Virus record (IMG/VR): IMGVR_UViG_3300034068_000720
Span: 1-52,670 of that record
DNA from: a virus
Taxonomy: Duplodnaviria; Caudoviricetes
Reading direction: 5' to 3' (one strand)
DNA length: 52,670 nt
Position 1 is the stretch's first letter. Every line of letters starts with the position of its first letter. The notes beneath the pieces are model-generated. The model was not told the DNA's origin, did not search any database, and saw nothing but the letters and a program-made list of their open reading frames with translations. A program made the translations under genes and the position numbers. This document shows positions 1 through 52,670 of the stretch, piece after piece.

Positions 1-23
1 AAATTATATACAAAGGAAAAATT

Positions 24-923
24 ATGACAACAACAATCACAATCAAAGATCGAGCAGTCAATGCCACATACCAAAATGTTACAGGATTAACAGGCGGTAC
101 TGGCGATGGTGCTACATTTGATGTAACAAAAACCAATGGAGTTTACTCCGTTGTACTTGATAGCCTAGCCGCAAGCGCAGGTACAGGTTATGTGGCAGGC
201 GATACAATTACTCTTGCTGGCACAGCACTAGGTGGCACAGCGGCTAACAATTTGATTGTTACAGTGGCCACAGTTGGCACTGCTGGTAAGATTGCTACAT
301 TTGGTGTAGTAGGCACAGGTCGTGTAGGTGATGGCACAGTTGATGTTACAGTAGATGTCACAGGTACCGCAGGTGTTGACACTTACACAATGGGTGGTGC
401 AAGCACTGAATACACTGTTACTAAGACAGCTGGCAACATTGAATTAGACAGCACATTGGTCAGCAACATGGAATTTAATCTTGCCGACCACGAACGTGTG
501 GTGTTCACAGACAAAGCTGTTGCCTATGATGCCGCAGGCCGTGCAGGTGATGTATATGCATTGTTAGCTGCCGCACTTGGCACCGCAGATGTAACTAATG
601 CATACAAAGGCATTGGTATCAGTCTTGCTGATGCAGGTTGGACAAACAAAGAACTAGCAACAGCATTGCTAGCCACAGATGCTTACAAAACTGATGCAGG
701 CGGTGTTAGCAACGAAACATTTATTAAGCATGTCTACAAAAATGTATTTGGCTCTGATGCTACATTGACTCAAGTCACTGACTACACAGCTTGGATGACC
801 AATAGCAATTTGAGCCAAGCTGATGTCCTGGTTGCTGCCAGTGAGTTGACAGCTTTTGAAACCACAATTGGCCTGGTTGGACTAGCAACTACTGGTATCG
901 AGTACACACCAGTAACAGTTTAA
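24..923 (+). CDS. Thr/Gly-rich surface/S-layer-like protein with C-terminal DUF4214-like domain
   Basis: AAGGA SD; beta-rich Thr/Gly N-terminus; C-terminal FIKHVYKNVFG..SQADVLVAASE resembles DUF4214. Confidence 0.65.
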   Translation: MTTTITIKDRAVNATYQNVTGLTGGTGDGATFDVTKTNGVYSVVLDSLAASAGTGYVAGDTITLAGTALGGTAANNLIVTVATVGTAGKIATFGVVGTGRVGDGTVDVTVDVTGTAGVDTYTMGGASTEYTVTKTAGNIELDSTLVSNMEFNLADHERVVFTDKAVAYDAAGRAGDVYALLAAALGTADVTNAYKGIGISLADAGWTNKELATALLATDAYKTDAGGVSNETFIKHVYKNVFGSDATLTQVTDYTAWMTNSNLSQADVLVAASELTAFETTIGLVGLATTGIEYTPVTV

Positions 924-939
924 TTTATTACACTGACTC

Positions 940-968
940 AAAAAGGTCCATAATGGACCTTTTCTTTT
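940..968 (+). terminator. Intrinsic terminator
   Basis: AAAAAGGTCCA-TAA-TGGACCTTTT followed by T-rich tail, after CDS 24..923. Confidence 0.75.
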
Positions 969-1093
969 GGCAAAGTTATGGTGAATTACACAAACTTTGT
1001 AATGAAGATTCACTCGACATTTCATGTAGATCTTGTTACTATTGCTATACACAAGAACAATGTGTATTTTATAATTGATCCAAAGGAAAACAT

Positions 1094-1936
1094 GTGAAAA
1101 AACTTTTATTAGTAGCCGGTACAATATTACTTGGCATTTCGTCTGCTTGCCAGGCAAACTATTCTGCAGAAAACAAAATTATCAAGGTAGTCATTCCGCA
1201 ACAACCGTCAAGCGGCTTAGGCACGTTATATCAACATATAGAAGCTTATGCCAACAAACAAAATATAAAAATGATACCTGTGTACAAGCCAGGTGCACAA
1301 AGTAAGATAGGTATAGATTATGTCAGTAAAGAAAAGAATGATGGCAATACACTTTTATTTTCCACTGTCAGTGACTATGTTGGAGTAAATGCAGACTTTG
1401 AAGCAGTAGCACCTGTTACAAAAATTAACATGATTCTTGTGGCCAGTAAAAAAAGCAAAATTAAAACAGTCACAGACATTGTACAACAGGAACAAGCAAA
1501 TCCAGGAAAACTAACCTGGGCATACATGTCGTCAGCACAGGTTGTGTATATTGATAATTTTGCTAAAGTCAGTGGCATGGATGCAAACAAAATTTATAAG
1601 GTTCCGTTTGGCAACAATACTGGAGTAGGTGTGGTTAACGGAGACGCAGACCTAACAGTGCTATCACCATCTGTTGTAATTTCGCTTAAAGACCATTTGA
1701 CAGTGGTAGACATTGACGACGCAACAAAACAAAAATTGTCTGCAAAGGATAATGCCACAGGCTTATTCTTGCCCAAGAACTCAAGTAAAGATTCGGTTAA
1801 ATTTTGGAATAAATTTGTCAATGACCTGCTGAATGATGAAGACTTTAAACTGGCCTTGAAACCATTGAATACCAGGACCTTTACCAATGCAACATCTAGA
1901 GAACTAGAGAACATTGTCGATAATTGGAAACAGTGA
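1094..1936 (+). CDS. Tripartite tricarboxylate transporter substrate-binding protein (Bug/TctC family)
   Basis: Signal peptide; IKVVIP...YKPGAQSKIG..DGNTLLF motifs typical of Bug proteins; GTG start. Confidence 0.75.
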   Translation: MKKLLLVAGTILLGISSACQANYSAENKIIKVVIPQQPSSGLGTLYQHIEAYANKQNIKMIPVYKPGAQSKIGIDYVSKEKNDGNTLLFSTVSDYVGVNADFEAVAPVTKINMILVASKKSKIKTVTDIVQQEQANPGKLTWAYMSSAQVVYIDNFAKVSGMDANKIYKVPFGNNTGVGVVNGDADLTVLSPSVVISLKDHLTVVDIDDATKQKLSAKDNATGLFLPKNSSKDSVKFWNKFVNDLLNDEDFKLALKPLNTRTFTNATSRELENIVDNWKQ

Positions 1937-2655
1937 TGACACGTACAATATTAGTTACATCAAAATTTTTAAAGCCTATAGCAGGTCACCAAGTTAGTGC
2001 TCGACATAAACGAGCTGTCAAAGACTTTACGGCCAGGCATAATCCAAATGGCTATAGTGTAAGCTCAAGCATTGAAGGTTTACTGCTGAAATTAAACACC
2101 GTAAAAAGCTACGATGAAATCCCTGAAAAGATAGCTGTCTCCTATCCAGATTTAATCAGCAGAGGAATTGATCTCAAAGACACATTTGATGTAATCAGGT
2201 TAACTGCACGCCTGGCCGCAAATAAATTCAATGAAAAACCCCAAGAACTACTGGTTACTGGGCATGTGGGATATAGAAGCCTTGCAGTTGCAGACTGTAA
2301 AAAATTAATATCAGCAGGCTTTGTTGGATGCACACTTTCTCCATTGGTATATGGAATAGAAGCCGCAGAAGAAAGTGCGTATTGTAACAAAAAAGATCCT
2401 TACCATTGGAGTCCAATGGCCATCAAAGATAAAGCAATTATTGAAACGCATGAACCATTGGAAATAACACTGACATTCAGACAAGACCAGATTCTAAAAA
2501 TGATTTGTACACACGGCATGACAAACCATCAAATAGCCCGACGCTTGAACCTTAGTGAAAGTACAGTTAAGATGCACATTGGAGTCATACTGAAAAAATA
2601 CAACGCCCAACATCGTACTCAACTGGTTCTTTTGGACAAACAGCCTAGACTATAG
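1936..2655 (+). CDS. LuxR-family C-terminal HTH regulator
   Basis: LTFRQDQIL..GMTNHQIARRLNLSESTVKMHI; ATG overlaps upstream stop. Confidence 0.85.
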   Translation: MTRTILVTSKFLKPIAGHQVSARHKRAVKDFTARHNPNGYSVSSSIEGLLLKLNTVKSYDEIPEKIAVSYPDLISRGIDLKDTFDVIRLTARLAANKFNEKPQELLVTGHVGYRSLAVADCKKLISAGFVGCTLSPLVYGIEAAEESAYCNKKDPYHWSPMAIKDKAIIETHEPLEITLTFRQDQILKMICTHGMTNHQIARRLNLSESTVKMHIGVILKKYNAQHRTQLVLLDKQPRL

Positions 2656-2709
2656 TACAGGTTGTTGTATTGTGCGTGGTTGTAACTAATTGTAACAACA
2701 AGGAATTAC

Positions 2710-2928
2710 ATGCAAAATACAAACAACCTACCTAGACTTACCAATAGGCAACAAGAGGTATTCAATTTGATTGCTAACCGAGGTATTAGCAACAAACAAA
2801 TTGCTCGAACACTAGGCATCAGTGAAAGCACAGTTAAGATACACGTAAGTGCTGTTATGCGTAATCTTTGTGTTAGGAATAGAACACAGTTGGCTCTAAT
2901 GAAATCAATTGTGAGTATTACAGATTAA
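2710..2928 (+). CDS. Stand-alone LuxR/GerE-type HTH protein
   Basis: LTNRQQEVF..GISNKQIARTLGISESTVKIHVSAV; AGGA SD. Confidence 0.9.
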   Translation: MQNTNNLPRLTNRQQEVFNLIANRGISNKQIARTLGISESTVKIHVSAVMRNLCVRNRTQLALMKSIVSITD

Positions 2929-3495
2929 ACTTTTTAGTTTAACTGCACATTCTTCAAATGTAGGATTGCCTTTGAATCTTAAACTTAGGCACCATCTGGC
3001 TTTTTCATCGGTGTTTTCAACACTATGAATTACACTTGTCCTGACTAAAGTAGGTTTAGTAATCATAAATTTGTCTAGGACGGTAAAATCATTCGTATTG
3101 TGAAATTTATTATTGTTTCTTGTACCATAGTGTATACCATTTAATTTGGCTTTTTCAAACGTTGGTAAGACTTGAGGTAATGTTGTTGAAAACCAATACA
3201 TCAGCGATTCTGTATTGTCCAGGTTGATATTAACTGCACAATTCCAGGAGTCCCATGTATTTGTACTGCTATTATGAATTACATCATGATGAACTGCTCC
3301 TGTTAAGCCAGGCGACTTGTGGAATATTTCTACGTCATGCAATTCCAAATCTAATTTAGAAAAAAGTTCAGTTATTTCTGAATGTATGAATTTTGATGGT
3401 ACGTGCCAATACTTTGGATACAGACTATCTATGGCCGGGCGCACATAATCGTCTGTTAGAATTTTTTCTTGCAAATCAAGTTCTAGATAATACAT
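2905..3495 (-). CDS. Fe/2OG-dependent oxygenase-like (cupin fold) protein
   Basis: HxD (AVHHD), distal His (IHSVEN), RWCLSLRF terminal strand. Confidence 0.55.
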   Translation of the reverse strand: MYYLELDLQEKILTDDYVRPAIDSLYPKYWHVPSKFIHSEITELFSKLDLELHDVEIFHKSPGLTGAVHHDVIHNSSTNTWDSWNCAVNINLDNTESLMYWFSTTLPQVLPTFEKAKLNGIHYGTRNNNKFHNTNDFTVLDKFMITKPTLVRTSVIHSVENTDEKARWCLSLRFKGNPTFEECAVKLKSLICNTHN

Positions 3496-3500
3496 ATAAT

Positions 3501-4235
3501 TTAAAGATTAAAGTACTCAGCAATACCTGCTCGTTCGGCCCACTCTTTATTGAATTTTCCGTCGATTCGTAAACTCCATGCCGCACATTGCGGATGGCCT
3601 TCACTTGCATGGATATTGTGAGTATTGAACACACATGCTCTGCTGGTAGAATGGTGTGTTTCACCAGTTTCATGATCCTTAATAACCAATCTCTTGGGTA
3701 CAACGCCTGTTAGCCAAATAAATGGGTCCATTGTATTTTTCTTAGACAAATCATTCTCGGGGTAGTCACAATGAAGAGCTGTCCGCTGTCCAGGCTCGCT
3801 GATCCAAAAAATTACTCTGCCGTACTCAGTAAAGCAATTCTGTGCATCTATCCAATCAAATAAAAATTTAAATTGATCATCAAATCCATATTTTATTGCA
3901 TTACTTTTCAGATGCTTTTCATGATACTTTGCTGGATATCCTTTATTACCTCGTAAGATAAAACCATTTCCAAGTGTAACTGCTCCAGATAATTTAGCAT
4001 AATGCAAGGCTTCTACACGAGTTAACTCGGGCATTTCTGCCAGAATACGATCACGCTCATTATATACACTCACTGTAGATTGATCATAAAGTGTATTTTG
4101 GCTAGTACCAGAAGGACTAAAATGTGCATGATTCTTAGCCAAACCAAACGCAATTTTATCGTTCATCTCGTCGAATGCTTTCATGTCTAGATAGTTTTCT
4201 AGATTACAAAATATTTGATTATTAATTAGATGCAT
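3501..4235 (-). CDS. Fe/2OG oxygenase-like protein, paralog of 40113..40907
   Basis: ALHCD, NIHASE, SLRIDGKF (last motif shared with the paralog). Confidence 0.55.
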   Translation of the reverse strand: MHLINNQIFCNLENYLDMKAFDEMNDKIAFGLAKNHAHFSPSGTSQNTLYDQSTVSVYNERDRILAEMPELTRVEALHYAKLSGAVTLGNGFILRGNKGYPAKYHEKHLKSNAIKYGFDDQFKFLFDWIDAQNCFTEYGRVIFWISEPGQRTALHCDYPENDLSKKNTMDPFIWLTGVVPKRLVIKDHETGETHHSTSRACVFNTHNIHASEGHPQCAAWSLRIDGKFNKEWAERAGIAEYFNL

Positions 4236-4274
4236 ATTATTTTTCCTTGGGCATTGTATTTAACTTTATACTGT

Positions 4275-4934
4275 TCATTGGGCAGTCTCACCTGAAAACA
4301 GCAGGTTATTGTTTTTAAAAACGTCTCTCCAATATCCCGACGTTGGAACCAAAGCCCAAAGTTTGGTATTTTCAAAAACTATCAATGTTCGTTTACCTCT
4401 GAATTGATTCACTGCCTGGGAGACACCTGGGAAAATAGATAAAAAGTCATCCCCAATCAACAGATCAGTGTCGGTCATAAACTTCTTAATGTCATTTCTA
4501 ACATCTTCGTAATAGTGAGAGGCATCAATGAATGTTAAATTATATTTTTTGTCTCTGACAAAGTCTCTGCTAGCAACCGGATGTACATCTAAATCGTTAT
4601 AGATATCATCTCCTACGCAAAATTTGAATGCCTTTTGCCATCCACTAAAAATTGCAATATGCTTTGCTCTTTCGTATAGATCGGGATCTCCCATTTCAAA
4701 ATTTACTTGCCTAAATGTTTTTTCAATTAAAGTAGGATCAAGGAATCCTCTAAAATTATCCACCACTGTCATTTTCACTGAGGGCAATTTTCCATTGTAC
4801 AAGGCAGCAGTTGAACTGCCCAAGAAGCAACCAACTTCTAATATAGATCCATTCTCAGGCACCGCTTGTGCTATCTTTGACAGTAGTGTCAGTTCCTCTA
4901 ACTTCATCCATCCGGGAATACTTGTGTTAATCAT
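4275..4934 (-). CDS. Class I SAM-dependent methyltransferase (Methyltransf_24-like)
   Basis: ILEVGCFLGSST, FIDASHYYE, IGDDF. Confidence 0.85.
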   Translation of the reverse strand: MINTSIPGWMKLEELTLLSKIAQAVPENGSILEVGCFLGSSTAALYNGKLPSVKMTVVDNFRGFLDPTLIEKTFRQVNFEMGDPDLYERAKHIAIFSGWQKAFKFCVGDDIYNDLDVHPVASRDFVRDKKYNLTFIDASHYYEDVRNDIKKFMTDTDLLIGDDFLSIFPGVSQAVNQFRGKRTLIVFENTKLWALVPTSGYWRDVFKNNNLLFSGETAQ

Positions 4935-5452
4935 GTTGGTTTATAAGTGTTATCTACTATGCTCATCATTATGTGTATTCTTGGTTCTTGCCCACTGTTT
5001 ACAAATTTATGACAATTCTTTGCATCTACCCAATATATATCTCCATTGGCCTCAATGGTGTCGAGGCCGGTGGGCATTGATATAATAGGTATATGAATTC
5101 TGGCATACTTATCAGCGTTTGTAGGGTATAGTCCAGTGTCTCTCATCCGCATAATTCTTGCCCTGCAAACTGGAGTTGGCATGCTCATAATCAACTCTTC
5201 AAATATGGAATTTTTAAATCTGGGAAGTATAGTGCTATAGTCAGTCTCCAGCATGCCTGGTTTCGAAAAGCCAACAGAGTCCCATATATTATTTCTCCAC
5301 GGATCAATCTGCAAAGGAATTTGAGATTGATAGTGTTTATGTGTTCGTTCTATTTCTAAGACATATTCAAGAGTTGCAGATTTTAGCTCTTCAAATTTTT
5401 CAAATTGGGCTATAACTGCAACGGATCTGGTTATTCCACTCATGCTAGCCAT
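4931..5452 (-). CDS. Aspartyl/asparaginyl beta-hydroxylase-like oxygenase (first metal ligand appears substituted)
   Basis: RARIMRM, RIHIPI, HKFVNSGQEPRIHI; HxD position reads NAD; start uncertain. Confidence 0.55.
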   Translation of the reverse strand: MASMSGITRSVAVIAQFEKFEELKSATLEYVLEIERTHKHYQSQIPLQIDPWRNNIWDSVGFSKPGMLETDYSTILPRFKNSIFEELIMSMPTPVCRARIMRMRDTGLYPTNADKYARIHIPIISMPTGLDTIEANGDIYWVDAKNCHKFVNSGQEPRIHIMMSIVDNTYKPT

Positions 5453-6146
5453 GTTGAGCACTTTCATATTCAAGTCGCTTTTTTTCAAAGCCGTTAAACC
5501 AATTCTTAACGTGAGCCAAATTGACCACCAATGATTCTAAATCCGCATGTTCGTCCTTTGATTTGACTTTGTATCTAGCCCCAATTTCTTTTGCTTTGCC
5601 AGAAACAAGATCATCAAAGTCAATTAGTGTTGCTGATTTATTTGCTATTAGCCAGTCCTGCAGATGACATGCAGAATGATAATTCCAATACATTTTCCTA
5701 AATGTTCCTTGTTGGAATGTTGTGGCCTTGCTTTGAGTTAGGCCGTCAAAATTTGAGTTTGTTGATGTTATATAAAAACTTAAAATCTGTTCCCATGCAT
5801 TTCTACGTACACAAACCCAATGGAAGTCTTTAAATTCTTCAACCAAGAAAGGAAACTCTAATAAAGTTTCTGGCCAAATTGTAATTACACTTTTATCAAA
5901 TTTTTTGTACTGCTTCAATCTGGTGTAATGTGTCATTGAATTTTTAAACTCACGTTCAGAATCTGACAGTATGTATTCAAGGTACTCATCCCTTCTAATG
6001 GCTTTATCATCTTCGATATATGTAGTGCGAGGAGAAAACCATTCACCATGTGCATGGTAGCCAGCATCTTCTACTATTTTTGATAATAGTTTCGTTCCAG
6101 ATCTAGGAGGAGAAAAGATTACAATGTTGTTATGATCTAGTAGCAT
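5445..6146 (-). CDS. Sulfotransferase-family (Stf0-like) protein
   Basis: 5'-PSB motif SPPRSGTKLL, HGEWF, VRRNAWEQILS. Confidence 0.7.
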   Translation of the reverse strand: MLLDHNNIVIFSPPRSGTKLLSKIVEDAGYHAHGEWFSPRTTYIEDDKAIRRDEYLEYILSDSEREFKNSMTHYTRLKQYKKFDKSVITIWPETLLEFPFLVEEFKDFHWVCVRRNAWEQILSFYITSTNSNFDGLTQSKATTFQQGTFRKMYWNYHSACHLQDWLIANKSATLIDFDDLVSGKAKEIGARYKVKSKDEHADLESLVVNLAHVKNWFNGFEKKRLEYESAQHG

Positions 6147-7063
6147 TAAAAATTCCAGTCTTTGAATTCTTTTATGTTTCCGGAACAAGATTCTAAATGC
6201 TTGACCAGTTCGTTGTAGTTTACACTGACACTGGTTTCTACAGGATAGTTCCAATGTGGGACTGTCCATTCAGGATAATTTTCGTAACCTGTTTTTTTGG
6301 TGGGCCATAGTATGTCTTTTCTAAAATACTGTCCTTTAACCAGTCCTTTGAGGTAATAATTGAATCTACTCAGTGGAGCCATCTTCATAGTCTTAGAAGA
6401 AACTAAGTCGTTGTTATTATAATACTCAGATACATCTCCCCAGGTTTTAATTAGGTCATCACAGTAGTATGCTGCCAAGCTTTCTGCACTGTATGGGAAA
6501 TCTAATATTGTTCTATGCTTGCCAATCAGATCAAACCTTAATAGTAAACTTTCGTAATAGTTGTGATAAATGTGAATGCCCTTGTTAGAGTTCCCTATTA
6601 GTGCAGGTTCGTTTGCCCCACTCATGATCATTGGAAATTTCTCTGGCAATTGTTTGCTGGCCCATTCAAATGGATGATGCAACAGCGAGATAGATTTTTC
6701 TACTTCTTTACGTTTCAACCATGCTTCTTTGTGCTGTTCTAAATTGAGTTCTAGTATCTTAATGCTTATGCCATAGAATTTCGCTGACTCTTTTACCACG
6801 TTGTATTCAAAGTCATTGCGTCCTTTGACATGTATAAAGAAAGGCTCAAAATCTGCCTTCATATCTAAAAAGCATCTGAGAATAACCTGACTGTCAACAC
6901 CTGAACTAAACGCTACATAGACCCGCCCATGTTCAGCGTTGATGCGTTTTACATCATTGTTTAATTCTTCTCTAAGATTGCCAAATGCTCTGGATGGGCT
7001 TTCGTATTTTACAATAAATTTACCGTCAATGAGGTCGTAAGTGATTGGATTATTTGTTGTCAT
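6146..7063 (-). CDS. PP-loop (adenine nucleotide alpha-hydrolase / asparagine-synthetase-like) protein
   Basis: VAFSSGVDS motif; C-terminal KKTGYE. Confidence 0.6.
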   Translation of the reverse strand: MTTNNPITYDLIDGKFIVKYESPSRAFGNLREELNNDVKRINAEHGRVYVAFSSGVDSQVILRCFLDMKADFEPFFIHVKGRNDFEYNVVKESAKFYGISIKILELNLEQHKEAWLKRKEVEKSISLLHHPFEWASKQLPEKFPMIMSGANEPALIGNSNKGIHIYHNYYESLLLRFDLIGKHRTILDFPYSAESLAAYYCDDLIKTWGDVSEYYNNNDLVSSKTMKMAPLSRFNYYLKGLVKGQYFRKDILWPTKKTGYENYPEWTVPHWNYPVETSVSVNYNELVKHLESCSGNIKEFKDWNF

Positions 7064-7508
7064 ATCTTTTTATCATTTTTACAATTTCTGTTTCATACCC
7101 TGCTTGACGAGCTGCCACCATCATGGCCGTATTGCCAACATGTATAAATGTAATAGACTTTTTACAATTGCCGTTTTTAACACGACTGTCGTAATATTTA
7201 ACTATCAACTTCAACAATCCTCTACGCCTGTAGTTTTTGTCTATAGCTGTTAAAATTATTCTAGTGCTGTGTTGTTCCCATACCCAGACCCTAAGTCCGA
7301 CAATTTCATCATTGTATGTCAGATATATCACCCGACATGATTTTATACTGGGGATAAAATTTGAAGTGGCAAAACCTGCTTCAAGCAATTCTCCCCACTG
7401 TCTGGCAAAAAAAGCAGTTACTTTTGCTGGCATGTTTTCATGATTGCAAAAGTTAATTTTTATCTCATTGCCTAGTTTGTCTACTTCGGTGCCAATTAAT
7501 TGTGTCAT
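7050..7508 (-). CDS. GNAT acetyltransferase
   Basis: AIDKNYRRRGL and NTAM..ARQAGY motifs; start set 5 nt after TAAGTA. Confidence 0.75.
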   Translation of the reverse strand: MTQLIGTEVDKLGNEIKINFCNHENMPAKVTAFFARQWGELLEAGFATSNFIPSIKSCRVIYLTYNDEIVGLRVWVWEQHSTRIILTAIDKNYRRRGLLKLIVKYYDSRVKNGNCKKSITFIHVGNTAMMVAARQAGYETEIVKMIKRYDNK

Positions 7509-7601
7509 GTACATACTTATTGACTCATTGACTGCCTAAACTAACCAATTTGGCGTTTCTTATGGCAAATCAACCAAGTATATGGCATTATAAGTAGTGG
7601 T

Positions 7602-8813
7602 ATGCACTTTCTCAATGGATATTATTTTGTTGGCCGCGAAATTGTCGAAAGCAAAGTCCATGCACTGGTTCAAGCCAGTGAAAAAAGGACTGATGTCAAG
7701 TGGTGGTATTACAATGAAATTTTTGATAACGCAAATGAAAATTTCCGACTGCATGATGCGTCAGTTGAAGCCATGTACAAGCAACGTGCTCTACAACTTC
7801 GCGACTCATACGACTATTTGATCTTAAACTACAGTGGTGGGGCTGATAGCCACAACATACTGGCCACGTTTTTAAAAAATAACATCCGGCTGGATCACAT
7901 CTTTGTACAATGGCCGGAACGCCTGATGGATCGGGGGCTGTATGTTCCAAATTCAGTTGATAAAAGCAATGCCAATTTCCATAGCGAATGGGACCTGGTC
8001 CTAAAAAAAGACTTGGAATGGCTAGGTAAGAATCATCCAGAAATCAAAATAGAAATTGCAGATTGGACCATGACTGTCAGTGACAAGTTCTATTCAGATG
8101 ATATTTTTGCCAATACAGTAAGCAATCTTCCTAGTATTGCACGAGCACAGAAACAACATACATTTAGCCCTACTGAAGGAAAACTAGCATTGGCAGGTAA
8201 AAAAGTTGCTAGTATATTTGGTGTAGACAAACCACAAGTGACGTTTGCAGACGATAAATGGTTTATGAGTTTTGTTGATACAGCTTGTATGGCCGGTGCA
8301 AATCCTGATAATCCAAATGGTACTGAATACTTTTATATAACACCAATGATGCCAGAACTTGCAATACTACAGGCGCATAAAGTTGCAGAATGGTACATTG
8401 CACATCCTGAAAAACTTTATCTAGTGCGTAATAAAAAATTCCGCTTCAGGAATGAAGCCGGCTACAATCAAATGACCCATCAACAGCACTATGCCGAGTA
8501 TGACGAAATTGCAGAAATTGTCAAACAAGTTTGCTATCCTGATTGGGATTTTAATAAATTTCAGGCCGCTAAACCGTTTAGTCAACTTGACAATTTACAA
8601 ATGGGAGTAAGGGCATGGGATAATATTCTTACTGTATTGCCTACTTTTAATAGAACACAACAGGCATGGGAATATCACTGGAAATCGTATCTGGATAAAA
8701 TCAATCCTCGCTTTATGCGAAGCAGAGATACTGTGGCAGTATGTAGGTCTAGATATTATGAACTCAATCTGAACTCCCCGGGGCCATTGAGCAAACTAAG
8801 TATTGAATCATGA
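7602..8813 (+). CDS. PP-loop protein (adenine nucleotide alpha-hydrolase-like)
   Basis: LILNYSGGADSHNIL; IFGVDKP. Confidence 0.6.
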   Translation: MHFLNGYYFVGREIVESKVHALVQASEKRTDVKWWYYNEIFDNANENFRLHDASVEAMYKQRALQLRDSYDYLILNYSGGADSHNILATFLKNNIRLDHIFVQWPERLMDRGLYVPNSVDKSNANFHSEWDLVLKKDLEWLGKNHPEIKIEIADWTMTVSDKFYSDDIFANTVSNLPSIARAQKQHTFSPTEGKLALAGKKVASIFGVDKPQVTFADDKWFMSFVDTACMAGANPDNPNGTEYFYITPMMPELAILQAHKVAEWYIAHPEKLYLVRNKKFRFRNEAGYNQMTHQQHYAEYDEIAEIVKQVCYPDWDFNKFQAAKPFSQLDNLQMGVRAWDNILTVLPTFNRTQQAWEYHWKSYLDKINPRFMRSRDTVAVCRSRYYELNLNSPGPLSKLSIES

Positions 8814-9112
8814 TTAGATTTACAAAAACGCAGACAAGGTCTGACCAAACAACTCCATATTATGAATCATCTGATGACGAGGTTACGGCCTATTTTAATA
8901 ATAAATTTATTAAACCACTCAAGTTGCTTGCTGATGTGAAAACGTTGTCTGACGATAAGTTAACATTAGTCAGCGTATCAGACTGGGCCACAGTTGAAGA
9001 TTATTTAGATATGTTGACTGACGAGTATTGTTATGTTAACATTACGGCTCCAACAAAAGAATATAATGAAAAGAACAATATTATCTTAACAGTTATTGCA
9101 GAGGAAATATAA
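8810..9112 (+). CDS. Hypothetical protein, paralog of 10345..10665
   Basis: TQTRSD.TPYY / LSDDKLTL..VSDW match QTRPN.VPFW / ISADELTL..MIW. Confidence 0.7.
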   Translation: MIRFTKTQTRSDQTTPYYESSDDEVTAYFNNKFIKPLKLLADVKTLSDDKLTLVSVSDWATVEDYLDMLTDEYCYVNITAPTKEYNEKNNIILTVIAEEI

Positions 9113-9113
9113 A

Positions 9114-10274
9114 ATGGCATGGGCATGGGGAACTACAGAAATTACAAAGCCAACGAAGGTTGTACAGGAGACTGCAATCTTAGAAGAACCGCATGTGGAA
9201 ATGTTCGATCCGCACTCGGGTGAGTGGTTGTTAAACAAGTTTGAAACATACAAACAACTTCGTGCAGGAGATACAGCATACTGGAGTAGAAAATACCAAA
9301 TGTATGCCTTAACTCGTTATGACGATGTTGTGTTTGCTCTAGACAATCCTGAAATATTTTCTTCAGAAGAAGGTAATTTGATTGCTAAAGATTCAGCAAA
9401 TTTTGAAAAAACATTAGGTGCAAGTAACGATGACTTCCAGCGAATCGCTGAGGTGTTTGCAGAAAGTTGTAGAGAATTAATCAAACCCGTTGATAATTTA
9501 AATATTTCCAAAATCATTGAAGACCTAAGTGCAACAGTGGTTACTGAAATGATTAATCCACCTTTTAAGAAAGATGAAATTAAACAGTATGTAAAGCACA
9601 TACAAAAATATCATACTGGTAGTGTCAAGTATAACACAGATGATACTGGTTATAACATGTATACTGACCTGTTGCTTTCCATGGCAGGTACATTACAAGT
9701 TCCACCCAAAGGCCCTGGAATTTATAAAGAGGTTGTTACCAATAACCCTGAAAAGATAGAAATGATGTCATTGTTTGTGGGTCCAGCTGTGTACGGGGCA
9801 AGTTCATTGACTGGTGCGTTAGGAATCCTTACACATGATTTATTCAGAGAAAACAAGCTAGATATTATTTTAGCTGACAGAAGTCTAATCCCCAATTTGA
9901 TCAATGAATCACTGCGATTTCATGCCAGCACCGGTAGATTTTCCCGTACTGTCAAGCAACATGTTAAGTTGCATGGAGTAGACCTTGAACCAGGAACAAA
10001 AGTAGCATTGTGTTTAGAATCTGCTAATAGGGATCCAGCAATGTTTCCAGAATCTGACAAATTTTTATTAGGTCGCAACACCAATGGTCACATGGCCCAT
10101 GCTTGCATTGCGTTACCAATGATCAAACTACTCATGCATGTTTGGGTAGAACAACTCTTGGACTTATATGGTAAATATCGGGTTACAACTGAAAGCAAAG
10201 ATTTACAGTATGTAATAACATTTTCAGGAAATACCAATATGATCTCTAATTTATATCTGGCAACTGATAAATAA
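9114..10274 (+). CDS. Cytochrome P450 with atypical heme-binding loop
   Basis: LTRYDDV, ExxR (ESLR), SANRDP, HACIA; FxxG part of the Cys-pocket motif missing. Confidence 0.8.
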   Translation: MAWAWGTTEITKPTKVVQETAILEEPHVEMFDPHSGEWLLNKFETYKQLRAGDTAYWSRKYQMYALTRYDDVVFALDNPEIFSSEEGNLIAKDSANFEKTLGASNDDFQRIAEVFAESCRELIKPVDNLNISKIIEDLSATVVTEMINPPFKKDEIKQYVKHIQKYHTGSVKYNTDDTGYNMYTDLLLSMAGTLQVPPKGPGIYKEVVTNNPEKIEMMSLFVGPAVYGASSLTGALGILTHDLFRENKLDIILADRSLIPNLINESLRFHASTGRFSRTVKQHVKLHGVDLEPGTKVALCLESANRDPAMFPESDKFLLGRNTNGHMAHACIALPMIKLLMHVWVEQLLDLYGKYRVTTESKDLQYVITFSGNTNMISNLYLATDK

Positions 10275-10344
10275 GTTTAAAGAAATATGCTTAGAGTAGC
10301 GTATTATTGCATTTAAGTGATGTTTACACAAGGAGCTTTCACAC

Positions 10345-10665
10345 ATGTTTAAAGTTGTTAAAATTCAGACTCGTCCGAATACCAGCGTTCCGTTTTGGCA
10401 AGGTCGAATTGATCCTGCATTGACCGATGAATTTAGAAATTATTACTACGAAACTTACGTTTTAACTGGTAAGTTTATCTCTGTTACAGCAGAAATTAGT
10501 GCAGACGAATTGACACTGACAAACACAATGATTTGGAATTCTGATTCAGACTGGCAATCAATGCTTGCTGACCCAATTGCACAAGAAGGTTTAATTAACA
10601 AATCCAAGGCACACTTGGCTACTCATGGTATCACTGAAGTTAATCAGCCTGGTGTAACATTCTAA
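10345..10665 (+). CDS. Hypothetical protein, paralog of 8810..9112
   Basis: AGGAG SD; shared motifs with 8810..9112. Confidence 0.75.
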   Translation: MFKVVKIQTRPNTSVPFWQGRIDPALTDEFRNYYYETYVLTGKFISVTAEISADELTLTNTMIWNSDSDWQSMLADPIAQEGLINKSKAHLATHGITEVNQPGVTF

Positions 10666-10708
10666 CCTGTAAAAATTAAATTAGAATGGTTGCATGAATA
10701 AGTACTTC

Positions 10709-11413
10709 ATGCAAACAATTTTATACACTCTCATCGTAACACATATTACTATTGCATGTGTTACGATGTTTTTACATCGTAGTCAAGCCCATCGAGGCGT
10801 TGAATTTCACCCCGTAGTAAGTCATTTCATGCGCTTATGGTTATGGATGACAACGGGTCAAATTACCAAGCAATGGGTGGCCGTACACCGCAAGCATCAT
10901 AGATTCACAGAGGTAGAAGGTGATCCACATAGCCCACACGTATTTGGTTTTTGGCGTGTGCTGTTTAAGGGTGCCTTCTTATATCATTCAGCTAGCAAAG
11001 ACGCAGAAATGGTAAAACAATATGGCGCAGGCACACCTGATGATTGGATAGAACAAAATGTTTACACTAAGCATAGTCGTGTGGGCATCATGCTTATGTT
11101 GCTGATAGACATCTTACTATTTGGTTGGATGGGGTTAGTAGTATGGGGTATCCAAATGATATGGATTCCATTCTGGGCCGCTGGTGTTATCAATGGTCTA
11201 GGTCACTGGTGGGGATATCGTAATGGCGAAACAAAAGATCAAAGCAGGAACATTATGCCTTGGGGCATTCTTATTGGCGGTGAATGTCTTCATAATAATC
11301 ATCACCTTGAACCCGGCAATCCTCGTCTCAGTCGTCGCTGGTTTGAATTTGATATAGGCTGGCTGTACATTCGAACTTTAGTAATACTCAGACTGGCAAC
11401 TCTACGTACTTGA
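10709..11413 (+). CDS. Membrane fatty acid (delta-9-type) desaturase
   Basis: His boxes HRSQAH, HRKHH, HNNHH; transmembrane segments. Confidence 0.92.
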   Translation: MQTILYTLIVTHITIACVTMFLHRSQAHRGVEFHPVVSHFMRLWLWMTTGQITKQWVAVHRKHHRFTEVEGDPHSPHVFGFWRVLFKGAFLYHSASKDAEMVKQYGAGTPDDWIEQNVYTKHSRVGIMLMLLIDILLFGWMGLVVWGIQMIWIPFWAAGVINGLGHWWGYRNGETKDQSRNIMPWGILIGGECLHNNHHLEPGNPRLSRRWFEFDIGWLYIRTLVILRLATLRT

Positions 11414-11438
11414 CAAAATAATTCTTTTATGTTATACT
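11410..11438 (+). promoter_or_regulatory. sigma70-type promoter
   Basis: TTGACA-17-TATACT with extended TG. Confidence 0.7.
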
Positions 11439-11461
11439 TGTTATATCATCAAGGAGTTTAA

Positions 11462-11638
11462 ATGGAAGATGAAAGCCACTTACCAGTAGCAGAACAAAGC
11501 CTGGTGTTCCGTTTGCGAAAGCGAGCAGAAATACGTAGACAAATCCAAAGCCGTAAAAGCGTTACTGAAGGTAAGCCAGATCGCATTGCCGACCTGCTAG
11601 AAGAAGCTGCCAACGAAATTGAACGTTTACTAAAATAA
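11462..11638 (+). CDS. Small hypothetical protein (58 aa; not in ORF track)
   Basis: AAGGAG SD; MEDESHLPVAEQSLVFRLRKRAEIRR..DLLEEAANEIERLLK. Confidence 0.75.
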   Translation: MEDESHLPVAEQSLVFRLRKRAEIRRQIQSRKSVTEGKPDRIADLLEEAANEIERLLK

Positions 11639-11639
11639 C

Positions 11640-12179
11640 ATGAAAAAATGGATTACCAGTGACATTCACTTTGGACATGTCAACATATTAAAGTTTTGTG
11701 CTGATTCGCGCCCGTTCCGAGATGTTGATGACATGGACACAACAATTATTAAGAATTGGAACAGCTTAGTTGGTCACAATGATATTGTTTACATCTTGGG
11801 CGATGTGGCGTTTTTGCCCCCTGATCAAGCTGTGCGTACAATGCGTAGGCTCAACGGCACCAAGATTCTGATCAAAGGAAATCACGATGCCAAGTTGTTG
11901 CGCGAGTCATCTGAGTTTATTGATTGCTTTAAGGAAATACACGACTACTTGGATTTAAAACACAATGGTCATCGCATAATAATGTTTCATTATCCAATTT
12001 GGGAATGGGATGGCATGCACCACGGCACCATACACTTTCACGGACACTGTCATGGGAGACCAACAAATGTACCTGGCAAGATACTTGACGTTGCAATGGA
12101 TGCCAATCAATGCTTACCTGTACTGTTAGATGATGCAATTGCCCAAGTAAACAAACTACCTGTAAGGAAACACCACTAA
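11640..12179 (+). CDS. Calcineurin-like metallophosphoesterase
   Basis: SDIHFGH, LGDV, GNHD, HGHCH. Confidence 0.9.
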   Translation: MKKWITSDIHFGHVNILKFCADSRPFRDVDDMDTTIIKNWNSLVGHNDIVYILGDVAFLPPDQAVRTMRRLNGTKILIKGNHDAKLLRESSEFIDCFKEIHDYLDLKHNGHRIIMFHYPIWEWDGMHHGTIHFHGHCHGRPTNVPGKILDVAMDANQCLPVLLDDAIAQVNKLPVRKHH

Positions 12180-12436
12180 TGTCTAGTTTAGCTGAATATT
12201 TTGCACTACATCGTCCAGTGGCCAAATGGTCGTTTGGAGAGCGTGTGACGGGTAAGTTCAATGGCGTTCCCTTTGTTGGCACCACCGGCGGCGAAGGTAT
12301 GATCAATGAGCAAGAAGGTAGCATAGTCACAGTATTTGTAGACTTGCCAATCAAGCACAATGGCACCTGGCATACCACGTTTATCAAAGTAAAGCCCAAT
12401 GCTATCAAAAAGCTTTCACAACTAGTTTTGCCATAA
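12179..12436 (+). CDS. Hypothetical protein
   Basis: Translationally coupled ORF. Confidence 0.65.
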   Translation: MSSLAEYFALHRPVAKWSFGERVTGKFNGVPFVGTTGGEGMINEQEGSIVTVFVDLPIKHNGTWHTTFIKVKPNAIKKLSQLVLP

Positions 12437-12529
12437 TCTGCTGTATCGGTAACTTCTCGGTGTGTTTAGTGTATAATTAGTTTTGTAAGACAACAGTTTT
12501 ACTACACACTCAAACACAGGAGAACTACA

Positions 12530-12796
12530 ATGAGTACAATCGCCCCCAACGGCTACACCATTCGTCTTGAACTACTCAAGATGGCAAAAGAAATGCTAGA
12601 ACAAGACTGGCATGCACAGCGTGATGCTGTTATGACTGACTACAGTACCAGAGTTGGATTTGCAACTGCCCAGGCTGAAAAGATGGGTTTCCAAAATACC
12701 ACACCACCAACTCAACCCACCTTCCAACCTTTCCCTACAGAGGAACAGATTATCAAGAAGGCCAAAGTCCTAAACGAGTTTATCAATACCAAATAA
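12530..12796 (+). CDS. Hypothetical phage protein
   Basis: AGGAG SD; YTIRLELLKMAK..PTEEQII. Confidence 0.75.
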   Translation: MSTIAPNGYTIRLELLKMAKEMLEQDWHAQRDAVMTDYSTRVGFATAQAEKMGFQNTTPPTQPTFQPFPTEEQIIKKAKVLNEFINTK

Positions 12797-12918
12797 CTTA
12801 AACTAGTTTAGCCAAAAGGAGTCTATATGGTAAAGAACTATATAGACTTTCTTGTGAAAGCTTGCTATAATTGTAATACCATCCACATAGTGATGTACTA
12901 AAAACAAGGAAACTTAAA

Positions 12919-13197
12919 ATGTTAAAGAAATTCGACGAAACTACTAAACAGTACAAACTGTTCCGCGCCTTGGTTATCAATGGTGAGTCATTGACAGAAG
13001 CCGCTATCCAGAAGCGTTTCGGTATCAAGAACCCAACTGCTACAATCAGCGTTATCCGTCAACGTGGTTATGCTGTTTATGCTAATCCGCGTAAAGCTGG
13101 CAACGGCGTACAAGTTACTGAATACCGCCATGGTGAAGCCAGCCGCAAGATGGTTGCTTTAGCATACAAAGCACAAGCTATGGGCATCACACTCTAA
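12919..13197 (+). CDS. Small basic, probable HTH DNA-binding protein
   Basis: AAGGA SD; GESLT..IQKRFGIKNPTATISVIRQRGYAV. Confidence 0.6.
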   Translation: MLKKFDETTKQYKLFRALVINGESLTEAAIQKRFGIKNPTATISVIRQRGYAVYANPRKAGNGVQVTEYRHGEASRKMVALAYKAQAMGITL

Positions 13198-13218
13198 TTT
13201 TAAATTAGTTTGTTTACC

Positions 13219-13244
13219 AAAAGGATGCTACGGCATCCTTTTTT
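13219..13244 (+). terminator. Intrinsic terminator
   Basis: AAAAGGATGC-TACG-GCATCCTTTTTT. Confidence 0.85.
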
Positions 13245-13274
13245 CACGATAAGTATTGCATATAGGAGTAACAC

Positions 13275-14069
13275 ATGCCAAAAAGAATTCTAATCATGGG
13301 CTTACCTGGAGCAGGTAAGACATATCTAGCACAACATATTGTAGACCACTTACAAGCAGATAAAAAGAAAGTTGGTTGGCTAAATGCCGATGATGTGCGT
13401 AAAAAGTACAACGACTGGGATTTCAGTCATGAAGGCCGTATTCGTCAAAGTTTGCGTATGCGTGAACTAGCTGATGCTATGACGGACGTAGATTATGTTA
13501 TCTGTGACTTTGTTGCACCGCTGGTTGAAATGCGTAACAACTTCAAAGCAGATTGGACAGTATGGGTTGATACCATTCGCGAAGGCCGTTATGCCGACAC
13601 CAACGCTATGTTCATTGAACCTGAAGTGTACGACTTCCGTATCATAGAACAGAAAGCAGAAAAGTGGGGCGAGTTCATTGCCGCACACATCTTAGACAAT
13701 AGACGTCGTCCTGTGTTTGATTGGAAAAAAGAAACTGTACAGATGCTGGGTCGTTGGCAACCATGGCATGATGGACATCGTGCATTGTTTGAACGCCTGT
13801 TGGCCAAGACAGGACAAGTTGTCATTCAAGTACGTGATGTACAAGGTTGGCAAGGCAGTAATCCATTTGAGGTAGAAAAGGTCAAAAGTTTTATTAAACG
13901 TGATTTAGATACCTTATATCAAGGTCAATATGAAATTCAAGTTGTTCCGAATATCGTACATATTGGATGGGGCCGTGGTGTAGGATATACCTCAGGTGAA
14001 GAAACATTTAATGATTCAATAACCGATATTAGTGCAACTAAAATCCGTAAAGAATTAGGACTAAAATAA
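13275..14069 (+). CDS. Adenylylsulfate-kinase-like P-loop domain fused to nucleotidyltransferase-like domain
   Basis: GLPGAGKT, LNADDVR, WDFSHEGR; C-terminal GRWQPWHDGH and ISATKIR. Confidence 0.75.
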   Translation: MPKRILIMGLPGAGKTYLAQHIVDHLQADKKKVGWLNADDVRKKYNDWDFSHEGRIRQSLRMRELADAMTDVDYVICDFVAPLVEMRNNFKADWTVWVDTIREGRYADTNAMFIEPEVYDFRIIEQKAEKWGEFIAAHILDNRRRPVFDWKKETVQMLGRWQPWHDGHRALFERLLAKTGQVVIQVRDVQGWQGSNPFEVEKVKSFIKRDLDTLYQGQYEIQVVPNIVHIGWGRGVGYTSGEETFNDSITDISATKIRKELGLK

Positions 14070-14128
14070 CTGATAATAATCAATAATATTAACTATATTA
14101 TGCTTCAATAATAGTTAATATTATATAT

Positions 14129-14213
14129 TGTAGCAGAAAAACAACAAAAAGCCCTACTTCTTGTAGGGTTTTTCACGAAAGTGGTTGACGGCCGGCCCAA
14201 GACCGCTTATAAT
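14129..14213 (+). promoter_or_regulatory. Early promoter cassette (degenerate palindrome, hairpin, sigma70 promoter)
   Basis: TGTAGCAGAAAAACAACA; GCCCTAC/GTAGGGT hairpin; TTGACG-17-TATAAT. Confidence 0.7.
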
Positions 14214-14243
14214 ACATACATACACACAAAAAGGAGCTTCCGA

Positions 14244-14630
14244 ATGCGTAATTTTACTAAACAAGAACACCTTAACAGCATCGATACCAATGATATTGGT
14301 GAGTTCATTGAGGACTTTGGCGACGAAACACTGAACAAGGCCTTTGGCAAGTTCTGTATCATGGACGACCAAGGTGCTTACAATTCCTTGTTGGAAGATA
14401 TGGGCTACCTCGAGGACGAGATTGACAATGAGCAGTGTACCATCGTTCACGATACTGTAGTTGAAACCCTCAAGCAAGTGAACTTGGTGTTTAAGAACTT
14501 AGGTTTGGATCTGGAATTCAAAAGTGCAGACATGGTAGAGCACGTGGCCTTTATGCTTACCGGCAAAGGTGACACGCCTGAGGACATGGGCCACCGTATC
14601 CGTAAATTGGTTGACGGCAAAGCAGTTTAA
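14244..14630 (+). CDS. Hypothetical acidic early protein
   Basis: AAGGAG SD after promoter. Confidence 0.75.
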   Translation: MRNFTKQEHLNSIDTNDIGEFIEDFGDETLNKAFGKFCIMDDQGAYNSLLEDMGYLEDEIDNEQCTIVHDTVVETLKQVNLVFKNLGLDLEFKSADMVEHVAFMLTGKGDTPEDMGHRIRKLVDGKAV

Positions 14631-14639
14631 TAGTATAAT
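14611..14639 (+). promoter_or_regulatory. sigma70-type early promoter
   Basis: TTGACG-17-TATAAT. Confidence 0.7.
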
Positions 14640-14663
14640 ACATACATATTAATGGAGTTACCA

Positions 14664-15086
14664 ATGAAACACACTATTATATTAGACAATGGTACCTATC
14701 TACAGGTCAATGACTTGGGATGGACCGAGCGTAAGACACCACGCCAGTACAAAAATCTGGCAGAAGCCCAGCACCATTTACAATGGGGCATTGCCATGTG
14801 TCATACTAATGTTAAACTTAGAACAGACTACATTGCAACTTATCACAAAGACAAAACTAAATTTGAAAAGGCCGTTGCCAAAGAACAGTCACTGATTAAC
14901 CAGCTAGAGACACAACCTTATAACAAGGTAGCAGATCAAATTAAGAAGGCTCACTTTAACATTGATCAACTCACTGTCAAGTTTTATCCTGAAAGCCGCC
15001 TTAAGGATTTCAACCGTGATACCAAGTTCCTTGCAAGTGCCAAGCAAGTACTTGCCAACAACCCCAGGATCATTCCTTTAGGTTGA
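14664..15086 (+). CDS. Hypothetical early protein
   Basis: GGAG SD after promoter. Confidence 0.7.
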   Translation: MKHTIILDNGTYLQVNDLGWTERKTPRQYKNLAEAQHHLQWGIAMCHTNVKLRTDYIATYHKDKTKFEKAVAKEQSLINQLETQPYNKVADQIKKAHFNIDQLTVKFYPESRLKDFNRDTKFLASAKQVLANNPRIIPLG

Positions 15087-15111
15087 CAGGATCTAAAAAA
15101 TCTAGTATAAT
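15083..15111 (+). promoter_or_regulatory. sigma70-type early promoter
   Basis: TTGACA-17-TATAAT. Confidence 0.75.
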
Positions 15112-15136
15112 TAACACATACACACAAGGAACCAAA

Positions 15137-15463
15137 ATGGCTACAACAGACACAGTCCGTAAGTTAGGCAAATTTGAGGAATATTGGAGTGCCAAATATC
15201 CTCCAAGTAAAAGCACTAAAGCACAACTGCCAATGGGTAAAGCCAGCGCAGAATTTTGCATGTATGGTTACACACAAAGAACTTTTACCGACGCCACTAC
15301 ACATTACTTTGGAGTCCATACTGCTACTGGTATAGAGGTTAGTGCCAGGACTAGAGAAGGTGCAGTTAAGGCCTTGGCCACAGTAGAGCGCAAACAGACA
15401 AAGATTAAAGAGGCTATTGCTTTTTTAAAGTCTGCAGGTTATCAAATTTCCAAATCTGTTTAA
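15137..15463 (+). CDS. Hypothetical early protein
   Basis: AAGGA SD after promoter. Confidence 0.7.
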   Translation: MATTDTVRKLGKFEEYWSAKYPPSKSTKAQLPMGKASAEFCMYGYTQRTFTDATTHYFGVHTATGIEVSARTREGAVKALATVERKQTKIKEAIAFLKSAGYQISKSV

Positions 15464-15471
15464 GGATAAAC

Positions 15472-17565
15472 ATGAAACTCAAAGCACTAACATTAGCTAT
15501 TGCACTGGCCCTGGGCAGTAATGCCTACGCACAAACAAAGGCTCTTAACTATGAGGCCAAAGAAATTAGTACTGTCCTTAAAGTTGGCGGAGTTACCAAC
15601 GCATGGGCACGTGGCATCACTGGTAAAGGGGTTACCATTGCTGTACTTGACAATGGTTTTGACTTGGCACACAAAGACTTTGCAGGCAAAGTAGTTGCCA
15701 GCAAGAACTTTAACAGTGTTATTGCCTGGAACAACCCCAAAGACCCAACAGCAGTTACTTGGGGCTGGCACGGCACAATGATGGCTGGCATTGCGGCGGC
15801 AGCCAACAATGGAGTAGGCACAGTAGGTGTTGCTCCAGATGCTCGGCTTTTATTGGGCCAAGTTGGGCAAGGCGGAGAAACAGTTAGTGTGGAAATGGCC
15901 GCAGTATATAAAGGCATTGACTGGGCTAGTGCCAATGGCGCCACAGTTATTAACCTGAGCCTGGGCTCAAACTTTGATAAAAACTTCCAAAAGGGAATGA
16001 CGTTACTCAATGCCAGCCAAAGCGGCATCTGGAAAGCACCAACTGTAAATGGAGCATTGTATAATGGTTACAGTATCAAAGAAGTTAGTGCGTTTGCAGT
16101 AGGCACCAATCGAGGCAGTATCATTGTTGCCTCATCCGGTAACCAAGGCTTGCCTTATGCACAATATCCTGGTGCATTTGCTACACAAGTTGACAGCACA
16201 GGCAAACTGGTGCTTGGTGGTCGTATGTTGATTGTTGGTGCCACTGTACCAGACGGCACAAGCATGGCATCCTTCTCAAATCGTGCAGGTAGCATTTGTA
16301 CACACATTGTAGGCACAACCTGTAATGATCCTTATCTGGTCAAAGACTTCTTTGTTGTGGCACCAGGCATGCAAGTTTATGGCAGTGCTCCAAATCAAAT
16401 GAACAGGGGTGCTGATGGGTCTATGGCAACAAGCGGCACAAGCCCTGCGGCGGCCTATGTGTCAGGTGGCATTGCATTGATGAAGCAGGCATGGCCACAG
16501 TTACGTCCAGAGCAACTGGTAGCAGTCACTCTAAAAACAGCCAAGGATCTTGGTGCAAAGGGTGTTGACGATGTGTTTGGACATGGCTTAGTAGACTTTG
16601 ATGCGGCAACACGGCCCATGGGCACACTAGTACTTGCCAACAATACAAAGTTAACTGGCTCAGGCCCACAAGGTAAAGTGCTACAATTACAAGGCACAGG
16701 CGTAGTAACCGCAGGTGCATCTAGTTTGAGCACCAGCTCAGTATTGCAAAACTCTCAAGCAGTGGATACAATTGGACGCAACTATGCAGTGGACTTGACC
16801 AAGGCAGTCAGCTACAGCAATGCACTAAGTTACCAATATGGTACACCTTGGATGAGCATGGCAGGCTCAAACTATAAGCACCTTGTTACGCCACTTGGTC
16901 GTGATGGTGTGTTAACACTTATGTCTAGCGATGGTGGTGCATCTAGTCAGTATGAATGGCAACATGACACAAGCACACGTCTAAGCTTTGAGGCAGGTAC
17001 ACTACAAGAACGCAACGGCTTCTTGGGCACACAAGGTGGTGGCGCAATGGCATTTGGTGGTAGCAGTACTGTATGGACAGGTGTTGGCTTTAACCAAGCT
17101 ATCACTGGCAACACGGCCCTGGTAGGAAACTACACCATGGGTATCACACGTACAGGCAATGTACAAGACAGCATGATCCAACTTGGCTCTAATGTAATTG
17201 CTGATTCGTGGAAGCTGGGCGTAGCACAAAACAATTTGATGTTTAGTGGCAAGACCAAAGACACATTAAGTTTAGCGGTAGCTACTCCAGTGGCAGTACG
17301 CAAAGGCTATGCAAATGTTACAGGTGTAACAGGCTACACTTACACTGACAATGATGATGGTACAACAGATGCTAACCCAATCACACAAACAGAACGTGTA
17401 AGCTTGTCTCCCAAAGCACGTGAGATGAACTTGGTGTTAGGTTATACTGTAACGCAGAACAATACATCATCAATTGGAGTCAATGTAGTTAGACAATTTA
17501 ATGCAGGTGGGCAAGCAGGCGTACAAGGCACAGGCGTATCAATTATGGCACGTAGCGTATTTTAA
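15472..17565 (+). CDS. Secreted S8 subtilase with probable C-terminal outer-membrane beta-barrel
   Basis: Signal peptide; triad motifs VLDNG, HGT, GTSPAA; amphipathic strands ending in Phe. Confidence 0.9.
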   Translation: MKLKALTLAIALALGSNAYAQTKALNYEAKEISTVLKVGGVTNAWARGITGKGVTIAVLDNGFDLAHKDFAGKVVASKNFNSVIAWNNPKDPTAVTWGWHGTMMAGIAAAANNGVGTVGVAPDARLLLGQVGQGGETVSVEMAAVYKGIDWASANGATVINLSLGSNFDKNFQKGMTLLNASQSGIWKAPTVNGALYNGYSIKEVSAFAVGTNRGSIIVASSGNQGLPYAQYPGAFATQVDSTGKLVLGGRMLIVGATVPDGTSMASFSNRAGSICTHIVGTTCNDPYLVKDFFVVAPGMQVYGSAPNQMNRGADGSMATSGTSPAAAYVSGGIALMKQAWPQLRPEQLVAVTLKTAKDLGAKGVDDVFGHGLVDFDAATRPMGTLVLANNTKLTGSGPQGKVLQLQGTGVVTAGASSLSTSSVLQNSQAVDTIGRNYAVDLTKAVSYSNALSYQYGTPWMSMAGSNYKHLVTPLGRDGVLTLMSSDGGASSQYEWQHDTSTRLSFEAGTLQERNGFLGTQGGGAMAFGGSSTVWTGVGFNQAITGNTALVGNYTMGITRTGNVQDSMIQLGSNVIADSWKLGVAQNNLMFSGKTKDTLSLAVATPVAVRKGYANVTGVTGYTYTDNDDGTTDANPITQTERVSLSPKAREMNLVLGYTVTQNNTSSIGVNVVRQFNAGGQAGVQGTGVSIMARSVF

Positions 17566-17576
17566 GGAAGTTACCA

Positions 17577-17813
17577 ATGTCAAAGAAAACAGCACGTAAA
17601 ATTGAACTAGATGGTGAAACAGCAGATCGTATCACAGTCTTAAACTTAATAGATTATCGTGCGTATCTTAAAACAGAATTGAATTTGTGGAAGAAGAATC
17701 CCAGGTCTGATACTAACCCGGATGGTTATTGGTTGCACCCAGATGATGTAGCAGGTAACATCAAGGCCATTGAGGCTCTTAACTTGATTATCAAACATTT
17801 TGGAGAACAGTAA
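17577..17813 (+). CDS. Hypothetical protein
   Basis: AAGGA SD. Confidence 0.7.
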   Translation: MSKKTARKIELDGETADRITVLNLIDYRAYLKTELNLWKKNPRSDTNPDGYWLHPDDVAGNIKAIEALNLIIKHFGEQ

Positions 17814-18358
17814 TGAATGAGAAACTAGACGCAGAACTTTGTAGCACATACCCCAAGCTATTTGCTAATCGTTATGCAGATATGAAGACAACAGCCATGT
17901 GTTGGGGTTTTGACTGCGGTGATGGATGGTATAATATTATTAAGGCATTGTGCAGTAACATTCAACACCACATTGACAACAGCATTAAACGCAACAAGTC
18001 TGACAGCGACTACAACATGATGTTAATTGAAATACACCAAGGTAAGTTTGATCGATTTGATGAATACTACAAAGGCTTCCAGGAACACTTTAGGGAAGAA
18101 AAACGTGAAGAACTTCTCAAGGAAGAATTCCGTGAGGTGCATCCTGTTGTAGAACAAGTCACAGTAGACCAAGTCAAAGAAAAGTTTGGCGCTTTGCGTT
18201 TTTACTACACAGGTGGTAACGATGAAATTAGCGGAATGGTTCGTATGGCTGAGTCAATGAGTGTACTAACTTGTGAAACCTGCGGCAAGCCCGGCGAACA
18301 ACGGCATGGCGGTTGGATTAGGACCTTGTGTGACGAACACGCGGCAAACCGAACATGA
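17813..18358 (+). CDS. Hypothetical phage protein with C-terminal Cys motif
   Basis: CGDGW, QVKEKFGALRFY, CETCG..LC. Confidence 0.75.
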   Translation: MNEKLDAELCSTYPKLFANRYADMKTTAMCWGFDCGDGWYNIIKALCSNIQHHIDNSIKRNKSDSDYNMMLIEIHQGKFDRFDEYYKGFQEHFREEKREELLKEEFREVHPVVEQVTVDQVKEKFGALRFYYTGGNDEISGMVRMAESMSVLTCETCGKPGEQRHGGWIRTLCDEHAANRT

Positions 18359-18840
18359 CAACATTATATGTACTAGTTGGTGTTCCGGGTTCAGGTAAAA
18401 CCACTTGGATCGGACTCCAATCTTTTGATTGGGACAATACTGTAATCATCAGCACTGATCGATATGTAGAGCAATATGCTATTGCAATGAACAAAACTTA
18501 TTCAGATGTCTTTAAAGAGTACATGCCCACAGCAGTAGATAAGATGGCACAGGCCGCAGTAGATGCATTCAAGGCCAATAAGGTTGTAGTTTGGGACCAG
18601 ACCAGTACTTCAGTTAGTGCTCGTGCAAAAAAGTTACGTATGGTGCCTGCACACTACACCAAGATAGCAGTTGTATTTGAAACGCCACGTAAAGATATAC
18701 ATGATAAGTTTTTGAACCGGCCCGGTAAGAAAATTCCATCTGAAGTGATTCAGAACATGATTTCTAATTTTGTTTATCCATCAGTAAGTGAAGGCTTTGA
18801 TAAAATTATCATTGCAAAGTTAAAAGGAATAGATCAATGA
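18355..18840 (+). CDS. P-loop kinase (AAA_33 / polynucleotide-kinase-like)
   Basis: GVPGSGKTT, ISTD, DQTS, EGFD. Confidence 0.8.
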   Translation: MTTLYVLVGVPGSGKTTWIGLQSFDWDNTVIISTDRYVEQYAIAMNKTYSDVFKEYMPTAVDKMAQAAVDAFKANKVVVWDQTSTSVSARAKKLRMVPAHYTKIAVVFETPRKDIHDKFLNRPGKKIPSEVIQNMISNFVYPSVSEGFDKIIIAKLKGIDQ

Positions 18841-19877
18841 AAACTAAATTTGCCATTCTTGCCCTTGCCCTTGTATTTGCAGGATGTAGTGGATGCGGTG
18901 GTGGTGGCTCTGATGCTCAAACTATCAGTGTATCTGCACCAACTGTACCATCAGCACCAATACTCCCAGCGTATAGTACTACCCTTGGTGTTGCAGAATA
19001 TAATTTTGAAAATACAGTAATCAAGACCAACGTTGTCCCCAGCAGTGACTTTTATAAACAGCTTGCAACATTCTGGGGTCTTGGCACGTTAGCCCCAATG
19101 ATACCAGCATTTGATGGCAAAGGCTTGCTTATTGCAAGTTGGACACCTAGCAATAAACCTAATGCTCCTACATTTGTACTTGCACATGGTGGGGGTGGTG
19201 GCATAGGCGCTACAGAATTTATATTAGGAGCAGATCTCATATCAAGGACTGGTGCAAATATCTTAATTGTTGACAGTACCTGGAGTCGAGGAAGGATTAG
19301 CAACGGTGGCGATAGTATTCCTACATCTGGAAAGACTATGAGTTCTAATGCTCGCATGTTTGATTTGGTTGCCGCAGGAAGATGGCTTGCAACGCAGGGT
19401 GTTGATCCTAAGAAAACTTATGCCATTGGTATGAGTCAAGGTGGTTGGGGTGTTTTAAGAGCATTTACAAACGACCCAATGATAACAACATTAGTCAAAC
19501 CATATTATGCAGGCGGAGTTTCACTTTATCCTCCGTGTGAAGAGCCTGGAACTAAACACACAGAGGAACGTAATTTCACATTCCATAAACTTGGTCCGTA
19601 CCATAGCAAGGTGCTATTAATTACTGGCGCACTAGACACACTTACGCCTGTATCATATTGCTCAGACTCAACTGTCAAGTCAGTTGACAAGTGGTTGCAT
19701 TGGGAAGATGCAACGCACTCATTTAACATGTCAACTGGTAGTGCATTTCAGCGATCAATTGATGGCGTTTGTCAAACCATGGTCAATGGCTTTGGCGCAC
19801 ATCAATTCTGTTACAACGAACGCAGAGCAACACAAATGTTAAATGAAGTTCAACAATTTTCAGCAGTAGGACAATGA
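18837..19877 (+). CDS. Lipoprotein alpha/beta hydrolase (dienelactone hydrolase family)
   Basis: Lipobox FAGC; HGGGG; GMSQGG; D and H of triad (GALD, ATHSF). Confidence 0.8.
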   Translation: MKTKFAILALALVFAGCSGCGGGGSDAQTISVSAPTVPSAPILPAYSTTLGVAEYNFENTVIKTNVVPSSDFYKQLATFWGLGTLAPMIPAFDGKGLLIASWTPSNKPNAPTFVLAHGGGGGIGATEFILGADLISRTGANILIVDSTWSRGRISNGGDSIPTSGKTMSSNARMFDLVAAGRWLATQGVDPKKTYAIGMSQGGWGVLRAFTNDPMITTLVKPYYAGGVSLYPPCEEPGTKHTEERNFTFHKLGPYHSKVLLITGALDTLTPVSYCSDSTVKSVDKWLHWEDATHSFNMSTGSAFQRSIDGVCQTMVNGFGAHQFCYNERRATQMLNEVQQFSAVGQ

Positions 19878-20329
19878 AAAAAATCTACTATGAAAAGGTT
19901 GGCCGGCGCTATAAGCCAGTATCAGAATACGATAGCGAATACTTGGATAGCTTTCCAAAAGGTAATCATCTTGTGATGTGCTATCCAGGCGGACAAAGTC
20001 GACGCTTCAATATTAATCCTGCACTGGCACCAATGATTGCCGCAGGACGTTATGCCGAAGATGCCATGAGCGCGGCACTGGTCAAGGCCAGTGAAATGCG
20101 CCCGCATAACAAGCCTATTACCGAAAAACAAAAGAAAGCTTGGATAGCCTTGGCCAAGGCCTTTGGTGATGATCGTTACTACATTGAAATCCCCAGTGCT
20201 AGAGAAGTTACCGAGGCAGGCTTAAAGGCAATGGAGGTAGAAGCTTCTAAGTTAATGGATCATCCAATGGTGCAGGCCGCTTACAATGAATTTATGGCTA
20301 CGTGTAAATTAGTTTTGGATTCTAAGTAA
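19874..20329 (+). CDS. Hypothetical protein
   Basis: Coupled ORF with AGGA SD. Confidence 0.7.
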   Translation: MKKIYYEKVGRRYKPVSEYDSEYLDSFPKGNHLVMCYPGGQSRRFNINPALAPMIAAGRYAEDAMSAALVKASEMRPHNKPITEKQKKAWIALAKAFGDDRYYIEIPSAREVTEAGLKAMEVEASKLMDHPMVQAAYNEFMATCKLVLDSK

Positions 20330-20881
20330 GGCTTCATCGACACTTAGCCTTGTTCTTTCAACTTGGCATTGTAATACTACACTGATTGCAATGCGAGGTT
20401 TCTCTTTGGTGAAAACAACATGCGGAATACCTGCGTGTATGATGTTGGCACCTATTAAGATTGCTTCTTCAATCACATCACATTCGTCACGTTGCCAACT
20501 AAGGTAAGGTGAAACTTGCTTGGTATTGATAACAGTTGGTGCTGTGTTTACATCATAAAGACTTTTAGCATTATCTTTTAAAGCAAACCACTGCATTGGT
20601 GCATCTTCTCCGCCAATAATGAAGTTTATCTTACTACAAGATTCTGTAATGTGATCTAGATCGGTATGTATCCTACGTACACTACAGTGTGCTGGTAGAT
20701 AAAATATCTCAGCAAAACTTATATGTAAATTTTTAGAGTCTGCCCAGGATAGCAACGCAGGCGAAAGTTCAGCAACAGGAAATCCAAAGTGTTTTGCTTC
20801 TATTGATGCCCATAGGTAATCAAATTGACTGTTATCAACAACTGCCCAAGGACATTCAATAGGCTTGTAATTTAGGCCCAT
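20309..20881 (-). CDS. Fe/2OG oxygenase-like protein
   Basis: RIHTD, KINF, IPHVV, PRIAISV. Confidence 0.55.
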   Translation of the reverse strand: MGLNYKPIECPWAVVDNSQFDYLWASIEAKHFGFPVAELSPALLSWADSKNLHISFAEIFYLPAHCSVRRIHTDLDHITESCSKINFIIGGEDAPMQWFALKDNAKSLYDVNTAPTVINTKQVSPYLSWQRDECDVIEEAILIGANIIHAGIPHVVFTKEKPRIAISVVLQCQVERTRLSVDEALLRIQN

Positions 20882-21678
20882 TGCATTGCTTGCCAGTGCA
20901 TTCTGATAGTGGTATAACCAGATCCAAAATAGTTTGAACCAGGCATGAACTTAAACAGTTTACCATTGTGTTCTGGATTTGCACAAATTTGCTTTACAGT
21001 TTCATAGGCAGCCTCTTCGCTCTTGGCAAAGAATACTTTGTTCTTGCCCCACATAACAGGGAATAGTAGCCCTTGTTGTTGTGCAATCACAGTGGCCCAT
21101 GTGCGTAGCGGAGCACCTGTACACCAATCATCTACAATGTAAATACCATCATCCTTTAGCTTGGGCACACACTTGCGTATTGTGTCCAAGTTTTCATCTA
21201 CACCATCACCATAGTCGTGATGAATGATGTCGTACTTGGTGTCACCAAGAGCACCTTCTGTTTGTACACATTCTAATGATAGCGGAACTCCTGTCAAGCG
21301 TTCACAGCGTTCTGTAATCCAGACGCTCATGTCAGCAGGAGTTGATAGAGTACCTAACATTTCAATTTCTTCCTTGGTCAAGCAACGATTAAAATGGTCA
21401 GCATACCATGCTCCACTGGTGTTTGCGGCTTTGGCACCAATAAAGCTAAGATGGTCAACACCTGTGAATTTTACATTGGTGTGTCCTGTTTCTGCTAGAG
21501 CTTGGTTAAAGATACCAACGCCACCGCCCAGGTAAGATCCCAGTTCTAAGAAGGTTTCAATGTTAGGCTTGCTACCAAATAGTAGCCATGATGCTATTAC
21601 ATCCTCTGGTGGGCTTAACATGCCCAATTTTAGGACATGTTGATATATGTTATTAAGGTTTCTCCAGGAATAGTCCAC
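20872..21678 (-). CDS. Class I SAM-dependent methyltransferase
   Basis: FLELGSYLGGG, YDIIHHD, GIYIVDDW. Confidence 0.8.
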   Translation of the reverse strand: MDYSWRNLNNIYQHVLKLGMLSPPEDVIASWLLFGSKPNIETFLELGSYLGGGVGIFNQALAETGHTNVKFTGVDHLSFIGAKAANTSGAWYADHFNRCLTKEEIEMLGTLSTPADMSVWITERCERLTGVPLSLECVQTEGALGDTKYDIIHHDYGDGVDENLDTIRKCVPKLKDDGIYIVDDWCTGAPLRTWATVIAQQQGLLFPVMWGKNKVFFAKSEEAAYETVKQICANPEHNGKLFKFMPGSNYFGSGYTTIRMHWQAMQWA

Positions 21679-21700
21679 TTTTTCTCCGATAAGTATGTTT

Positions 21701-22240
21701 ATGCTTGATGACTTTTACGTTTACGAAACACCAGATTTTCTTGATGTCAACTACATCACTAACTTAGTTATGCAGAAGTTAGAGACTGATTTTGTCCTTC
21801 AGGGCTATGTCAGAATTGATGCCACACAAGATCCATATCTAAAAACTATTTTAGAACGCTTTCCATTCATTGGTGGTTGGCTCAATATCTACCATACTAA
21901 ACCAGAGGGATATATTCCTTTGCACATTGACGGCCATAGACTTGCGGCCTTTAACATTCCTATTAGTGGCTGTGATGAAACAAGTCAAACAATTTATTAT
22001 GAACCTGTTGGTGAAGTAGAAAAGGTTTACAAGCCAGATGAACGTCATTACCGGATCAATGGTGAGATGCAGGAAGTATATCGCTTTGCACTGACCAGAC
22101 CTGCACTAATACGAAACGATGTAGCCCATGATGTCAAGCGATTCAATGCCACCAGTACCAGGATCATTGCCAGCTGGGGAGTTGGCGGAACTTTTGAAGA
22201 ATGTAGAGATTTGTTCAAATCAATCTTGGAAAAAAGTTAA
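21701..22240 (+). CDS. Fe/2OG oxygenase-like protein
   Basis: PLHIDG, AFNIPI, VAHDV, RIIASW; start 5 nt after TAAGTA. Confidence 0.6.
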   Translation: MLDDFYVYETPDFLDVNYITNLVMQKLETDFVLQGYVRIDATQDPYLKTILERFPFIGGWLNIYHTKPEGYIPLHIDGHRLAAFNIPISGCDETSQTIYYEPVGEVEKVYKPDERHYRINGEMQEVYRFALTRPALIRNDVAHDVKRFNATSTRIIASWGVGGTFEECRDLFKSILEKS

Positions 22241-22258
22241 ATTATTTTACTAAAAGAC

Positions 22259-22287
22259 TTGACTTTTAAGTTAAACGGATATATAAT
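22259..22287 (+). promoter_or_regulatory. sigma70 promoter of tRNA array 1 leader
   Basis: TTGACT-17-TATAAT; ATG 6 nt downstream. Confidence 0.8.
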
Positions 22288-22293
22288 AACACT

Positions 22294-22359
22294 ATGCTAA
22301 ACATTAATCTATTACCAGGTAACACAGGAACAGCCTTAGAGGATACTCCAAGGCCGTAA
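22294..22359 (+). CDS. Putative leader (attenuator) peptide 1, MLNINLLPGNTGTALEDTPRP
   Basis: Starts at predicted transcription start; stop codon lies in the 5' strand of the antiterminator; composition matches array 1 tRNAs. Confidence 0.7.
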   Translation: MLNINLLPGNTGTALEDTPRP

Positions 22360-22419
22360 ATCTACACACCTAGTAAAGATTACGGCCCTGGAACTAAACA
22401 CTCCAGGGTTTTGCTTTTT
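22347..22419 (+). terminator. Attenuator 1: antiterminator overlapping intrinsic terminator
   Basis: TCCAAGGCCGTAAATCT (22347-63) pairs AGATTACGGCCCTGGA (22377-92); terminator CCCTGGA/TCCAGGG + TTTTGCTTTTT. Confidence 0.75.
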
Positions 22420-22441
22420 AGCAAGCTAGAATTTTTTTGAT

Positions 22442-22517
22442 GCGGGATTAGCTCAGTTGGTAGAGCGATACCTTGCCAAGGTATAGGTCGAGAGTTCGAG
22501 CCTCTTATCCCGCTCCA
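22442..22517 (+). tRNA. tRNA-Gly(GCC)
   Basis: Cloverleaf, anticodon loop TTGCCAA, CCA end. Confidence 0.95.
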
Positions 22518-22531
22518 AAAGAGTTTTAAAG

Positions 22532-22597
22532 TGTTGTAAAAATACAACAAAAAACTTTCAAATAAGTGTTGACAAAGTGGCTTAACTGTCGTATAAT
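22532..22597 (+). promoter_or_regulatory. Palindromic operator plus sigma70 promoter inside array 1
   Basis: TGTTGTAAAAATACAACA; TTGACA-17-TATAAT. Confidence 0.75.
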
Positions 22598-22636
22598 TGA
22601 TACTTACACAGCAACAAACGATAGAGTAGTTGTTTA

Positions 22637-22648
22637 GTTCTTTAACAA
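22637..22648 (+). promoter_or_regulatory. boxA-like antitermination element
   Basis: GTTCTTTAACAA about 35 nt after the predicted start; close to rrn boxA GCTCTTTAACA. Confidence 0.55.
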
Positions 22649-22721
22649 TTTAGTGGCAATTTTTATGTAAGCACATTAACTTGAACGGATTCTTTCCTAG
22701 TATTGCTTTTGTGTTTACCAT

Positions 22722-22796
22722 GCTCGATTCGTCTATCGGTTAGGACGCTGGCCTTTCACGCCGGAAAGAGGGGTTCGATTCCCCTATCGAGTACCA
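22722..22796 (+). tRNA. tRNA-Glu(TTC)
   Basis: Cloverleaf, loop CTTTCAC, CCA. Confidence 0.93.
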
Positions 22797-22943
22797 TTTG
22801 TTTAGTGTTATCAGGGTATCGTGTGCAGACGTGTACACTATGCGGGCCTAACTGGCGAGGGACAGGTCCTAATATAACTGCTTAGTCGCTATGGACGGAA
22901 GCGCAACTGACTCCTAAATTGAGCAGATAGCACTAAACAAATG
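22795..22943 (+). ncRNA. Unrecognised structured RNA closed by an 18-bp stem
   Basis: CATTTGTTTAGTGTTATC / GATAGCACTAAACAAATG enclosing a GC-richer 113 nt; fills the space between two tRNAs. Confidence 0.6.
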
Positions 22944-22946
22944 TAT

Positions 22947-23031
22947 GCGAGTATGGAGAAATCGGTATACTCAAGAGACTTAAAATCTCTCGTCGAAAGG
23001 CATCCCGGTTCGACCCCGGGTACTCGCACCA
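22947..23031 (+). tRNA. tRNA-Leu(TAA)
   Basis: Loop CTTAAAA, variable arm, CCA. Confidence 0.93.
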
Positions 23032-23037
23032 AGTTTA

Positions 23038-23114
23038 GGAGTGGTAGATCAGCTGGTTAGATTACCTGCCTGTCACGCAGGGGGTCGCGGGTTCGAGTCC
23101 CGTCCACTCCGCCA
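23038..23114 (+). tRNA. tRNA-Asp(GTC)
   Basis: Loop CTGTCAC, CCA. Confidence 0.95.
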
Positions 23115-23117
23115 AAT

Positions 23118-23310
23118 CCCGTTACTATTTTCGTTAAAATAGCGTTTGATTAGCGATAGAGATCCGGTGGCAGAAAACCGTAAGCGTGGGGCTGGAAACT
23201 ACCCCTACAGACTCTGATAGGCAGTATCCTTCTGCACACAGACTTTGAATAAAAAGGATGGACAGAGTAACCGCTCAATTTAAGGGCTGGTGTGGAAACC
23301 AGTAGCTTAA
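23118..23310 (+). ncRNA. Unrecognised ~190-nt structured RNA, copy 1
   Basis: Shares ordered motifs and a covarying 3' hairpin with 25559..25746. Confidence 0.65.
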
Positions 23311-23319
23311 TCCTAATTT

Positions 23320-23393
23320 TGTAGCAGTAGTAGTTACGGGCACTTCCGGCAACAGGAGGCGCTGACTAGCAGGGTGCAACTCCCTCGGCTACA
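23320..23393 (+). ncRNA. tRNA-like element (acceptor-like stem and T-arm, no D-arm, no CCA)
   Basis: TGTAGC/GCTACA stem, AGGG-TGCAACT-CCCT T-arm, long irregular central hairpin. Confidence 0.45.
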
Positions 23394-23401
23394 TCTATTT
23401 T

Positions 23402-23462
23402 GAGAGCCACATCGCCTGGATACTTCCTCCTTGGAGCACTAGGTCCTGCAACCGTGGCTCTC
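23402..23462 (+). ncRNA. Small structured RNA hairpin
   Basis: GAGAGCCAC/GTGGCTCTC outer stem; CCTGG/CTAGG inner stem. Confidence 0.45.
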
Positions 23463-23466
23463 CCTT

Positions 23467-23551
23467 ATATTAAAACACATTGACGTGTGACTGCGTCACT
23501 GTCTCAGTGAGAGGCCTGTTAAAGCTACAGGACATCAGTGTGTTTCAATAT
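23467..23551 (+). ncRNA. Stem-enclosed element directly upstream of tRNA-Leu(TAG)
   Basis: ATATTAAAACACATTGA / TCAGTGTGTTTCAATAT; same stem family as 24861..24943. Confidence 0.55.
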
Positions 23552-23555
23552 GATA

Positions 23556-23640
23556 GCCCCCTTGGCGGAATTGGTAGACGCGGCAGATTTAGGTTCTGTT
23601 ATCGAAAGGTGTGAGAGTTCGAGTCTCTTGGGGGGCACCA
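23556..23640 (+). tRNA. tRNA-Leu(TAG)
   Basis: Loop TTTAGGT, variable arm, CCA. Confidence 0.93.
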
Positions 23641-23649
23641 GGTTTTGAT

Positions 23650-23760
23650 GAGGGGGAGTGTGCATAGCGGCCCTGGGCCTACGGTGCCTACTCTTAAACA
23701 ACAGCAGAGCAGTTACGCAAACATCGTAACATAAGACTTGGAGCCACTCCTGTGCCCCTT
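23650..23760 (+). ncRNA. Unrecognised structured RNA
   Basis: GAGGGG/CCCCTT and GGAGTG/CACTCC closing stems; internal GTTACG/CGTAAC hairpin; no ORF. Confidence 0.45.
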
Positions 23761-23780
23761 AGCACTTTATAAATAGACGC

Positions 23781-24659
23781 ATGATACAATTAGATCAAGC
23801 AGAAGTTAGTTGGGCATTAAATGCACATTGTGGACATAAATGTTCATACTGTCATTCCCAATACAGTGGCGGTGAATTAGACAAGTCTGTTGATCAGTAT
23901 CTGGCAATTATTAAAAAATTGCAGGATACAAGATACCAGCACCATTCTAAGATATACTGGAAAATCAGTGGAGGGGAACCCCTACACTTTCCGCATCTAA
24001 GCACAGTATTAAAAAAGATGAAAGAAAAGCCTTGCGTCATACGACTGGATACCAGTGGTGATGACAATTGGTTTTCATTGTACGGTGTTATAAATCTAAT
24101 AGATAAAATAAAACTCACATATCATTCGTGGCAAAACGATGATGTGTTTGGTTTCGTACTAGAACAATGTCAAGAAAAGAATGTAAGTGTAACAATTGAA
24201 GTTCCATTGTTACCCGGTGCTATAGTAGAGTCTAGGGCCAAAGTAAAACATTTTGTAGACTTGGGATATGTATGCAATGAACAGGTACTACGTGACTTAG
24301 GTGGCGACTTACATCGGGGATATAGTCAACTTGATGAAAACAGAATCTATGGTAGACCCGATGATTGGGAACCAGAACTGGTTGTGTATAATCCAAACTT
24401 ACCAGATCCCAACTATGTAGATTTAAGTACTGTCAATAACACTGATCCTGTGTACACTGGTATGCCATGTTATGCAGGTGTTGATTGGTTGTACATAAAC
24501 CCTAGGGGATTTGCCTCATACAGCCAATGTGGTGGCAGGAACGAACACTTTAATGCGTTTGATCCTGCATGGCAACCACCCAGCAATTCGTTCCCTTGCA
24601 CAGTTAATCAGTGCAGGAGTGAACAGGATAGGACAAAAATAAGAATTCACAATTCTTAG
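23781..24659 (+). CDS. Radical SAM protein
   Basis: CGHKCSYC, SGGEP, C-terminal Cys cluster; TATAAATA 5 nt before ATG. Confidence 0.9.
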   Translation: MIQLDQAEVSWALNAHCGHKCSYCHSQYSGGELDKSVDQYLAIIKKLQDTRYQHHSKIYWKISGGEPLHFPHLSTVLKKMKEKPCVIRLDTSGDDNWFSLYGVINLIDKIKLTYHSWQNDDVFGFVLEQCQEKNVSVTIEVPLLPGAIVESRAKVKHFVDLGYVCNEQVLRDLGGDLHRGYSQLDENRIYGRPDDWEPELVVYNPNLPDPNYVDLSTVNNTDPVYTGMPCYAGVDWLYINPRGFASYSQCGGRNEHFNAFDPAWQPPSNSFPCTVNQCRSEQDRTKIRIHNS

Positions 24660-24667
24660 TACAGAAC

Positions 24668-24860
24668 GTTCCGAGTGTCTTCGGATAGTGTGACCCACAC
24701 GATGAGAAGTAGTGTGACAACTACGGGTGGTAGTCTTCGAACCCAAAGGCCGCTAGCAATGCGAGAACGGTCCCTGTCGGGAAGCGGGTGGAAGGAGTGT
24801 GTGATGGGTATGATAGCGTCATATCTTGATACTCTATAATTACCGCCGGGGGATGCAGAG
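24668..24860 (+). ncRNA. Unrecognised ~190-nt structured RNA
   Basis: GC-rich intergenic stretch with hairpins TGTC-TTCG-GATA, GTAGT/ACTAC, TCCC/GGGA, GGTATGA/TCATATC. Confidence 0.55.
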
Positions 24861-24943
24861 CATATTGAAGCACATTAAAGATAGGGTCGTAGCGGTTCCA
24901 TGAACTTGAGTACATACCAAGGTAGTTAGTGTGTTTCAATATG
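24861..24943 (+). ncRNA. Stem-enclosed element directly upstream of tRNA-Ala
   Basis: CATATTGAAGCACATTAA / TTAGTGTGTTTCAATATG, 18 bp with two G-U pairs. Confidence 0.55.
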
Positions 24944-24947
24944 TTTT

Positions 24948-25023
24948 GGGGGTGTAGCTCAGTTGGGAGAGCGTCTGCTTTGCAAGCAGAATGTCGCAGG
25001 TTCGATCCCTGTCACCTCCACCA
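24948..25023 (+). tRNA. tRNA-Ala(TGC)
   Basis: G3-U70 pair, loop TTTGCAA, CCA. Confidence 0.95.
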
Positions 25024-25040
25024 ATATTAAGGAGAAAGCT

Positions 25041-25208
25041 ATGAGTGATGGCGGTAAAGGATCTGCGCCAAGGCCAAAAAGTGTTGATGCAAATACATTT
25101 GCAAGCAATTGGGAATTGGCGTTTGGCAAGAAGAAATCTCAAGAAGAAATGATTGATGAAGAGATTGAAGTCGAAGGCACTGTCAAAGACAGTGAACAAG
25201 GCGGATAA
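25041..25208 (+). CDS. Small hypothetical protein
   Basis: AAGGAG SD; MSDGGKGSAPRP..; the ORF-track start lies inside the tRNA. Confidence 0.7.
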   Translation: MSDGGKGSAPRPKSVDANTFASNWELAFGKKKSQEEMIDEEIEVEGTVKDSEQGG

Positions 25209-25218
25209 GTAAAGTGCT

Positions 25219-25294
25219 GGGTCGTTAGCTCAGTTGGTAGAGCGTCTGCCTTACACGCAGAATGTCGGCGGTTCGAGCCCGTCACGACCCACCA
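25219..25294 (+). tRNA. tRNA-Val(TAC)
   Basis: Loop CTTACAC, CCA. Confidence 0.95.
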
Positions 25295-25301
25295 AAATTT
25301 A

Positions 25302-25377
25302 GCCCTTATAGCTCAGCTGGTAGAGCAACTGATTTGTAATCAGTAGGTCCCGTGTTCGAATCATGGTGGGGGCACCA
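25302..25377 (+). tRNA. tRNA-Thr(TGT)
   Basis: Loop TTTGTAA, CCA. Confidence 0.95.
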
Positions 25378-25384
25378 AATATCT

Positions 25385-25461
25385 CGGAGTGTAGCGCAGT
25401 CTGGTAGCGCACCTGGTTTGGGACCAGGGGGTCCAAGGTTCGAATCCTTGTACTCCGACCA
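25385..25461 (+). tRNA. tRNA-Pro(TGG)
   Basis: Loop TTTGGGA, CCA. Confidence 0.95.
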
Positions 25462-25466
25462 TGTTG

Positions 25467-25540
25467 GCGGGATTCGTAAAATGGTATTACCTTAGATTTC
25501 CAATCTAAAGTCGGGAGTTCGATTCTCCCATCCCGCTCCA
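25467..25540 (+). tRNA. tRNA-Gly(TCC)
   Basis: Loop TTTCCAA, CCA. Confidence 0.93.
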
Positions 25541-25558
25541 AGAACCCGGGCGCCCTTG

Positions 25559-25746
25559 CCCGTTATACAAAGGGGGGAATACTGGCAAACCCATAGACGC
25601 CACGGTGCATTGGATCTACCGCAAGGTTCCCTTTAGGAACTACTTGAGAAATCACAAAGGCAGGGACGCTAACCTGTCTAAATAGAAAAGTACGTAGACA
25701 GAGTAGACTGCTCAGTCCGGGGCCTATGTGGTGTAGGTAGCCGGAC
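25559..25746 (+). ncRNA. Unrecognised ~190-nt structured RNA, copy 2
   Basis: Homologous in motif order and structure to 23118..23310. Confidence 0.65.
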
Positions 25747-25755
25747 ACTAATTAT

Positions 25756-25831
25756 CGCGGGGTACGTCAGTGGCCAGACTGCTAGGCTCATAACCTAGAA
25801 GACGGAGGTTCGAATCCTTCCCCCGCAACCA
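25756..25831 (+). tRNA. tRNA-fMet(CAT), initiator type
   Basis: CGCGGGG start with C1:A72 mismatch, loop CTCATAA, CCA. Confidence 0.9.
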
Positions 25832-25837
25832 ACACAT

Positions 25838-25913
25838 TCCCTGATAGCTCAGTTGGTAGAGCACACGACTGTTAATCGTGTTGTCCCTGGTTCGAGCCCA
25901 GGTCGGGGAGCCA
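25838..25913 (+). tRNA. tRNA-Asn(GTT)
   Basis: Loop CTGTTAA, CCA. Confidence 0.95.
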
Positions 25914-25941
25914 AATATGCCACTAAATTGTTAAAAAACAC

Positions 25942-25970
25942 TTGACCATTCTGCGGATTTCATGTATAAT
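25942..25970 (+). promoter_or_regulatory. sigma70-type promoter
   Basis: TTGACC-17-TATAAT. Confidence 0.65.
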
Positions 25971-25998
25971 AGCGTTATTATACAGCAGAAAGAGCACC

Positions 25999-26400
25999 AT
26001 GGAATACCACATTGAAGCAGGTCCTAAAACACGCCGCTACATTGAGGCCATTCTGCCCAGCATGATGACTCAACTGGGACTGAACCGTAGTCGTCGCTTG
26101 TTAATGATCAAAGTGGATCGTGACCTTGAGGACCAAGGTTCCACCATACCAATGTTGGGAATTGATACCTTTTTGGTGGTACTCAAGCCCACACGTAATA
26201 TCTTAAATTTAGGCATAACCCTGGCACACGAGCTTACCCATGTAGCGCAATTTGCCAATGGTACTTTGCAGGTAACCCCAAAAGGTAAAAAATGGAAGGG
26301 CAAGTTCTATCCGACAGCGCACCCTTACTTGGAACAACCGTGGGAAGTGCAGGCGTTTGCTAGACAAGAGATTGTTTTCAGAAAAGCAATAGAAAAATAA
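25999..26400 (+). CDS. Putative Zn metallopeptidase
   Basis: TLAHELTHVAQ (HExxH), PWEVQA. Confidence 0.75.
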   Translation: MEYHIEAGPKTRRYIEAILPSMMTQLGLNRSRRLLMIKVDRDLEDQGSTIPMLGIDTFLVVLKPTRNILNLGITLAHELTHVAQFANGTLQVTPKGKKWKGKFYPTAHPYLEQPWEVQAFARQEIVFRKAIEK

Positions 26401-26415
26401 TAGTTAAATAATACT

Positions 26416-26622
26416 ATGAATATCTCAAGAGCTGAACAAAGTAATATTCGCTACAGCCAAGAGCAGTATCGTCTGCAACAGATCCAATCTGAAAATTTAC
26501 AAACCAAATATCATCAAAAAATTGTAGAACAACGCAGTTATGAAAGACTCATTGCTGAACGGGTTAGTCGTAATCTTCGTTTAGATTTAGACAAAGGCCG
26601 CAACGTAGACATTGAATGTTAA
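26416..26622 (+). CDS. Hypothetical protein
   Basis: TAAATA-N5-ATG; ends DKGRNVDIEC. Confidence 0.6.
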   Translation: MNISRAEQSNIRYSQEQYRLQQIQSENLQTKYHQKIVEQRSYERLIAERVSRNLRLDLDKGRNVDIEC

Positions 26623-26631
26623 GGAAGTATT

Positions 26632-27087
26632 ATGCCTTGGATTGAAAATGTAAGCCTGGGTGATATCCCAAAAGCCAAACACCACAACGCAGGTGAGAAT
26701 AGTATGCTGATTCAAATTGTTGACCCAGATATGACTTTTCCTGCACCTATGCACCAGTTCAAAGAAACACACCAGTTCAAGTTCTTAGATCTTGAAGGAC
26801 CCGACGCTTACGGACATGAATTTAAAGTTACCGATGAGCAGGCGGAAAGTCTGGTTCAGCTCTTGCAACATGCCTTGGCTAATAGAATGAATGTTGTTGT
26901 GCATTGTGTTGCAGGTGTTTGCCGTAGTGGTGCAGTCTGCGAAGTTGGAGTCATGATGGGCTTTGATGACTGTGAAGCATTTCGTAGTCCCAACCTGCTG
27001 GTCAAGCACAAGATGATGAAGTACTTAGGCTGGACTTACGATGAAAATGAACCACATTCGATCAATGGTGATGCAACCGATTGGTAA
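26632..27087 (+). CDS. Protein-tyrosine/dual-specificity phosphatase-like protein
   Basis: VHCVAGVCRS (CX5R), PNLLV. Confidence 0.85.
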   Translation: MPWIENVSLGDIPKAKHHNAGENSMLIQIVDPDMTFPAPMHQFKETHQFKFLDLEGPDAYGHEFKVTDEQAESLVQLLQHALANRMNVVVHCVAGVCRSGAVCEVGVMMGFDDCEAFRSPNLLVKHKMMKYLGWTYDENEPHSINGDATDW

Positions 27088-27090
27088 GCA

Positions 27091-27261
27091 ATGAACTGGC
27101 TACGTTATAGTGGAATATGGGTTACATTGGTTTGTAACCCATATCATTGGCGAGTTTCGTTTAGAAATGAATCTGACTCGGCTTGGCCAGATACCAAAGA
27201 ATACTCAATACAATTAGTATGTGTATCAGTTCGTGTTGTCATTGACAACGGCAGTTATTAA
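27091..27261 (+). CDS. Small hypothetical protein (56 aa)
   Basis: Open frame MNWLRYSGIWV..VIDNGSY filling the gap. Confidence 0.55.
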   Translation: MNWLRYSGIWVTLVCNPYHWRVSFRNESDSAWPDTKEYSIQLVCVSVRVVIDNGSY

Positions 27262-27995
27262 AGACTCTTATCCATTAGCTTTTCGTAACCTGCCCAGTCC
27301 CACTCTACCAACAAGAACATTAGGATCTTGCTGTAGCCTGGGACTTTTCTTGCGGCATGGCAATACTCGGAATTGTTAAACACAAAAGTATTTGACTCTG
27401 TTTCTCTATAGGCATCTATCAAGAATGATTCTTTTGTAGGATCAACTGTTAGTCTTTCATATCCCCAACCAAGACTTGCATCTGGCTTTGGATGTAACCA
27501 AAAAGTTGGTTCTGGATTTTCATCGTGTAGCATTACACGCAAGGAAGTTGGTACACCTGGGTACTGCTCATCTAGGTCACGATGCAGGCCAATGGGGAAT
27601 CTATTTTCCCAGCACTTAGCATGGATAACGTTCTTGATTGGTAGGTGCTGATACAGTTGTTCAAACAGCTTGGGAAACTCTTTAGCACCATCAACTATCA
27701 CATGTTGCATGGATGTGTCGTCAGTGGGAGTCATGTACCAACCGCGCCAATTACAACCATCTTCTGTGTACTCGTCCTTGAACCAGTCTTCAGCGGCAGC
27801 TTTTGCCCTAGCTTCTTCTCGATCAAAAGGATATCCGTTTGTTTTTTTCAAACGTAGTACATTTCTGGATTTTTCATTGAACATATCCACAAAGTGTTCA
27901 TCAGGTATAATCCGCGGAATGTCTAGTACAACATGCGGAATGTTCTTGTATTTTTCGCCCAAGTGGCGGGGGTAGTTGTCGTTAATGTGTGCCAT
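27258..27995 (-). CDS. Fe/2OG oxygenase-like protein
   Basis: IGLHRD, FVFNN..YCHAA; start 5 nt after TAAATA. Confidence 0.55.
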   Translation of the reverse strand: MAHINDNYPRHLGEKYKNIPHVVLDIPRIIPDEHFVDMFNEKSRNVLRLKKTNGYPFDREEARAKAAAEDWFKDEYTEDGCNWRGWYMTPTDDTSMQHVIVDGAKEFPKLFEQLYQHLPIKNVIHAKCWENRFPIGLHRDLDEQYPGVPTSLRVMLHDENPEPTFWLHPKPDASLGWGYERLTVDPTKESFLIDAYRETESNTFVFNNSEYCHAARKVPGYSKILMFLLVEWDWAGYEKLMDKSL

Positions 27996-28033
27996 GCAGA
28001 TATTTAGCATCGATGATTGTGCTATATACTGAT

Positions 28034-28711
28034 ATGCAATTATATCATATTCCAATACCTTCATTGTGGCCCACTGAAGAAGAAGCCAAGTACGCCACTG
28101 AAAAAATAATTCCAGTTGCAGAAGAATCAGCTAGGAATTTATTTGAACGATTGGGCCCAAAGTTTGATAAAACCTACATAGATCAAGACTTAGTTTTAAG
28201 CTGGGGCACAGGCCAGCGTATGAAAGCTCATGTCGAAGAATTAGGATTATCCTTAAAAGCATTTTCAGTATTTGTAGGAGCACCAGGCACACTTTCAGCT
28301 AGACCGCATGTGGATGGACTGGGCAGTGGAATAGTTGATGATAAAATAGTTGGTAGTGCAATGATTGCTAGATTAAACGTACCACTTAGGGGTATTACAG
28401 GCAGTAGACTCAACTGGTGGAAAACTGGAACAAACGACCCAAGAATTTTAGAACGTCACTTTGAAGAATGGAATGCTAGAACAAAGGCATGGCAAAAAGG
28501 ATTCAGTTATTTGGCTGATCCAAAGTTAGATTGGGAAGAACCTGACTGGTACATTGACGAGCCAGGGCCTTGTTGGAATAGAACAGAGTTGGCACATAGA
28601 TTAGATCTACATAACACAACAGAAATACGTATTAATATCACTGCTGAAATTTTAGTTCCTGTGTCTTGGGAAACACTAGTAGAACGCTTACATGCTCGGG
28701 GTTATTGTTGA
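28034..28711 (+). CDS. Fe/2OG oxygenase-like protein
   Basis: RPHVDG, RLNVPL, LAHRL, RINIT. Confidence 0.55.
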   Translation: MQLYHIPIPSLWPTEEEAKYATEKIIPVAEESARNLFERLGPKFDKTYIDQDLVLSWGTGQRMKAHVEELGLSLKAFSVFVGAPGTLSARPHVDGLGSGIVDDKIVGSAMIARLNVPLRGITGSRLNWWKTGTNDPRILERHFEEWNARTKAWQKGFSYLADPKLDWEEPDWYIDEPGPCWNRTELAHRLDLHNTTEIRINITAEILVPVSWETLVERLHARGYC

Positions 28712-28717
28712 CGTCTA

Positions 28718-28803
28718 ATAGATTTTGTCAATTGCCGCTATAAAAAAATACAATGGGTTTTAATGGTTTTATAGTTGACTTCTATGATATATACTAGTAT
28801 ACT
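28718..28803 (+). promoter_or_regulatory. OxyR-type binding site and promoter of the ahpC operon
   Basis: ATAG-N7-CAAT-N7-ATAA-N7-CAAT (28718-54); ATAG-N7-CTAT over TTGACT-17-TATACT. Confidence 0.65.
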
Positions 28804-28883
28804 TGAAAGTATCAGTATAAACACTGAGTTCCGAAGCCGATGAAGGATCGGAACTTACTCGCTTAAACAAAGGAGATATAAGC

Positions 28884-29423
28884 ATGAAAACAGTTGGTGA
28901 TAAATTAACCCCATTCGCAGTAACAGGTGTTCGTCCAGGACAACCAGAAGACGCTTTCTATACTATTACAGAAAATAGTTTTGAAGGTAAATGGAAAGTA
29001 ATCGTTTACTATCCAAAAGATTTTACATTCGTATGTCCTACCGAAATCGTAGCCTACGACAAATTGACCACAGACTTTGCCGACCGTGATGCAGTCTTGC
29101 TAACAGGTAGCACAGACAATGAGTTCTGTAAAGTAGCATGGCAGACAGCCCATGCTGATCTAAAGAAAATCACACATCACCAGTTTGCCGACACACAGCG
29201 TGGTGAGTTGTCATTAATTGAACAACTGGGTGTATTCTATGCTCCAGCCGGCGCGGCATTACGTGCCACATTCATTATTGATCCAAGCAATGAAATCCAA
29301 CACGTTACTGTGAACAACTTGAACGTTGGTCGTAGCCCAGAAGAAACACTTCGCGTATTGGATGCGCTACAAACTGGTGAACTATGTGCTTGTAACCGCA
29401 CAGTAGGTGGAGAGACTCTGTAA
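28884..29423 (+). CDS. ahpC: Peroxiredoxin AhpC
   Basis: YPKDFTFVCPTE, VGRSPEE. Confidence 0.95.
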   Translation: MKTVGDKLTPFAVTGVRPGQPEDAFYTITENSFEGKWKVIVYYPKDFTFVCPTEIVAYDKLTTDFADRDAVLLTGSTDNEFCKVAWQTAHADLKKITHHQFADTQRGELSLIEQLGVFYAPAGAALRATFIIDPSNEIQHVTVNNLNVGRSPEETLRVLDALQTGELCACNRTVGGETL

Positions 29424-29839
29424 TGTTGAATACAAAAAATGTTGATCGTGTTGGAAATACATTAGTTGATATTTTTCACCGATTAGCACTTTTTGGAATA
29501 GGCGCCGCAACGGTATGGGCCGCTGGCTGGACGTTTTTTGAAATGTTCCAGAAGCACCATGCCGGAGTTGCTGACTTGTTACTGATGTTTATCTATTTGG
29601 AAATTGGGGCCATGGTTGGGATTTATTTTAGAACCAACCATATGCCTGTTAGGTTTCTACTTTACATAGCAATAACTGCATTGACCCGGCACATGGTAGA
29701 TATCATGAGTCACCAGCCCATCAACATTGTTGAGATGCTGTCAGTGGCTGGTTCCACATTTGTTATTGCCATTAGCGTATTGGTTATTCGATATACCAGT
29801 GCAAAGTTTCCCAGTGATAAAAAAGATGAGGTAGCATAA
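29423..29839 (+). CDS. psiE: Phosphate-starvation-inducible PsiE-family membrane protein
   Basis: DLLLMFIYLE..YFRTNHMPVRFLLYIAITALTR. Confidence 0.85.
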   Translation: MLNTKNVDRVGNTLVDIFHRLALFGIGAATVWAAGWTFFEMFQKHHAGVADLLLMFIYLEIGAMVGIYFRTNHMPVRFLLYIAITALTRHMVDIMSHQPINIVEMLSVAGSTFVIAISVLVIRYTSAKFPSDKKDEVA

Positions 29840-29840
29840 A

Positions 29841-30347
29841 ATGAGTTTTATTGAATCAGTTAAAGGTGCATTACCAGACTACGCAAAAGATACCAAGTTA
29901 AATCTTGATGCTGTCCTGTTGCGTAGCACATTAGATGCAGATGTGGCCATGGGTTGTGCTGTAGCCGCACTTGCCGCAACAGGCAACGGCAAAATTCTAT
30001 CGGTAATTTTAGCAGATGCTCCAGTACACGCAGAGTCGGCACTGACCGCCGCAAGCATTATGGCACAGAACAATGTATGGTATCCATATGTTGAGATGGC
30101 CGATGATCCTAGTCTAAAAGGATTGCCTGCACAGTTACGTATGAACGCCATTGCGTCACACGGTGGAACTACCAAGAGCAACTTTGAAGCATTTAGTTTG
30201 GCAGCTAGCATTGTTGGCAAGTGTCACTTCTGTGTAAAAGCACATTACGAAACATTGAAGACAGAAGGCTACACAGTGGAACAACTTCGTGACATTGGTC
30301 GGATTGCCAGTGTTATGAATAGTGTAGCAAAAGTGCTGAACAGTTAA
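29841..30347 (+). CDS. ahpD: Alkyl hydroperoxide reductase AhpD
   Basis: LPDYAKD, MAQNNVWY, CHFCVKAH. Confidence 0.92.
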   Translation: MSFIESVKGALPDYAKDTKLNLDAVLLRSTLDADVAMGCAVAALAATGNGKILSVILADAPVHAESALTAASIMAQNNVWYPYVEMADDPSLKGLPAQLRMNAIASHGGTTKSNFEAFSLAASIVGKCHFCVKAHYETLKTEGYTVEQLRDIGRIASVMNSVAKVLNS

Positions 30348-30348
30348 T

Positions 30349-31092
30349 ATGTTTACAGAAAAAGTTACATGGGTTCATCACTGGAGTGATCGTACATTCA
30401 GTTTTAAATGCACTCGCAATACTGCATTCAGATTTGTTGCTGGCGAATTTGCCATGATTGGTTTAATGATTGACGGCAAGAGAGTTATTAGAGCTTATAG
30501 TGTGGTAAGTCCACCATGGGCAGAAGAACTAGAATTCCTTAGTATTAAAATTCAAGACGGTGAATTGACCAGTAGGCTACAACATATAGAAGTTGGCAGT
30601 GAAGTTGTCGTCATGCCTAAAGCTACAGGCACATTAGTTAACAGTGCATTAACACCTGGCGGTGAACTATGGATGCTGGCCACTGGCACAGGGCTTGCTC
30701 CTTTTATGAGCTTGATTCGTGATCTAGAAACATTGGAAACATGGACTAAGATTCATATGGTTCATAGTGTTAGACATAGTTCAGATTTAGCGTATAACGC
30801 AGATTTAACATCTGCATTTAAACTTCATCCGCAAGATGGGGAATTGCACGAAATGGTTCATGCGGTATTAGAATATCATCCTATACTTACAGGGCAAGGA
30901 GAGCATAGGATTACAACGCAACTTGCCCATCACCACTTGCCCATAGACACAGATACAGATAAAATCATGGTCTGTGGTAATTTAGAATTTAATCATCAAG
31001 TTGCTGATTGGTGTCGAGCACAAGGCATGACTGAAGGAAGCATACGTGAACCAGGAACATTTGTTGTAGAAAGAGCATTTGTAGAAAAATGA
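30349..31092 (+). CDS. fpr: Ferredoxin--NADP+ reductase
   Basis: RAYS, ATGTGLAPF, MVCG, ERAFVEK. Confidence 0.92.
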   Translation: MFTEKVTWVHHWSDRTFSFKCTRNTAFRFVAGEFAMIGLMIDGKRVIRAYSVVSPPWAEELEFLSIKIQDGELTSRLQHIEVGSEVVVMPKATGTLVNSALTPGGELWMLATGTGLAPFMSLIRDLETLETWTKIHMVHSVRHSSDLAYNADLTSAFKLHPQDGELHEMVHAVLEYHPILTGQGEHRITTQLAHHHLPIDTDTDKIMVCGNLEFNHQVADWCRAQGMTEGSIREPGTFVVERAFVEK

Positions 31093-31117
31093 AAACGATT
31101 ATCGTAAAGGAAATACA

Positions 31118-31513
31118 ATGCTAGAATGTTTGATTTTAGGTGACAGTATTGCAGTTGGCACACACCAATTCCGGCAAGAGTGTGTGCTAGTGGGTAAGGG
31201 TGGCATCAACTCTTGGCAATTCAACAAGAACTACGCCAAGAAAATTGAGCCGGCTAATACAGTAATCATCAGCTTGGGTTCTAACGATCATGATGGTGTA
31301 AACAGTTTCAAGGAACTGTTGGCCATGCGACAACGGATAGAAGGCAAGCGAGTATTTTGGATCATGCCTGCCATCAAACCACACATTCAAGACATGGTGC
31401 AGATCATTGCCAAAAATTATGGTGATACAGTACTGCCCATCACCAAGTTACAGCCTGACAAAGTACACCCAAGTTGGGCTGGCTACAACGAAATTGCAAG
31501 TACTACTAAGTAA
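31118..31513 (+). CDS. SGNH/GDSL hydrolase-like protein
   Basis: LGDSIA, LGSND, DKVHP. Confidence 0.8.
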   Translation: MLECLILGDSIAVGTHQFRQECVLVGKGGINSWQFNKNYAKKIEPANTVIISLGSNDHDGVNSFKELLAMRQRIEGKRVFWIMPAIKPHIQDMVQIIAKNYGDTVLPITKLQPDKVHPSWAGYNEIASTTK

Positions 31514-31517
31514 GGGC

Positions 31518-32105
31518 ATGATTACTCAATTTCCAATTCTTATTTTAGCAAATTATAGAACAGGATCAACAGCACTGCTCCATAGTATGGCCAGCGAATA
31601 CAGTTTAGAACGTTTTTCAGAACCGCATCTTAGGCCTGAGTCGATGCAGACATTGTCTGATAAGATTGAAAATAAACAAAATGATTCTATTATTAAATTC
31701 ATGCCTGATCAAATTGTCAAATATCAAATATATCAATACTTTTACAACAGCGATTGCTATAAAATTAAACTACAGCGCAGAGACAGGGTGGCTCAGATTA
31801 CAAGTTTCTATGCATCGCTTATAAGTGGAAAATGGCATGAATATAAATCAGTGCCACCCACTAAAAAATATTCTATTCCGTTTAACGATGAAGTTGCCGA
31901 TCGTGCAATTGATCAAATACTACATAACGACAAATTGTTCGAGGAAATGGATATTAAATTTGACCAAGAATTATTTTATGAAGATTTGAATTTAGAAAGT
32001 ACCCCTTTTATTTCTAAGTTACCTAGCTTAATAAATTATAATAAAATTTATCTATACTTGGAACACAAATTGCAGATCCAATCTGAGCTGGCTACAAAGA
32101 GCTAG
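31518..32105 (+). CDS. Sulfotransferase-like protein
   Basis: ANYRTGSTALL, FSEP, LQRRD..QITS, FYEDL. Confidence 0.65.
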   Translation: MITQFPILILANYRTGSTALLHSMASEYSLERFSEPHLRPESMQTLSDKIENKQNDSIIKFMPDQIVKYQIYQYFYNSDCYKIKLQRRDRVAQITSFYASLISGKWHEYKSVPPTKKYSIPFNDEVADRAIDQILHNDKLFEEMDIKFDQELFYEDLNLESTPFISKLPSLINYNKIYLYLEHKLQIQSELATKS

Positions 32106-32127
32106 TGAGTAATACAAAATAACTACC

Positions 32128-32176
32128 GTTGTATTTTTACAACACCGGTTGACAAACTAATTTTTTGTGCTATAAT
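32128..32176 (+). promoter_or_regulatory. Palindromic operator plus sigma70 promoter
   Basis: GTTGTATTTTTACAAC; TTGACA-16-TATAAT with extended TG. Confidence 0.65.
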
Positions 32177-32196
32177 AGTTCTTTAAAAGGATTTCT

Positions 32197-32409
32197 ATGT
32201 TGACACTTAAACAACGAGCCGCAATCGAAGTGGCAAAAATTTTCATCTTGGCAATAGTTATTGGCACAGGTACTGGCATTTTGCTTAATACTGTGCCACT
32301 GGCAATCATTGGCATTGGTGCATGTATCATCATGTTGGTGTTTGGTACCAAGATGATTTATGATACAAAGCTTTCACAACTGGAAGCAGAAGAAAAATTA
32401 AAAAGTTAA
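32197..32409 (+). CDS. Small two-helix membrane protein
   Basis: AAGGA SD; two hydrophobic segments. Confidence 0.7.
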   Translation: MLTLKQRAAIEVAKIFILAIVIGTGTGILLNTVPLAIIGIGACIIMLVFGTKMIYDTKLSQLEAEEKLKS

Positions 32410-32436
32410 ATTTTTTCACTATAAGTCAAATAAAGG

Positions 32437-32465
32437 TTGACAAGTAGACTAAGTAAGTGTATAAT
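32437..32465 (+). promoter_or_regulatory. sigma70 promoter of tRNA array 2 leader
   Basis: TTGACA-17-TATAAT; ATG 7 nt downstream. Confidence 0.8.
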
Positions 32466-32472
32466 GATTACT

Positions 32473-32586
32473 ATGATGCAAAACATTTCTTATCAATCGC
32501 AAAGTTGGTGCTCTAAGCAGAGTATAAGCTTCTGTGCCTCTAAGTTTATGTCTTATCGTCATATTTCAGGAGCATGTCCAGGATAA
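32473..32586 (+). CDS. Putative leader (attenuator) peptide 2, MMQNISYQSQSWCSKQSISFCASKFMSYRHISGACPG
   Basis: Leaderless start; last codons form the antiterminator 5' strand; composition matches array 2 tRNAs. Confidence 0.75.
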   Translation: MMQNISYQSQSWCSKQSISFCASKFMSYRHISGACPG

Positions 32587-32638
32587 AGTAATCTAGCCAT
32601 TACTAACACCCTGGACTCGAAAGGCTCCAGGGTTTTTT
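32576..32638 (+). terminator. Attenuator 2: antiterminator overlapping intrinsic terminator
   Basis: GTCCAGG/CCTGGAC plus AGTAAT/ATTACT; terminator CCCTGGA/TCCAGGG + TTTTTT. Confidence 0.8.
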
Positions 32639-32652
32639 ATTGATAGGAAAAA

Positions 32653-32814
32653 ATGAAATCAGGTAACAAGAAATTAAAAGAAGTTGAGTGGATTCGACAG
32701 CACACGTTAACACAAGAGCAGACTAAACAACTGATTCTAAACAAGTTAAAACGTGCTGAAGAAATGCATATCGCTTTTAAACGGCAGGAGATGTTGGTTC
32801 AAAAACATCGTTGA
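32653..32814 (+). CDS. Small basic hypothetical protein (53 aa)
   Basis: AGGA SD; first ORF after attenuator 2. Confidence 0.6.
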   Translation: MKSGNKKLKEVEWIRQHTLTQEQTKQLILNKLKRAEEMHIAFKRQEMLVQKHR

Positions 32815-32918
32815 TAGCAAAGTGTGTATAGGTAACGAGGACCTAGCCTGCACTTAAAACATGGGCAAACGGGCGGCGACTAGGATGAAATCCCTTGTGT
32901 GGGAGGAAAAATTAGATC
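32815..32918 (+). ncRNA. Possible structured RNA
   Basis: GC-rich intergenic stretch; TAGGT/ACCTA and GGAT-GAA-ATCC hairpins. Confidence 0.4.
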
Positions 32919-32974
32919 GTATTAAAGCATTCTTTAAGAACAGGCAGCCTAAGTATTTTAGAGTGCTTTAATAC
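32919..32974 (+). ncRNA. Stem-enclosed element
   Basis: GTATTAAAGCATTCT / AGAGTGCTTTAATAC, related to the array 1 stems. Confidence 0.45.
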
Positions 32975-33004
32975 ACACATTTGCAAGAGTGTGTTAGAAA
33001 CATG

Positions 33005-33033
33005 TTGACAATCAACATGCAAAGCCTTATAAT
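33005..33033 (+). promoter_or_regulatory. sigma70 promoter directly upstream of array 2 tRNAs
   Basis: TTGACA-17-TATAAT; -35 lies inside palindrome CATGTTGA-CAA-TCAACATG. Confidence 0.7.
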
Positions 33034-33041
33034 AAGATTAT

Positions 33042-33116
33042 GGGCTAATAGCTTAATGGTAAAGCAGTCGACTCATAATCGATTGAGTGTAGGTTCAATT
33101 CCTACTTAGCCCACCA
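33042..33116 (+). tRNA. tRNA-Ile2(CAT), lysidine type
   Basis: CGACTCATAATCG anticodon arm and GGTTCAA T-loop resemble bacterial Ile2; Met cannot be excluded. Confidence 0.8.
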
Positions 33117-33125
33117 AACAATTTA

Positions 33126-33210
33126 GGAGATGCCGCCGTAATGGTATGGCAGGGGACTGTAAATCCTCCGACTTCGGTCATAATAGGTTCGATCCCTATC
33201 ATCTCCACCA
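33126..33210 (+). tRNA. tRNA-Tyr(GTA)
   Basis: Loop CTGTAAA, variable arm, CCA. Confidence 0.93.
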
Positions 33211-33214
33211 ATTT

Positions 33215-33288
33215 GTATCCATAGTGTAATGGCAGCATCGCGGTCTCCAAAACCGTCAGTCTAGGTTCGAGTCCTAGTGGGTACGCCA
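33215..33288 (+). tRNA. tRNA-Trp(CCA)
   Basis: Loop CTCCAAA, CCA. Confidence 0.93.
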
Positions 33289-33295
33289 AATAATA

Positions 33296-33387
33296 GGAAA
33301 GTGATGCAGGTGCGTTGGTGCGCCGACCAGCCTTGAAAACTGGGTTCTCAGAAATGGGATGGGGTTCGACTCCTCCGCTTTCCGCCA
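33296..33387 (+). tRNA. tRNA-Ser(TGA) with 8/4 cloverleaf
   Basis: 8-bp acceptor, 4-bp T-stem, 6-bp D-stem, loop CTTGAAA, G73, CCA. Confidence 0.85.
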
Positions 33388-33390
33388 AAT

Positions 33391-33466
33391 GCCAAGATAG
33401 CTCAGTTGGTAGAGCACCGGTCTGAAGAATCGGGTGTGGTTGGTTCGATCCCAACTCTTGGTACCA
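33391..33466 (+). tRNA. tRNA-Phe(GAA)
   Basis: Loop CTGAAGA, CCA. Confidence 0.93.
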
Positions 33467-33473
33467 AATTAAT

Positions 33474-33549
33474 GTGGGTGTGTACTGAATGGTTAGGTAG
33501 CGGATTGCAAATCCGTTTTATGCAGGTTCGATCCCTGTCACCCACTCCA
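33474..33549 (+). tRNA. tRNA-Cys(GCA)
   Basis: Loop TTGCAAA, U73, CCA. Confidence 0.93.
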
Positions 33550-33558
33550 AAATATTAC

Positions 33559-33632
33559 TGGGGGTTAGTTAAATGGTATAACCGCGGATTTTGATTCCGC
33601 TGTCACAAGTTCGATTCTTGTACCCTCTGCCA
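33559..33632 (+). tRNA. tRNA-Gln(TTG)
   Basis: Loop TTTTGAT, CCA. Confidence 0.92.
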
Positions 33633-33651
33633 AATTTATCAGGAGTAACGT

Positions 33652-33774
33652 ATGAACTGGGAAGCATCTAACAAAATTAACGAAAGGGCAATCCTAGAAT
33701 GGACCCGAATGTGTAAAGCATACCGGGAGTATCTTTACCTCGGAAGATCTTCATCGCTATCGTATAATGGATAA
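33652..33774 (+). CDS. Possible 40-aa ORF overlapping tRNA-Arg(GCG)
   Basis: AGGAG SD; MNWEASNKINERAILEW.. Confidence 0.4.
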   Translation: MNWEASNKINERAILEWTRMCKAYREYLYLGRSSSLSYNG

Positions 33775-33827
33775 TACACCAGTTTGCGGAACTGGGAATT
33801 TAGGTTCGATTCCTGATGGCGGTACCA
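33753..33827 (+). tRNA. tRNA-Arg(GCG)
   Basis: Cloverleaf, loop TTGCGGA, CCA. Confidence 0.88.
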
Positions 33828-33841
33828 ATATAAATATTTCA

Positions 33842-34585
33842 ATGAATCCAAATTTATTAATAATCAAAGACATTGTAGGAACACCATTGATAACCAAGTT
33901 TAGAGGAGTAGATTCTGAATCTCGTTTCAATCATAATCTGGCCAATACTCCTGGCTTTAAAGCTGAATGGGCCAACTTTCCAATCACCTATAGTTTAAAC
34001 AGCAACTACTATCGTTGCCCCGAATGGAAAGACATAGAGTGGGATAAAAGTGTTTTGTTGTTAGGCGACAGTTGGGCATTTGGCCAGGGGCTGGATCTTC
34101 CTTCAACCATCGCCAGCAGACTTAGTCATGAGCTAAACGGGATACCTGTGGTCAACCTTGGGCAAACTGGTACCAGCTGGACATTTTCCTGGATTAATTC
34201 AGTTAGATTAGTTGAAGCTGGAATTAGGCCCCGGGCCGTGATTTATATTTGGACGCATACTGCACGTTACGCTCAGTTGCTAGAAAACAACATAACACAC
34301 TCGCATGGGGCATGGGACGTTGACCAGCCAGGCTTAAGCCGAGAATATGCCATGGATCCGGTGCATTCTATGAACATGAGTATAGAGATTTTAAGATCAA
34401 TTCGCACAATGTGGACTTGTCCACAACTGCATTACACTTGGAGTAAGCATGTTGAGTTGCCAGGAGTACACTATCTTGGTAACTCAGAACTTGACAAAGC
34501 TCGTGATCTTATACATCCTGGTCCCAGATCAACTGCACAGTGGGCACGATCTATGGCACAGGAATTGTCAAGTAAAATTAACTAA
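33842..34585 (+). CDS. SGNH-like hypothetical protein
   Basis: LLGDSWAFG, VNLG..G, DLIHPG; TATAAATA-N5-ATG. Confidence 0.65.
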   Translation: MNPNLLIIKDIVGTPLITKFRGVDSESRFNHNLANTPGFKAEWANFPITYSLNSNYYRCPEWKDIEWDKSVLLLGDSWAFGQGLDLPSTIASRLSHELNGIPVVNLGQTGTSWTFSWINSVRLVEAGIRPRAVIYIWTHTARYAQLLENNITHSHGAWDVDQPGLSREYAMDPVHSMNMSIEILRSIRTMWTCPQLHYTWSKHVELPGVHYLGNSELDKARDLIHPGPRSTAQWARSMAQELSSKIN

Positions 34586-34593
34586 TAAAATTT

Positions 34594-34669
34594 GGGACTA
34601 TAGCTCAGCTGGTAGAGCAGTGGACTTTTAATCCATTGGTCGCGAGTTCGAATCTCGCTGGTCCCACCA
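34594..34669 (+). tRNA. tRNA-Lys(TTT)
   Basis: Loop CTTTTAA, CCA. Confidence 0.95.
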
Positions 34670-34670
34670 A

Positions 34671-35171
34671 TTATTCAGAAGGTTTATCTATATTAATAGA
34701 AATAGATACTCTGTCACCAGATCCGGTGTTTATACCAGCTCTGTGATGCATGTCTTTTGAAAATAAAAACCATGTGCCTGTTTCGCAGTTGTGCTTGGTC
34801 CACCGGTTACCAATTAGTAATTCCAATGGAGGGTGACTTGGTTTACAATTAACATAATACACTAAAACTTTATCTCCTGAGTGTAAATGATAGTGTGACT
34901 TCATTATACCTCCGGTTAATGTAATATTATACCAACTTATCATTATTTGATCAGGTACAACCAAGTGCTTTAAGCAATCTAGTACTGGTGCAAATTCAGG
35001 CCAAAGATGCGGGTTGGCACCGGGGTTTGTTCGGGCTCCTGCGTGAGATTCCACTATTCTTTCAAAATGTTTACTAGTAGGGTTAATCATAGCGATAGTC
35101 TTATCAGTGGAAGTATCCATGCATCGTTTCATCAATGCAGTATTATCAATATTAAGACGTCCAGTTAGCAT
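34671..35171 (-). CDS. Fe/2OG oxygenase-like protein
   Basis: SWYN, SHYH, MHHRAGIN..DRVSISINI; TAAATA-N5-ATG. Confidence 0.7.
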   Translation of the reverse strand: MLTGRLNIDNTALMKRCMDTSTDKTIAMINPTSKHFERIVESHAGARTNPGANPHLWPEFAPVLDCLKHLVVPDQIMISWYNITLTGGIMKSHYHLHSGDKVLVYYVNCKPSHPPLELLIGNRWTKHNCETGTWFLFSKDMHHRAGINTGSGDRVSISINIDKPSE

Positions 35172-35199
35172 AAAATTATTTAGTGCAGACTTTCTATAT

Positions 35200-35274
35200 G
35201 GTGATATAGCACAGTGGTAGTGCATCTGCTTCATACGCAGAGTGTCGTAGGTTCAAATCCTACTATCACCACCA
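35200..35274 (+). tRNA. tRNA-Met(CAT), elongator type
   Basis: G1-C72 pair, loop TTCATAC, CCA. Confidence 0.88.
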
Positions 35275-35283
35275 AAATATTAT

Positions 35284-35359
35284 GGAGTTGTTAGTGTAAA
35301 GGTTAACACCACGGATTGTGATTCCGTTAATATGGGTTCGATTCCCATACTTCTCCCCA
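35284..35359 (+). tRNA. tRNA-His(GTG)
   Basis: G-1:C73, loop TTGTGAT, CCA; two U-U mismatches in acceptor stem. Confidence 0.85.
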
Positions 35360-35385
35360 ATATATAAGTATACAACGTAATTTAC

Positions 35386-35461
35386 ACCGCTATAGCTCAG
35401 TTGGTAGAGCACCGCCTTGATAAGGCGTAGGTCCCTGGTTCGAGTCCAGGTGGCGGTACCA
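35386..35461 (+). tRNA. tRNA-Ile(GAT)
   Basis: Loop TTGATAA, CCA. Confidence 0.93.
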
Positions 35462-35464
35462 ATT

Positions 35465-35662
35465 TTATTGTTTGTCTATCTTCTTGGCGATTTCGTGAGC
35501 CGTTTTAATTACCTTTTTAGGAAGGTCATGTGCAGGTTTTTCACCGTAGCCGTATTTCTTTTTGGCCACTGCCATTCCTACAGCATAAGGATTGTCTACT
35601 TTTTCTTCTACAGGTACGTCATTGATAATGTCAATGTATTTTCTTAGTAAGTTGCCACTCAT
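35465..35662 (-). CDS. Small hypothetical protein
   Basis: AAGGA SD; LRKYIDII, NPYAVGMAVAKK. Confidence 0.65.
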   Translation of the reverse strand: MSGNLLRKYIDIINDVPVEEKVDNPYAVGMAVAKKKYGYGEKPAHDLPKKVIKTAHEIAKKIDKQ

Positions 35663-35730
35663 GATCAAATTCCTTTACAATATTTAACACCGTTAAATAA
35701 AGTATACTCATACTTTCGTACGAGTATCGT

Positions 35731-35805
35731 CGGTCCTTAGTTCAATGGATAGAATGCTTGGCTTCGAACCAAGTGGTGTGGGTTCGATTCCTGCAGGACC
35801 GGCCA
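35731..35805 (+). tRNA. tRNA-Arg(TCG)
   Basis: Loop CTTCGAA, CCA. Confidence 0.92.
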
Positions 35806-35811
35806 GTTATT

Positions 35812-36144
35812 TTAGCGCAGACCGCGAGCCAATCGCATTGGAATAACAGCGGCAATTTCGTCGTAGTCATCCATGTCAATCACATCGTCGGTGCCAACTT
35901 CAATTATTTTTTCAACCAAGAAGTGCAGTAGTGTGTCACTGACAACATCTTCGCGTACCAGTTCTAGTATGCGGATAAGTGCAGGAATATTAAAGCTGAC
36001 AGCAGGACCGTAGGCTTCTTTGGTTTCTACCATTGATTCATCTTCAGTTTCGCCATTGGTATCTGTTGTAGTACCATTTCTATAATGTAGTACATATTTA
36101 GACTTGGGTAAAATTGTTTTGTTAGATTTTCTGTAGTATGCCAT
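35812..36144 (-). CDS. Hypothetical protein
   Basis: AAGGA SD; IPALIRILELVRED. Confidence 0.65.
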   Translation of the reverse strand: MAYYRKSNKTILPKSKYVLHYRNGTTTDTNGETEDESMVETKEAYGPAVSFNIPALIRILELVREDVVSDTLLHFLVEKIIEVGTDDVIDMDDYDEIAAVIPMRLARGLR

Positions 36145-36231
36145 TTGGTTTCCTTTGTAGTTACTTAGACCATCTATTTAAAATTACAAAATGAAAACAT
36201 CACACTACTTTAGCCGATCTAGCAATTTGTC

Positions 36232-36260
36232 TTGACAAAGATCAATAAGTATCGTATAAT
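36232..36260 (+). promoter_or_regulatory. sigma70 promoter upstream of tRNA-Ser(GCT)
   Basis: TTGACA-17-TATAAT. Confidence 0.7.
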
Positions 36261-36281
36261 AAACAAATAGCAAAGAACACA

Positions 36282-36369
36282 GGAGCATTGGCCGACCGGT
36301 TAAGGCAACAGATTGCTAATCTGTCACTGCGTAAGTGGTGAGTAGGTTCGATTCCTACATGCTCCGCCA
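36282..36369 (+). tRNA. tRNA-Ser(GCT)
   Basis: Loop TTGCTAA, variable arm, CCA. Confidence 0.93.
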
Positions 36370-36393
36370 ATTTTTACAACCAGAAAGACTCAG

Positions 36394-36549
36394 ATGATTA
36401 AACCAGGCAAAACATTCAAACTTAGCAAATCAACCAAGCGCATGATGTGCAGTATTGTTGACACTAAATCTCGCAATCAATACAAAGCAATGATGATTCA
36501 AGCCGAGCTTGCTGCCAATGTTATCATCAAACGCGAACCACGCAAGTAA
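36394..36549 (+). CDS. Small basic hypothetical protein (51 aa)
   Basis: MIKPGKTFKLSKSTKRMM..MIQAELA. Confidence 0.6.
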   Translation: MIKPGKTFKLSKSTKRMMCSIVDTKSRNQYKAMMIQAELAANVIIKREPRK

Positions 36550-36581
36550 TTTTCTACACAGGGGTTAGTTGATTGAATTAT

Positions 36582-36656
36582 CTGGCGTTAGTACAATGGA
36601 TAGTACATAGAGCTTCTACCTCTAGAATGTGGGTTCGATTCCTGCACGCCGGACCA
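36582..36656 (+). tRNA. tRNA-Arg(TCT)
   Basis: Loop CTTCTAC, CCA. Confidence 0.92.
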
Positions 36657-37514
36657 ATACTTTTAGTTTTGTTGGCCACGTTAACTGTACAAGCAAAACC
36701 CAAGACCAAAGCACCGCCTGCTCCTGAAGCACGAGCGGTGCTTCTTTTTGACCGCAAAACTGGCACTATAAAAGAAGACTTAAACATTCATGACGTTATG
36801 CCCATTGCTAGTGTAACTAAGTTGATGACTGTTTATGTTGTGTTAGAAAGCCGAGCAGACCTGGGAGAAAAAGTTACTGTTAAGGCACAGAAGTTTGAAG
36901 GTAGCCCGGTGCTTAGATCAGGGATGAAAATAACACGTGAAGAATTACTGTACCTGGCTCTCATATCCAGCGATAACCTTGCGTCTAAAATGCTAGCTGT
37001 TGCTCATCCACAAGGCTATGATGCCTTCATAGCAGAAATGAATGCTACAGCACAACGCTTGGGTATGCATAACACATCTTACATAGAGCCAAGTGGATTG
37101 TTTCCAAATAAAAGCACAGCCTGGGATTTGCATTTACTAAACACAGCAGTATCTAAGTATAGCATATTCCGGGAAGCCGCAATGAGTAAAACTTCCAAGC
37201 AAGACACACAAAATAAAAAGGGAATTTGGCAACGTATTGTTATTCGTAATACCAATGCCTTTGCAGGAGACTATGATATTGCAGTTGGAAAGACAGGGTT
37301 TACTAATCCTGCTGGTTGGTGTATTAGTATGCTAATCAAACATCAAGGACACGAGTTTGACCTCATTGTCCTTGGTAGCCCTAGCAAGAAAGTTCGTAAT
37401 GATTTAGTTGCTGTTAAATTGAAGAATCATATGAATTGGATCACTGCCAATGCTGTGATTAAGAAGATTGAAAACTTAGAAACACTAGAATACGACCTTC
37501 TTCCAGTACCTTAA
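36627..37514 (+). CDS. D-Ala-D-Ala carboxypeptidase/endopeptidase (peptidase S11)
   Basis: SxxK (SVTK), SxN (SDN), KTG; signal peptide; likely ATG inside tRNA-Arg(TCT). Confidence 0.9.
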   Translation: MWVRFLHAGPILLVLLATLTVQAKPKTKAPPAPEARAVLLFDRKTGTIKEDLNIHDVMPIASVTKLMTVYVVLESRADLGEKVTVKAQKFEGSPVLRSGMKITREELLYLALISSDNLASKMLAVAHPQGYDAFIAEMNATAQRLGMHNTSYIEPSGLFPNKSTAWDLHLLNTAVSKYSIFREAAMSKTSKQDTQNKKGIWQRIVIRNTNAFAGDYDIAVGKTGFTNPAGWCISMLIKHQGHEFDLIVLGSPSKKVRNDLVAVKLKNHMNWITANAVIKKIENLETLEYDLLPVP

Positions 37515-38191
37515 TCTTTAATGAATCTAGCAATCCTGGCCCAGGGTTCTTGATATCGTACAGTCATGATAAGTCTGGGTTTCTTTTCATCCCAGTTAAT
37601 GGCATGCAACACATCAGTTCTGACAAAACTTGCGTATTCATTGAACTTGGTAAGATTAGAGCAACGATATTCAGGTTCCCCAGCAGTTTCCCAACGCTCT
37701 TCCATGCTTCCACCGCGAACCTGAATGCGTTTTGACATTGTGCCTGGCGGTGCATTTGGCCTTGGAAATTCAATAACATGTAGTCTATTGTCAGTTATAT
37801 GATCCTTAATATCCCACCAAACCATTTCTTGACTTTCATCGCCGTCTAACAATATGTTAAAACGAACTGGAACAGATACTTCAATGCCACGCAAGGTATC
37901 AATGTGTGGATTACCTCTAGGATCTGCTTTTGGGTTATCCACTTGCTTATAAATGAAAAATTGTATCACTGGATCCGATTGCAACCCAAATGGTGCCAGT
38001 TGTGCCAAAATTTCTTGCCACACAGCAGAATCATACCACTCTTGCATGTCTTCTCGAGGGAATTCAATCAATGCGGCATGTAATGGAGCATTTCGTTGAT
38101 AGTTGTCAACGATTGGCGCAGTTTTTTCTTTGAGCCATTGTAGGCCTTCTTCACTTAGTGAGAATGGAATTGTATGGTAAGGAATATTCAT
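37511..38191 (-). CDS. Fe/2OG oxygenase-like protein
   Basis: NPHID, RFNI, VLHAI, RLIMTVR; TAAATA-N5-ATG. Confidence 0.6.
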   Translation of the reverse strand: MNIPYHTIPFSLSEEGLQWLKEKTAPIVDNYQRNAPLHAALIEFPREDMQEWYDSAVWQEILAQLAPFGLQSDPVIQFFIYKQVDNPKADPRGNPHIDTLRGIEVSVPVRFNILLDGDESQEMVWWDIKDHITDNRLHVIEFPRPNAPPGTMSKRIQVRGGSMEERWETAGEPEYRCSNLTKFNEYASFVRTDVLHAINWDEKKPRLIMTVRYQEPWARIARFIKD

Positions 38192-38269
38192 AATTTTATT
38201 TATGTTTCAATTAGTACTTGACACCGCCTGATAAATAAAGTAAAATAGTTATATTATTTGGAGACTTTA

Positions 38270-38491
38270 ATGATTGTTCACATCAGCGTTGCTTTAAGCA
38301 AAGAGAATGGAAAATGGGTTGCACAATGGCAACCACAAGGTTGCGTAGGCGCAGTATTTAGATGCAACAATTGTACAGATTCAAATCATGAAATTCTGGC
38401 AAATCGTCGAGAGGAACTTGAGCGTAAACTCGACAAAGCATTGCGATTGGCATTCCCTAAAGCCAACTACATTATTCAACACCGTAAATGA
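38270..38491 (+). CDS. Hypothetical protein
   Basis: GGAG SD; TTGACA-17-TAAAAT promoter at 38218..38246. Confidence 0.6.
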   Translation: MIVHISVALSKENGKWVAQWQPQGCVGAVFRCNNCTDSNHEILANRREELERKLDKALRLAFPKANYIIQHRK

Positions 38492-40116
38492 TCTATCTAA
38501 TTAGCGATTTCCCAATGAATGCAGGTTCTAGGGCACTGGGTGCGTATAGAATTGCTACAGCACTACGACAGGCTGGATATGCAGTTGATGTCATTGACTT
38601 TTCATGTGTATGGTCTCCTGGAGAAGTGCTCGAATATATTAGAAAAGGTCCTCCACCAACTTGGATTGGTTTCAGCACTACATTCTCTGCACCCAAAGGC
38701 GGTGGCCGCCAAGCAACTGAAGCCTTAGATATAAATGATAATTTGACACGTTGGGGCAAAGCAGATAGATTTTTCTTCGAGCAAATCAAACAAATGGCAC
38801 CGGTTGTGATTGGCGGTGCTCGATCTACTAGACTAAAGTTCTTCTATAATGCTAATTATTTTCTGGCTGGCTATGGTGATACAGCAGTAATTGAGCTAAC
38901 CAAGTATATCACAGGCGAAACAGGTTCACTTAACTTTGTAGAAGAAGAAATTAAACCATTAACTGGATATTTTGACAAAAACTACACAGTTAAAACAATC
39001 AACTGCCAAGAAGCGTATCCAGTGGACACAGTGGACAATATTGTAACTGAATTTTTACCAGAAGACTTTATCCAGCAAGGTGAGGTCCTGCCTATTGAAA
39101 TTAGCCGTGGTTGTATTTTTAAGTGTTCGTTTTGTGCCTTTCCCTTAAACGGCAAAGCAAAGAACGATTACATCCGTCCCGAAGATCAATTAATTGCTGA
39201 CATTACAGAATATCAAACAAAATACAACAGCTATAATTACCTGTTGATGGATGACACATTTAACGACACCGTTGAAAAGATGGAAATGATGGTACGTGTG
39301 CAAAAAGCAGTACCAAAGCCATTTAACTTTTGGGCGTATGGTCGCCTAGACTTGTTGGCAAGTAGAAAAGACATGATTGACCTAATTGGTCCTGCTGGTT
39401 GGAAGTACTTTAGCTTTGGTGTTGAAACGTTCAATAAAAGTGCAGGGGCCAAGGTAGGCAAAGGTGGCAACATGGACAAGCAAAAAGATGCACTAGCCAC
39501 CATTAAAGAGAAGTACCCAGCTTCTTGGTTCCTGTTGGAAATGATTGTAGGGCTTCCTGGAGATACCGAAGCCACTGTATTAGAAAGCTTGAATTGGTTG
39601 ATTGAAAGACCAGATCTTTGGGATGAATTAAACTTTAAAGGACTTGGAATTAACAATCCCAAGTACTATACATGGACTAGTGAAATTTCAAAGGCCCCTG
39701 ACAAGTTTGGCATTACACTCAAGAACCCAAATACTACAAATGCTCAATGGGGATGGACGCATCCTACCATGGATGGGAGAGAAGTTGGACCATTGGTAAA
39801 TTATATCAGTGCAAAGTTAGAAGCTTATGCTCCAATTATTATTGGTAGTTTACCTGATCGCCACAAGTATCTACATCACCAGGCAGACATGCTGGGATTA
39901 ACTCATGATGTTATAACGGAACACTACGGTGGTAAAATGAATGTGGCCTGGTTCTTGACAACATACACAATGTATCATAATTACAAAGTTCAGAAATTAG
40001 CGTCACGAGGGCTCACAGCTAAAATAAATAGATTGACAGAAAAGGATTGGCAGCCCAGAGACTACGATGGGGAGGAATACTATCCTTTACCAATCCACCA
40101 GGCTACCATACTATGA
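38488..40116 (+). CDS. B12-binding-type radical SAM protein
   Basis: EISRGCIFKCSFC, DDTFND, FGVET, IVGLPG; N-terminal B12-binding-like domain. Confidence 0.9.
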   Translation: MIYLISDFPMNAGSRALGAYRIATALRQAGYAVDVIDFSCVWSPGEVLEYIRKGPPPTWIGFSTTFSAPKGGGRQATEALDINDNLTRWGKADRFFFEQIKQMAPVVIGGARSTRLKFFYNANYFLAGYGDTAVIELTKYITGETGSLNFVEEEIKPLTGYFDKNYTVKTINCQEAYPVDTVDNIVTEFLPEDFIQQGEVLPIEISRGCIFKCSFCAFPLNGKAKNDYIRPEDQLIADITEYQTKYNSYNYLLMDDTFNDTVEKMEMMVRVQKAVPKPFNFWAYGRLDLLASRKDMIDLIGPAGWKYFSFGVETFNKSAGAKVGKGGNMDKQKDALATIKEKYPASWFLLEMIVGLPGDTEATVLESLNWLIERPDLWDELNFKGLGINNPKYYTWTSEISKAPDKFGITLKNPNTTNAQWGWTHPTMDGREVGPLVNYISAKLEAYAPIIIGSLPDRHKYLHHQADMLGLTHDVITEHYGGKMNVAWFLTTYTMYHNYKVQKLASRGLTAKINRLTEKDWQPRDYDGEEYYPLPIHQATIL

Positions 40117-40907
40117 TTTACGCACCAGTACTAGAGAAACCAGTTTTAGAACTTGATCAGTTTTTTGATTTAACTGATTTTGAAGAATTATCACAACGAA
40201 TAAAATTTGCTGTAGTAAAGACACGCCACCAATTTGGCATTGGAATATCTGGGCCATCAACTCCGGGACTAGTAACATGGTTACCTGAAGATGGCTTCCT
40301 AGAAGCTGGTGATGCTAGAGTCCTAGTTGAAAATTATTTTAATCTAGCTTCAACCCCTCAGTGGGAAAAAGATGAGTGGGCCAAGTTGCGATTTGACGAG
40401 CAGTTGTTTTTTACATTAATGTCACATCCAGCCAAGACTCTTTGTACCGCCTTGCCAATTAGAAGATTACGCACAGGTGCCGGTAACTCAGGCAAGTTTC
40501 ACTTAAAGCATTTAGCAAGCGAAACAGAAGATGCTCCAGCACGTGAGCATTATGAGTTTGTGATGGACTGGATTGCCAAACAAAATGTATTTGAAGAAAT
40601 TGGTCGGGTACAATTCTTCATTAATACTGATGGACATGGTACACCAATACATCGTGATTATGCTGACCATTCAAGACAGGACCAATTCATCTGGATTGGA
40701 TTTTTTGACAACAAGAAGTTCTTTGTTTACGACAGTGACACAAAAGAAAAACATTATGTGCAAGGACGAATTGCTACATTTGATAACCATCAATGGCACG
40801 GTGGTGAACCTAGCGCAGGAATGGGTGTGAGTTTACGAATTGATGGCAAATTCAACCAAGACTTCCTAAATAAAACTAATTTAAAGAATTACGTTAAAAA
40901 CTCTTGA
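40113..40907 (+). CDS. Fe/2OG oxygenase-like protein, paralog of 3501..4235
   Basis: PIHRD, QWHGG, SLRIDGKF. Confidence 0.6.
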   Translation: MIYAPVLEKPVLELDQFFDLTDFEELSQRIKFAVVKTRHQFGIGISGPSTPGLVTWLPEDGFLEAGDARVLVENYFNLASTPQWEKDEWAKLRFDEQLFFTLMSHPAKTLCTALPIRRLRTGAGNSGKFHLKHLASETEDAPAREHYEFVMDWIAKQNVFEEIGRVQFFINTDGHGTPIHRDYADHSRQDQFIWIGFFDNKKFFVYDSDTKEKHYVQGRIATFDNHQWHGGEPSAGMGVSLRIDGKFNQDFLNKTNLKNYVKNS

Positions 40908-40937
40908 CTATGCCTTTGACTTATGTTACAGTAAGCA

Positions 40938-41252
40938 ATGTCAAAAGATTCCTTACCACAGGGCAAGTGGCTTAAAAAGAAGACCGACTACTGGCTCTGC
41001 TACAAAAAGTTTCATATGTTCAGCGATGCTACTGGTAGTGATCACATTGCCCTACAGGCCGAACTTCGTAAGGCCATGCATGAAGCCGCAGAAGTATTAG
41101 AACAGCATGATATTCCTATTGCCAATATCTACTCTGAGAATGTGCTTGATCATAGAATGTACGATAATGTTTATCGTGTTGCTATAGGATTTGAATCTAA
41201 GGAAGATCTTGCGATGGCAAAGTTGGTGCTAAAGGCAGATGATTTTCAATGA
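40938..41252 (+). CDS. Hypothetical protein
   Basis: Open frame; ends FESKEDLAMAKL. Confidence 0.6.
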   Translation: MSKDSLPQGKWLKKKTDYWLCYKKFHMFSDATGSDHIALQAELRKAMHEAAEVLEQHDIPIANIYSENVLDHRMYDNVYRVAIGFESKEDLAMAKLVLKADDFQ

Positions 41253-41415
41253 TTGACCAACGTCTTTTTGGACATCTAGCAGACTTCAGGCTAGCTTTAG
41301 CAGGTAGAAAACACCAGCACTGACTACATGAAACAATCGTAGGCACATAAAATTCACACCTGGTACAAATTTCAAGTCGTCGTTGTCTTTCAGTTTCGGG
41401 TACACGTTCTAGCAT
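41197..41415 (-). CDS. Small Cys-rich protein (probable metal binding)
   Basis: RLEICTRC..CSQCWCF..K..CPKRRW; TAAATA upstream. Confidence 0.6.
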   Translation of the reverse strand: MLERVPETERQRRLEICTRCEFYVPTIVSCSQCWCFLPAKASLKSARCPKRRWSIIENHLPLAPTLPSQDLP

Positions 41416-41427
41416 AGGATATTTATT

Positions 41428-41685
41428 TTGAAAAGAGTATTATTAAAAACATTACCCTTAGGTGACCCAGATGATGTAGCAATATATGCGGCAGCCGCTG
41501 TGTATGATTGGACACAAAGACCAGATGGTCGGCAAGTTGTTGAACAATTTGGAATTACCACAGACAAAATGTACTGGACCAATGGGCCCATGTTGTCCTA
41601 CAGTATCACAATAGATATTTGGGCAGAAGTAGATTCAGAAACTGAAGTTTTATTAAGACTATCAGGCTTGCTGGTAGATAGATAA
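41428..41685 (+). CDS. Hypothetical protein
   Basis: GDPDDVAIYAA..W; TTG start. Confidence 0.55.
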   Translation: MKRVLLKTLPLGDPDDVAIYAAAAVYDWTQRPDGRQVVEQFGITTDKMYWTNGPMLSYSITIDIWAEVDSETEVLLRLSGLLVDR

Positions 41686-42345
41686 TATTAAGTGTGTGCG
41701 TAGCTTTTCAGTTTTGTCAACTTTTGTTGAAGGTGTGAGATTGAGTGCAGTATGATTTACATTGGTATCTAAAAACCAAACTCTGCAATCTGCAGGTAAA
41801 TGCACAGTTTTAATTTCGTATTCTTGTTCAACCATCATATAACAATATGGGGTTGTAGTTTCCACAATGTGATATCGTCCAATGCAATGTTCATCTTTGT
41901 GTAGGTTATACGAGCCACCTGGCGCCAAGGTCCCAGAGTGTATCCAACATATCTTGCCTGAACCAAACCTAGTTTGTGTATAGGCTTGAAGCTGATCTAG
42001 TATTTCTTTTATGTAACTATTTTGTACAATTGGGTGCATTTCAGTGTACTGAGCAGTTGATAGATTGTATTCCTGACGAATTAAAAACTCACCGTCGGAT
42101 ATTGAACCAACAAACTTTGATCGGATATCCCCCCACTTATCAATTATGCTTTGTGGAATGTTGGGTGGGTATGTTAAGCAAATGTTAGTCTTCTTGTTAA
42201 AACTATCAACTGCTTCTTTTGGACTGTAGCCAACAAAACTGTTGATTGCTTGCATTGCCTGTCGCAACTTGCCTAAGTCGATGGTTATGGGTACAGGTTC
42301 AATTTGACCCAGCACCTGATCATGCATTACAATTTTCTTAGCCAT
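41662..42345 (-). CDS. Asp/Asn beta-hydroxylase-like oxygenase
   Basis: YNLHKD, RYHI, HLPAD, NHTALN, RTHLI. Confidence 0.65.
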   Translation of the reverse strand: MAKKIVMHDQVLGQIEPVPITIDLGKLRQAMQAINSFVGYSPKEAVDSFNKKTNICLTYPPNIPQSIIDKWGDIRSKFVGSISDGEFLIRQEYNLSTAQYTEMHPIVQNSYIKEILDQLQAYTQTRFGSGKICWIHSGTLAPGGSYNLHKDEHCIGRYHIVETTTPYCYMMVEQEYEIKTVHLPADCRVWFLDTNVNHTALNLTPSTKVDKTEKLRTHLILSIYQQA

Positions 42346-42350
42346 GATTG

Positions 42351-43052
42351 TTAAGGCTGAGTATGGCGCTCTGCTTCATAAATGTCAAACGGATCATCGT
42401 ACACACTAAAAATAATATGCATTCGATAATTGTTAGCCTGCGGAGCCATATTAATAGCAGAGTGTAACTTACGAGTATCAAGCCGCCATAATCTACCATC
42501 AGCTGGAAGATGCGTCATTTCTAGCCCTGAATCATTTTCAGAAAACATATAAGAATAATTGTTCTCTATAATAGGTAAATGATACTTGAAGTGAGTATGT
42601 TGGTCTACGTGCAGTTTATAGCCAGAAAATGTATTCAGGTAGGCCAAGTATACACGAGTAACTGGATTGAGATTGGGAAATGCATTTGCATGGTGTTGCT
42701 TGACCTGTTCAATCACAGTTCCAACATATTTGTCAGCTATTTCTGCTCCAGTGATGTTAAAAGTAGATGTGTCTAAACCAATCTTGGCTGCTTCTTTGTC
42801 TCCCAGTGTCAATGGTCCAAGATATTTTGAAGTAACAGGATCATCAGGCCACTCACCTTTGGTTATTTCTAAGGCCTGCCCCTCCATGGGTGGATGAGTC
42901 AAGTTTACTCCTAGTTTAAAAACCCCTTCATAATTAAAGCTATCCTTAAATAAATCAAAATTTAAACTTTTGAATAGCCAGTCAATGTCTTGGCGTATTT
43001 GCCCAACGTCAAAGTAAATGTTGGGACACGGTGATATAGTTTTGGAAGTCAT
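42351..43052 (-). CDS. Asp/Asn beta-hydroxylase-like oxygenase (tandem paralog)
   Basis: YKLHVD, KYHLP, HLPADG, LHSAIN, RMHII; TAAATA-N5-ATG. Confidence 0.65.
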   Translation of the reverse strand: MTSKTISPCPNIYFDVGQIRQDIDWLFKSLNFDLFKDSFNYEGVFKLGVNLTHPPMEGQALEITKGEWPDDPVTSKYLGPLTLGDKEAAKIGLDTSTFNITGAEIADKYVGTVIEQVKQHHANAFPNLNPVTRVYLAYLNTFSGYKLHVDQHTHFKYHLPIIENNYSYMFSENDSGLEMTHLPADGRLWRLDTRKLHSAINMAPQANNYRMHIIFSVYDDPFDIYEAERHTQP

Positions 43053-43163
43053 ACCAATATTTATGTTCAAATTTCTGCGTATGTTGTCAACGAAATGCTG
43101 AGCTGTGGCGTTATATATGTATACAGACAATAATGTGTGTATAACAAACTTAAAGGAAATTTT

Positions 43164-43415
43164 ATGAAATTAGTATCCGCACTTGTCGCAACCATGTTTG
43201 CCGCTACAGCATTTGCCCAAGCACCTGCTGCCAAAAAAGAAGAAGCTAAAGTTGCCGCACCTGCACCAGCTGTAACTGCTCCTGCCGCACCAGCCGCACC
43301 TGCACCAGCTAAGGCTGAAGTTAAGAAGGACGAAAAGAAGCCTGCAAAAAGTGAGCCTGCTAAGAAAGAGCCAGCTAAAGCAGACGCAAAGCCAGCCGCT
43401 ACTCCAGCAAAGTAA
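43164..43415 (+). CDS. Secreted Ala/Pro/Lys-rich low-complexity protein
   Basis: AAGGA SD; signal peptide ending AFA. Confidence 0.75.
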   Translation: MKLVSALVATMFAATAFAQAPAAKKEEAKVAAPAPAVTAPAAPAAPAPAKAEVKKDEKKPAKSEPAKKEPAKADAKPAATPAK

Positions 43416-43644
43416 AATTGACTTAGAAGAAAGTGACCTTATAATAGACGATGAGGTCACTTTTGGTCGTAATCGACAAAGTGCAAAGTTTGGTGAGTTA
43501 GTAGATGAAGACTCTGAATTATCAGACCATGTAAAATTTAGATTATGGCTTGCACGTCAACTGGCTCTGGCCAAGTACAGGGAAACAAGGGGCTAAGGCT
43601 CCTGTTTCCTTTGATAAGTACAGTAAATACAAGGAGAGCATGTT

Positions 43645-44025
43645 ATGGCTTACAGCAATAAGGTAGTTGATCACTATGAAAATCCCCGGAATGTCGGATC
43701 TTTTGACAAGACTGATACTGATATTGGTACTGGTATGGTTGGCGCACCTGCTTGCGGCGACGTAATGAAATTACAAATAAAGGTTGATCATGATACAGGT
43801 ATTATTACAGATGCAAAATTTAAAACGTATGGCTGCGGATCGGCTATTGCAAGCTCGAGCCTCATTACGGAATGGGTCAAAGGAATGCACATCGACCAAG
43901 CCGGAGCAATCAAAAACTCCGACATTGCCGAAGAACTAGCACTACCCCCAGTTAAGATCCACTGTAGTATCCTAGCTGAAGATGCTATCAAGGCCGCAGT
44001 TGAAGATTACAAGAAAAAACACTAA
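43645..44025 (+). CDS. iscU: Fe-S cluster scaffold IscU
   Basis: DHYENPRNVG, APACGD, GCGSAIAS, LPPVKIHC. Confidence 0.97.
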   Translation: MAYSNKVVDHYENPRNVGSFDKTDTDIGTGMVGAPACGDVMKLQIKVDHDTGIITDAKFKTYGCGSAIASSSLITEWVKGMHIDQAGAIKNSDIAEELALPPVKIHCSILAEDAIKAAVEDYKKKH

Positions 44026-44345
44026 TGTTACAAGTTACTGAACCAGCCGCAAAGAAGATCCAAAGCATGTTGAGCCGACGTGGTTCAGGTGTTGGCATCA
44101 GACTTGGTGTTAAAACTACAGGTTGCTCTGGACTTGCTTATGTGTTAGAATACGTTGACGCACCGCAAACAGGTGATGAACACTTTGAGGCGTCAGGTTG
44201 CCAAATTTTTGTTGATCCTAAAAGTTGTGTGTACTTGCAAGGTTTAACTGTAGACTATGTCCGCAAAGGTTTACAAGAGGGGTTTGAATTTTTAAACCCC
44301 AACGAGCGAGATCGTTGTGGTTGCGGTGAAAGTTTTAGAGTTTAA
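44025..44345 (+). CDS. iscA: Fe-S cluster assembly protein IscA
   Basis: TTGCSG, NPN..CGCGESF. Confidence 0.95.
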   Translation: MLQVTEPAAKKIQSMLSRRGSGVGIRLGVKTTGCSGLAYVLEYVDAPQTGDEHFEASGCQIFVDPKSCVYLQGLTVDYVRKGLQEGFEFLNPNERDRCGCGESFRV

Positions 44346-44356
44346 AGGAAACTGTT

Positions 44357-44659
44357 ATGAAAAAGTTTATTACAATTTTAGTCTTGACGCTGTCTGCAAC
44401 CGCAGCCTTGGCCCAACACAATCATCATCGCCATCACTTCAATCACCATCGTCATCACTACTATGGTGGCAACAATTGGATGGCTCCCTTGATCATTGGT
44501 GGCTCAATTGGTTATATCTTGAACAGACCTGCTCCTGTTATAGTTGAACAACCTCCTGTGTACATTCAACCTCAGCCAGTAGTCCAACCACAATGCACTC
44601 GCTACATCTATCAAGATCAACACGGACAAACTATTCGGGAAGAAATTCGTTGCAATTAA
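44357..44659 (+). CDS. Secreted His/Pro-rich hypothetical protein
   Basis: Signal peptide, His run, glycine-zipper-like segment, PPVYIQP. Confidence 0.7.
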   Translation: MKKFITILVLTLSATAALAQHNHHRHHFNHHRHHYYGGNNWMAPLIIGGSIGYILNRPAPVIVEQPPVYIQPQPVVQPQCTRYIYQDQHGQTIREEIRCN

Positions 44660-44684
44660 AATCTAGTTCTGTTACAATAGAACT

Positions 44685-44933
44685 ATGCAAATAAACGAAC
44701 TTCACGAGATTGATCAACTGCTAGCGTATGTTGATCCAAAATACTATGACACCTTTTGCGATGTTTGGTACCAAGGTCTAGACGCCTACAAGGAATACCC
44801 GCACAGCTTGATCATAATGGCCAATGCTGTACTGAATCACTGGGACATTCCATTGTACGCAGAAGATGTATCTTGGTCTGACGCAGACAAGTGTTTTATT
44901 TGGCATTTCATTAAACAAAAAGGAACAGAATGA
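44685..44933 (+). CDS. Hypothetical protein
   Basis: Open frame coupled to clpP. Confidence 0.6.
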
Positions 44934-45550
44934 GTTTAGTACCAATGGTCGTTGAAAAGAGCGGCACAGGCGAGCGAGCATATGACATCTACAGTCGCTT
45001 GCTCAAAGAACGTATTGTCATGCTGGAAGGTGAAGTCACTGACCAAATGGCAAATTTGATTGTTGCCCAGTTGCTTTATCTTGAAGCAGAGAATCCTGAA
45101 AAAGACATCAGCTTGTTTATCAACAGTCCGGGCGGAAGCGTTACAGCAGGCTTGGCCATCTATGATACCATGCAGTTTATTAGACCTGACATCAGCACCT
45201 ACGTCATGGGGCAAGCGGCCAGTATGGGTAGCTTCTTGGCACAAGCAGGTGCCGCAGGCAAGCGTTTTGTTCTGCCAGAGAGTCGCACAATGATTCATCG
45301 TGTTAGCTCAGGCACACGTGGCACCAGTGGATCTATTCACGTACAAGATCTACAATTTGAAGATGCCAAACGTAGCTTTGAAGAAGCACAACGTATCAAC
45401 CGGCGCCTGACAGAATTGTATGTGCGTCATAATACAGCAGGCAAAACATATGACGAATTGTTTGCCACTATGAAGTTTGACACCTTCCTAAGTTCTGACG
45501 AAGCAGTTGCTTATGGCTTGGCTGACAAGGTTATGACCAAAAGAGTTTGA
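44930..45550 (+). CDS. clpP: ClpP protease subunit
   Basis: [28 protein letters not shown]. Confidence 0.95.
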
Positions 45551-45569
45551 TGTAACAATTAAACAACAC

Positions 45570-45596
45570 AAAAGGATCTAAGGGTCCTTTTTCTTT
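45570..45596 (+). terminator. Intrinsic terminator
   Basis: AAAAGGATCT-AA-GGGTCCTTTTT. Confidence 0.65.
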
Positions 45597-45652
45597 GACC
45601 TTTTTTAAAAACTGTGTTATACTACACACTTATCAATTTACTCGAGGTAAAC

Positions 45653-46186
45653 ATGAACAAGTGGCTCGCTGGACTATGTGTAGGTATTGCAGTAATTTTT
45701 ATGATCAGGATTGAGGACCAACTTGAAGATATTCAAGCACAGGTGCAGGACCTTAATCACATTGTTAAAACCAATCAAGGTATCGCTCTTACTTCTGCAG
45801 ATGTTGATTGCATGACAAAAAATATCTATTACGAAGCAGGAGTTGAGGATAAAGTTGGCAAGTATGCAGTGGGCCATATCACAATGAATCGATTAAAGAC
45901 TGGCTACTGGGGCAAGAGCGTTTGTGATGTTGTTTACTCCAAAGACCAATTCTCTTGGACCAGACTGAAAAAGCTTCCCAAGCCTGATCAAGAAAAATGG
46001 ATCGAAAGCATGTTCATTGCCAGAGACGTAATACAGGGATATAGGGTTGCCAGTTTAGGCAATGGATTGTTTTACCATGCTGACTACATTAAAGATCCAC
46101 ATTGGGTAGATCACAAGCATAAAATTACCCAAATTGGCCGTCATATTTTCTATAATAAAGCCAAAAACAGCTGGTTAGAGTTGTAA
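45653..46186 (+). CDS. Cell wall hydrolase (SleB/Hydrolase_2 family)
   Basis: CMTKNIYYEA, NRL, VCDVV..QFSW, FYHADY, IGRHIFY. Confidence 0.9.
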   Translation: MNKWLAGLCVGIAVIFMIRIEDQLEDIQAQVQDLNHIVKTNQGIALTSADVDCMTKNIYYEAGVEDKVGKYAVGHITMNRLKTGYWGKSVCDVVYSKDQFSWTRLKKLPKPDQEKWIESMFIARDVIQGYRVASLGNGLFYHADYIKDPHWVDHKHKITQIGRHIFYNKAKNSWLEL

Positions 46187-46204
46187 AAATGCAACAATAA
46201 CCCT

Positions 46205-46314
46205 TGTTGCTAAAATACAACAAAAATAGGCTCAAAATACCCCAGAAAATGGTTGACCAAAGGCTCAAGACCGCTTATAATCAATACATGTTAAGCAAAA
46301 AGGAGTTCAAGATG
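46205..46314 (+). repeat. 110-bp early promoter/RBS cassette, copy 1
   Basis: About 10 mismatches to 49991..50100; palindrome, TTGACC-17-TATAAT, AAGGAG, ATG. Confidence 0.9.
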
Positions 46315-46590
46315 AGTTATGTAATTGTTGCAAAAGGTACCGGTTTAATCGTTACAGATGGTCCTAACAAAACCCGTGCATACAAAACTTTTGGTGCCGC
46401 CCGTGCTACCAGAACTCGTTTGTGTAACAAAGCAGGTTGGACTGAAGACCAGTTGAACATTGTGAGCCGTGACACTTACCGTGCCCCTAAGATTACAGTT
46501 CGTAATTTGATGACAGGTGTGCCAGTAGAAATTGATGCTGATACACCTTGGGCTTGCCGTGTTGACAGCGAAGCATTTTGGAGCAATTGA
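46312..46590 (+). CDS. Hypothetical early protein
   Basis: AAGGAG SD; ends TPWACRVDSEAFWS. Confidence 0.75.
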   Translation: MSYVIVAKGTGLIVTDGPNKTRAYKTFGAARATRTRLCNKAGWTEDQLNIVSRDTYRAPKITVRNLMTGVPVEIDADTPWACRVDSEAFWSN

Positions 46591-46591
46591 T

Positions 46592-46735
46592 ATGAAAGTG
46601 ATTTATAACGGTTTATTGGGTGGATGGTACATTGTGCGTGGCGCACATCAGACACCCATCAGTGGACGTTTTGAAACCAAAGAAGCCGCGGTGGCTCACT
46701 TGCGTAGACGCAATCCCATGCATACAGGAGTTTGA
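46592..46735 (+). CDS. Small hypothetical protein
   Basis: GGAG SD; GGWYIVRGAHQTPISGRF. Confidence 0.65.
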   Translation: MKVIYNGLLGGWYIVRGAHQTPISGRFETKEAAVAHLRRRNPMHTGV

Positions 46736-46736
46736 T

Positions 46737-46976
46737 ATGATATTCCCAGGTAAAAAAATAGCTCTAAATCGTGTGGGTCCACGTGAGATTTCCACAGTTG
46801 AACTTCCTAGGTTTGCTGTCGAAGATCGTGTACAGTACGAAACCTGCGTGTTCTTGGACGATGGTTCTAGCGATGTGGTTGGTCGCTATAACACCTTGGA
46901 AGAAGCACACCATTTTCATAACGCCATAGTCAGACACGAATTGTTTCATAACGATGTTGCTAAAACACAACAATAA
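46737..46976 (+). CDS. Hypothetical protein
   Basis: AGGAG SD; YETCVF..RYNTLEEA..H. Confidence 0.7.
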   Translation: MIFPGKKIALNRVGPREISTVELPRFAVEDRVQYETCVFLDDGSSDVVGRYNTLEEAHHFHNAIVRHELFHNDVAKTQQ

Positions 46977-47029
46977 CCCTGAATACTCAAGGGTCATAGG
47001 TTGCTCACTGGACCAAGACCGTTTATAAT
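46955..47029 (+). promoter_or_regulatory. Early promoter cassette variant
   Basis: TGTTGCTAAAACACAACA; ACCCT/AGGGT hairpin; TTGCTC-17-TATAAT. Confidence 0.65.
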
Positions 47030-47059
47030 ACATACATGTTGAACAAAAAGGAACTTGAA

Positions 47060-47335
47060 ATGACAGCATCGATTAGAGAAGCAGTTGGCCGCAATATGCA
47101 ACGTGAACGTGAAATCGGCATGTATGGTGTTACTGAAGACGCCTTGCGTGAAAACATTGAAAGTTCAATTACTTTTAAACTGTCAGGTCCTATGATGATT
47201 GTGGCAGGCATGCTGAGTGACGCACAAGAGATGATGGCATATGAGCAACCTGACTTTCGCACTATTGAAGCTCAACGTCAATTGCTCAATCGTGCCAAGT
47301 GGGTTTTGTTTGAATACATGGACACAACGAAATAA
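47060..47335 (+). CDS. Hypothetical early protein
   Basis: AAGGA SD. Confidence 0.7.
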   Translation: MTASIREAVGRNMQREREIGMYGVTEDALRENIESSITFKLSGPMMIVAGMLSDAQEMMAYEQPDFRTIEAQRQLLNRAKWVLFEYMDTTK

Positions 47336-47344
47336 GGAATTATT

Positions 47345-47512
47345 ATGAAAATCTCTACCGCTATCTCAGTATTACAAAAAGATGCAGACTTTTTGGGTAT
47401 GCCTTTATTGGACTTCTTGAAGTTCGTTAAAACAAACCCCATGGCTCAAACTCAAAAGACCATGGAAGCTTATCGTGTGTTTGAAGCTCAGGCCGCAGAG
47501 TTCTTTGCTTAA
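47345..47512 (+). CDS. Small hypothetical protein (55 aa)
   Basis: AAGGA SD; MKISTAISVLQKDADFLGM.. Confidence 0.65.
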   Translation: MKISTAISVLQKDADFLGMPLLDFLKFVKTNPMAQTQKTMEAYRVFEAQAAEFFA

Positions 47513-47552
47513 GGAGAAATTATGAAAGCACTTATTGGATCAGTATCTGGTA

Positions 47553-49013
47553 TCATAGTGCTAGTAATTTTTTAATGTAAGACTGTATGTGATTTTTTCC
47601 TGTTTCAACCAATTGACTTGTGCTGAAACTTATTTTGCTAAGTTTTTTCTCAAACAACGTTTTATCAAATCCGTATTGCATCAACATCAAGGTATACCAA
47701 GATCCAAACCTAGCTGTAATTGCTCCTTGTCTTGGTGCCAACTCTTTTAAGAAAACTTCTACATCATAGTAATTCCACTGATCGTTGACCCATGCCCAGG
47801 GTCTTTTCTGATAAGGAAATGTATAACCGTAATTGGTTGCGTTTCTCTCAAACTCACTGAGATTTTTGGAATCACCATTTTGATTCATTCCTAGAGTGTG
47901 TAGCGCCATATGATGTAGATCATTTTGTTCAAACCAATCCAATGTACTGTTTATGCTCTCTTTATTATCCCCGGGCAAGCCTACGATAAAACTTAAAGTT
48001 TGATAGACCTTGTTACCCCAGATATCGTGATATAATCGCGGAATATAGTCTCTGGCTTTCTTGCCACTCCAGGCTTTTCCTATAACTGTTGATCCTTTTT
48101 CTCCGAGAGTTTCAATACCGTGAAATGCCGCCAGCAGACCCGACTCGGCCAGCATGTAAGGTACATCTTCATACCTATCTAATAAGTCTGCTCTTAGGTA
48201 TGCAGTATAGTTAATTTTAAAAGGCAAAGATGTAACCATCTTATGCCATTCCCGCATCTTGTATTCTGTATCATTGAATGTATCGCAGATAACATAATAA
48301 TTTGTTATTCCCCATTTCGCGTAGTTATGTAATAACTCAGTTTTGATTAATTCCATACTTCTAAGATAATCTAATTTTCCTCTGCCCAACATCAAGTGGT
48401 TACAAAACTTACATTTAAAAATACAGCCCCGGCTGATTTCTATTGGTAAGGTTTCTCCGGGCATAATACAATCACTGTCAGTAAACAAATGATTATCTGT
48501 TTCTATATTAAATTGTAGATTTCTTGCAGACTTGTAATTTTTAAAAAGTCCCCAGGACTTAATTTCAAATTCGAATAACGGTTGTTCTCCGTGTCCTTTG
48601 TAAAATTTTAAAAGTTCAACAAAGGTATCTTCACCGTATTCTAAAATACAGGCATAATCCTTCTTTACGATGTTGTCCTTAGTTGTGGGAGACGATGCTT
48701 GATACCCACCAAAGACTAATTTTATCTTGGGATATTCTTTGGTTATGCGATTAATTACATTAATGACATAATCAGGAATTAATCCTTTTTCAGTTAAAAA
48801 TGTTGTAGAGATTCCTAATACACAGGTTGTTGGTGTAATAAATTTTACTGTTAATGTGTATAGTTCTTCCTCAGTAAGATGTAAAAGGTGATCGATTACT
48901 TGAGCTGTATATCCTGCATCTCTGGTAGCTTTTGCAATTTTATAAGCACCGAGAGTCCTATGTATCATATATTTGTTGAGACCAGGACCAGCATTCCATA
49001 AAATTACATCCAT
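47553..49013 (-). CDS. B12-binding-type radical SAM protein, paralog of 38488..40116
   Basis: LGAYKIA, EISRGCIFKCKFC, DTFND, HGIET, IVGLPG. Confidence 0.9.
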   Translation of the reverse strand: MDVILWNAGPGLNKYMIHRTLGAYKIAKATRDAGYTAQVIDHLLHLTEEELYTLTVKFITPTTCVLGISTTFLTEKGLIPDYVINVINRITKEYPKIKLVFGGYQASSPTTKDNIVKKDYACILEYGEDTFVELLKFYKGHGEQPLFEFEIKSWGLFKNYKSARNLQFNIETDNHLFTDSDCIMPGETLPIEISRGCIFKCKFCNHLMLGRGKLDYLRSMELIKTELLHNYAKWGITNYYVICDTFNDTEYKMREWHKMVTSLPFKINYTAYLRADLLDRYEDVPYMLAESGLLAAFHGIETLGEKGSTVIGKAWSGKKARDYIPRLYHDIWGNKVYQTLSFIVGLPGDNKESINSTLDWFEQNDLHHMALHTLGMNQNGDSKNLSEFERNATNYGYTFPYQKRPWAWVNDQWNYYDVEVFLKELAPRQGAITARFGSWYTLMLMQYGFDKTLFEKKLSKISFSTSQLVETGKNHIQSYIKKLLAL

Positions 49014-49049
49014 AAAATTCCTTTTATATTAGATATTTATCACAATCTC

Positions 49050-49078
49050 TTGACACAAATTGGTTCTTGTGTTATAAT
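49050..49078 (+). promoter_or_regulatory. sigma70-type early promoter
   Basis: TTGACA-17-TATAAT with extended TG. Confidence 0.75.
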
Positions 49079-49103
49079 TGGTACTTAGAAACAAGGAGTT
49101 GAT

Positions 49104-49313
49104 ATGGGTTACAAGATTTTGAATTCCGTAGACCGTATGCGTGAAAAGTATGGTCCACGTGCGGGCCTAGAAGGTCCTTTCAACTTCAATGGTCGTGTGT
49201 TATACTACGATGTCAGGGAAGGTGCCTACTACGATCCAACCACAGACTTCTACCTGGCCCAGGATGAGATGTACATGATTGAGCAACGAATCGTAGACAC
49301 CTTATCACAATGA
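49104..49313 (+). CDS. Hypothetical phage protein
   Basis: AAGGAG SD; GLEGPF..GRVLYYD.REGAYYDP. Confidence 0.75.
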   Translation: MGYKILNSVDRMREKYGPRAGLEGPFNFNGRVLYYDVREGAYYDPTTDFYLAQDEMYMIEQRIVDTLSQ

Positions 49314-49543
49314 AGTTTGACTTTGATGAAGTGCTACAGTGGGCAGGTGCAGTTTTAATTATTGCAGGGCACTCATTGAACGCCATTGGCCCTTCAATGT
49401 ATCCTTATAATATTGTGGTCTTTGCCCTAGGAACCGTAGCGTTTTTAACCTGGGCCATTCGTGCAGGGAATCGACCACAAATGGCAGTTAATTTAGTGTC
49501 AATAGCCATTGGACTTGTAGGGTTAATATCTGCCTTTGGTTGA
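49310..49543 (+). CDS. Small three-helix membrane protein
   Basis: Hydrophobic segments, YPYNI. Confidence 0.7.
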   Translation: MKFDFDEVLQWAGAVLIIAGHSLNAIGPSMYPYNIVVFALGTVAFLTWAIRAGNRPQMAVNLVSIAIGLVGLISAFG

Positions 49544-49598
49544 CCAAAAATTTCCAACCTGCTATAATACTTGTATCAAGACTAAACAAGGATTAAAA

Positions 49599-49958
49599 AT
49601 GAAATTGCGTGTCGTAACATGGTTTTTTGTTACCTACCTTGACGGTGACTATGGTTTTGGTAAGCGTAATAATGAATACTTTTACATTCCTGACGATGAA
49701 ACATATAAAAAACATTTTCGAAAAGACTGGAAAATGTTGGATTTTATTTTGTACCAGTTAGCACCTAAAATTGTATTAAACAATAAAACAATACAAGCAA
49801 ATCCCAAGCGATATGGAGAAATAATATCTGACTGGGAATTAGTTGACAACAGCTTTTTAACGGAATATGAGCAGTACCAAATTTGGCGCCATGGCGAGGT
49901 CTGTGACCCTACTCCGATTATACCGTCCTTTGTAGCCGGTCCTGGCGTCAGATATTAG
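49599..49958 (+). CDS. Hypothetical early protein
   Basis: TTGACC-17-TATAAT at 49540; AAGGA SD. Confidence 0.65.
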   Translation: MKLRVVTWFFVTYLDGDYGFGKRNNEYFYIPDDETYKKHFRKDWKMLDFILYQLAPKIVLNNKTIQANPKRYGEIISDWELVDNSFLTEYEQYQIWRHGEVCDPTPIIPSFVAGPGVRY

Positions 49959-49990
49959 GTGAAATTCTGCTTAATTTTTAAGCAGAAAAG

Positions 49991-50100
49991 TGTTGCTAAA
50001 ATACAACAAAAATAGGCTCAAAATAACCCAAAAAACGGTTGACCAAAACCTAAAAACCGCTTATAATACATACATGTTAAGCAAAAAGGAGTTCAAAATG
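49991..50100 (+). repeat. 110-bp early promoter/RBS cassette, copy 2
   Basis: Near-identical to 46205..46314. Confidence 0.9.
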
Positions 50101-50481
50101 GAAGACTTTAAAAGCTGGGAAGAGATGAGCGATTTGGAGCAAGCCCAATGCACTTTTTGGGACATGTACAAGGATGCTTATGGCTTCCGTCCCCGCGGTA
50201 TTGATACTTCTACTTGGACTCTTGAGCAGTTCCAAGATGAGTTTGTGATCTTGGGTCAAGCCATTGACCGCGAAGAGACAGCTCGCAAGGCTTCCGAAGC
50301 TGAGGCAATCGACAAGTTCGAGAAGCATGTAGTCAACACCATCTGTATGGGTGCTGGTGACCGTGCTACGGCACTTCGTTGGATCATGGATGCTTCTAGT
50401 GCCAATGGTGATTGGGAATATCTTTGCTACGATCTGGGCCTCCCATATCGCTACTTTTCGGTTGACAAGGTTGCAGTTTAA
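50098..50481 (+). CDS. Hypothetical early phage protein
   Basis: WDMYKDAYGFRPR, GAGDRATALRWI. Confidence 0.8.
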   Translation: MEDFKSWEEMSDLEQAQCTFWDMYKDAYGFRPRGIDTSTWTLEQFQDEFVILGQAIDREETARKASEAEAIDKFEKHVVNTICMGAGDRATALRWIMDASSANGDWEYLCYDLGLPYRYFSVDKVAV

Positions 50482-50517
50482 TTGTATAATACAAACATGT
50501 TCAAAAAGGAGTTAACG

Positions 50518-50775
50518 ATGTCAGCATTAAAAACATACTTGGTTCGTAAAAACGCATATGGTACAATCTTTGGTGCCAAAGAACTTACCCTGGACAATGC
50601 TACGGACCGTCAACGGATTGCTGATTCGATTGACTCAGATCTGAGTCCTGAGAATTTGTCATGCGACGGTGAGTTGCCCCGTAGTCTGGTTCAAGCCCGT
50701 TACAAGGAATTGACAGCCGCGGCAAAAGAATTGCAAAAGTTGGATCCCTCTGTTAAGTTTTACGAATTTGCTTAA
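50518..50775 (+). CDS. Hypothetical early phage protein
   Basis: TTGACA-17-TATAAT at 50462; AAGGAG SD; LSPENLSCDGE. Confidence 0.8.
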   Translation: MSALKTYLVRKNAYGTIFGAKELTLDNATDRQRIADSIDSDLSPENLSCDGELPRSLVQARYKELTAAAKELQKLDPSVKFYEFA

Positions 50776-50784
50776 GGAATAAAA

Positions 50785-51195
50785 ATGGCATACGTTAGTC
50801 AAGAACTCAAAAGTAAGTTAAGCCCTGCTATCAAGGCAGTTTGCAAAAAGTATGGCATCAAGGCCAGTATTGCAGTTCGCAGTCACATGACCCTGTGTCT
50901 TAATATCAAAAGCGGTGCTATTGATTTTATTGGTAACAGCAATCGTGTGTGTGGTGCAGACTTTTACCAAGTGGCACGAGGCTTTAAACCCAACACCACT
51001 GGTTACGATCAAGTAAACCCTTATCACTTTCAAAATCATTATGATGGTGATGCTCGAGCATTCTTGACTGAGGTACTTGCAGTTATGAATGACGGTAACT
51101 GGGACAAGAGTGACATCCAAAGTGATTACTTTAATGTAGGTTGGTATGTGGATGTGAACATTGGCACCTGGAACAAGCCTTATACAGTAGCATAA
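50785..51195 (+). CDS. Hypothetical early phage protein
   Basis: AAGGA SD; DKSDIQSDYFNVGWY. Confidence 0.8.
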   Translation: MAYVSQELKSKLSPAIKAVCKKYGIKASIAVRSHMTLCLNIKSGAIDFIGNSNRVCGADFYQVARGFKPNTTGYDQVNPYHFQNHYDGDARAFLTEVLAVMNDGNWDKSDIQSDYFNVGWYVDVNIGTWNKPYTVA

Positions 51196-51386
51196 TGCCT
51201 TATAACATTGAGTTCCCTGCCTTGTATGCAATAACACAAATGCAAGCAGATAGGCTTAGAGCAGTTGGTGATAATTTAGAATACTATTCAGTAGATGTAA
51301 GGATTGATTATGAGCGGTGGATTCAGTACCAAACGGAATATGGCAAATGGTCGAGGGATTCCGTATCCAATGACTTCAATGGCTGA
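51195..51386 (+). CDS. Small hypothetical protein
   Basis: TAATG coupling to upstream gene. Confidence 0.5.
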   Translation: MPYNIEFPALYAITQMQADRLRAVGDNLEYYSVDVRIDYERWIQYQTEYGKWSRDSVSNDFNG

Positions 51387-51414
51387 AGCAAATCAAAAAC
51401 GTAGAAAGACTAAA

Positions 51415-51681
51415 ATGAGTTTCAAACAAAAACTTCGCGAGTGGTTGTACGATGACAGCAACGAGACGCCACCTCACATTGAGCGTGATGAGAATGACTT
51501 GCGTGAAGAACAGGCTATCAACTTTAGTATAATCCCTGCGGCAGGTGGTCGCATTGTACAGGTACGGGTTTATGACCATCGCAAAGATCACAATGTGACT
51601 AAACTGCATATCATTACGCCCGAAGAGAACTTGGCTGAGAGCCTTGCACAAATCTTACAAATCGAACAACTGAGCCGATAA
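51415..51681 (+). CDS. Hypothetical protein
   Basis: AAGGRIV..YD..D..LHII; start may be 51379. Confidence 0.65.
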   Translation: MSFKQKLREWLYDDSNETPPHIERDENDLREEQAINFSIIPAAGGRIVQVRVYDHRKDHNVTKLHIITPEENLAESLAQILQIEQLSR

Positions 51682-51995
51682 TGGACGCATACAAGGAAGT
51701 TACCGGCGGCCAGTTTCCTGCCCACACTTATCTATTGGATGGCAACAACTTGGTGGCCTACATTAAGATAGGAGAGCAGAAGCCTTTCTATTTTAAGAAT
51801 CCAATTAAAGGATTTGACCGACGTGGTCGCAAGTTTATAAAGACTGATTCTAAGACTTTCAATGCCAAGGTAGTGAGCCATCTCATTGAGGTAAAAGGAT
51901 CAAATGGCAATAGTTACCAAGTTGATCCGGAAGCACGTACATGCACCTGCCCTGGCTTTTCATTTCGTGGATCATGCAAACATATAAATGTATAA
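51681..51995 (+). CDS. SWIM zinc-finger protein
   Basis: GSNGNSY, CTCPGFSFRGSCKH. Confidence 0.8.
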   Translation: MDAYKEVTGGQFPAHTYLLDGNNLVAYIKIGEQKPFYFKNPIKGFDRRGRKFIKTDSKTFNAKVVSHLIEVKGSNGNSYQVDPEARTCTCPGFSFRGSCKHINV

Positions 51996-52670
51996 CCATA
52001 ATGACATATTAATTGTAGGTGATAGCTTTGTAAAGGATAGGTCACACCCAACTGACTGGCCCATGGCATTGTTAACAATGCTGACAGGAAGCAAAGAGAC
52101 ACCAAATGGTGTAGGCATCGGCGGAACGTCTTGGTGGACTGCTAGAAAATGCATTGTCGATGCATTACAAAATCAGCCACCAAAAATTCTAATCATTTGT
52201 CATACTGACCCACTTCGTTTACCCAGCGACAAGGATATTGGACTCAATTCCGGCACAGTATTAGGTCAAAAATATGATACTAAAAATTCATATTGGTATT
52301 CTAAATTAGAGTTTGATGCCGCCGCAATGTATTATACTCATTTAATATCTACTGAGTTTCATAACTGGGCAAGAGACCAATGGTATAATGAATTAGACAG
52401 TCTTGTATTATCAGTTCCAATTGTTATTCACTTGCATTGTTTCCCAGACATTAAGTTTAGTAAACAAACAGAAAGTTTTGCTTTTAAGCACGGTATTACC
52501 TCAACTGAAATACTATTTGAATTACAGGTACAGGAATCTGGATCCGTACATGGTATTCATCCAGTTACATTTAGAAACCACTTTAGTCCAGAGAACAATG
52601 TCAAGATTGCCCAGACCCTTTATAGTGCTGTTATGACATTTGATCCTGCTAAGAATGGAACCAAACAGGA
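51988..52670 (+). CDS. SGNH-like hypothetical protein, runs off the window end
   Basis: MYNHNDILIVGDSF..W..GIGGTSWW..RNHF; frame open to the end. Confidence 0.65.
   Translation, partial: MYNHNDILIVGDSFVKDRSHPTDWPMALLTMLTGSKETPNGVGIGGTSWWTARKCIVDALQNQPPKILIICHTDPLRLPSDKDIGLNSGTVLGQKYDTKNSYWYSKLEFDAAAMYYTHLISTEFHNWARDQWYNELDSLVLSVPIVIHLHCFPDIKFSKQTESFAFKHGITSTEILFELQVQESGSVHGIHPVTFRNHFSPENNVKIAQTLYSAVMTFDPAKNGTKQ

Follow-up and report, generated by a model that had tools for sequence, protein, structure and literature searches.

The window, the whole 52,670-base stretch of DNA analysed here, comes from an uncultured freshwater giant phage and carries two tRNA clusters, each with a conserved mini-gene and a switchable terminator ahead of it (Table 1). 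Array 1 contains tRNAs for Gly (GCC), Glu, Leu (UAA), Asp, Leu (UAG), Ala, Val, Thr, Pro, Gly (UCC), Met and Asn. In array 2, tRNA-Ser(UGA), at about 33301-33387, was missed by ARAGORN at default settings and called at a relaxed score, and the same region also gives a sub-threshold tRNA-clan match in Rfam. The sequence features claimed in a first-pass annotation of this DNA (promoters, ATGs, ORFs, stems and counts) are all present, with some coordinates slightly refined.

Table 1. Positions in the window of the leader modules, tRNA arrays and neighbouring features
Feature	Position	Strand	Remarks
Leader 1 promoter, TTGACT-17-TATAAT	22259..22287	+	sigma-70 score 11/12; kept in relatives
Leader ORF 1, MLNINLLPGNTGTALEDTPRP + TAA	22294..22359	+	21 codons; apparently leaderless
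Region 1:2 hairpin of leader 1, GCCTTAGAG / CTCCAAGGC (anti-antiterminator)	22333..22354	+	90% of cells paired
Leader 1 antiterminator, last codons and stop CCAAGGCCGTAAATCT with AGATTACGGCCCTGG	22348..22391	+	
Leader 1 intrinsic terminator, CCCTGGA-loop-TCCAGGG-TTTT	22386..22412	+	stem 22386-22408, then TTTT
tRNA array 1	22442..25913	+	12 tRNAs (ARAGORN)
Internal promoter just past tRNA-Gly(GCC)	22569..22597	+	consensus, 12/12
Leader 2 promoter	32437..32465	+	sigma-70 score 12/12
Leader ORF 2, MMQNISYQSQSWCSKQSISFCASKFMSYRHISGACPG + TAA	32473..32586	+	37 codons; starts ATGATG at 32473
Leader 2 antiterminator, ORF-end GTCCAGG with CCTGGAC of terminator 5' arm	32576..32616	+	folding
Leader 2 intrinsic terminator, CCCTGGA-loop-TCCAGGG-T6	32609..32638	+	stem 32609-32632, then T6
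53-aa ORF	32653..32814	+	Shine-Dalgarno sequence; first gene past candidate attenuator 2
Structured non-coding element, conserved	32825..32960 (approximate)	+	compensatory stem changes, 10 relatives
Promoter directly upstream of first array-2 tRNA	33005..33033	+	12/12
tRNA array 2	33042..36656	+	15 tRNAs: 14 at ARAGORN default plus Ser-UGA
Internal promoter ahead of tRNA-Ser(GCU)	36232..36260	+	12/12

In both modules the ATG lies 7-8 bases past the -10 hexamer (the ATG of leader 1, at 22294, is the seventh base), so the transcript would begin at the ATG or within a base of it, a start placed from promoter geometry only. The stem described as common to the two modules occurs once in each; the CCCTGGA...TCCAGGG pattern has exactly two occurrences in the 52,670-base record, and its reversed control has 0. 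The second module had been placed at the head of array 2. The module is real but does not adjoin the tRNAs, as 404 bases separate its terminator from the first of them and hold the 53-aa ORF, the structured RNA and the promoter at 33005. A family search with this ORF and an Rfam search with the structured element each returned no match.

The three promoters named earlier as possible bypasses (22569, 33005 and 36232) are all present, each at 12/12. The sole array-1 tRNA without a promoter of its own is tRNA-Gly(GCC) (22442-22517), and 15/15 mapped relatives with a leader-1-type module have at least one sigma-70-like promoter of 11/12 or 12/12 just past it, 12 of them in the 12/12 form. Exclusive control by attenuator 1 would thus be limited to tRNA-Gly(GCC) and, given the further promoter ahead of array 2, most of the tRNAs could be made without read-through. 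The description of the arrays as gated is therefore overstated; the attenuators would tune array expression rather than switch it on or off.

That the internal promoters render read-through dispensable also favours a different reading, in which the modules are self-contained small genes whose product is a small peptide or, as with attenuator-derived rnTrpL, a small RNA of dual function, and the downstream tRNAs owe their expression to their own promoters or to leaky termination. Given the strong promoters and good terminators, abundant RNAs of 115-165 nt would then be made. However, in L022-type relatives the T-tract is 6 bases from the start of tRNA-Gly(GCC) with no promoter between, so that this tRNA would there depend on read-through.

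Alternative hairpins and conserved frames

Copies of the two modules are present in about 30 related IMG/VR jumbo-phage contigs. Leader 1 was recovered at 19 loci via the neighbouring protein and in 22 stretches by pattern. Leader 2 was recovered in 12 stretches and then in 18 by pattern, one of which (L098) has neither leader nor tRNA, and the first leader-2 search pattern itself enforced part of the conservation seen.

The terminator of leader 1 is 100% paired in 12 sequences and shows two co-varying pairs (CG/UA/UG variation). The same two positions co-vary with both of their alternative partners, the 3' arm and the ORF-end strand. The antiterminator segment AGATTACGGCCCTGG overlaps the 5' arm of the terminator, of which 8/9 bases are paired upstream on folding. 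The outer antiterminator helix is paired in 95.8% of cells, a value reached by 23-26 of 500 shuffles, and slid controls for the pairing of ORF end and terminator arm reach at most 73%. In the region 1:2 hairpin 90% of cells are paired, with both-sided change in two pairs. When RNAs were folded up to the 3' arm, the terminator 5' arm was bound to upstream sequence in 9/12 leader-1 RNAs (in 5 of these 9 with all partners at most 10 bases from the stop codon) and in 12/12 leader-2 RNAs. The antiterminator strand that had been proposed for the last codons of both ORFs can thus pair with the terminator 5' arm, and the trp/his-type anatomy claimed for the modules is borne out by a conserved short ORF, an ORF-end antiterminator, an intrinsic terminator and co-variation in relatives. 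Self-contained small genes would have no role for a complementarity between ORF end and terminator arm that is preserved by compensatory change, although the near-invariance of the leader-1 terminator loop ACTAAACAC among relatives is in their favour.

Both leaders of the window were also folded with a ribosome footprint masked out. In leader 1 the terminator is predicted when no ribosome is present and when the A-site has reached at least codon 16, and A-site positions at codons 4-14 give the antiterminator. In leader 2 the terminator is predicted only from A-site codon 32 onwards, and read-through would be the default state without translation. A long hairpin in the leader 2 fold pairs the 5' AUGAUG with CGUCAU. 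This pairing is of the kind expected if the modules were non-coding structured 5' leaders, acting as processing or stability elements or as terminator switches bound by a protein or RNA, with an incidental ORF; simple arithmetic gives a chance-open frame of 21 codons in about 4/10 random sequences.

Several features of the ORFs argue against such an incidental frame. The distinct homologous ORFs number 12 for leader 1 (60-66 nt) and 12 for leader 2 (111-132 nt), and all 24 have a length that is a multiple of three despite several independent insertions and deletions. The stop codon falls inside the antiterminator strand in every leader. The ATG lies 6-7 bases past the -10 hexamer in 20/24 distinct leaders, the exceptions being L030 (5 bases), two G011-type copies of leader 2 (6 bases, with a TACAAT -10) and G006 (10 bases). 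In the G006 clade the leader-2 promoter is degenerate as well, so a leaderless start is uncertain there. Alignment columns that vary fall about equally at the three codon positions (13/13/13 in leader 1 and 25/25/29 in leader 2), which suggests weak selection on the peptides themselves and is another point that fits a non-coding leader. Considering also that the match in composition described below lies at the codon level, a non-coding leader is improbable.

Single-base codon differences number 173 synonymous against 198 non-synonymous in leader 1 and 257 against 291 in leader 2, where random changes are expected to be synonymous in roughly one case in four. This excess is compatible with a small peptide gene. 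However, the peptides vary freely and a protein-family search with them gave no match, and we consider self-contained small genes rather unlikely. The anatomy of the modules, its conservation, the co-variation and the conservation of frame are established.

Leader codons and the tRNAs of the arrays

Each leader had been described as a mirror of the tRNAs downstream. In leader 1, 19/21 residues fall in the array-1 set, the exceptions being I and R, and in leader 2, 31/37 fall in the array-2 set, with all 11 set members included and L, E, D, V and T absent. Both counts hold in the window; the absence of these five residues extends to the nearest relative and fails in the family overall. Together the leaders place 46/54 non-Met residues in their own array's set, and only 10 of the 92,378 ways of splitting the 19 non-Met amino acids 9/10 do at least as well. 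With the last five codons removed, the real split is the single best (1/92,378). Against a null of window codon usage, codons decodable by the leader's own array are in excess in leader 1 (17/20, P=0.002) and in leader 2 (27/36, P=1.5e-5). The mirror is thus far beyond chance and recurs in the family, and the composition match is established. Residues outside the set are concentrated in the ORF tails (5/14, versus 3/40 in the stall-sensitive zones, P=0.02), where folding with the ribosome footprint masked indicates that a stall could not give read-through. Codon runs are absent, most amino acids being represented by 1-3 scattered codons per leader, and sensitivity to any one tRNA may consequently be low.

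The first-pass annotation had suggested comparing leader composition with array content against shuffled pairings, and the outcome was mixed. Counts pooled from 7 phages give 105 own-array and 12 other-array codons for leader 1, and 161 and 47 for leader 2. True leader-array pairings exceed permuted ones in the 7 phages (P=0.009) and in 13 leader-2 pairs (P=0.003), and cross-pairing of leader 1 is not significant (P=0.32), with shared ancestry ignored in all three tests. Also with ancestry ignored, leader 2 has Pro codons in 5/5 phages whose array 2 includes tRNA-Pro and in 0/8 of the others (P=0.0008), and CTA/CTG codons follow Leu(UAG) (9/9 against 1/4, P=0.014, Fisher). In the lineage of the window, Leu(UAG) lies in array 1, leader 1 uses CTA twice where relatives have TTA or TTG, and Leu codons are absent from leader 2. 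The comparison thus came out in favour of tracking for leader 2, Pro and Leu(UAG), and gave no signal for cross-pairing of leader 1 or for eight other amino acids: Lys, Cys and Ile in leader 1, and Asn, Asp, Glu, Val and Thr in leader 2 (P>0.25 throughout). In the relative G021 (315 kb, 91% complete) there is a single merged array with a single leader, which contains 19 amino-acid types. A third module in three relatives, G002, G005 and G016, directly precedes tRNA-Ile(UAU) and has ATA at 3/12 codons (P=9e-4); it lacks a T-tract terminator. The mixed leader and the ATA-rich third module are independent support from relatives for the mirror.

For both modules we infer a course of events running from transcription start through translation, stalling and read-through to feedback. 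Host RNA polymerase would start at the near-consensus promoter, giving a transcript whose 5' end lies at or within a base of the AUG, and the AUG in this position could allow a ribosome to load without a Shine-Dalgarno sequence and trail the polymerase. If the mini-ORF were read quickly to its end, the ribosome would cover the last codons, which form the 5' strand of the antiterminator, and the terminator hairpin would form and end transcription. If the ribosome were held up earlier, at any codon for which charged tRNA is lacking or in short supply, the end of the ORF would be left free to pair with the terminator 5' arm, and the polymerase would continue into the tRNA genes. Because the stall-sensitive codons are almost all read by the leader's own array, transcription would increase when the array's own tRNAs limit translation, and would fall once supply is restored, closing a feedback loop on tRNA supply.

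The same structural evidence would fit equally well with a generic translation-coupled attenuator that reports overall translation capacity or 70S availability, the likeness in composition being an accident without sensing value. The absence of codon runs, the null result in 8/10 of the per-amino-acid tracking tests and the predicted default read-through of untranslated leader 2 all point in this direction. However, an accident would not be expected to give a partition test result of 1e-4 to 1e-5, to gather out-of-set residues where stalls give no signal, or to produce the tracking of Pro and Leu(UAG), the leader of the merged array and the ATA-rich third module, and we regard a generic attenuator as unlikely. 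Judging from sequence, the chances seem about even that the modules are ribosome-mediated (leader-peptide) transcription attenuators, each heading a phage tRNA array. If so, more of the tRNA genes' RNA would be made whenever the tRNAs of a cluster are in short supply at the ribosome. The proposed link of the modules to starvation or to anticodon nucleases (PrrC, VapC or PARIS) is speculation.

Comparison with known systems

The attenuators of enterobacterial amino-acid operons include trpL, hisL, leuL and pheL and the multivalent thrL and ilvL, the last two of which sense more than one amino acid. The phage modules share a number of features with this class: a promoter-proximal short 5' ORF with a candidate start, mutually exclusive 1:2, 2:3 and 3:4 hairpins including an ORF-end antiterminator, an intrinsic terminator, leader codons that match the genes downstream and a predicted choice by ribosome position. 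However, trpL-type attenuators control biosynthetic enzymes and use codon runs, whereas the phage modules precede tRNA genes, have an apparently leaderless ORF and sample 10-11 amino acids once to a few times each. An Rfam search of positions 21500-37500 (E<=0.1) matched none of the leader families, those of His, Leu, Thr, Trp and Phe among them, returning only the tRNA clan and opposite-strand Plastid-ycf2 matches on tRNA genes. In three relatives (E<=1) the result was the same, with the addition of two Plastid-psbl-rps4 matches and one RFPL3-AS1_2 match far below gathering scores.

Genes of the translation apparatus are also set by tRNA supply or charging in the pheST (Phe-tRNA synthetase) operon, where the pheM leader senses one amino acid and controls the synthetase, and in T-box riboswitches, which bind uncharged tRNA directly and need neither ribosome nor ORF. 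To our knowledge, neither controls tRNA genes. The lack of an Rfam T-box match at positions 21500-37500 and the conserved ORF within the element speak against a T-box riboswitch here.

The tRNA region of phage T5 (AY543070) is similar in that its tRNA genes are mixed with small ORFs, stable RNAs and strong promoters. In 18 kb scanned on the tRNA strand, only one promoter has an ATG near the predicted start that opens a short ORF, with no T-run after it, and T5 RNA2H, downstream of promoter P13b, has no 5' ORF. Leaderless sensor ORFs are described in mycobacteria, where polycysteine short ORFs act as cysteine-responsive attenuators (bioRxiv 10.1101/834739). As in the phage modules, the ORF starts at the 5' AUG of the transcript; the mycobacterial examples differ in having runs of Cys codons and cysteine-related targets and in being bacterial rather than viral. 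The Anabaena trn operon (PMC10272220) contains 26 tRNA genes and is induced by translational stress via TrcR, a ribbon-helix-helix repressor acting at the promoter rather than a leader peptide and terminator. The two systems nevertheless have in common an accessory tRNA array whose transcription rises, or in the phage would rise, when translation is impaired.

The tRNA arrays and the modules that precede them

The window contains 26 tRNA genes in two clusters on the same strand, as called by ARAGORN at default settings. A 27th, tRNA-Ser(UGA) at ~33301–33387, is missed at those settings and was seen both as a sub-threshold tRNA-clan match and with a relaxed ARAGORN score. Each array is preceded by a module of ~120–170 nt consisting of a sigma-70-type promoter, a short ORF and an intrinsic terminator (see table). 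The first-pass annotation had described promoters, ATGs, short ORFs and a common CCCTGGA/TCCAGGG stem at both arrays, and all of these are present. Its residue counts are also right: amino acids served by the array downstream ('own-set' residues) make up 19 of the 21 residues of leader 1 and 31 of the 37 of leader 2, the latter including all 11 members of its set.

Positions of the leader modules in the window and of the third module in three related loci
Feature	Coordinates	Strand	Remarks
Leader 1 promoter, TTGACT-17-TATAAT	22259–22287	+	
Leader 1 ORF, 21 codons	ATG at 22294, TAA at 22357–22359	+	
Leader 1 terminator, CCCTGGA/TCCAGGG and T-tract	22386–22412	+	30 bases 5' of tRNA-Gly(GCC)
Leader 2 promoter, 12/12	32437–32465	+	
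Leader 2 ORF, 37 codons	32473 to 32586	+	ATGATG start
Leader 2 terminator, stem as in leader 1 and T6	32609–32638	+	
Third module, G002	7593–7743		our oriented coordinates
Third module, G005	1545–1695		our oriented coordinates
Third module, G016	11471–11621		our oriented coordinates

The estimated completeness of the 52,670-base IMG/VR record is low, and it is a jumbo-phage fragment, given that relatives among the records are as large as 285 and 316 kb (86–91% complete). Searches for cultured relatives found none; the DNA search gave matches to tRNA-Asp only, in 5 records, and the protein and distant-DNA searches gave no match. The public sequencing data listed for the window, which serve as a lead only, comprise 19 DNA runs from lakes or other freshwater and one metatranscriptome (0.06 share). 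The genes around the modules are accessory enzymes, namely radical SAM proteins, a P450, a subtilase, peroxiredoxin-like proteins and a D-Ala-D-Ala carboxypeptidase. Accessory genes are also interleaved with the arrays, at 23781–24659, 28884–31092, 36573–37514 and 26632–27087. Their products include a radical-SAM-like protein, a peroxiredoxin-like/AhpD-like/ferredoxin-reductase-like trio (named from the translations alone), a D-Ala-D-Ala carboxypeptidase and a dual-specificity phosphatase-like protein.

Five perfect promoters (12/12 bases of TTGACA-N16–17-TATAAT) lie on the plus strand within 18 kb, at 22569, 32149, 32437, 33005 and 36232. By our arithmetic this number is far above chance, which suggests that the region draws heavily on host sigma-70 holoenzyme.

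Conservation and folding of the leaders

The protein gene 5' of leader 1, used as a query, recovered 19 related loci. DNA patterns found leader 1 in 22 stretches and leader 2 in 12 plus 18, where the first leader-2 pattern itself imposed part of the conservation and one of the 18 stretches (L098) holds neither leader nor tRNA. There are 12 distinct ORFs per family, of 60–66 nt for leader 1 and 111–132 nt for leader 2, and the length differences represent several separate insertions or deletions, every one a multiple of three. Of the 24 distinct leaders, 20 place the ATG 6–7 bases past the -10 hexamer; the others are L030 (5 bases), two G011-type copies of leader 2 (6 bases, with a TACAAT -10) and G006, in whose clade leader 2 has a degenerate promoter with the ATG 10 bases after it. 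Single-base differences are synonymous in 173 cases versus 198 non-synonymous in leader 1, and in 257 versus 291 in leader 2, with variable columns evenly distributed over codon positions in both families. The reading frame is constrained, and the peptide sequence only mildly so. Other start-proximal ATG ORFs occur in the relatives (MFSKKGF/MFSKKEF, MCNVTTHSR...). Those encoding MFSKKGF/MFSKKEF were considered as attenuators and rejected, as they include the next gene's Shine-Dalgarno sequence and lack a terminator.

The terminator helix of leader 1 is paired in all 12 sequences, with CG, UA or UG at two positions, and no shuffle out of 500 reached its covariation score. Both positions pair a second time, with the final codons of the ORF and with compensating changes, as in an antiterminator. 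The outer antiterminator helix of leader 1 is paired in 95.8% of cells, a value reached by 23–26 of 500 shuffles and compared with at most 73% in slid controls. A third helix joins codons 14–16 to the end of the ORF (90% paired), giving leader 1 the classical four-region layout. RNAalifold on MAFFT alignments recovered the outer antiterminator helix alone; the inner part was misaligned, and per-sequence folds were therefore relied on. When the RNAs were folded without the 3' arm of the terminator, the 5' arm paired upstream in all 12 leader-2 sequences and in nine of 12 for leader 1, the other three folding as an anti-antiterminator. In five of the nine, every partner lies at most 10 bases from the stop codon. 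The diverged leader 2 of G006 retains the same logic in different letters (AGGGTCC/GGACCCT and CCCTAGG/CCTAGGG). On the basis of anatomy and comparison, the prediction that both modules are attenuators is well supported.

Correspondence between leader codons and array content

The match between leader and array was compared with three null models. Among all 92,378 splits of the 19 non-Met amino acids into sets of 9 and 10, only 10 score at least as high as the split made by the arrays themselves (own-set residues, 46 of 54), and once the five final codons are dropped from each ORF the arrays' split stands alone at the top (41/44). Random short ORFs from the six frames of the window (n=307) are as set-2-rich as leader 2 in 0.65% of cases and as set-2-poor as leader 1 in 0.33%. 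Codons decodable by the leader's own array account for 17/20 in leader 1 (P=0.002) and 27/36 in leader 2 (P=1.5e-5), against random codon strings drawn from the long-ORF usage of the window. Isoacceptor coverage is marginal, at 9/11 (P=0.08) and 11/13 (P=0.04). Codon GC content as the source of the mirror was ruled out by inspection, since AT-rich Leu, Asn and Thr codons abound in leader 1, and Cys, Trp, Arg and Gln codons in leader 2. Leader 2 might also be read as a Cys/His zinc knuckle, a reading rejected because its second Cys is not conserved. The association of leader and array composition in this phage is real.

The coarse pattern holds family-wide, although the statistical tests across relatives are uncorrected for shared ancestry and are taken as suggestive only. 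In the seven phages with both modules, decodable codons served by the own array only outnumber those served by the other only by 105 to 12 in leader 1 and 161 to 47 in leader 2; many of the 47 sit in a terminal GA(C/H)PG, judged from per-phage strings. The first-pass annotation proposed testing whether leaders track their arrays better than shuffled pairings do. They did so for both leaders in seven phages (P=0.009) and for leader 2 in 13 (P=0.003), but not for leader 1 in nine (P=0.32), where array 1 is nearly invariant. Within its sensing part, leader 2 carries Pro codons in 5/5 phages with an array-2 tRNA-Pro and 0/8 without (P=0.0008). CTA or CTG codons similarly accompany Leu(UAG), in leader 2 (9/9 with versus 1/4 without, P=0.014) and in leader 1 (2/2 versus 1/7, P=0.08). 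In the window, Leu(UAG) is shifted to array 1, leader 1 has CTA at two positions occupied by TTA or TTG in close relatives, and the Leu codons of leader 2 have been lost. Leader 2 showed no such codon–tRNA association for Asn, Asp, Glu, Val or Thr, nor did leader 1 for Lys, Cys or Ile. Absences of tRNAs are soft, as ARAGORN overlooks some genes (those for Tyr were regained by BLAST in several records).

In one relative (G021, locus L100; 316 kb, 91% complete) all 27 tRNAs form a single merged array at 7724–18485. It is headed by one module, MMKTLRPYSISFMQKEPTSLLWHPTCLRNDAIGPEGSE, which contains 19 amino-acid types and has a terminator resembling that of leader 1; tRNA-Gly(GCC) lies mid-array without a leader. 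The model predicts such a change from two skewed leaders to a single mixed one; the diversity of the G021 leader taken alone is marginal (19 types, P=0.04–0.06). A third module with a leaderless mini-ORF, MMKHFSIAGSISIR, occurs in G002, G005 and G016. Three of its 12 codons are ATA (P=9e-4; ATA makes up 1.7% of codons), and it lies directly 5' of tRNA-Ile(UAU), the reader of ATA. This 92-nt tRNA has an extra region of unusual length. The module has a hairpin across the stop codon and no T-tract, so its mechanism may differ; in the minimum-energy fold its leader can pair with the 5' part of the tRNA.

Two unusual tRNAs were also seen among the relatives. One has a CUA anticodon (called Pyl by ARAGORN; amber-suppressor-like) and occurs in G016 at 1130–1205 with a 12/12 promoter and in G020 at 2254–2328 with a 10/12 promoter; none was seen in the window. 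The other, at 9093–9167 in G006 and 11562–11636 in G020, has a four-base anticodon (ttac) according to ARAGORN, in the place of the tRNA-Leu(UAA) of other relatives. It could reflect an eight-base anticodon loop or an artefact of the caller.

Proposed mechanism, limits on gating and known systems

The two leaders of the window were folded with a ribosome mask, hiding bases up to 15 nt beyond a chosen A-site codon. Leader 1 forms the terminator when no ribosome is present or once the A-site has reached codon 16; an A-site at codons 4–14 lets the antiterminator form before the 3' arm of the terminator exists. In leader 2 the antiterminator wins in all states until the A-site reaches codon 32, and termination would occur only after the ribosome completes the ORF. 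These folds imply that a stall anywhere in the first two-thirds to four-fifths of a leader would give read-through. Out-of-set residues number 3/40 in the stall-sensitive zones versus 5/14 in the tails (P=0.02), which are RNA-constrained strands.

The leaderless mini-ORF may act as a codon panel for probing the decoding capacity that the array behind it supplies. The phage would gauge tRNA shortage codon by codon and reset transcription of the matching array, thereby closing a loop of feedback on tRNA supply, which might also answer host tRNA loss from any cause. Such codon-panel sensing is statistically supported but unproven, and the sensing of host defences by the leaders is speculation. 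As the best explanation, to which we give about even credence, each module would be a ribosome-mediated leader-peptide attenuator that heads a phage tRNA array and exerts feedback on tRNA supply.

The internal promoters noted in the first-pass annotation (22569, 33005 and 36232) are each confirmed as 12/12, and they restrict its description of the arrays as gated. The promoter at 22569 lies 3' of tRNA-Gly(GCC), with an 11/12 or 12/12 counterpart in all 15 mapped leader-1-type relatives, and leaves attenuator 1 in exclusive control of that tRNA only. In L022-type relatives tRNA-Gly(GCC) begins 6 bases past the T-tract and has no promoter of its own. For the remainder of array 1, read-through transcripts would be an addition. 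Attenuator 2 is followed by a 53-aa ORF of no known family, a conserved structured RNA and the promoter at 33005, with that at 36232 further on. The module can be regarded as a tuner of expression, not a switch.

The conserved non-coding element between the leader-2 terminator and the promoter at 33005 spans ~32825–32960. Its stems show compensating changes in 10 relatives (e.g. TAGG/CCTA, CCAG/CTGG and GTAGC/GCTAC), and no Rfam match to it was found. By analogy, it may be a stable RNA comparable to those, as yet unexplained, in the tRNA region of T5. A 36-aa ORF at 32861–32971 was rejected as coding, as the conserved bases fall in another frame in G006.

The reasons for large phage tRNA sets are debated, and proposals include codon-usage matching, replacement of degraded host tRNAs and escape from anticodon nucleases. 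To our knowledge, the regulation of phage tRNA arrays is largely unknown. The modules match no Rfam leader family, and a full-text literature search, in a collection that lacks most subscription journals, turned up no tRNA genes under a leader-peptide attenuator. It is possible, if somewhat doubtful, that both modules are the first ribosome-mediated attenuators known on tRNA genes, with codon-panel feedback on tRNA supply. Phage T5 was considered as a precedent and rejected, as its tRNA region has no such modules on the tRNA strand of the 18 kb scanned. Leaderless sensor ORFs are described in mycobacteria (10.1101/834739). A tRNA array of Anabaena is induced by translational stress, yet its control is through a repressor protein (PMC10272220).

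If the proposed reading is true, the phage watches decoding capacity and feeds back on tRNA transcription, and the module is a possible compact reporter of tRNA availability. The layout common to both window modules is that of trp/his-type leader-peptide attenuation, and the thr and ilv leaders provide precedents for multi-amino-acid attenuation. Were the reading correct, classical attenuation would reach beyond amino-acid biosynthesis to the tRNA pool itself, and would cover ten or more amino acids in place of one or three.

Follow-up and report, generated by a model that had tools for sequence, protein, structure and literature searches.

Codons of a short phage ORF mirror the neighbouring tRNA array within a candidate transcription attenuator

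The present study analyzes the region ahead of a tRNA array in the virus record IMGVR_UViG_3300034068_000720 (Duplodnaviria; Caudoviricetes). The window, as used below, is the whole stretch of DNA analyzed, 52,670 nt in length. A promoter, a 21-codon ORF, and three overlapping hairpins, the last with the form of an intrinsic terminator, precede the first tRNA gene of the array, as follows.

22259 to 22287, + strand: promoter P1, sigma-70-type (TTGACT, 17-nt spacer, TATAAT; -10 box at 22282-22287)
22294 to 22359, + strand: leader ORF 1, 21 codons, MLNINLLPGNTGTALEDTPRP, then TAA at 22357-22359
22333 to 22354, + strand: hairpin A, putative 1:2 anti-antiterminator, within the ORF (-9.9 kcal/mol, z -3.16)
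22352 to 22387, + strand: hairpin B, putative 2:3 antiterminator (-14.8 kcal/mol, z -5.82; 0/200 shuffles as stable)
22384 to 22419, + strand: predicted intrinsic terminator T, stem 22384-22392 / 22402-22410, U tract UUUUGCUUUUU to 22419
22427 to 22441, + strand: conserved spacer TAGAATTTTTTTGAT, adjoining the tRNA; present in most relatives but not in those of the L196 or L115 type
22442 to 22517, + strand: tRNA-Gly(GCC), the sole gene between T and the following promoter
22442 to 25913, + strand: tRNA array 1, 12 tRNAs (ARAGORN)
22569 to 22597, + strand: promoter before tRNA-Glu, TTGACA-17-TATAAT, 12/12 consensus

P1 matches the consensus at 11 of 12 positions in the promoter scan, and the A of the leader-1 ATG is the seventh base past its TATAAT box. 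There is no Shine-Dalgarno sequence at leader 1, and the spacing from the -10 box to the ATG suggests that the mRNA is leaderless. The GGATATATAAT-N3-ACT-ATG motif at the leader start is present in all relatives, spacing included, and in L138 the same promoter-ATG motif heads an ORF with a DnaJ domain (PF00226, E=7.8e-23, domain from residue 2). Leader ORF 1 is probably translated, judging from the sequence. Its frame is kept across versions of 20, 21, 22, and 25 codons with 19 distinct peptide versions, and in these relatives the in-frame stop falls inside the B arm at 60, 63, 66, or 75 nt from the ATG. Across the leader family, the minimal changes at the three codon positions number 7/9/15 ahead of hairpin A and 5/5/3 within the hairpins; between L194 and the window, the differences are two synonymous changes in Leu codons and one change in B that is neutral through G-U pairing. 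The 181-aa ORF upstream had no match in Pfam or PHROGs. When 22100-22700 was compared by blastn with 50,697 phage records, 50 gave a match, which for the 40 listed fell within the tRNA-Gly part of the query.

Array 1 consists, according to ARAGORN, of Gly-GCC, Glu-TTC, Leu-TAA, Asp-GTC, Leu-TAG, Ala-TGC, Val-TAC, Thr-TGT, Pro-TGG, Gly-TCC, Met-CAT, and Asn-GTT. The gene under putative control is thus tRNA-Gly(GCC) with its array rather than any gene of amino-acid synthesis or charging, and tRNA-Gly(GCC) lies downstream of the leader in 21 of the 23 distinct loci having enough downstream sequence. Because a 12/12 promoter follows tRNA-Gly, the proposed switch would directly gate that tRNA only.

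The codons of leader 1 are ATG CTA AAC ATT AAT CTA TTA CCA GGT AAC ACA GGA ACA GCC TTA GAG GAT ACT CCA AGG CCG. A sequence-only reading had proposed that this leader samples array 1 anticodon by anticodon, and its codon/tRNA observation is confirmed. Leu occurs as CTA twice and TTA twice and in no other form, with Leu-TAG and Leu-TAA both in array 1; Gly occurs as GGT and GGA, with Gly-GCC and Gly-TCC both there; and the tRNAs it had paired with the remaining codons (Pro-TGG, Thr-TGT, Asn-GTT, Asp-GTC, and Glu-TTC) were all found by ARAGORN in the same array. Val codons are absent, as it had noted, and its two exceptions, ATT for Ile and AGG for Arg, are indeed the sole codons that array 1 does not read; the antiterminator 5′ arm has its first two bases within AGG (22351-22353). 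Past the ATG, array-1 tRNAs read 18 of 20 codons, compared with an expected fraction of 0.585–0.588 calculated from 50–54 window ORFs (binomial P 0.0026), and 1359 of 200000 random 20-codon gene windows did as well. Under strict wobble, with no four-way reading by U34, 16 of 20 are read (P=0.0014). Of the 11 elongator tRNAs in array 1, 10 have at least one codon in the leader. No single regulatory codon forms a run, each codon occurring at most twice and each amino acid at most four times in 21, so that what is enriched is a set of 10 amino acids and not one. Gly codons make up 2 of 21 and are not enriched, even though tRNA-Gly is the gated gene. Sensing specific to Gly was considered and rejected: every leader does contain GGT or GGC, but with GGY at ~4.5% of codons in the window a 20-codon ORF has one with probability ~0.6, and its position varies among codons 8, 9, and 13 or the hairpin A loop, sites that would act differently. 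Taken alone, the leader-1 codon match is modest and post hoc, and it is strong only together with leader 2 and the relatives.

The second leader lies about ten kilobases further along the window, with these features.

32437 to 32465, + strand: leader 2 promoter, TTGACA-17-TATAAT, 12/12; ATG 8 nt past the -10 box
32473 to 32586, + strand: leader ORF 2, 37 codons, MMQNISYQSQSWCSKQSISFCASKFMSYRHISGACPG, then TAA; putatively leaderless
32578 to 32639, + strand: putative antiterminator B2 (32578-32614, holding the stop), terminator T2 (32608-32633), and U tract
32653 to 32814, + strand: gene for a 53-aa protein after T2, of a family of 49-59-aa proteins
33042 to 36656, + strand: tRNA array 2, 14 tRNAs called plus tRNA-Ser(UGA)

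Array-2 tRNAs read 29 of the 36 leader-2 codons past the ATG, a value reached by none of 200000 random 36-codon gene windows. T2 is stable (-15.1 kcal/mol, z -4.04), while B2 alone is less so (-9.5, z -0.95). The tRNA-Ser(UGA) at ~33296-33387 scored 35 bits with the tRNA-Sec model, below threshold, and was also called by ARAGORN with a relaxed threshold. Between leader 2 and array 2 there are the protein gene, ~190 nt without an assigned feature, and another promoter. The 53-aa protein had no Pfam or PHROG match.

The two leaders of the window divide between the two arrays, leader versus array, as 18/2 vs 6/27 (Fisher P=3.3e-7), and the split recurs in G002 (P=4.5e-8), G005 (P=1.1e-5), and G006 (P=4.9e-6), with the reservation that P values across genomes are not independent because the relatives share phylogeny; the claim that leader 1 samples array 1 in particular is supported by this split. 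In eight genomes with the leader-2 family, an amino acid was found in the leader in 98 of 102 cases with its tRNA in the array and in 29 of 50 when the tRNA was not in the array (P=1.1e-8). Presence of Cys and of His in the leader was concordant with the tRNA in the following array in 8/8 genomes each, and among the 8 genomes having complete arrays, 7 showed agreement between CTN in leader 1 and tRNA-Leu(UAG) in array 1. Leader composition follows tRNA content when tRNAs change arrays, as seen for Leu-TAG/CTA, Cys, and His. The G001 leader contains Cys and Val, and the array carries tRNAs for both; G001 has no tRNA-Pro, and its leader no Pro. In G002, G003, and G010 tRNA-Ile(UAU) is immediately preceded by a 14-codon leaderless ORF with three ATA codons. 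Nine tightly packed tRNAs of G012 have the leader promoter as the sole consensus promoter ahead of them. Over all units, 168 of 181 array amino acids were present in leaders, with single units unremarkable against random gene windows (P 0.008–0.76); the weight rests on the exclusivity statistic and not on this coverage statistic. Leader composition could also partly reflect RNA constraints, the last 5-8 codons lying within hairpins. Some units did not follow the pattern. The array of G011 reads just 13 of its 25 leader codons, and L084 and L099 have a leaderless ORF of 33-37 codons before tRNA-Gln(UUG) with a single Gln codon, giving no support for codon sampling. In a second lineage (G012, G015), a leader candidate before a small Glu/Tyr/Asp/Arg/His array was not enriched (8/31 and 7/27). 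That candidate was derived by regular expression, is without a T module by the pattern used, and may not be a leader.

Hairpins A, B, and T are each more stable than their shuffles. A and B overlap at 22352-22354 and B and T at 22384-22387, and the stop codon of leader ORF 1 lies inside the 5′ arm of B. This arrangement of mutually exclusive 1:2, 2:3, and 3:4 hairpins, the last a terminator with a U tract, is kept in its entirety in 21/21 relatives. Covariation is weak for hairpin A, with 79.3% of cells paired and three pairs with changes on both sides. In hairpin B 83.1% are paired and 5 of 10 pairs are compensatory among the relatives; the middle base of the stop codon itself pairs in B, as A-U seven times and as G-C six times, with TAA changing to TGA alongside the change in its partner. 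In T 97.1% are paired, and compensatory changes affect 2 pairs and 12 cells. Applied to the MAFFT alignment, RNAalifold recovered T alone; B was missed because it is misaligned by one column in some rows, and stop-anchored segments were therefore used. T was likewise missing from a simple terminator scan, which covers loops of 3-8 nt only, because its loop (ACUAAACAC) is 9 nt. Transcription is predicted to terminate at T. Rfam searches of 22294-22420 gave zero matches at E up to 1, T-box and leader families included, and at E up to 10 only unrelated sub-threshold matches (best 23.1 bits vs a threshold of 49); among the relatives the best match was to Thr_leader, at 30.4 bits vs a threshold of 55.

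Folding with a ribosome footprint masked is consistent with the polarity that the sequence-only reading had put forward, on when stalled. With the footprint on the stop codon (A site), T had probability 0.99 in the window and at least 0.97 in 19/19 members folded, in agreement with its expectation that a ribosome at 22357-59 would let the terminator form. With the footprint at codons 13-16, T fell to ~0.2–0.3 in the window. It had proposed comparing folds with and without masking, and in that comparison T responded to a mid-ORF stall in 15 of the 19 members (T at most 0.30), and in the other four (L196, L068, L181, L151) T was kept at equilibrium for every stall site. Without a ribosome, T was at least 0.88 in 10 of 19 members, A plus T being the predicted state in those, and 5 of 19 favoured B even without a ribosome. 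These results suggest that ribosome position would decide between terminator and antiterminator, and the attenuation interpretation is in that sense supported, by computation. On the classical scheme the switch was opened in masked folding only by stalls at about codons 11-16, and codons 2-10 would therefore escape sensing, although they likewise match array 1; about 6 of the 21 leader-1 codons are all that classical attenuation would detect.

From the anatomy, conservation, compensatory changes, reading frame, and codon/tRNA match observed we infer a switch, with a probability of roughly 0.6, in which the element is a ribosome-mediated transcription attenuator gating phage tRNAs and the leader ORF is a codon checklist for the neighbouring array. 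P1 would start the RNA at or beside the A of the ATG, so that the mRNA is leaderless, and a 70S ribosome would translate the 21 codons, of which 18 of the 20 past the ATG would be read by array-1 tRNAs. When decoding is fast, the ribosome would reach the stop in the 5′ arm of B, B would not form, T would form, and transcription would end ahead of tRNA-Gly(GCC). When decoding is slow around codons 11-16, the ribosome would cover the 5′ arm of hairpin A and leave the 5′ arm of B free, so that B could form and take 4 nt of T, and RNA polymerase would continue into tRNA-Gly and probably further into array 1. With no ribosome, A and T would form and transcription would end. The outcome would be negative feedback on tRNA supply, with the array on when the tRNAs it provides are limiting; such a shortage could come early in infection, from heavy phage translation, or from cleavage of host tRNAs. 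Leader 2 would have the same role for the array-2 set.

It is possible to extend this to a general reading, which is tentative and which we place a little below even odds as a whole, that large freshwater phages gate each tRNA array by a leaderless mini-ORF with test codons for nearly every tRNA. The transit time of the ribosome over the checklist, racing RNA polymerase, would then set read-through of a shared terminator module. A checklist leader would act as a many-input sensor of decoding capacity, balancing the phage's own tRNA pool, and would turn arrays on upon depletion of host tRNAs or cleavage by anticodon nucleases. At further sites in these genomes, the module would be joined to different leaders and would govern small regulatory proteins.

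An alternative explanation, which appears unlikely, could be that the polarity is opposite. A fast ribosome would melt A and leave the stop before the 3′ arm of B is made, so that B forms and transcription reads through, and a slow or absent ribosome would keep A and allow T to form, with tRNAs on only while decoding works, as a checkpoint or positive feedback. This would accord with the prediction of A and T in 10 of 19 members without a ribosome, and the folding model is an equilibrium one, with the dwell time of the ribosome on the stop codon outside its scope and that stop only ~50 nt from the end of T. On the other hand, a footprint placed on the stop codon gives T in all 19 members, and compensatory changes keep the stop in the B arm, as would be sensible were occupation of that arm important. 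Nor is there an obvious use for positive feedback on tRNA supply.

It is similarly unlikely that the short ORFs matter in themselves, through their product or their translation, as small genes or 5′ ORFs with codons adapted, when host tRNAs are scarce, to the local tRNAs co-expressed with them. The hairpins would then act as an ordinary terminator with added stabilising structure, and leaky read-through would supply the tRNAs. Conservation of the ORF in frame, the terminator downstream, and the fairly conserved peptide N-termini among relatives (MLN.NLLP, MM..) would fit such genes. Yet the peptide is highly variable, with its 19 versions and a C-terminal third that hairpins A and B determine, while the conserved A/B and B/T overlaps and the stop in B would be superfluous for a plain gene. 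In the L196 type the T stem ends ~9 nt before the tRNA, which therefore has no room for a promoter of its own, and these relatives do not present a stand-alone gene followed by an independently expressed one. Neither Pfam nor PHROGs gave a match for the peptides, though none would be expected at 20-37 aa.

Less probable again is that the B/T module serves chiefly as a target for a factor acting in trans, either a phage antiterminator or RNA-binding protein on the conserved A/C-rich T loop or a small RNA, with the ORF of minor importance. The loop ACUAAACAC is unchanged in 12 of the 21 relatives and shows little variation in the others, a terminator with this loop was found at 52 distinct loci ahead of differing genes, and the 49-59-aa protein family often follows such modules in other phages. 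However, constancy of the loop at the 52 loci arises by construction, since the search selected for it, L144 and L209 have different loops, and a trans-acting factor would leave the codon/tRNA match and the in-frame stop in B unexplained. A non-coding structured leader, as an element for processing or stability of the tRNA precursor with the ORF and codon match due to chance, is very improbable: the structure is strong (z -4.3) and one frame besides the ORF is also stop-free in many members, but the ATG is fixed at the predicted start, the frame is kept in all length classes, the stop changes from TAA to TGA with a compensating partner, and the leader/array split (P=3e-7) recurs with covariation.

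The preferred reading, attenuation with the array on when decoding is slow, has its closest counterparts in the leader-peptide attenuators of amino-acid operons (trp, his, leu, thr, ilv), among which the leaders of thr and ilv are multivalent, responding to two or three amino acids. The present element is like these in its short ORF in the 5′ leader, its overlapping 1:2, 2:3, and 3:4 hairpins, and its U-tract terminator, and likewise a ribosome at the end of the ORF would block the antiterminator and a stall in strand 1 is predicted to give read-through. It differs in that tRNAs rather than biosynthetic enzymes would be gated, in being phage-borne, in having one to three codons for nearly every array tRNA instead of a run of a single codon, and in being leaderless with no Shine-Dalgarno sequence, with the stop inside the antiterminator arm and Rfam leader models sub-threshold. 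T-box riboswitches bind one uncharged tRNA directly and do not need a ribosome. Like them, the element would be a cis-acting leader that reports tRNA status and controls a terminator/antiterminator pair, but here there is a conserved ORF and a T-box match was not found in Rfam. The purpose of phage tRNAs is debated between codon compensation and counter-defence, and to our knowledge the regulation of phage tRNA genes is essentially undescribed and no attenuator is known to regulate a tRNA gene. Our literature search found no description of an attenuator on tRNA genes or of the present element.

Polycysteine leaderless ORFs have been described as attenuators in mycobacteria (bioRxiv 10.1101/834739), as have a three-hairpin attenuator of ilvBNC (PMC11857589) and leader peptides (PMC3890552) in Corynebacterium glutamicum. 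As far as the accessible parts of these sources indicate, the regulatory ORF is similarly at the 5′ end of the transcript and its codon content encodes the input sensed, whereas those attenuators respond to one amino acid through a codon run and serve cellular metabolic operons, and here a broad set mirrors the tRNA genes. Phage tRNA sets have been interpreted as codon compensation or as counter-defence against tRNA-targeting nucleases (PMC10264068), which would give a reason for tRNA output to rise when decoding fails; the part of that work available to us concerns tRNA sequence and not the regulation of tRNA genes. If the preferred reading is true, these would be the first tRNA genes under leader-peptide attenuation, and the leader a natural sensor that polls many tRNAs together instead of one amino acid. 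The purpose of phage tRNA arrays would become directly testable, and the element could be a compact part for synthetic circuits reporting decoding capacity. P1 is a consensus sigma-70 promoter, and reporter tests in laboratory bacteria should therefore be straightforward.

Sampled words were also sought in public sequencing runs. Six metatranscriptome runs contained 0.09–0.13 of them, which is not evidence of expression, and 14 DNA-type runs, labelled lake or freshwater, contained 0.43–0.97.

The window, an IMG/VR virus fragment of 52,670 nt with a CheckV completeness of 5%, contains two tRNA arrays (22442-25913 and 33042-36656) with 26 tRNA genes in total, and the short open reading frame ahead of array 1 lies where the sequence-only reading had placed it. 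The elements of this leader, leader 1, are as follows.

22259-22287, sigma-70-type promoter (TTGACT, 17 nt, TATAAT; 11 of 12 consensus positions)
22294-22359, leader ORF 1 (ATG at 22294, 21 codons, TAA at 22357-22359)
22333-22354, hairpin A, anti-antiterminator, within the ORF (-9.9 kcal/mol)
22352-22387, hairpin B, antiterminator, with the stop codon in its 5' arm (-14.8 kcal/mol, z -5.8)
22384-22410, hairpin T, intrinsic terminator (-13.7 kcal/mol), followed by UUUUGCUUUUU

The start codon begins at the seventh base after the -10 box, so that the mRNA would be leaderless from its predicted start. The RNA from 22294 to 22420 folds at -36.7 kcal/mol (z -4.3), with 0 of 200 shuffles equally stable; A overlaps B by 3 nt, T overlaps it by 4 nt, and 22 nt separate the U tract from the start of tRNA-Gly(GCC). 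This is the 1:2, 2:3, 3:4 layout known from leader-peptide attenuators; the 3' strand of A also resembles that of T (ACTCCAAGG, ACTCCAGGG), so that a 1:4 helix is possible as well. The word CTAAACA is present twice, in leader-1 codons 2-4 (22297-22303) and in the T loop (22395-22401), a direct repeat also seen in several relatives. The patterns described here are best read as a trp-like attenuator, on when the ribosome stalls, in which the leader serves as a report on the tRNAs of its array; this keeps the polarity proposed earlier. The anatomy, its conservation, the compensatory changes, the retained frame and the association of codons with tRNAs are directly seen in the sequences, and the start site, translation, termination and the switch itself are inferred.

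Leader 1 had been proposed to sample array 1 at the level of individual anticodons, and the codon content on which this was built stands: Leu is encoded exclusively by CTA and TTA, Gly by GGT and GGA, Val is absent, and Ile (ATT) and Arg (AGG) are the sole codons that no array-1 tRNA reads. Array 1 can read 18 of the 20 codons after the ATG (16 of 20 under strict wobble), where codon frequencies in 50 ORFs of the window give an expected fraction of 0.588 (binomial P 0.0026), and 10 of its 11 elongator tRNAs are touched, Val alone missing. Among 200000 gene windows drawn at random, 1359 scored as high as leader 1. Against the codon usage of the window this match is unusual but not extreme.

The decisive evidence is a second leaderless leader in the window, upstream of array 2.

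32437-32465, promoter (12 of 12 consensus positions)
32473-32586, leader ORF 2, 37 codons, MMQNISYQSQSWCSKQSISFCASKFMSYRHISGACPG
32578-32614, antiterminator of leader 2, with the stop codon inside
32608-32633, terminator of leader 2, followed by six U

After the ATG, 29 of 36 codons are readable by array 2, a count that includes a tRNA-Ser(UGA) at about 33296-33387, which ARAGORN reports only when its threshold is relaxed; 0 of 200000 random 36-codon gene windows reached 29. Of the seven misses, one is an ATA and four more lie in the C-terminal part that is bound in the hairpin. The Ser candidate (33296-33387), between tRNA-Trp and tRNA-Phe and below the default ARAGORN threshold, scores 35 bits with the Rfam tRNA-Sec model (threshold 47), and relatives have tRNA-Ser(UGA) at the corresponding site; it is a probable tRNA-Ser(UGA). 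When only codons readable by one array are counted, the two leaders divide between the two arrays in the window and in three related genomes.

Codons readable by one array only (array 1 only/array 2 only), with Fisher tests; the four genomes are kin and the tests are therefore not independent
Window: leader 1, 18/2; leader 2, 6/27; P 3.3e-7
G002: leader 1, 19/1; leader 2, 6/26; P 4.5e-8
G005: leader 1, 17/2; leader 2, 9/25; P 1.1e-5
G006: leader 1, 17/2; leader 2, 7/25; P 4.9e-6

In eight genomes of the leader-2 family taken together, the leader contained the amino acid in 98 of the 102 cases where the array has its tRNA, versus 29 of the 50 where it has not (P=1.1e-8), and for amino acids of variable array membership in the same set the fractions were 44/46 versus 27/42 (P=2.5e-4). 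tRNA-Leu(UAG) is in array 1 of the window and G008, where leader 1 contains CTA; in G002, G004, G005, G006, and G010 array 1 is without it and leader-1 Leu is TTA or TTG only, and in three of these (G002, G005, G006) array 2 contains this tRNA, with a gain of Leu in leader 2. Leu is concordant in 7 of the 8 genomes with complete arrays, a comparison that omits G003, G007, and G009, whose arrays are cut at contig ends. The exception, G001, has a CTC in its leader 1 (MMTHYVNTTNACGAEDYLRA) and no Leu tRNA. All eight non-Met amino acids of its array (Gly(GCC), Glu, Cys, Ala, Val, Thr, Asn, Met, Asp) occur in this leader, with GGT alone for Gly matching Gly(GCC) alone; Pro is missing from the leader and tRNA-Pro from the array, and the residues without a matching tRNA are His, Tyr (twice), Leu, and Arg.

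In a second lineage the arrays are partitioned differently. The leader-2 homologue of G012 has 32 codons read by its own array versus 1 by the other, and avoids Asp, Tyr, His, and Arg, whose tRNAs are upstream (for Arg, mostly). tRNA-Cys and tRNA-His have moved to the other side between G012/G015 and G013/G014, with leader Cys and His changed to match; for each of the two, leader and array agree in 8 of 8 genomes. Four results do not help the codon-match case: own-array codons are 13 of 25 in the G011 leader, enrichment is absent from a candidate leader ahead of the small array in G012 and G015, the ORF before tRNA-Gln has a single Gln codon, and amino-acid coverage by itself is unremarkable unit by unit. 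Three genomes (G002, G003, G010) have a 14-codon leaderless ORF (MMKHFSIAGSISIR or MMTHFSIAGSISIR) with three ATA codons immediately before tRNA-Ile(UAU). At three loci (L342 1094-1153, L344 1507-1566, L351 1545-1604) such a one-tRNA unit consists of promoter, 14-codon leaderless ORF, and tRNA-Ile(UAU); an 8-bp hairpin carries the ORF stop at its top, a U tract is absent, and the tRNA, at 92 nt, has an unusually long extra arm.

Relatives of leader 1 were collected through an upstream 181-aa ORF (10 loci), two leader motifs (46 matching stretches with 11 true relatives for one, 19 with 11 for the other), and a promoter-ATG motif in viral contigs (28 stretches) and metagenomes (at least 119 stretches, with a leader of this family in at least 21 rows). 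Twenty-one relatives distinct at the DNA level were aligned, and a later scan added 3; between them they specify 19 distinct peptides, which are 20, 21, 22 or 25 residues long. Throughout this set the ATG has a constant position relative to the -10 box and TAA or TGA is at the identical site in the B 5' arm, so the spacing is 60, 63, 66 or 75 nt, all multiples of three. Minimal changes by codon position were 7/9/15 upstream of hairpin A and 5/5/3 within the hairpins; one relative, L194, is separated from the window by two synonymous Leu changes plus a single substitution in B, which preserves a G-U pair. Conservation of pairing in the aligned hairpins was as follows.

Hairpin T: 97.1% of cells paired (best shifted register 66%); compensatory changes at 2 pairs, 12 cells
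Hairpin B: 83.1% of cells paired (best shifted register 61%); compensatory changes at 5 of 10 pairs, 16 cells
Hairpin A: 79.3% of cells paired (best shifted register 50%); compensatory changes at 3 pairs, 5 cells

Within B, the second base of the stop codon forms an A-U pair in 7 distinct rows and a G-C pair in 6, so that TAA to TGA is compensated and the stop retained. tRNA-Gly(GCC) is the next gene in 21 of the 23 loci with enough sequence. In two loci of the 25-codon leader type (L124, L151) a tRNA-Gly-like sequence about 150 nt after the ATG is interrupted after the D loop, with unrelated sequence beyond, which may reflect an insertion, an intron or a dead gene. The promoter-ATG motif also heads an ORF with a DnaJ domain from residue 2 (PF00226, E=7.8e-23), making leaderless translation of real proteins plausible in these phages.

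Ribosome-masked folding, the check proposed earlier, was done for 19 of the 21 aligned rows, omitting L223 and L136, which nearly duplicate L196 and L118. A ribosome whose A site is on the stop codon gave a T-stem probability of 0.97-0.99 in 19/19, in agreement with the proposal that a ribosome there would let the terminator form. A mid-ORF footprint brought T down to at most 0.30 in 15 of 19 (about 0.2-0.3 in the window at codons 13-16); L196, L068, L181, and L151 showed no switch in the equilibrium model. With no ribosome, T probability was at least 0.88 in 10, 0.39-0.51 in 4, and at most 0.05 in 5; in these five a helix between the A 5' strand and the T 3' strand encloses B, so the T strand is still paired beside the U tract. 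In the classical scheme sensing is limited to about codons 11-16, and the match of codons 2-10 to the array suggests a transit-time (race) mechanism or selection that keeps the sensor blind to other tRNAs. A perfect promoter is located downstream of tRNA-Gly in the window (22569-22597), and a gene and promoter are located between leader 2 and array 2, so without further read-through direct control would extend to a single tRNA and a single small gene. In G012 nine packed tRNAs have no consensus promoter ahead of them other than that of the leader, and the module would there gate the array directly.

The proposed mode of action is like that of the leader-peptide attenuators of amino-acid operons, but two hallmarks of that classical family are absent: there is no run of one regulatory codon, and the regulated genes are outside amino-acid metabolism. 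With its predicted leaderless mRNA the element is similar to short-ORF attenuators of actinobacteria (10.1101/834739, PMC11857589, PMC3890552). The leader-1 element is outside every curated RNA family: the window had no match at E up to 1 and unrelated sub-threshold matches only at E up to 10, and Thr_leader in a relative reached 30.4 bits, under its threshold of 55. Full-text searches of open-access papers and bioRxiv returned no paper on a leader peptide or an attenuator upstream of tRNA genes in phages.

A T-loop search of viral contigs returned at least 117 stretches, with the same terminator at 52 or more distinct loci, at least 48 of which have an ORF of 20 or more codons terminating in the 5' arm of a B-like hairpin. 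The longer leaders have 26-53 codons and are followed by a tRNA array, a GC-rich RNA plus tRNA-Trp, or a 49-59-aa protein. The 53-aa gene of the window (32653-32814) is a member of this protein family, which has no match in Pfam or PHROG; its members have a common motif around ..LT.EQ...LI..K..RA.., are positioned behind leader/terminator modules in many phages (L224, L243, L245, L266, L273, and others), and may be regulators. A GC-rich stretch with the motif ...GGTAACGAGGACC...AAACGGGCGGCGACTAGGATG... follows the leader-2 terminator and small gene (32820-32930), is found also at L353 7395-7590, and recurs behind T modules of other phages, there immediately before tRNA-Trp; it had no Rfam match at E up to 1-10 and may be a structured RNA.

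Array 1 also has long, GC-rich spacers (23115-23555, 23641-23780, 24660-24947, 25541-25755), which are without ORFs or Rfam matches at E up to 1 and look structured. A 292-aa ORF within this array (23781-24659) shows weak similarity of the radical-SAM/QueE type (PHROG 2076, 3.5e-8; Pfam Radical_SAM, 22.2 bits, under cut-off) and may be a tRNA-modification enzyme, and a 55-aa ORF between tRNA-Ala and tRNA-Val (25041-25208) has a Shine-Dalgarno sequence and an acidic C terminus. In the small array of G012 (L353 5545), ARAGORN called a tRNA with the amber-reading anticodon CUA, labelled 'Pyl'. The 15-nt word GTGTGTTTCAATATG occurs at 23541-23555 and 24933-24947, just upstream of tRNA-Leu(UAG) and tRNA-Ala(UGC), with a similar word upstream of tRNA-Trp in L353, and may be a processing signal.

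Follow-up and report, generated by a model that had tools for sequence, protein, structure and literature searches.

A short leader before a tRNA gene cluster of a lake jumbo phage uses almost only the amino acids of the tRNAs behind it and is most likely a sensor of translation speed

Attenuators, related switches and the phage locus

Leader-peptide attenuators are known from the amino-acid operons trp, his, leu, thr, ilv and pheA and from pheST of enterobacteria, and leaders for more than one amino acid exist (ilv, thr). The T-box riboswitch, by comparison, binds uncharged tRNA directly and without translation, and it controls synthetase, biosynthesis and transport genes. General descriptions of leader-peptide attenuators have been given (PMC1183508; PMC3082878). 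In mycobacteria, leaderless polycysteine short ORFs act as cysteine-responsive attenuators (bioRxiv 10.1101/834739), and the trn operon of Anabaena sp. PCC 7120 is a long tRNA array that is inducible (PMC8421152). The mechanisms of differential tRNA gene regulation are largely unknown according to the authors of the latter study (PMC8421152), and the reasons for and the timing of tRNA expression by phages have been a matter of debate for decades (PMC10264068). A precedent for leader-peptide attenuation of tRNA genes was not found in searches of the literature.

Here, a stretch of 52,670 nucleotides from a lake jumbo phage (IMG/VR record IMGVR_UViG_3300034068_000720; hereafter the window) was analyzed, in which a short leader ORF precedes a tRNA gene cluster and uses almost exclusively the amino acids of the tRNAs encoded behind it. 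The coordinates and content given for this leader, leader 2, in an initial annotation of the DNA were confirmed, and the locus comprises the following features:

32437..32465, plus strand: leader 2 promoter (-35, 17-nt spacer, -10), 12/12 consensus positions
32473..32586, plus strand: leader 2 ORF, 37 codons plus TAA, with the ATG 8 nt past the promoter and 7 nt past the -10 hexamer
32562..32571, plus strand: region 1, which can pair with region 2 as anti-antiterminator
32569..32582, plus strand: region 2, the last leader 2 codons and 5' strand of the antiterminator, pairing with 32610-32616 and 32624-32628
32587..32604, plus strand: small hairpin right behind the leader 2 stop codon, invariant in alignment A1
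32609..32638, plus strand: intrinsic terminator of leader 2, in which a stem of 7 bp (32609-32615 with 32626-32632) precedes a run of six T (32633-32638)
32653..32814, plus strand: basic ORF of 53 aa following the terminator and specifying a conserved small protein
32822..33004, plus strand: element X, conserved and probably a structured RNA, between the leader unit and the tRNAs
33005..33033, plus strand: second consensus promoter, 12/12, directly before array 2
33042..36656, plus strand: tRNA array 2 with 15 tRNAs (Met/Ile2, Tyr, Trp, Ser, Phe, Cys, Gln, Arg, Lys, His, Ile), from ARAGORN calls and clustering

Promoter, short ORF and intrinsic terminator thus follow each other upstream of the tRNA genes and on their strand, the terminator lying 24 nt after the ORF stop; it was missed by a simple terminator scan because its loop exceeds 8 nt. 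The same layout was found in 12/12 homologues on viral contigs and 24/24 metagenome loci, with the frame open in all of them and with the spacer and -10 of the promoter conserved in the 12 viral contigs. Since the ATG follows the -10 hexamer by only 7 nt, the leader 2 mRNA is probably leaderless, and a distance of 6-7 nt was observed in all 17 copies of leader 1 (see below) and leader 2 that were compared. Those distant relatives that are not leaderless show a purine-rich stretch before the ATG. A point against the attenuator reading preferred below is the L083 lineage, where the promoter of the leader is degenerate and the leader is placed about 100 nt into the transcript, without an obvious ribosome-binding site; reading by eye, the small hairpin behind the stop codon is replaced there by a different self-complementary pair. 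Among 11 distinct homologues the leader 2 ORF is open in 11/11, frame 1 containing the terminal stop only, compared to 1-4 stops in frame 2 and 0-3 in frame 3. Gap runs inside the ORF measure 3, 6 or 9 nt only, and variable positions are distributed over the three codon positions as 15/35, 17/35 and 22/35, only a mild third-position bias, which speaks against the attenuator reading.

The window carries a second unit of this kind, leader 1, ahead of another array:

22259..22287, plus strand: leader 1 promoter, 11/12 consensus
22294..22359, plus strand: leader 1 ORF, 21 codons plus TAA, with the ATG 6 nt after the -10 hexamer
22352..22387, plus strand: hairpin A, whose 5' strand includes the last codons and the stop and whose 3' strand overlaps the terminator stem
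22384..22419, plus strand: leader 1 terminator, 22 nt before tRNA-Gly, its stem varying by double changes among relatives
22442..25913, plus strand: tRNA array 1 with 12 tRNAs (Gly, Glu, Leu, Asp, Ala, Val, Thr, Pro, initiator-like Met, Asn)

Database searches added little to this description. The leader unit had a best Pfam match of 13.1 bits against a cut-off of 26, none of seven neighbouring products exceeded the Pfam cut-off, and Rfam detected only tRNAs, and no T-box, both at gathering score in the window and at E values up to 1 in 22240-33060. A sub-threshold Rfam match to a plastid leader, located on the minus strand inside a tRNA, was taken as chance. The 232-aa neighbour upstream of leader 2 has no relatives in viral contigs. 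When cultured relatives were searched, blastn of 32100-33100 returned 23 phage records that matched tRNA parts only, at ≤6% of the query, tblastn of the 697-aa neighbour gave two weak partial matches and tblastn of the 53-aa protein gave none; no cultured relative emerged from which a host could be named. Six metatranscriptome runs contained about 1/10 of the sampled words, small shares that are no evidence of habitat or expression.

As in the attenuators of amino-acid operons, a short ORF is situated between promoter and intrinsic terminator and ends in the predicted antiterminator, and its control codons correspond to the product of the genes behind it, which is tRNA and not an amino acid in this case; the relatives additionally possess a 1:2 hairpin and hence the four-region layout of the trp attenuator. 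Unlike in those operons, the proposed element resides in a phage, probably has a leaderless mRNA and precedes tRNA genes rather than genes for biosynthetic enzymes or a synthetase. A difference that counts against the attenuator reading is that the control codons of the phage leaders are single and scattered and represent 9 to 20 amino acids, whereas those of the operons form runs of one to three kinds. In leader 2 there are 1-9 control codons per amino acid, without the tandem or dense runs of attenuators. The mycobacterial ORFs, short, leaderless and placed at the 5' end of a polycistronic transcript, have a proposed role as cis sensors of amino-acid supply (bioRxiv 10.1101/834739), as leader 2 with its probably leaderless mRNA may have, but they consist of runs of one amino acid before protein-coding operons, unlike the mixed sampler before tRNA genes with its clear intrinsic terminator described here; in leader 2, 15 kinds of residue occur and the three Cys codons are scattered, with no polycysteine run. 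The Anabaena trn operon follows the same physiological logic, being a horizontally mobile tRNA array induced by impairment of translation (PMC8421152). Its control differs from that of the phage leaders in that it is assigned to direct repeats over the -10 box and the start site, bound by a putative repressor (PMC8421152), and attenuat-, leader and terminator have no occurrence in the text of that article. The T-box resembles the mechanism proposed for the phage leaders as a cis terminator/antiterminator switch reporting the charging state of tRNA; in contrast, the phage leaders, in the model proposed below, would act through translation and before tRNA genes.

Leader composition and the tRNA repertoire

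Array-2 amino acids make up 30 of the 36 non-start codons of leader 2 (binomial P = 1.2e-6, with a background share of these 11 amino acids of 0.437 in 44 long ORFs of the window). None of 200,000 random 36-residue protein windows reached 30 such residues, and by this share leader 2 ranked first when all six frames were scanned for ATG ORFs of 30-60 codons (n = 312). The initial annotation had counted 30 of the first 32 codons as belonging to the array-2 set, and this is correct, the exceptions being Asn (codon 4) and Ala (codon 22); likewise, the last five codons do include four of the six residues from outside the set (Gly, Ala, Pro and Gly). All 11 amino acids of array 2 are present as claimed, a combination that 1.7% of random 36-residue windows attain. 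The further claim that both Ser boxes and both Ile types are represented together with their tRNAs holds for the codons (TCT, TCG and TCA; AGT and AGC; ATT twice and ATA once) and in part for the tRNAs. The tRNA-Ser(TGA) at 33301-33387 was called by neither default ARAGORN nor Rfam and appeared only at a relaxed ARAGORN threshold, its counterparts in relatives being called by default ARAGORN. In clustering, the CAT tRNA at 33042-33116 groups with genes of the tRNA-Ile(GAT) type, whose anticodon stem-loop it shares, and apart from Met-like CAT tRNAs, so that it may be the proposed Ile2-CAT.

Leader 1 does the same for array 1: 18 of its 20 non-start codons are from the array-1 set, the highest share among 591 short ORFs, and the compositions of the two leaders differ significantly (Fisher test, 18/2 vs 6/28, P = 2.8e-7). 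By contrast, 'pan-amino-acid' diversity as a statistic of its own was rejected as weak (P = 0.036-0.15 per leader); the informative measure is the coverage of the amino-acid set of the leader's own array, not diversity alone.

The match persists when genomes are compared. Across 11 genomes, leader and array agreed in 196 of 220 amino-acid/genome cells as compared to 183.1 ± 3.9 with shuffled arrays (P = 0.00077), and for the nine variably present tRNA types the table was 36/6 vs 18/39 (P = 6e-8, not corrected for phylogeny). In five genomes, 247 of 285 residues matched the leader's own array and 91 the swapped one. Among the compared genomes, CTA in leader 1 and tRNA-Leu(TAG) in array 1 are both found in the window only, and array 2 of the window lacks a Leu tRNA just as leader 2 lacks a Leu codon. 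ATA codons are present in 7/7 clustered genomes with an Ile-like CAT tRNA or a TAT tRNA and absent in two of the three genomes without. Moreover, leaders of more distant phages that cannot be aligned cover from 13/13 to 19/20 amino acids of their own arrays (L089 18/18, L090 13/13, L094 18/18, L096 15/15, L097 18/18, and 19/20 in G016, which has a single array for all 20 amino acids), and a further leader covers 9/9 (G015); combined by Fisher's method over seven leader types, coverage gave P = 1.4e-11. Two observations point in the opposite direction. Residues without a tRNA behind the leader, the last five codons omitted, are Asn and Thr in 5/11 genomes each and Asp and Val in three each, and array tRNAs without a leader codon are those for Val (G008), Glu and Thr (G013), Ala (L087) and Leu (G016).

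These data bear on the notion that leader 2 is a small protein gene like any other, equipped with a promoter and a terminator of its own, whose odd composition agrees with the neighbouring tRNAs by coincidence or owing to a common codon-usage bias. Phages possess many small genes, the order of the peptide is partly conserved (17 invariant columns in 11 sequences), and its diversity is only mildly unusual, given that 19-20 distinct residues occur in 3.6-15% of random 37-47-residue windows. Nevertheless, chance is excluded by the composition, co-variation, array-swap and coverage tests, and genome-wide codon bias was rejected as the cause since it cannot generate opposite sets in one genome (18/2 vs 6/28) and does not explain why codons move along with a tRNA gene between arrays. 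With no Pfam family at the cut-off and the same layout recurring with unrelated peptides, we regard a plain protein-coding role as very improbable.

The region between leader 2 and array 2

The 53-aa ORF, which the initial annotation had named as the first gene after the terminator and suggested to examine for linkage to tRNA arrays, does exist as a conserved gene and has 122 homologue clusters and no Pfam family. Its linkage is partial: it is located behind the leader terminator in 6/10 genomes and in distant relatives and is missing in 4/10, and hence is an optional passenger and not the main target. Element X shows 92% identity to G002/G003 as compared to 77% in the flanks and, read by eye, a long closing stem with variable inserts across relatives; it had no Rfam match.

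This arrangement could be taken to mean that the unit is translation-dependent and regulatory but has another logic or target, namely the 53-aa gene or element X, the processing or folding of the first tRNAs, or read-through promoted by fast translation. The first features behind the leader 2 terminator are indeed not tRNAs but the 53-aa ORF and element X, which is conserved, and in the window and three relatives these are succeeded by a consensus promoter. Furthermore, relatives have an ATA-rich mini-ORF before tRNA-Ile(TAT) with a stop-codon hairpin lacking a T run, and the RNA of this mini-ORF can pair with the 5' part of tRNA-Ile(TAT), which suggests control of folding or processing there. 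However, the leader/array match persists in the 4/10 genomes without the 53-aa ORF, and nothing is interposed between the leader 1 unit and tRNA-Gly, which starts 60-83 nt past the leader 1 stop codon and leaves space for hairpin and terminator only. Additionally, masking a ribosome footprint at the stop codon yields the full terminator in the predicted folds of all 11 leader 2 and all seven leader 1 sequences, as expected if fast translation terminates transcription. A different target or logic of this kind is therefore considered unlikely.

The promoters in this region also bear on the attenuator reading preferred here. Array 2 of the window may be independent of read-through owing to the 12/12 promoters at 33005 and at 36232, which counts against that reading, as does a 10/12 promoter-like site with TG inside element X in G013 and G010. 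In G001, G008, G012 and L083, the stretch from the leader 2 terminator to the first tRNAs contains no promoter-like site of at least 9/12, in favour of a dependence on read-through there.

RNA pairing and the proposed switch

Anatomy, ORF conservation, leader/array co-variation and alternative pairings of the leaders were computed, and we infer the translation of the leader ORF, the transcription start, the direction of the switch and the decoding limit in vivo. In the minimum-energy fold of the free leader, the strand GTCCAGG pairs with the 5' half of the terminator, in agreement with its earlier designation as antiterminator strand. The leader folds better than shuffled sequences (z = -2.56; 3/200 shuffles as good), and in predicted folds the antiterminator pairing is incompatible with the terminator and is lost on masking by a ribosome at the ORF end, which restores the terminator. 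In the window, the equilibrium probability of the terminator is 0.10-0.79 with the A site at codons 2-30 and 0.97-0.98 from codon 31 onwards. In G001 and G002 the switch is only partial, and in G008 and G012 the terminator is at 0.94-0.97 at every ribosome position, so that the switch would have to be kinetic there. We did not count this equilibrium scan against the attenuator model: the trp terminator is also far more stable than its antiterminator, and the choice between them is kinetic.

Across the 11 leader 2 sequences the pairing of regions 1 and 2 is kept in 98% of cells, the antiterminator pairing of region 2 in 95.5-100% and the terminator stem in 96%. Since none of the leader 2 helices (1:2, 2:3, 3:4 and small hairpin) showed a compensatory double change, their columns being invariant, they have no co-variation support. 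In hairpin A of leader 1, three positions show compensatory changes, one of them being the stop codon's middle base (TAA/TTA vs TGA/TCA). The 1:2 pairing is strong in relatives and weaker in the window due to a Leu-to-Ser codon change. In relatives with a strong 1:2 hairpin, a ribosome stalled far upstream should favour termination according to the model, a point against the sensing of early codons.

Alternatively, the unit of about 165 nt from promoter to terminator might give rise to a small structured RNA that functions in trans or as a decoy, in which case the open frame would be a by-product of sequence conservation. Such an RNA would fit the fold statistics, the 3' third of leader 2 that is nearly invariant in nucleotides, the weak codon-position bias and the precedent of terminated attenuator RNAs acting in trans in Sinorhizobium (PMC6614838). 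It would leave without reason the gap runs of 3, 6 or 9 nt only and the ATG fixed at the transcript start, it does not explain why the amino-acid content tracks the array tRNAs in alignable as well as unalignable leaders, and no Rfam family was matched. Moreover, if the terminated RNA acted in trans, this would supplement attenuation and not take its place. We consider a small RNA in place of an attenuator improbable.

Taken together, the open frame in relatives, the co-change of leader and array, the sister leader 1, the non-homologous leaders and the folds support the earlier proposal of an attenuator leader tuned to array 2, and it is probable that leaders 1 and 2 are attenuators of transcription that are mediated by the ribosome and in which the control codons sample the tRNAs of the array behind. 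Following this, we propose that RNA polymerase would start at or beside the A of the ATG and that a ribosome would load on the 5' end of the transcript and trail the polymerase. If all codons are decoded fast, the ribosome at the last codons or the stop would cover region 2, the terminator hairpin at 32609-32632 would form and transcription would end. If the ribosome is delayed at a codon of a scarce or uncharged tRNA, region 2 would be free to pair with the 5' half of the terminator, and the polymerase would proceed through the 53-aa gene and element X to the tRNA genes. As the leader codons stand for the amino acids of the downstream tRNAs, this would constitute negative feedback, in which shortage of a tRNA raises the synthesis of its array. 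Candidates for what may limit decoding in vivo are the codon demand of the phage, decay of host tRNAs, tRNA-cleaving defences and amino-acid starvation. Somewhat more tentatively, lake jumbo phages may carry a whole class of such 'tRNA-demand meters', i.e., short, often leaderless ORFs with one or few codons per array amino acid, in which the transit time of a single ribosome would set transcription of the array through the choice between terminator and antiterminator.

If this holds true, it would be the first leader-peptide attenuation controlling tRNA genes and a first case of a set of control codons co-evolving gene by gene with a tRNA repertoire, and attenuation would be widened from 'one operon, one amino acid' to a general sensor of translation speed. 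The phage would increase synthesis of its own tRNAs precisely at the time of host tRNA decay or cleavage by defence nucleases, through a simple cis circuit that couples tRNA supply to tRNA synthesis down to the single codon family and that might serve as a compact synthetic-biology part reading the decoding capacity for a chosen codon set. Leader/array co-variation is a new kind of comparative signal by which such sensors can be found in other genomes, and it may serve to infer which tRNAs form a single regulatory unit for a virus. In G011 (285 kb, 86% complete), all 28 tRNA matches are located in two arrays behind two leaders.

The tRNA arrays and their leader ORFs

The viral contig of 52,670 bases that makes up the window has a G+C content of 40.7% and a CheckV completeness of 5%, and it comes from a jumbo phage, as shown by a relative of 285 kb with a rated completeness of 86% (G011; G and L handles denote relatives' sequences that carry leader homologues or related arrays). 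No cultured relative was found by blastn of 32100-33100 or by tblastn of a neighbour protein and of the basic 53-aa protein encoded at 32653-32814, and 14 lake or freshwater DNA runs contain at least half of the sampled words from 32100-33300. ARAGORN detected two tRNA arrays, both on the plus strand, each preceded by a leader:

22259-22287, plus strand: leader 1 promoter, 11/12 consensus positions matched
22294-22359, plus strand: leader 1 ORF, 21 codons, ATG 6 nt after the -10 hexamer
22442-25913, plus strand: array 1, 12 tRNAs (Gly, Glu, Leu twice, Asp, Ala, Val, Thr, Pro, Gly, Met, Asn)
32437-32465, plus strand: leader 2 promoter
32473-32586, plus strand: leader 2 ORF
32609-32638, plus strand: leader 2 terminator
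33042-36656, plus strand: array 2, 14 tRNAs at the default ARAGORN threshold and 15 at a relaxed one

Array 2 encodes Met/Ile2 (two CAT anticodons), Tyr, Trp, Ser (TGA, GCT), Phe, Cys, Gln, Arg (three), Lys, His and Ile tRNAs. In G011, all 28 tRNA hits of the record fall in two arrays behind the two leaders. The array 1 tRNA with a CAT anticodon (25756-25831) has a C1/A72 mismatch, as carried by bacterial initiator tRNAs; judged from this gene, the phage may possess its own initiator tRNA, which fits the presence of Met solely at the start of leader 1. Within array 1, a 440-nt gap between tRNA-Asp and tRNA-Leu(TAG) (23115-23555) lacks a long ORF and a match in Rfam, and the position at its end is filled by tRNA-Leu(TAG) only in the window. 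The tRNA-Arg at 33753-33827 has the anticodon GCG in the window and the near-identical L066, and ACG at the corresponding array place in relatives. ORFs between the arrays (28884-31092) resemble by eye what we take to be auxiliary redox genes of peroxiredoxin, AhpD and ferredoxin reductase type.

The initial annotation had stated that leader 2 contains every amino acid of array 2, including Trp, Cys, His and the ATA codon, and its title implied a corresponding leader 1. All described elements of leader 2 were located in the sequence, and leader 1 is present with promoter, ORF and terminator before array 1; its stop codon lies inside a hairpin followed by the terminator, and tRNA-Gly begins 83 nt past the stop. 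The choice of both ORFs rested on their place between a promoter and a terminator ahead of an array; composition played no part in it. Of the 36 non-start codons of leader 2, 30 belong to the array 2 set (background 0.437; binomial P = 1.2e-6), a count reached by 0 of 200,000 random protein windows, and the ORF ranked first by set share among 312 short ATG ORFs (30-60 codons). This enrichment is far beyond chance. Similarly, 18 of the 20 non-start codons of leader 1 specify array 1 amino acids, ranking it first among 591 ATG ORFs (20-60 codons). Residues exclusive to the array 1 and array 2 sets numbered 18 and 2 in leader 1 and 6 and 28 in leader 2, respectively (Fisher P = 2.8e-7).

Homologues of leader 2 were collected from viral contigs with a seed pattern built from the promoter and start region (12 loci) and from metagenomes with a profile of the peptides (24 loci). 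In all of them the frame was open for 37-40 codons from the homologous ATG; an in-frame ATG within the -10 hexamer would lengthen the ORF by three codons. When 11 distinct sequences were aligned, gaps within the ORF came in runs of 3, 6 or 9 nt, and past the stop codon 1-nt runs occurred too. Frame 1 contained only the terminal stop in 11/11 sequences, with 1-4 stops in frame 2 and 0-3 in frame 3. Variable columns by codon position were 15, 17 and 22 of 35; so weak a bias is expected if selection targets which amino acids occur and not their order, and it does not prove coding. The leader of more distant relatives lies away from the 5' end, with a purine-rich stretch ahead of the ATG.

Leader content and array content across genomes

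Arrays behind the leaders were fetched, and leaders were tabulated against tRNAs by coordinates for the 11 genomes in which a long stretch downstream was available.

Array amino acids covered by leader 2
Window: 11/11
G001: 14/14
G002: 12/12
G010: 12/12
G011: 12/12
G008: 16/17
G012: 11/11
G013: 14/16
L073: 12/12
L083: 16/16
L087: 18/19

Where an array had gained tRNAs, its leader contained the matching residues: all six in G008 (Asp, Glu, Leu, Asn, Pro, Thr), and in L083, where Pro, Asn, Thr and Val tRNAs were gained and not Asp or Glu, internal Pro occurs three times in the leader and Asn four times, Thr and Val are present, and Asp and Glu are missing. G012 has neither tRNA-Tyr nor a Tyr codon in its leader. 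With the last five, structure-bound codons excluded, 196 of 220 cells (20 amino acids by 11 genomes) agreed, as compared to 183.1 ± 3.9 when arrays were shuffled among genomes (P = 0.00077). For the nine variable tRNA types the counts were 36/6 versus 18/39 (P = 6e-8, uncorrected for shared ancestry), and in five genomes with both leaders, residues matched their own array in 247/285 cases and the other array in 91/285.

The correspondence extends to codons. Only the window has tRNA-Leu(TAG) in array 1, and only its leader 1 contains CTA (twice); six other listed copies of leader 1 use TTA or TTG only, and their arrays have tRNA-Leu(TAA) only. In relatives, array 2 includes tRNA-Leu(TAG) and/or (CAA) and leader 2 contains CTA, both of which are missing from the window; L073 and L087, with the CAA tRNA only, are exceptions to this match. 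The array 2 CAT tRNAs form two groups, one Met-like and present in nearly all clustered genomes (not called in G012), the other with the D arm and anticodon stem-loop of tRNA-Ile(GAT) genes. The Ile-like group or tRNA-Ile(TAT) occurs in seven clustered genomes, all with ATA in leader 2 (7/7); of three genomes without either, two (G008, G013) lack ATA. The same lineages possess a separate tRNA-Ile(TAT) before array 1, behind a dedicated leaderless ORF of 14 codons, three of them ATA. At L064:15179-15334 (minus strand), and likewise in L003, L005 and L062, this ORF stops 15 nt before the 92-nt tRNA-Ile(TAT). A stop-codon hairpin is present and a T run absent, and the leader RNA was predicted to pair with the 5' part of the tRNA, a layout that points to tRNA folding or processing, and not termination, as the controlled step.

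Further leader types were reached in more distant phages by searching with the 53-aa protein. Their order is promoter, leader of 41-50 codons, stop-codon hairpin, terminator, 53-aa homologue and tRNA array, and the leaders covered 18/18, 13/13, 18/18, 15/15 and 18/18 amino acids of the arrays seen. The G015 variant of leader 1 covers 9/9 amino acids of the array behind it (Gly, Glu, Cys, Ala, Val, Thr, Asn, Met, Asp) and differs from other leader 1 copies by including Cys and Val and omitting Pro. In G016 one array serves all 20 amino acids, and the leaderless ORF in front of it has 37 codons and 19 kinds of residue. Estimated from random windows of each phage's own proteins, the probability of reaching both the coverage and the number of matched residues ranged from below 1e-5 to 0.09 per leader, and Fisher's combination over seven leader types gave 1.4e-11.

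The initial observation was confirmed and extended, and its interpretation as an attenuator is supported by this tracking of arrays by leaders, which we regard as the decisive comparative evidence. The leaders are probably ribosome-mediated transcription attenuators whose codons sample the tRNAs encoded downstream and which exert feedback on the arrays. The mechanism proposed is that of classical attenuation, from which the phage leaders differ in their tRNA-gene target, sampler-like control codons, probable leaderless start and phage setting. In the open-access full texts searched, neither leader peptides nor attenuators were found described ahead of tRNA genes or of phage tRNA arrays. Closest in biology is a tRNA array of Anabaena that is switched on under translational stress; its induction is ascribed to a repressor site and tRNA gene regulation is called largely unknown (PMC8421152).

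Predicted RNA switches

In leader 1, the stop codon is part of hairpin A, which shows co-variation at three positions and shares 2-4 nt with the terminator stem. In folds with a stalled ribosome, hairpin A was kept and the terminator stem truncated or lost in 5/7 sequences, the full terminator persisting in G017 and G019; with the ribosome at the stop codon, the full terminator formed in 7/7.

The free leader 2 of the window folded with z = -2.56, and its minimum free energy structure contains an antiterminator in which the last codons (32569-32582) pair with the terminator 5' strand and part of the 3' strand. When a footprint from 13 nt upstream to 10 nt downstream of the stop codon was masked, the full terminator formed in 11/11 sequences. 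In an equilibrium scan, terminator probability in the window was 0.10 without a ribosome, 0.10-0.79 with the A site at codons 2-30 and 0.97-0.98 from codon 31. Relatives have an additional hairpin between His-Ile-Leu-Gly and Pro-Gly-stop codons, through which they match the four-region layout of the trp leader; in the window it is weakened by a Leu-to-Ser change. The leader 2 helices were 96-100% paired (about 95.5% at the lowest), their columns being invariant and showing no compensatory change, and in G008 and G012 the terminator was favoured at equilibrium for every ribosome position. Because of these two points, we consider a switch in leader 2 plausible, not demonstrated; the leader 1 switch is better supported.

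Downstream genes and promoters

Leader 1 is followed by nothing but tRNA-Gly, 60-83 nt past the stop codon, and this tRNA could therefore be made by read-through only. Behind leader 2 lie, in order, the optional 53-aa gene, a conserved element X and array 2. A 12/12 promoter (33005) stands between terminator and array in the window, and consensus promoters were seen there by eye in G006, G011 and G002 (in G002 also from a separate comparison). G013 and G010 have a 10/12 promoter-like site inside element X, and G001, G008, G012 and L083 have no same-strand site of at least 9/12 from the terminator to the first tRNAs. Since a second promoter is present in one case and absent in the other, the attenuator could only add to array 2 expression in the window, whereas it appears to gate the array in several relatives.

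Element X (32822-33004; also in L055, L050 and L083) is 92% identical to its counterpart in G002/G003, with flanks at 77%. A long stem closes it around an insert that varies, with a tRNA-like T-arm in the inserts of G001, G010 and L083. Rfam gave no match, and the element may be a structured RNA of a new kind or serve as a processing signal.

Promoter-like sites in 21000-38000 were in total no more numerous than in shuffles (45 vs 42.1). Five are 12/12 promoters, all on the plus strand (22569, 32149, 32437, 33005, 36232), each preceding a leader, small ORF or tRNA. That at 32149 has a TG and lies, with a 70-aa hydrophobic ORF, directly upstream of leader 2 (32149-32409); there is no terminator between this ORF and leader 2, and transcripts started by this promoter would run into the attenuator as well. 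A homologous end of the 70-aa ORF precedes leader 2 in G009. In the L083 lineage (L083:1121-1260) the leader 2 promoter is degenerate, and a perfect promoter about 107 nt upstream starts another leaderless ORF of 26 codons, with about 20 nt between its end and the leader 2 ATG.
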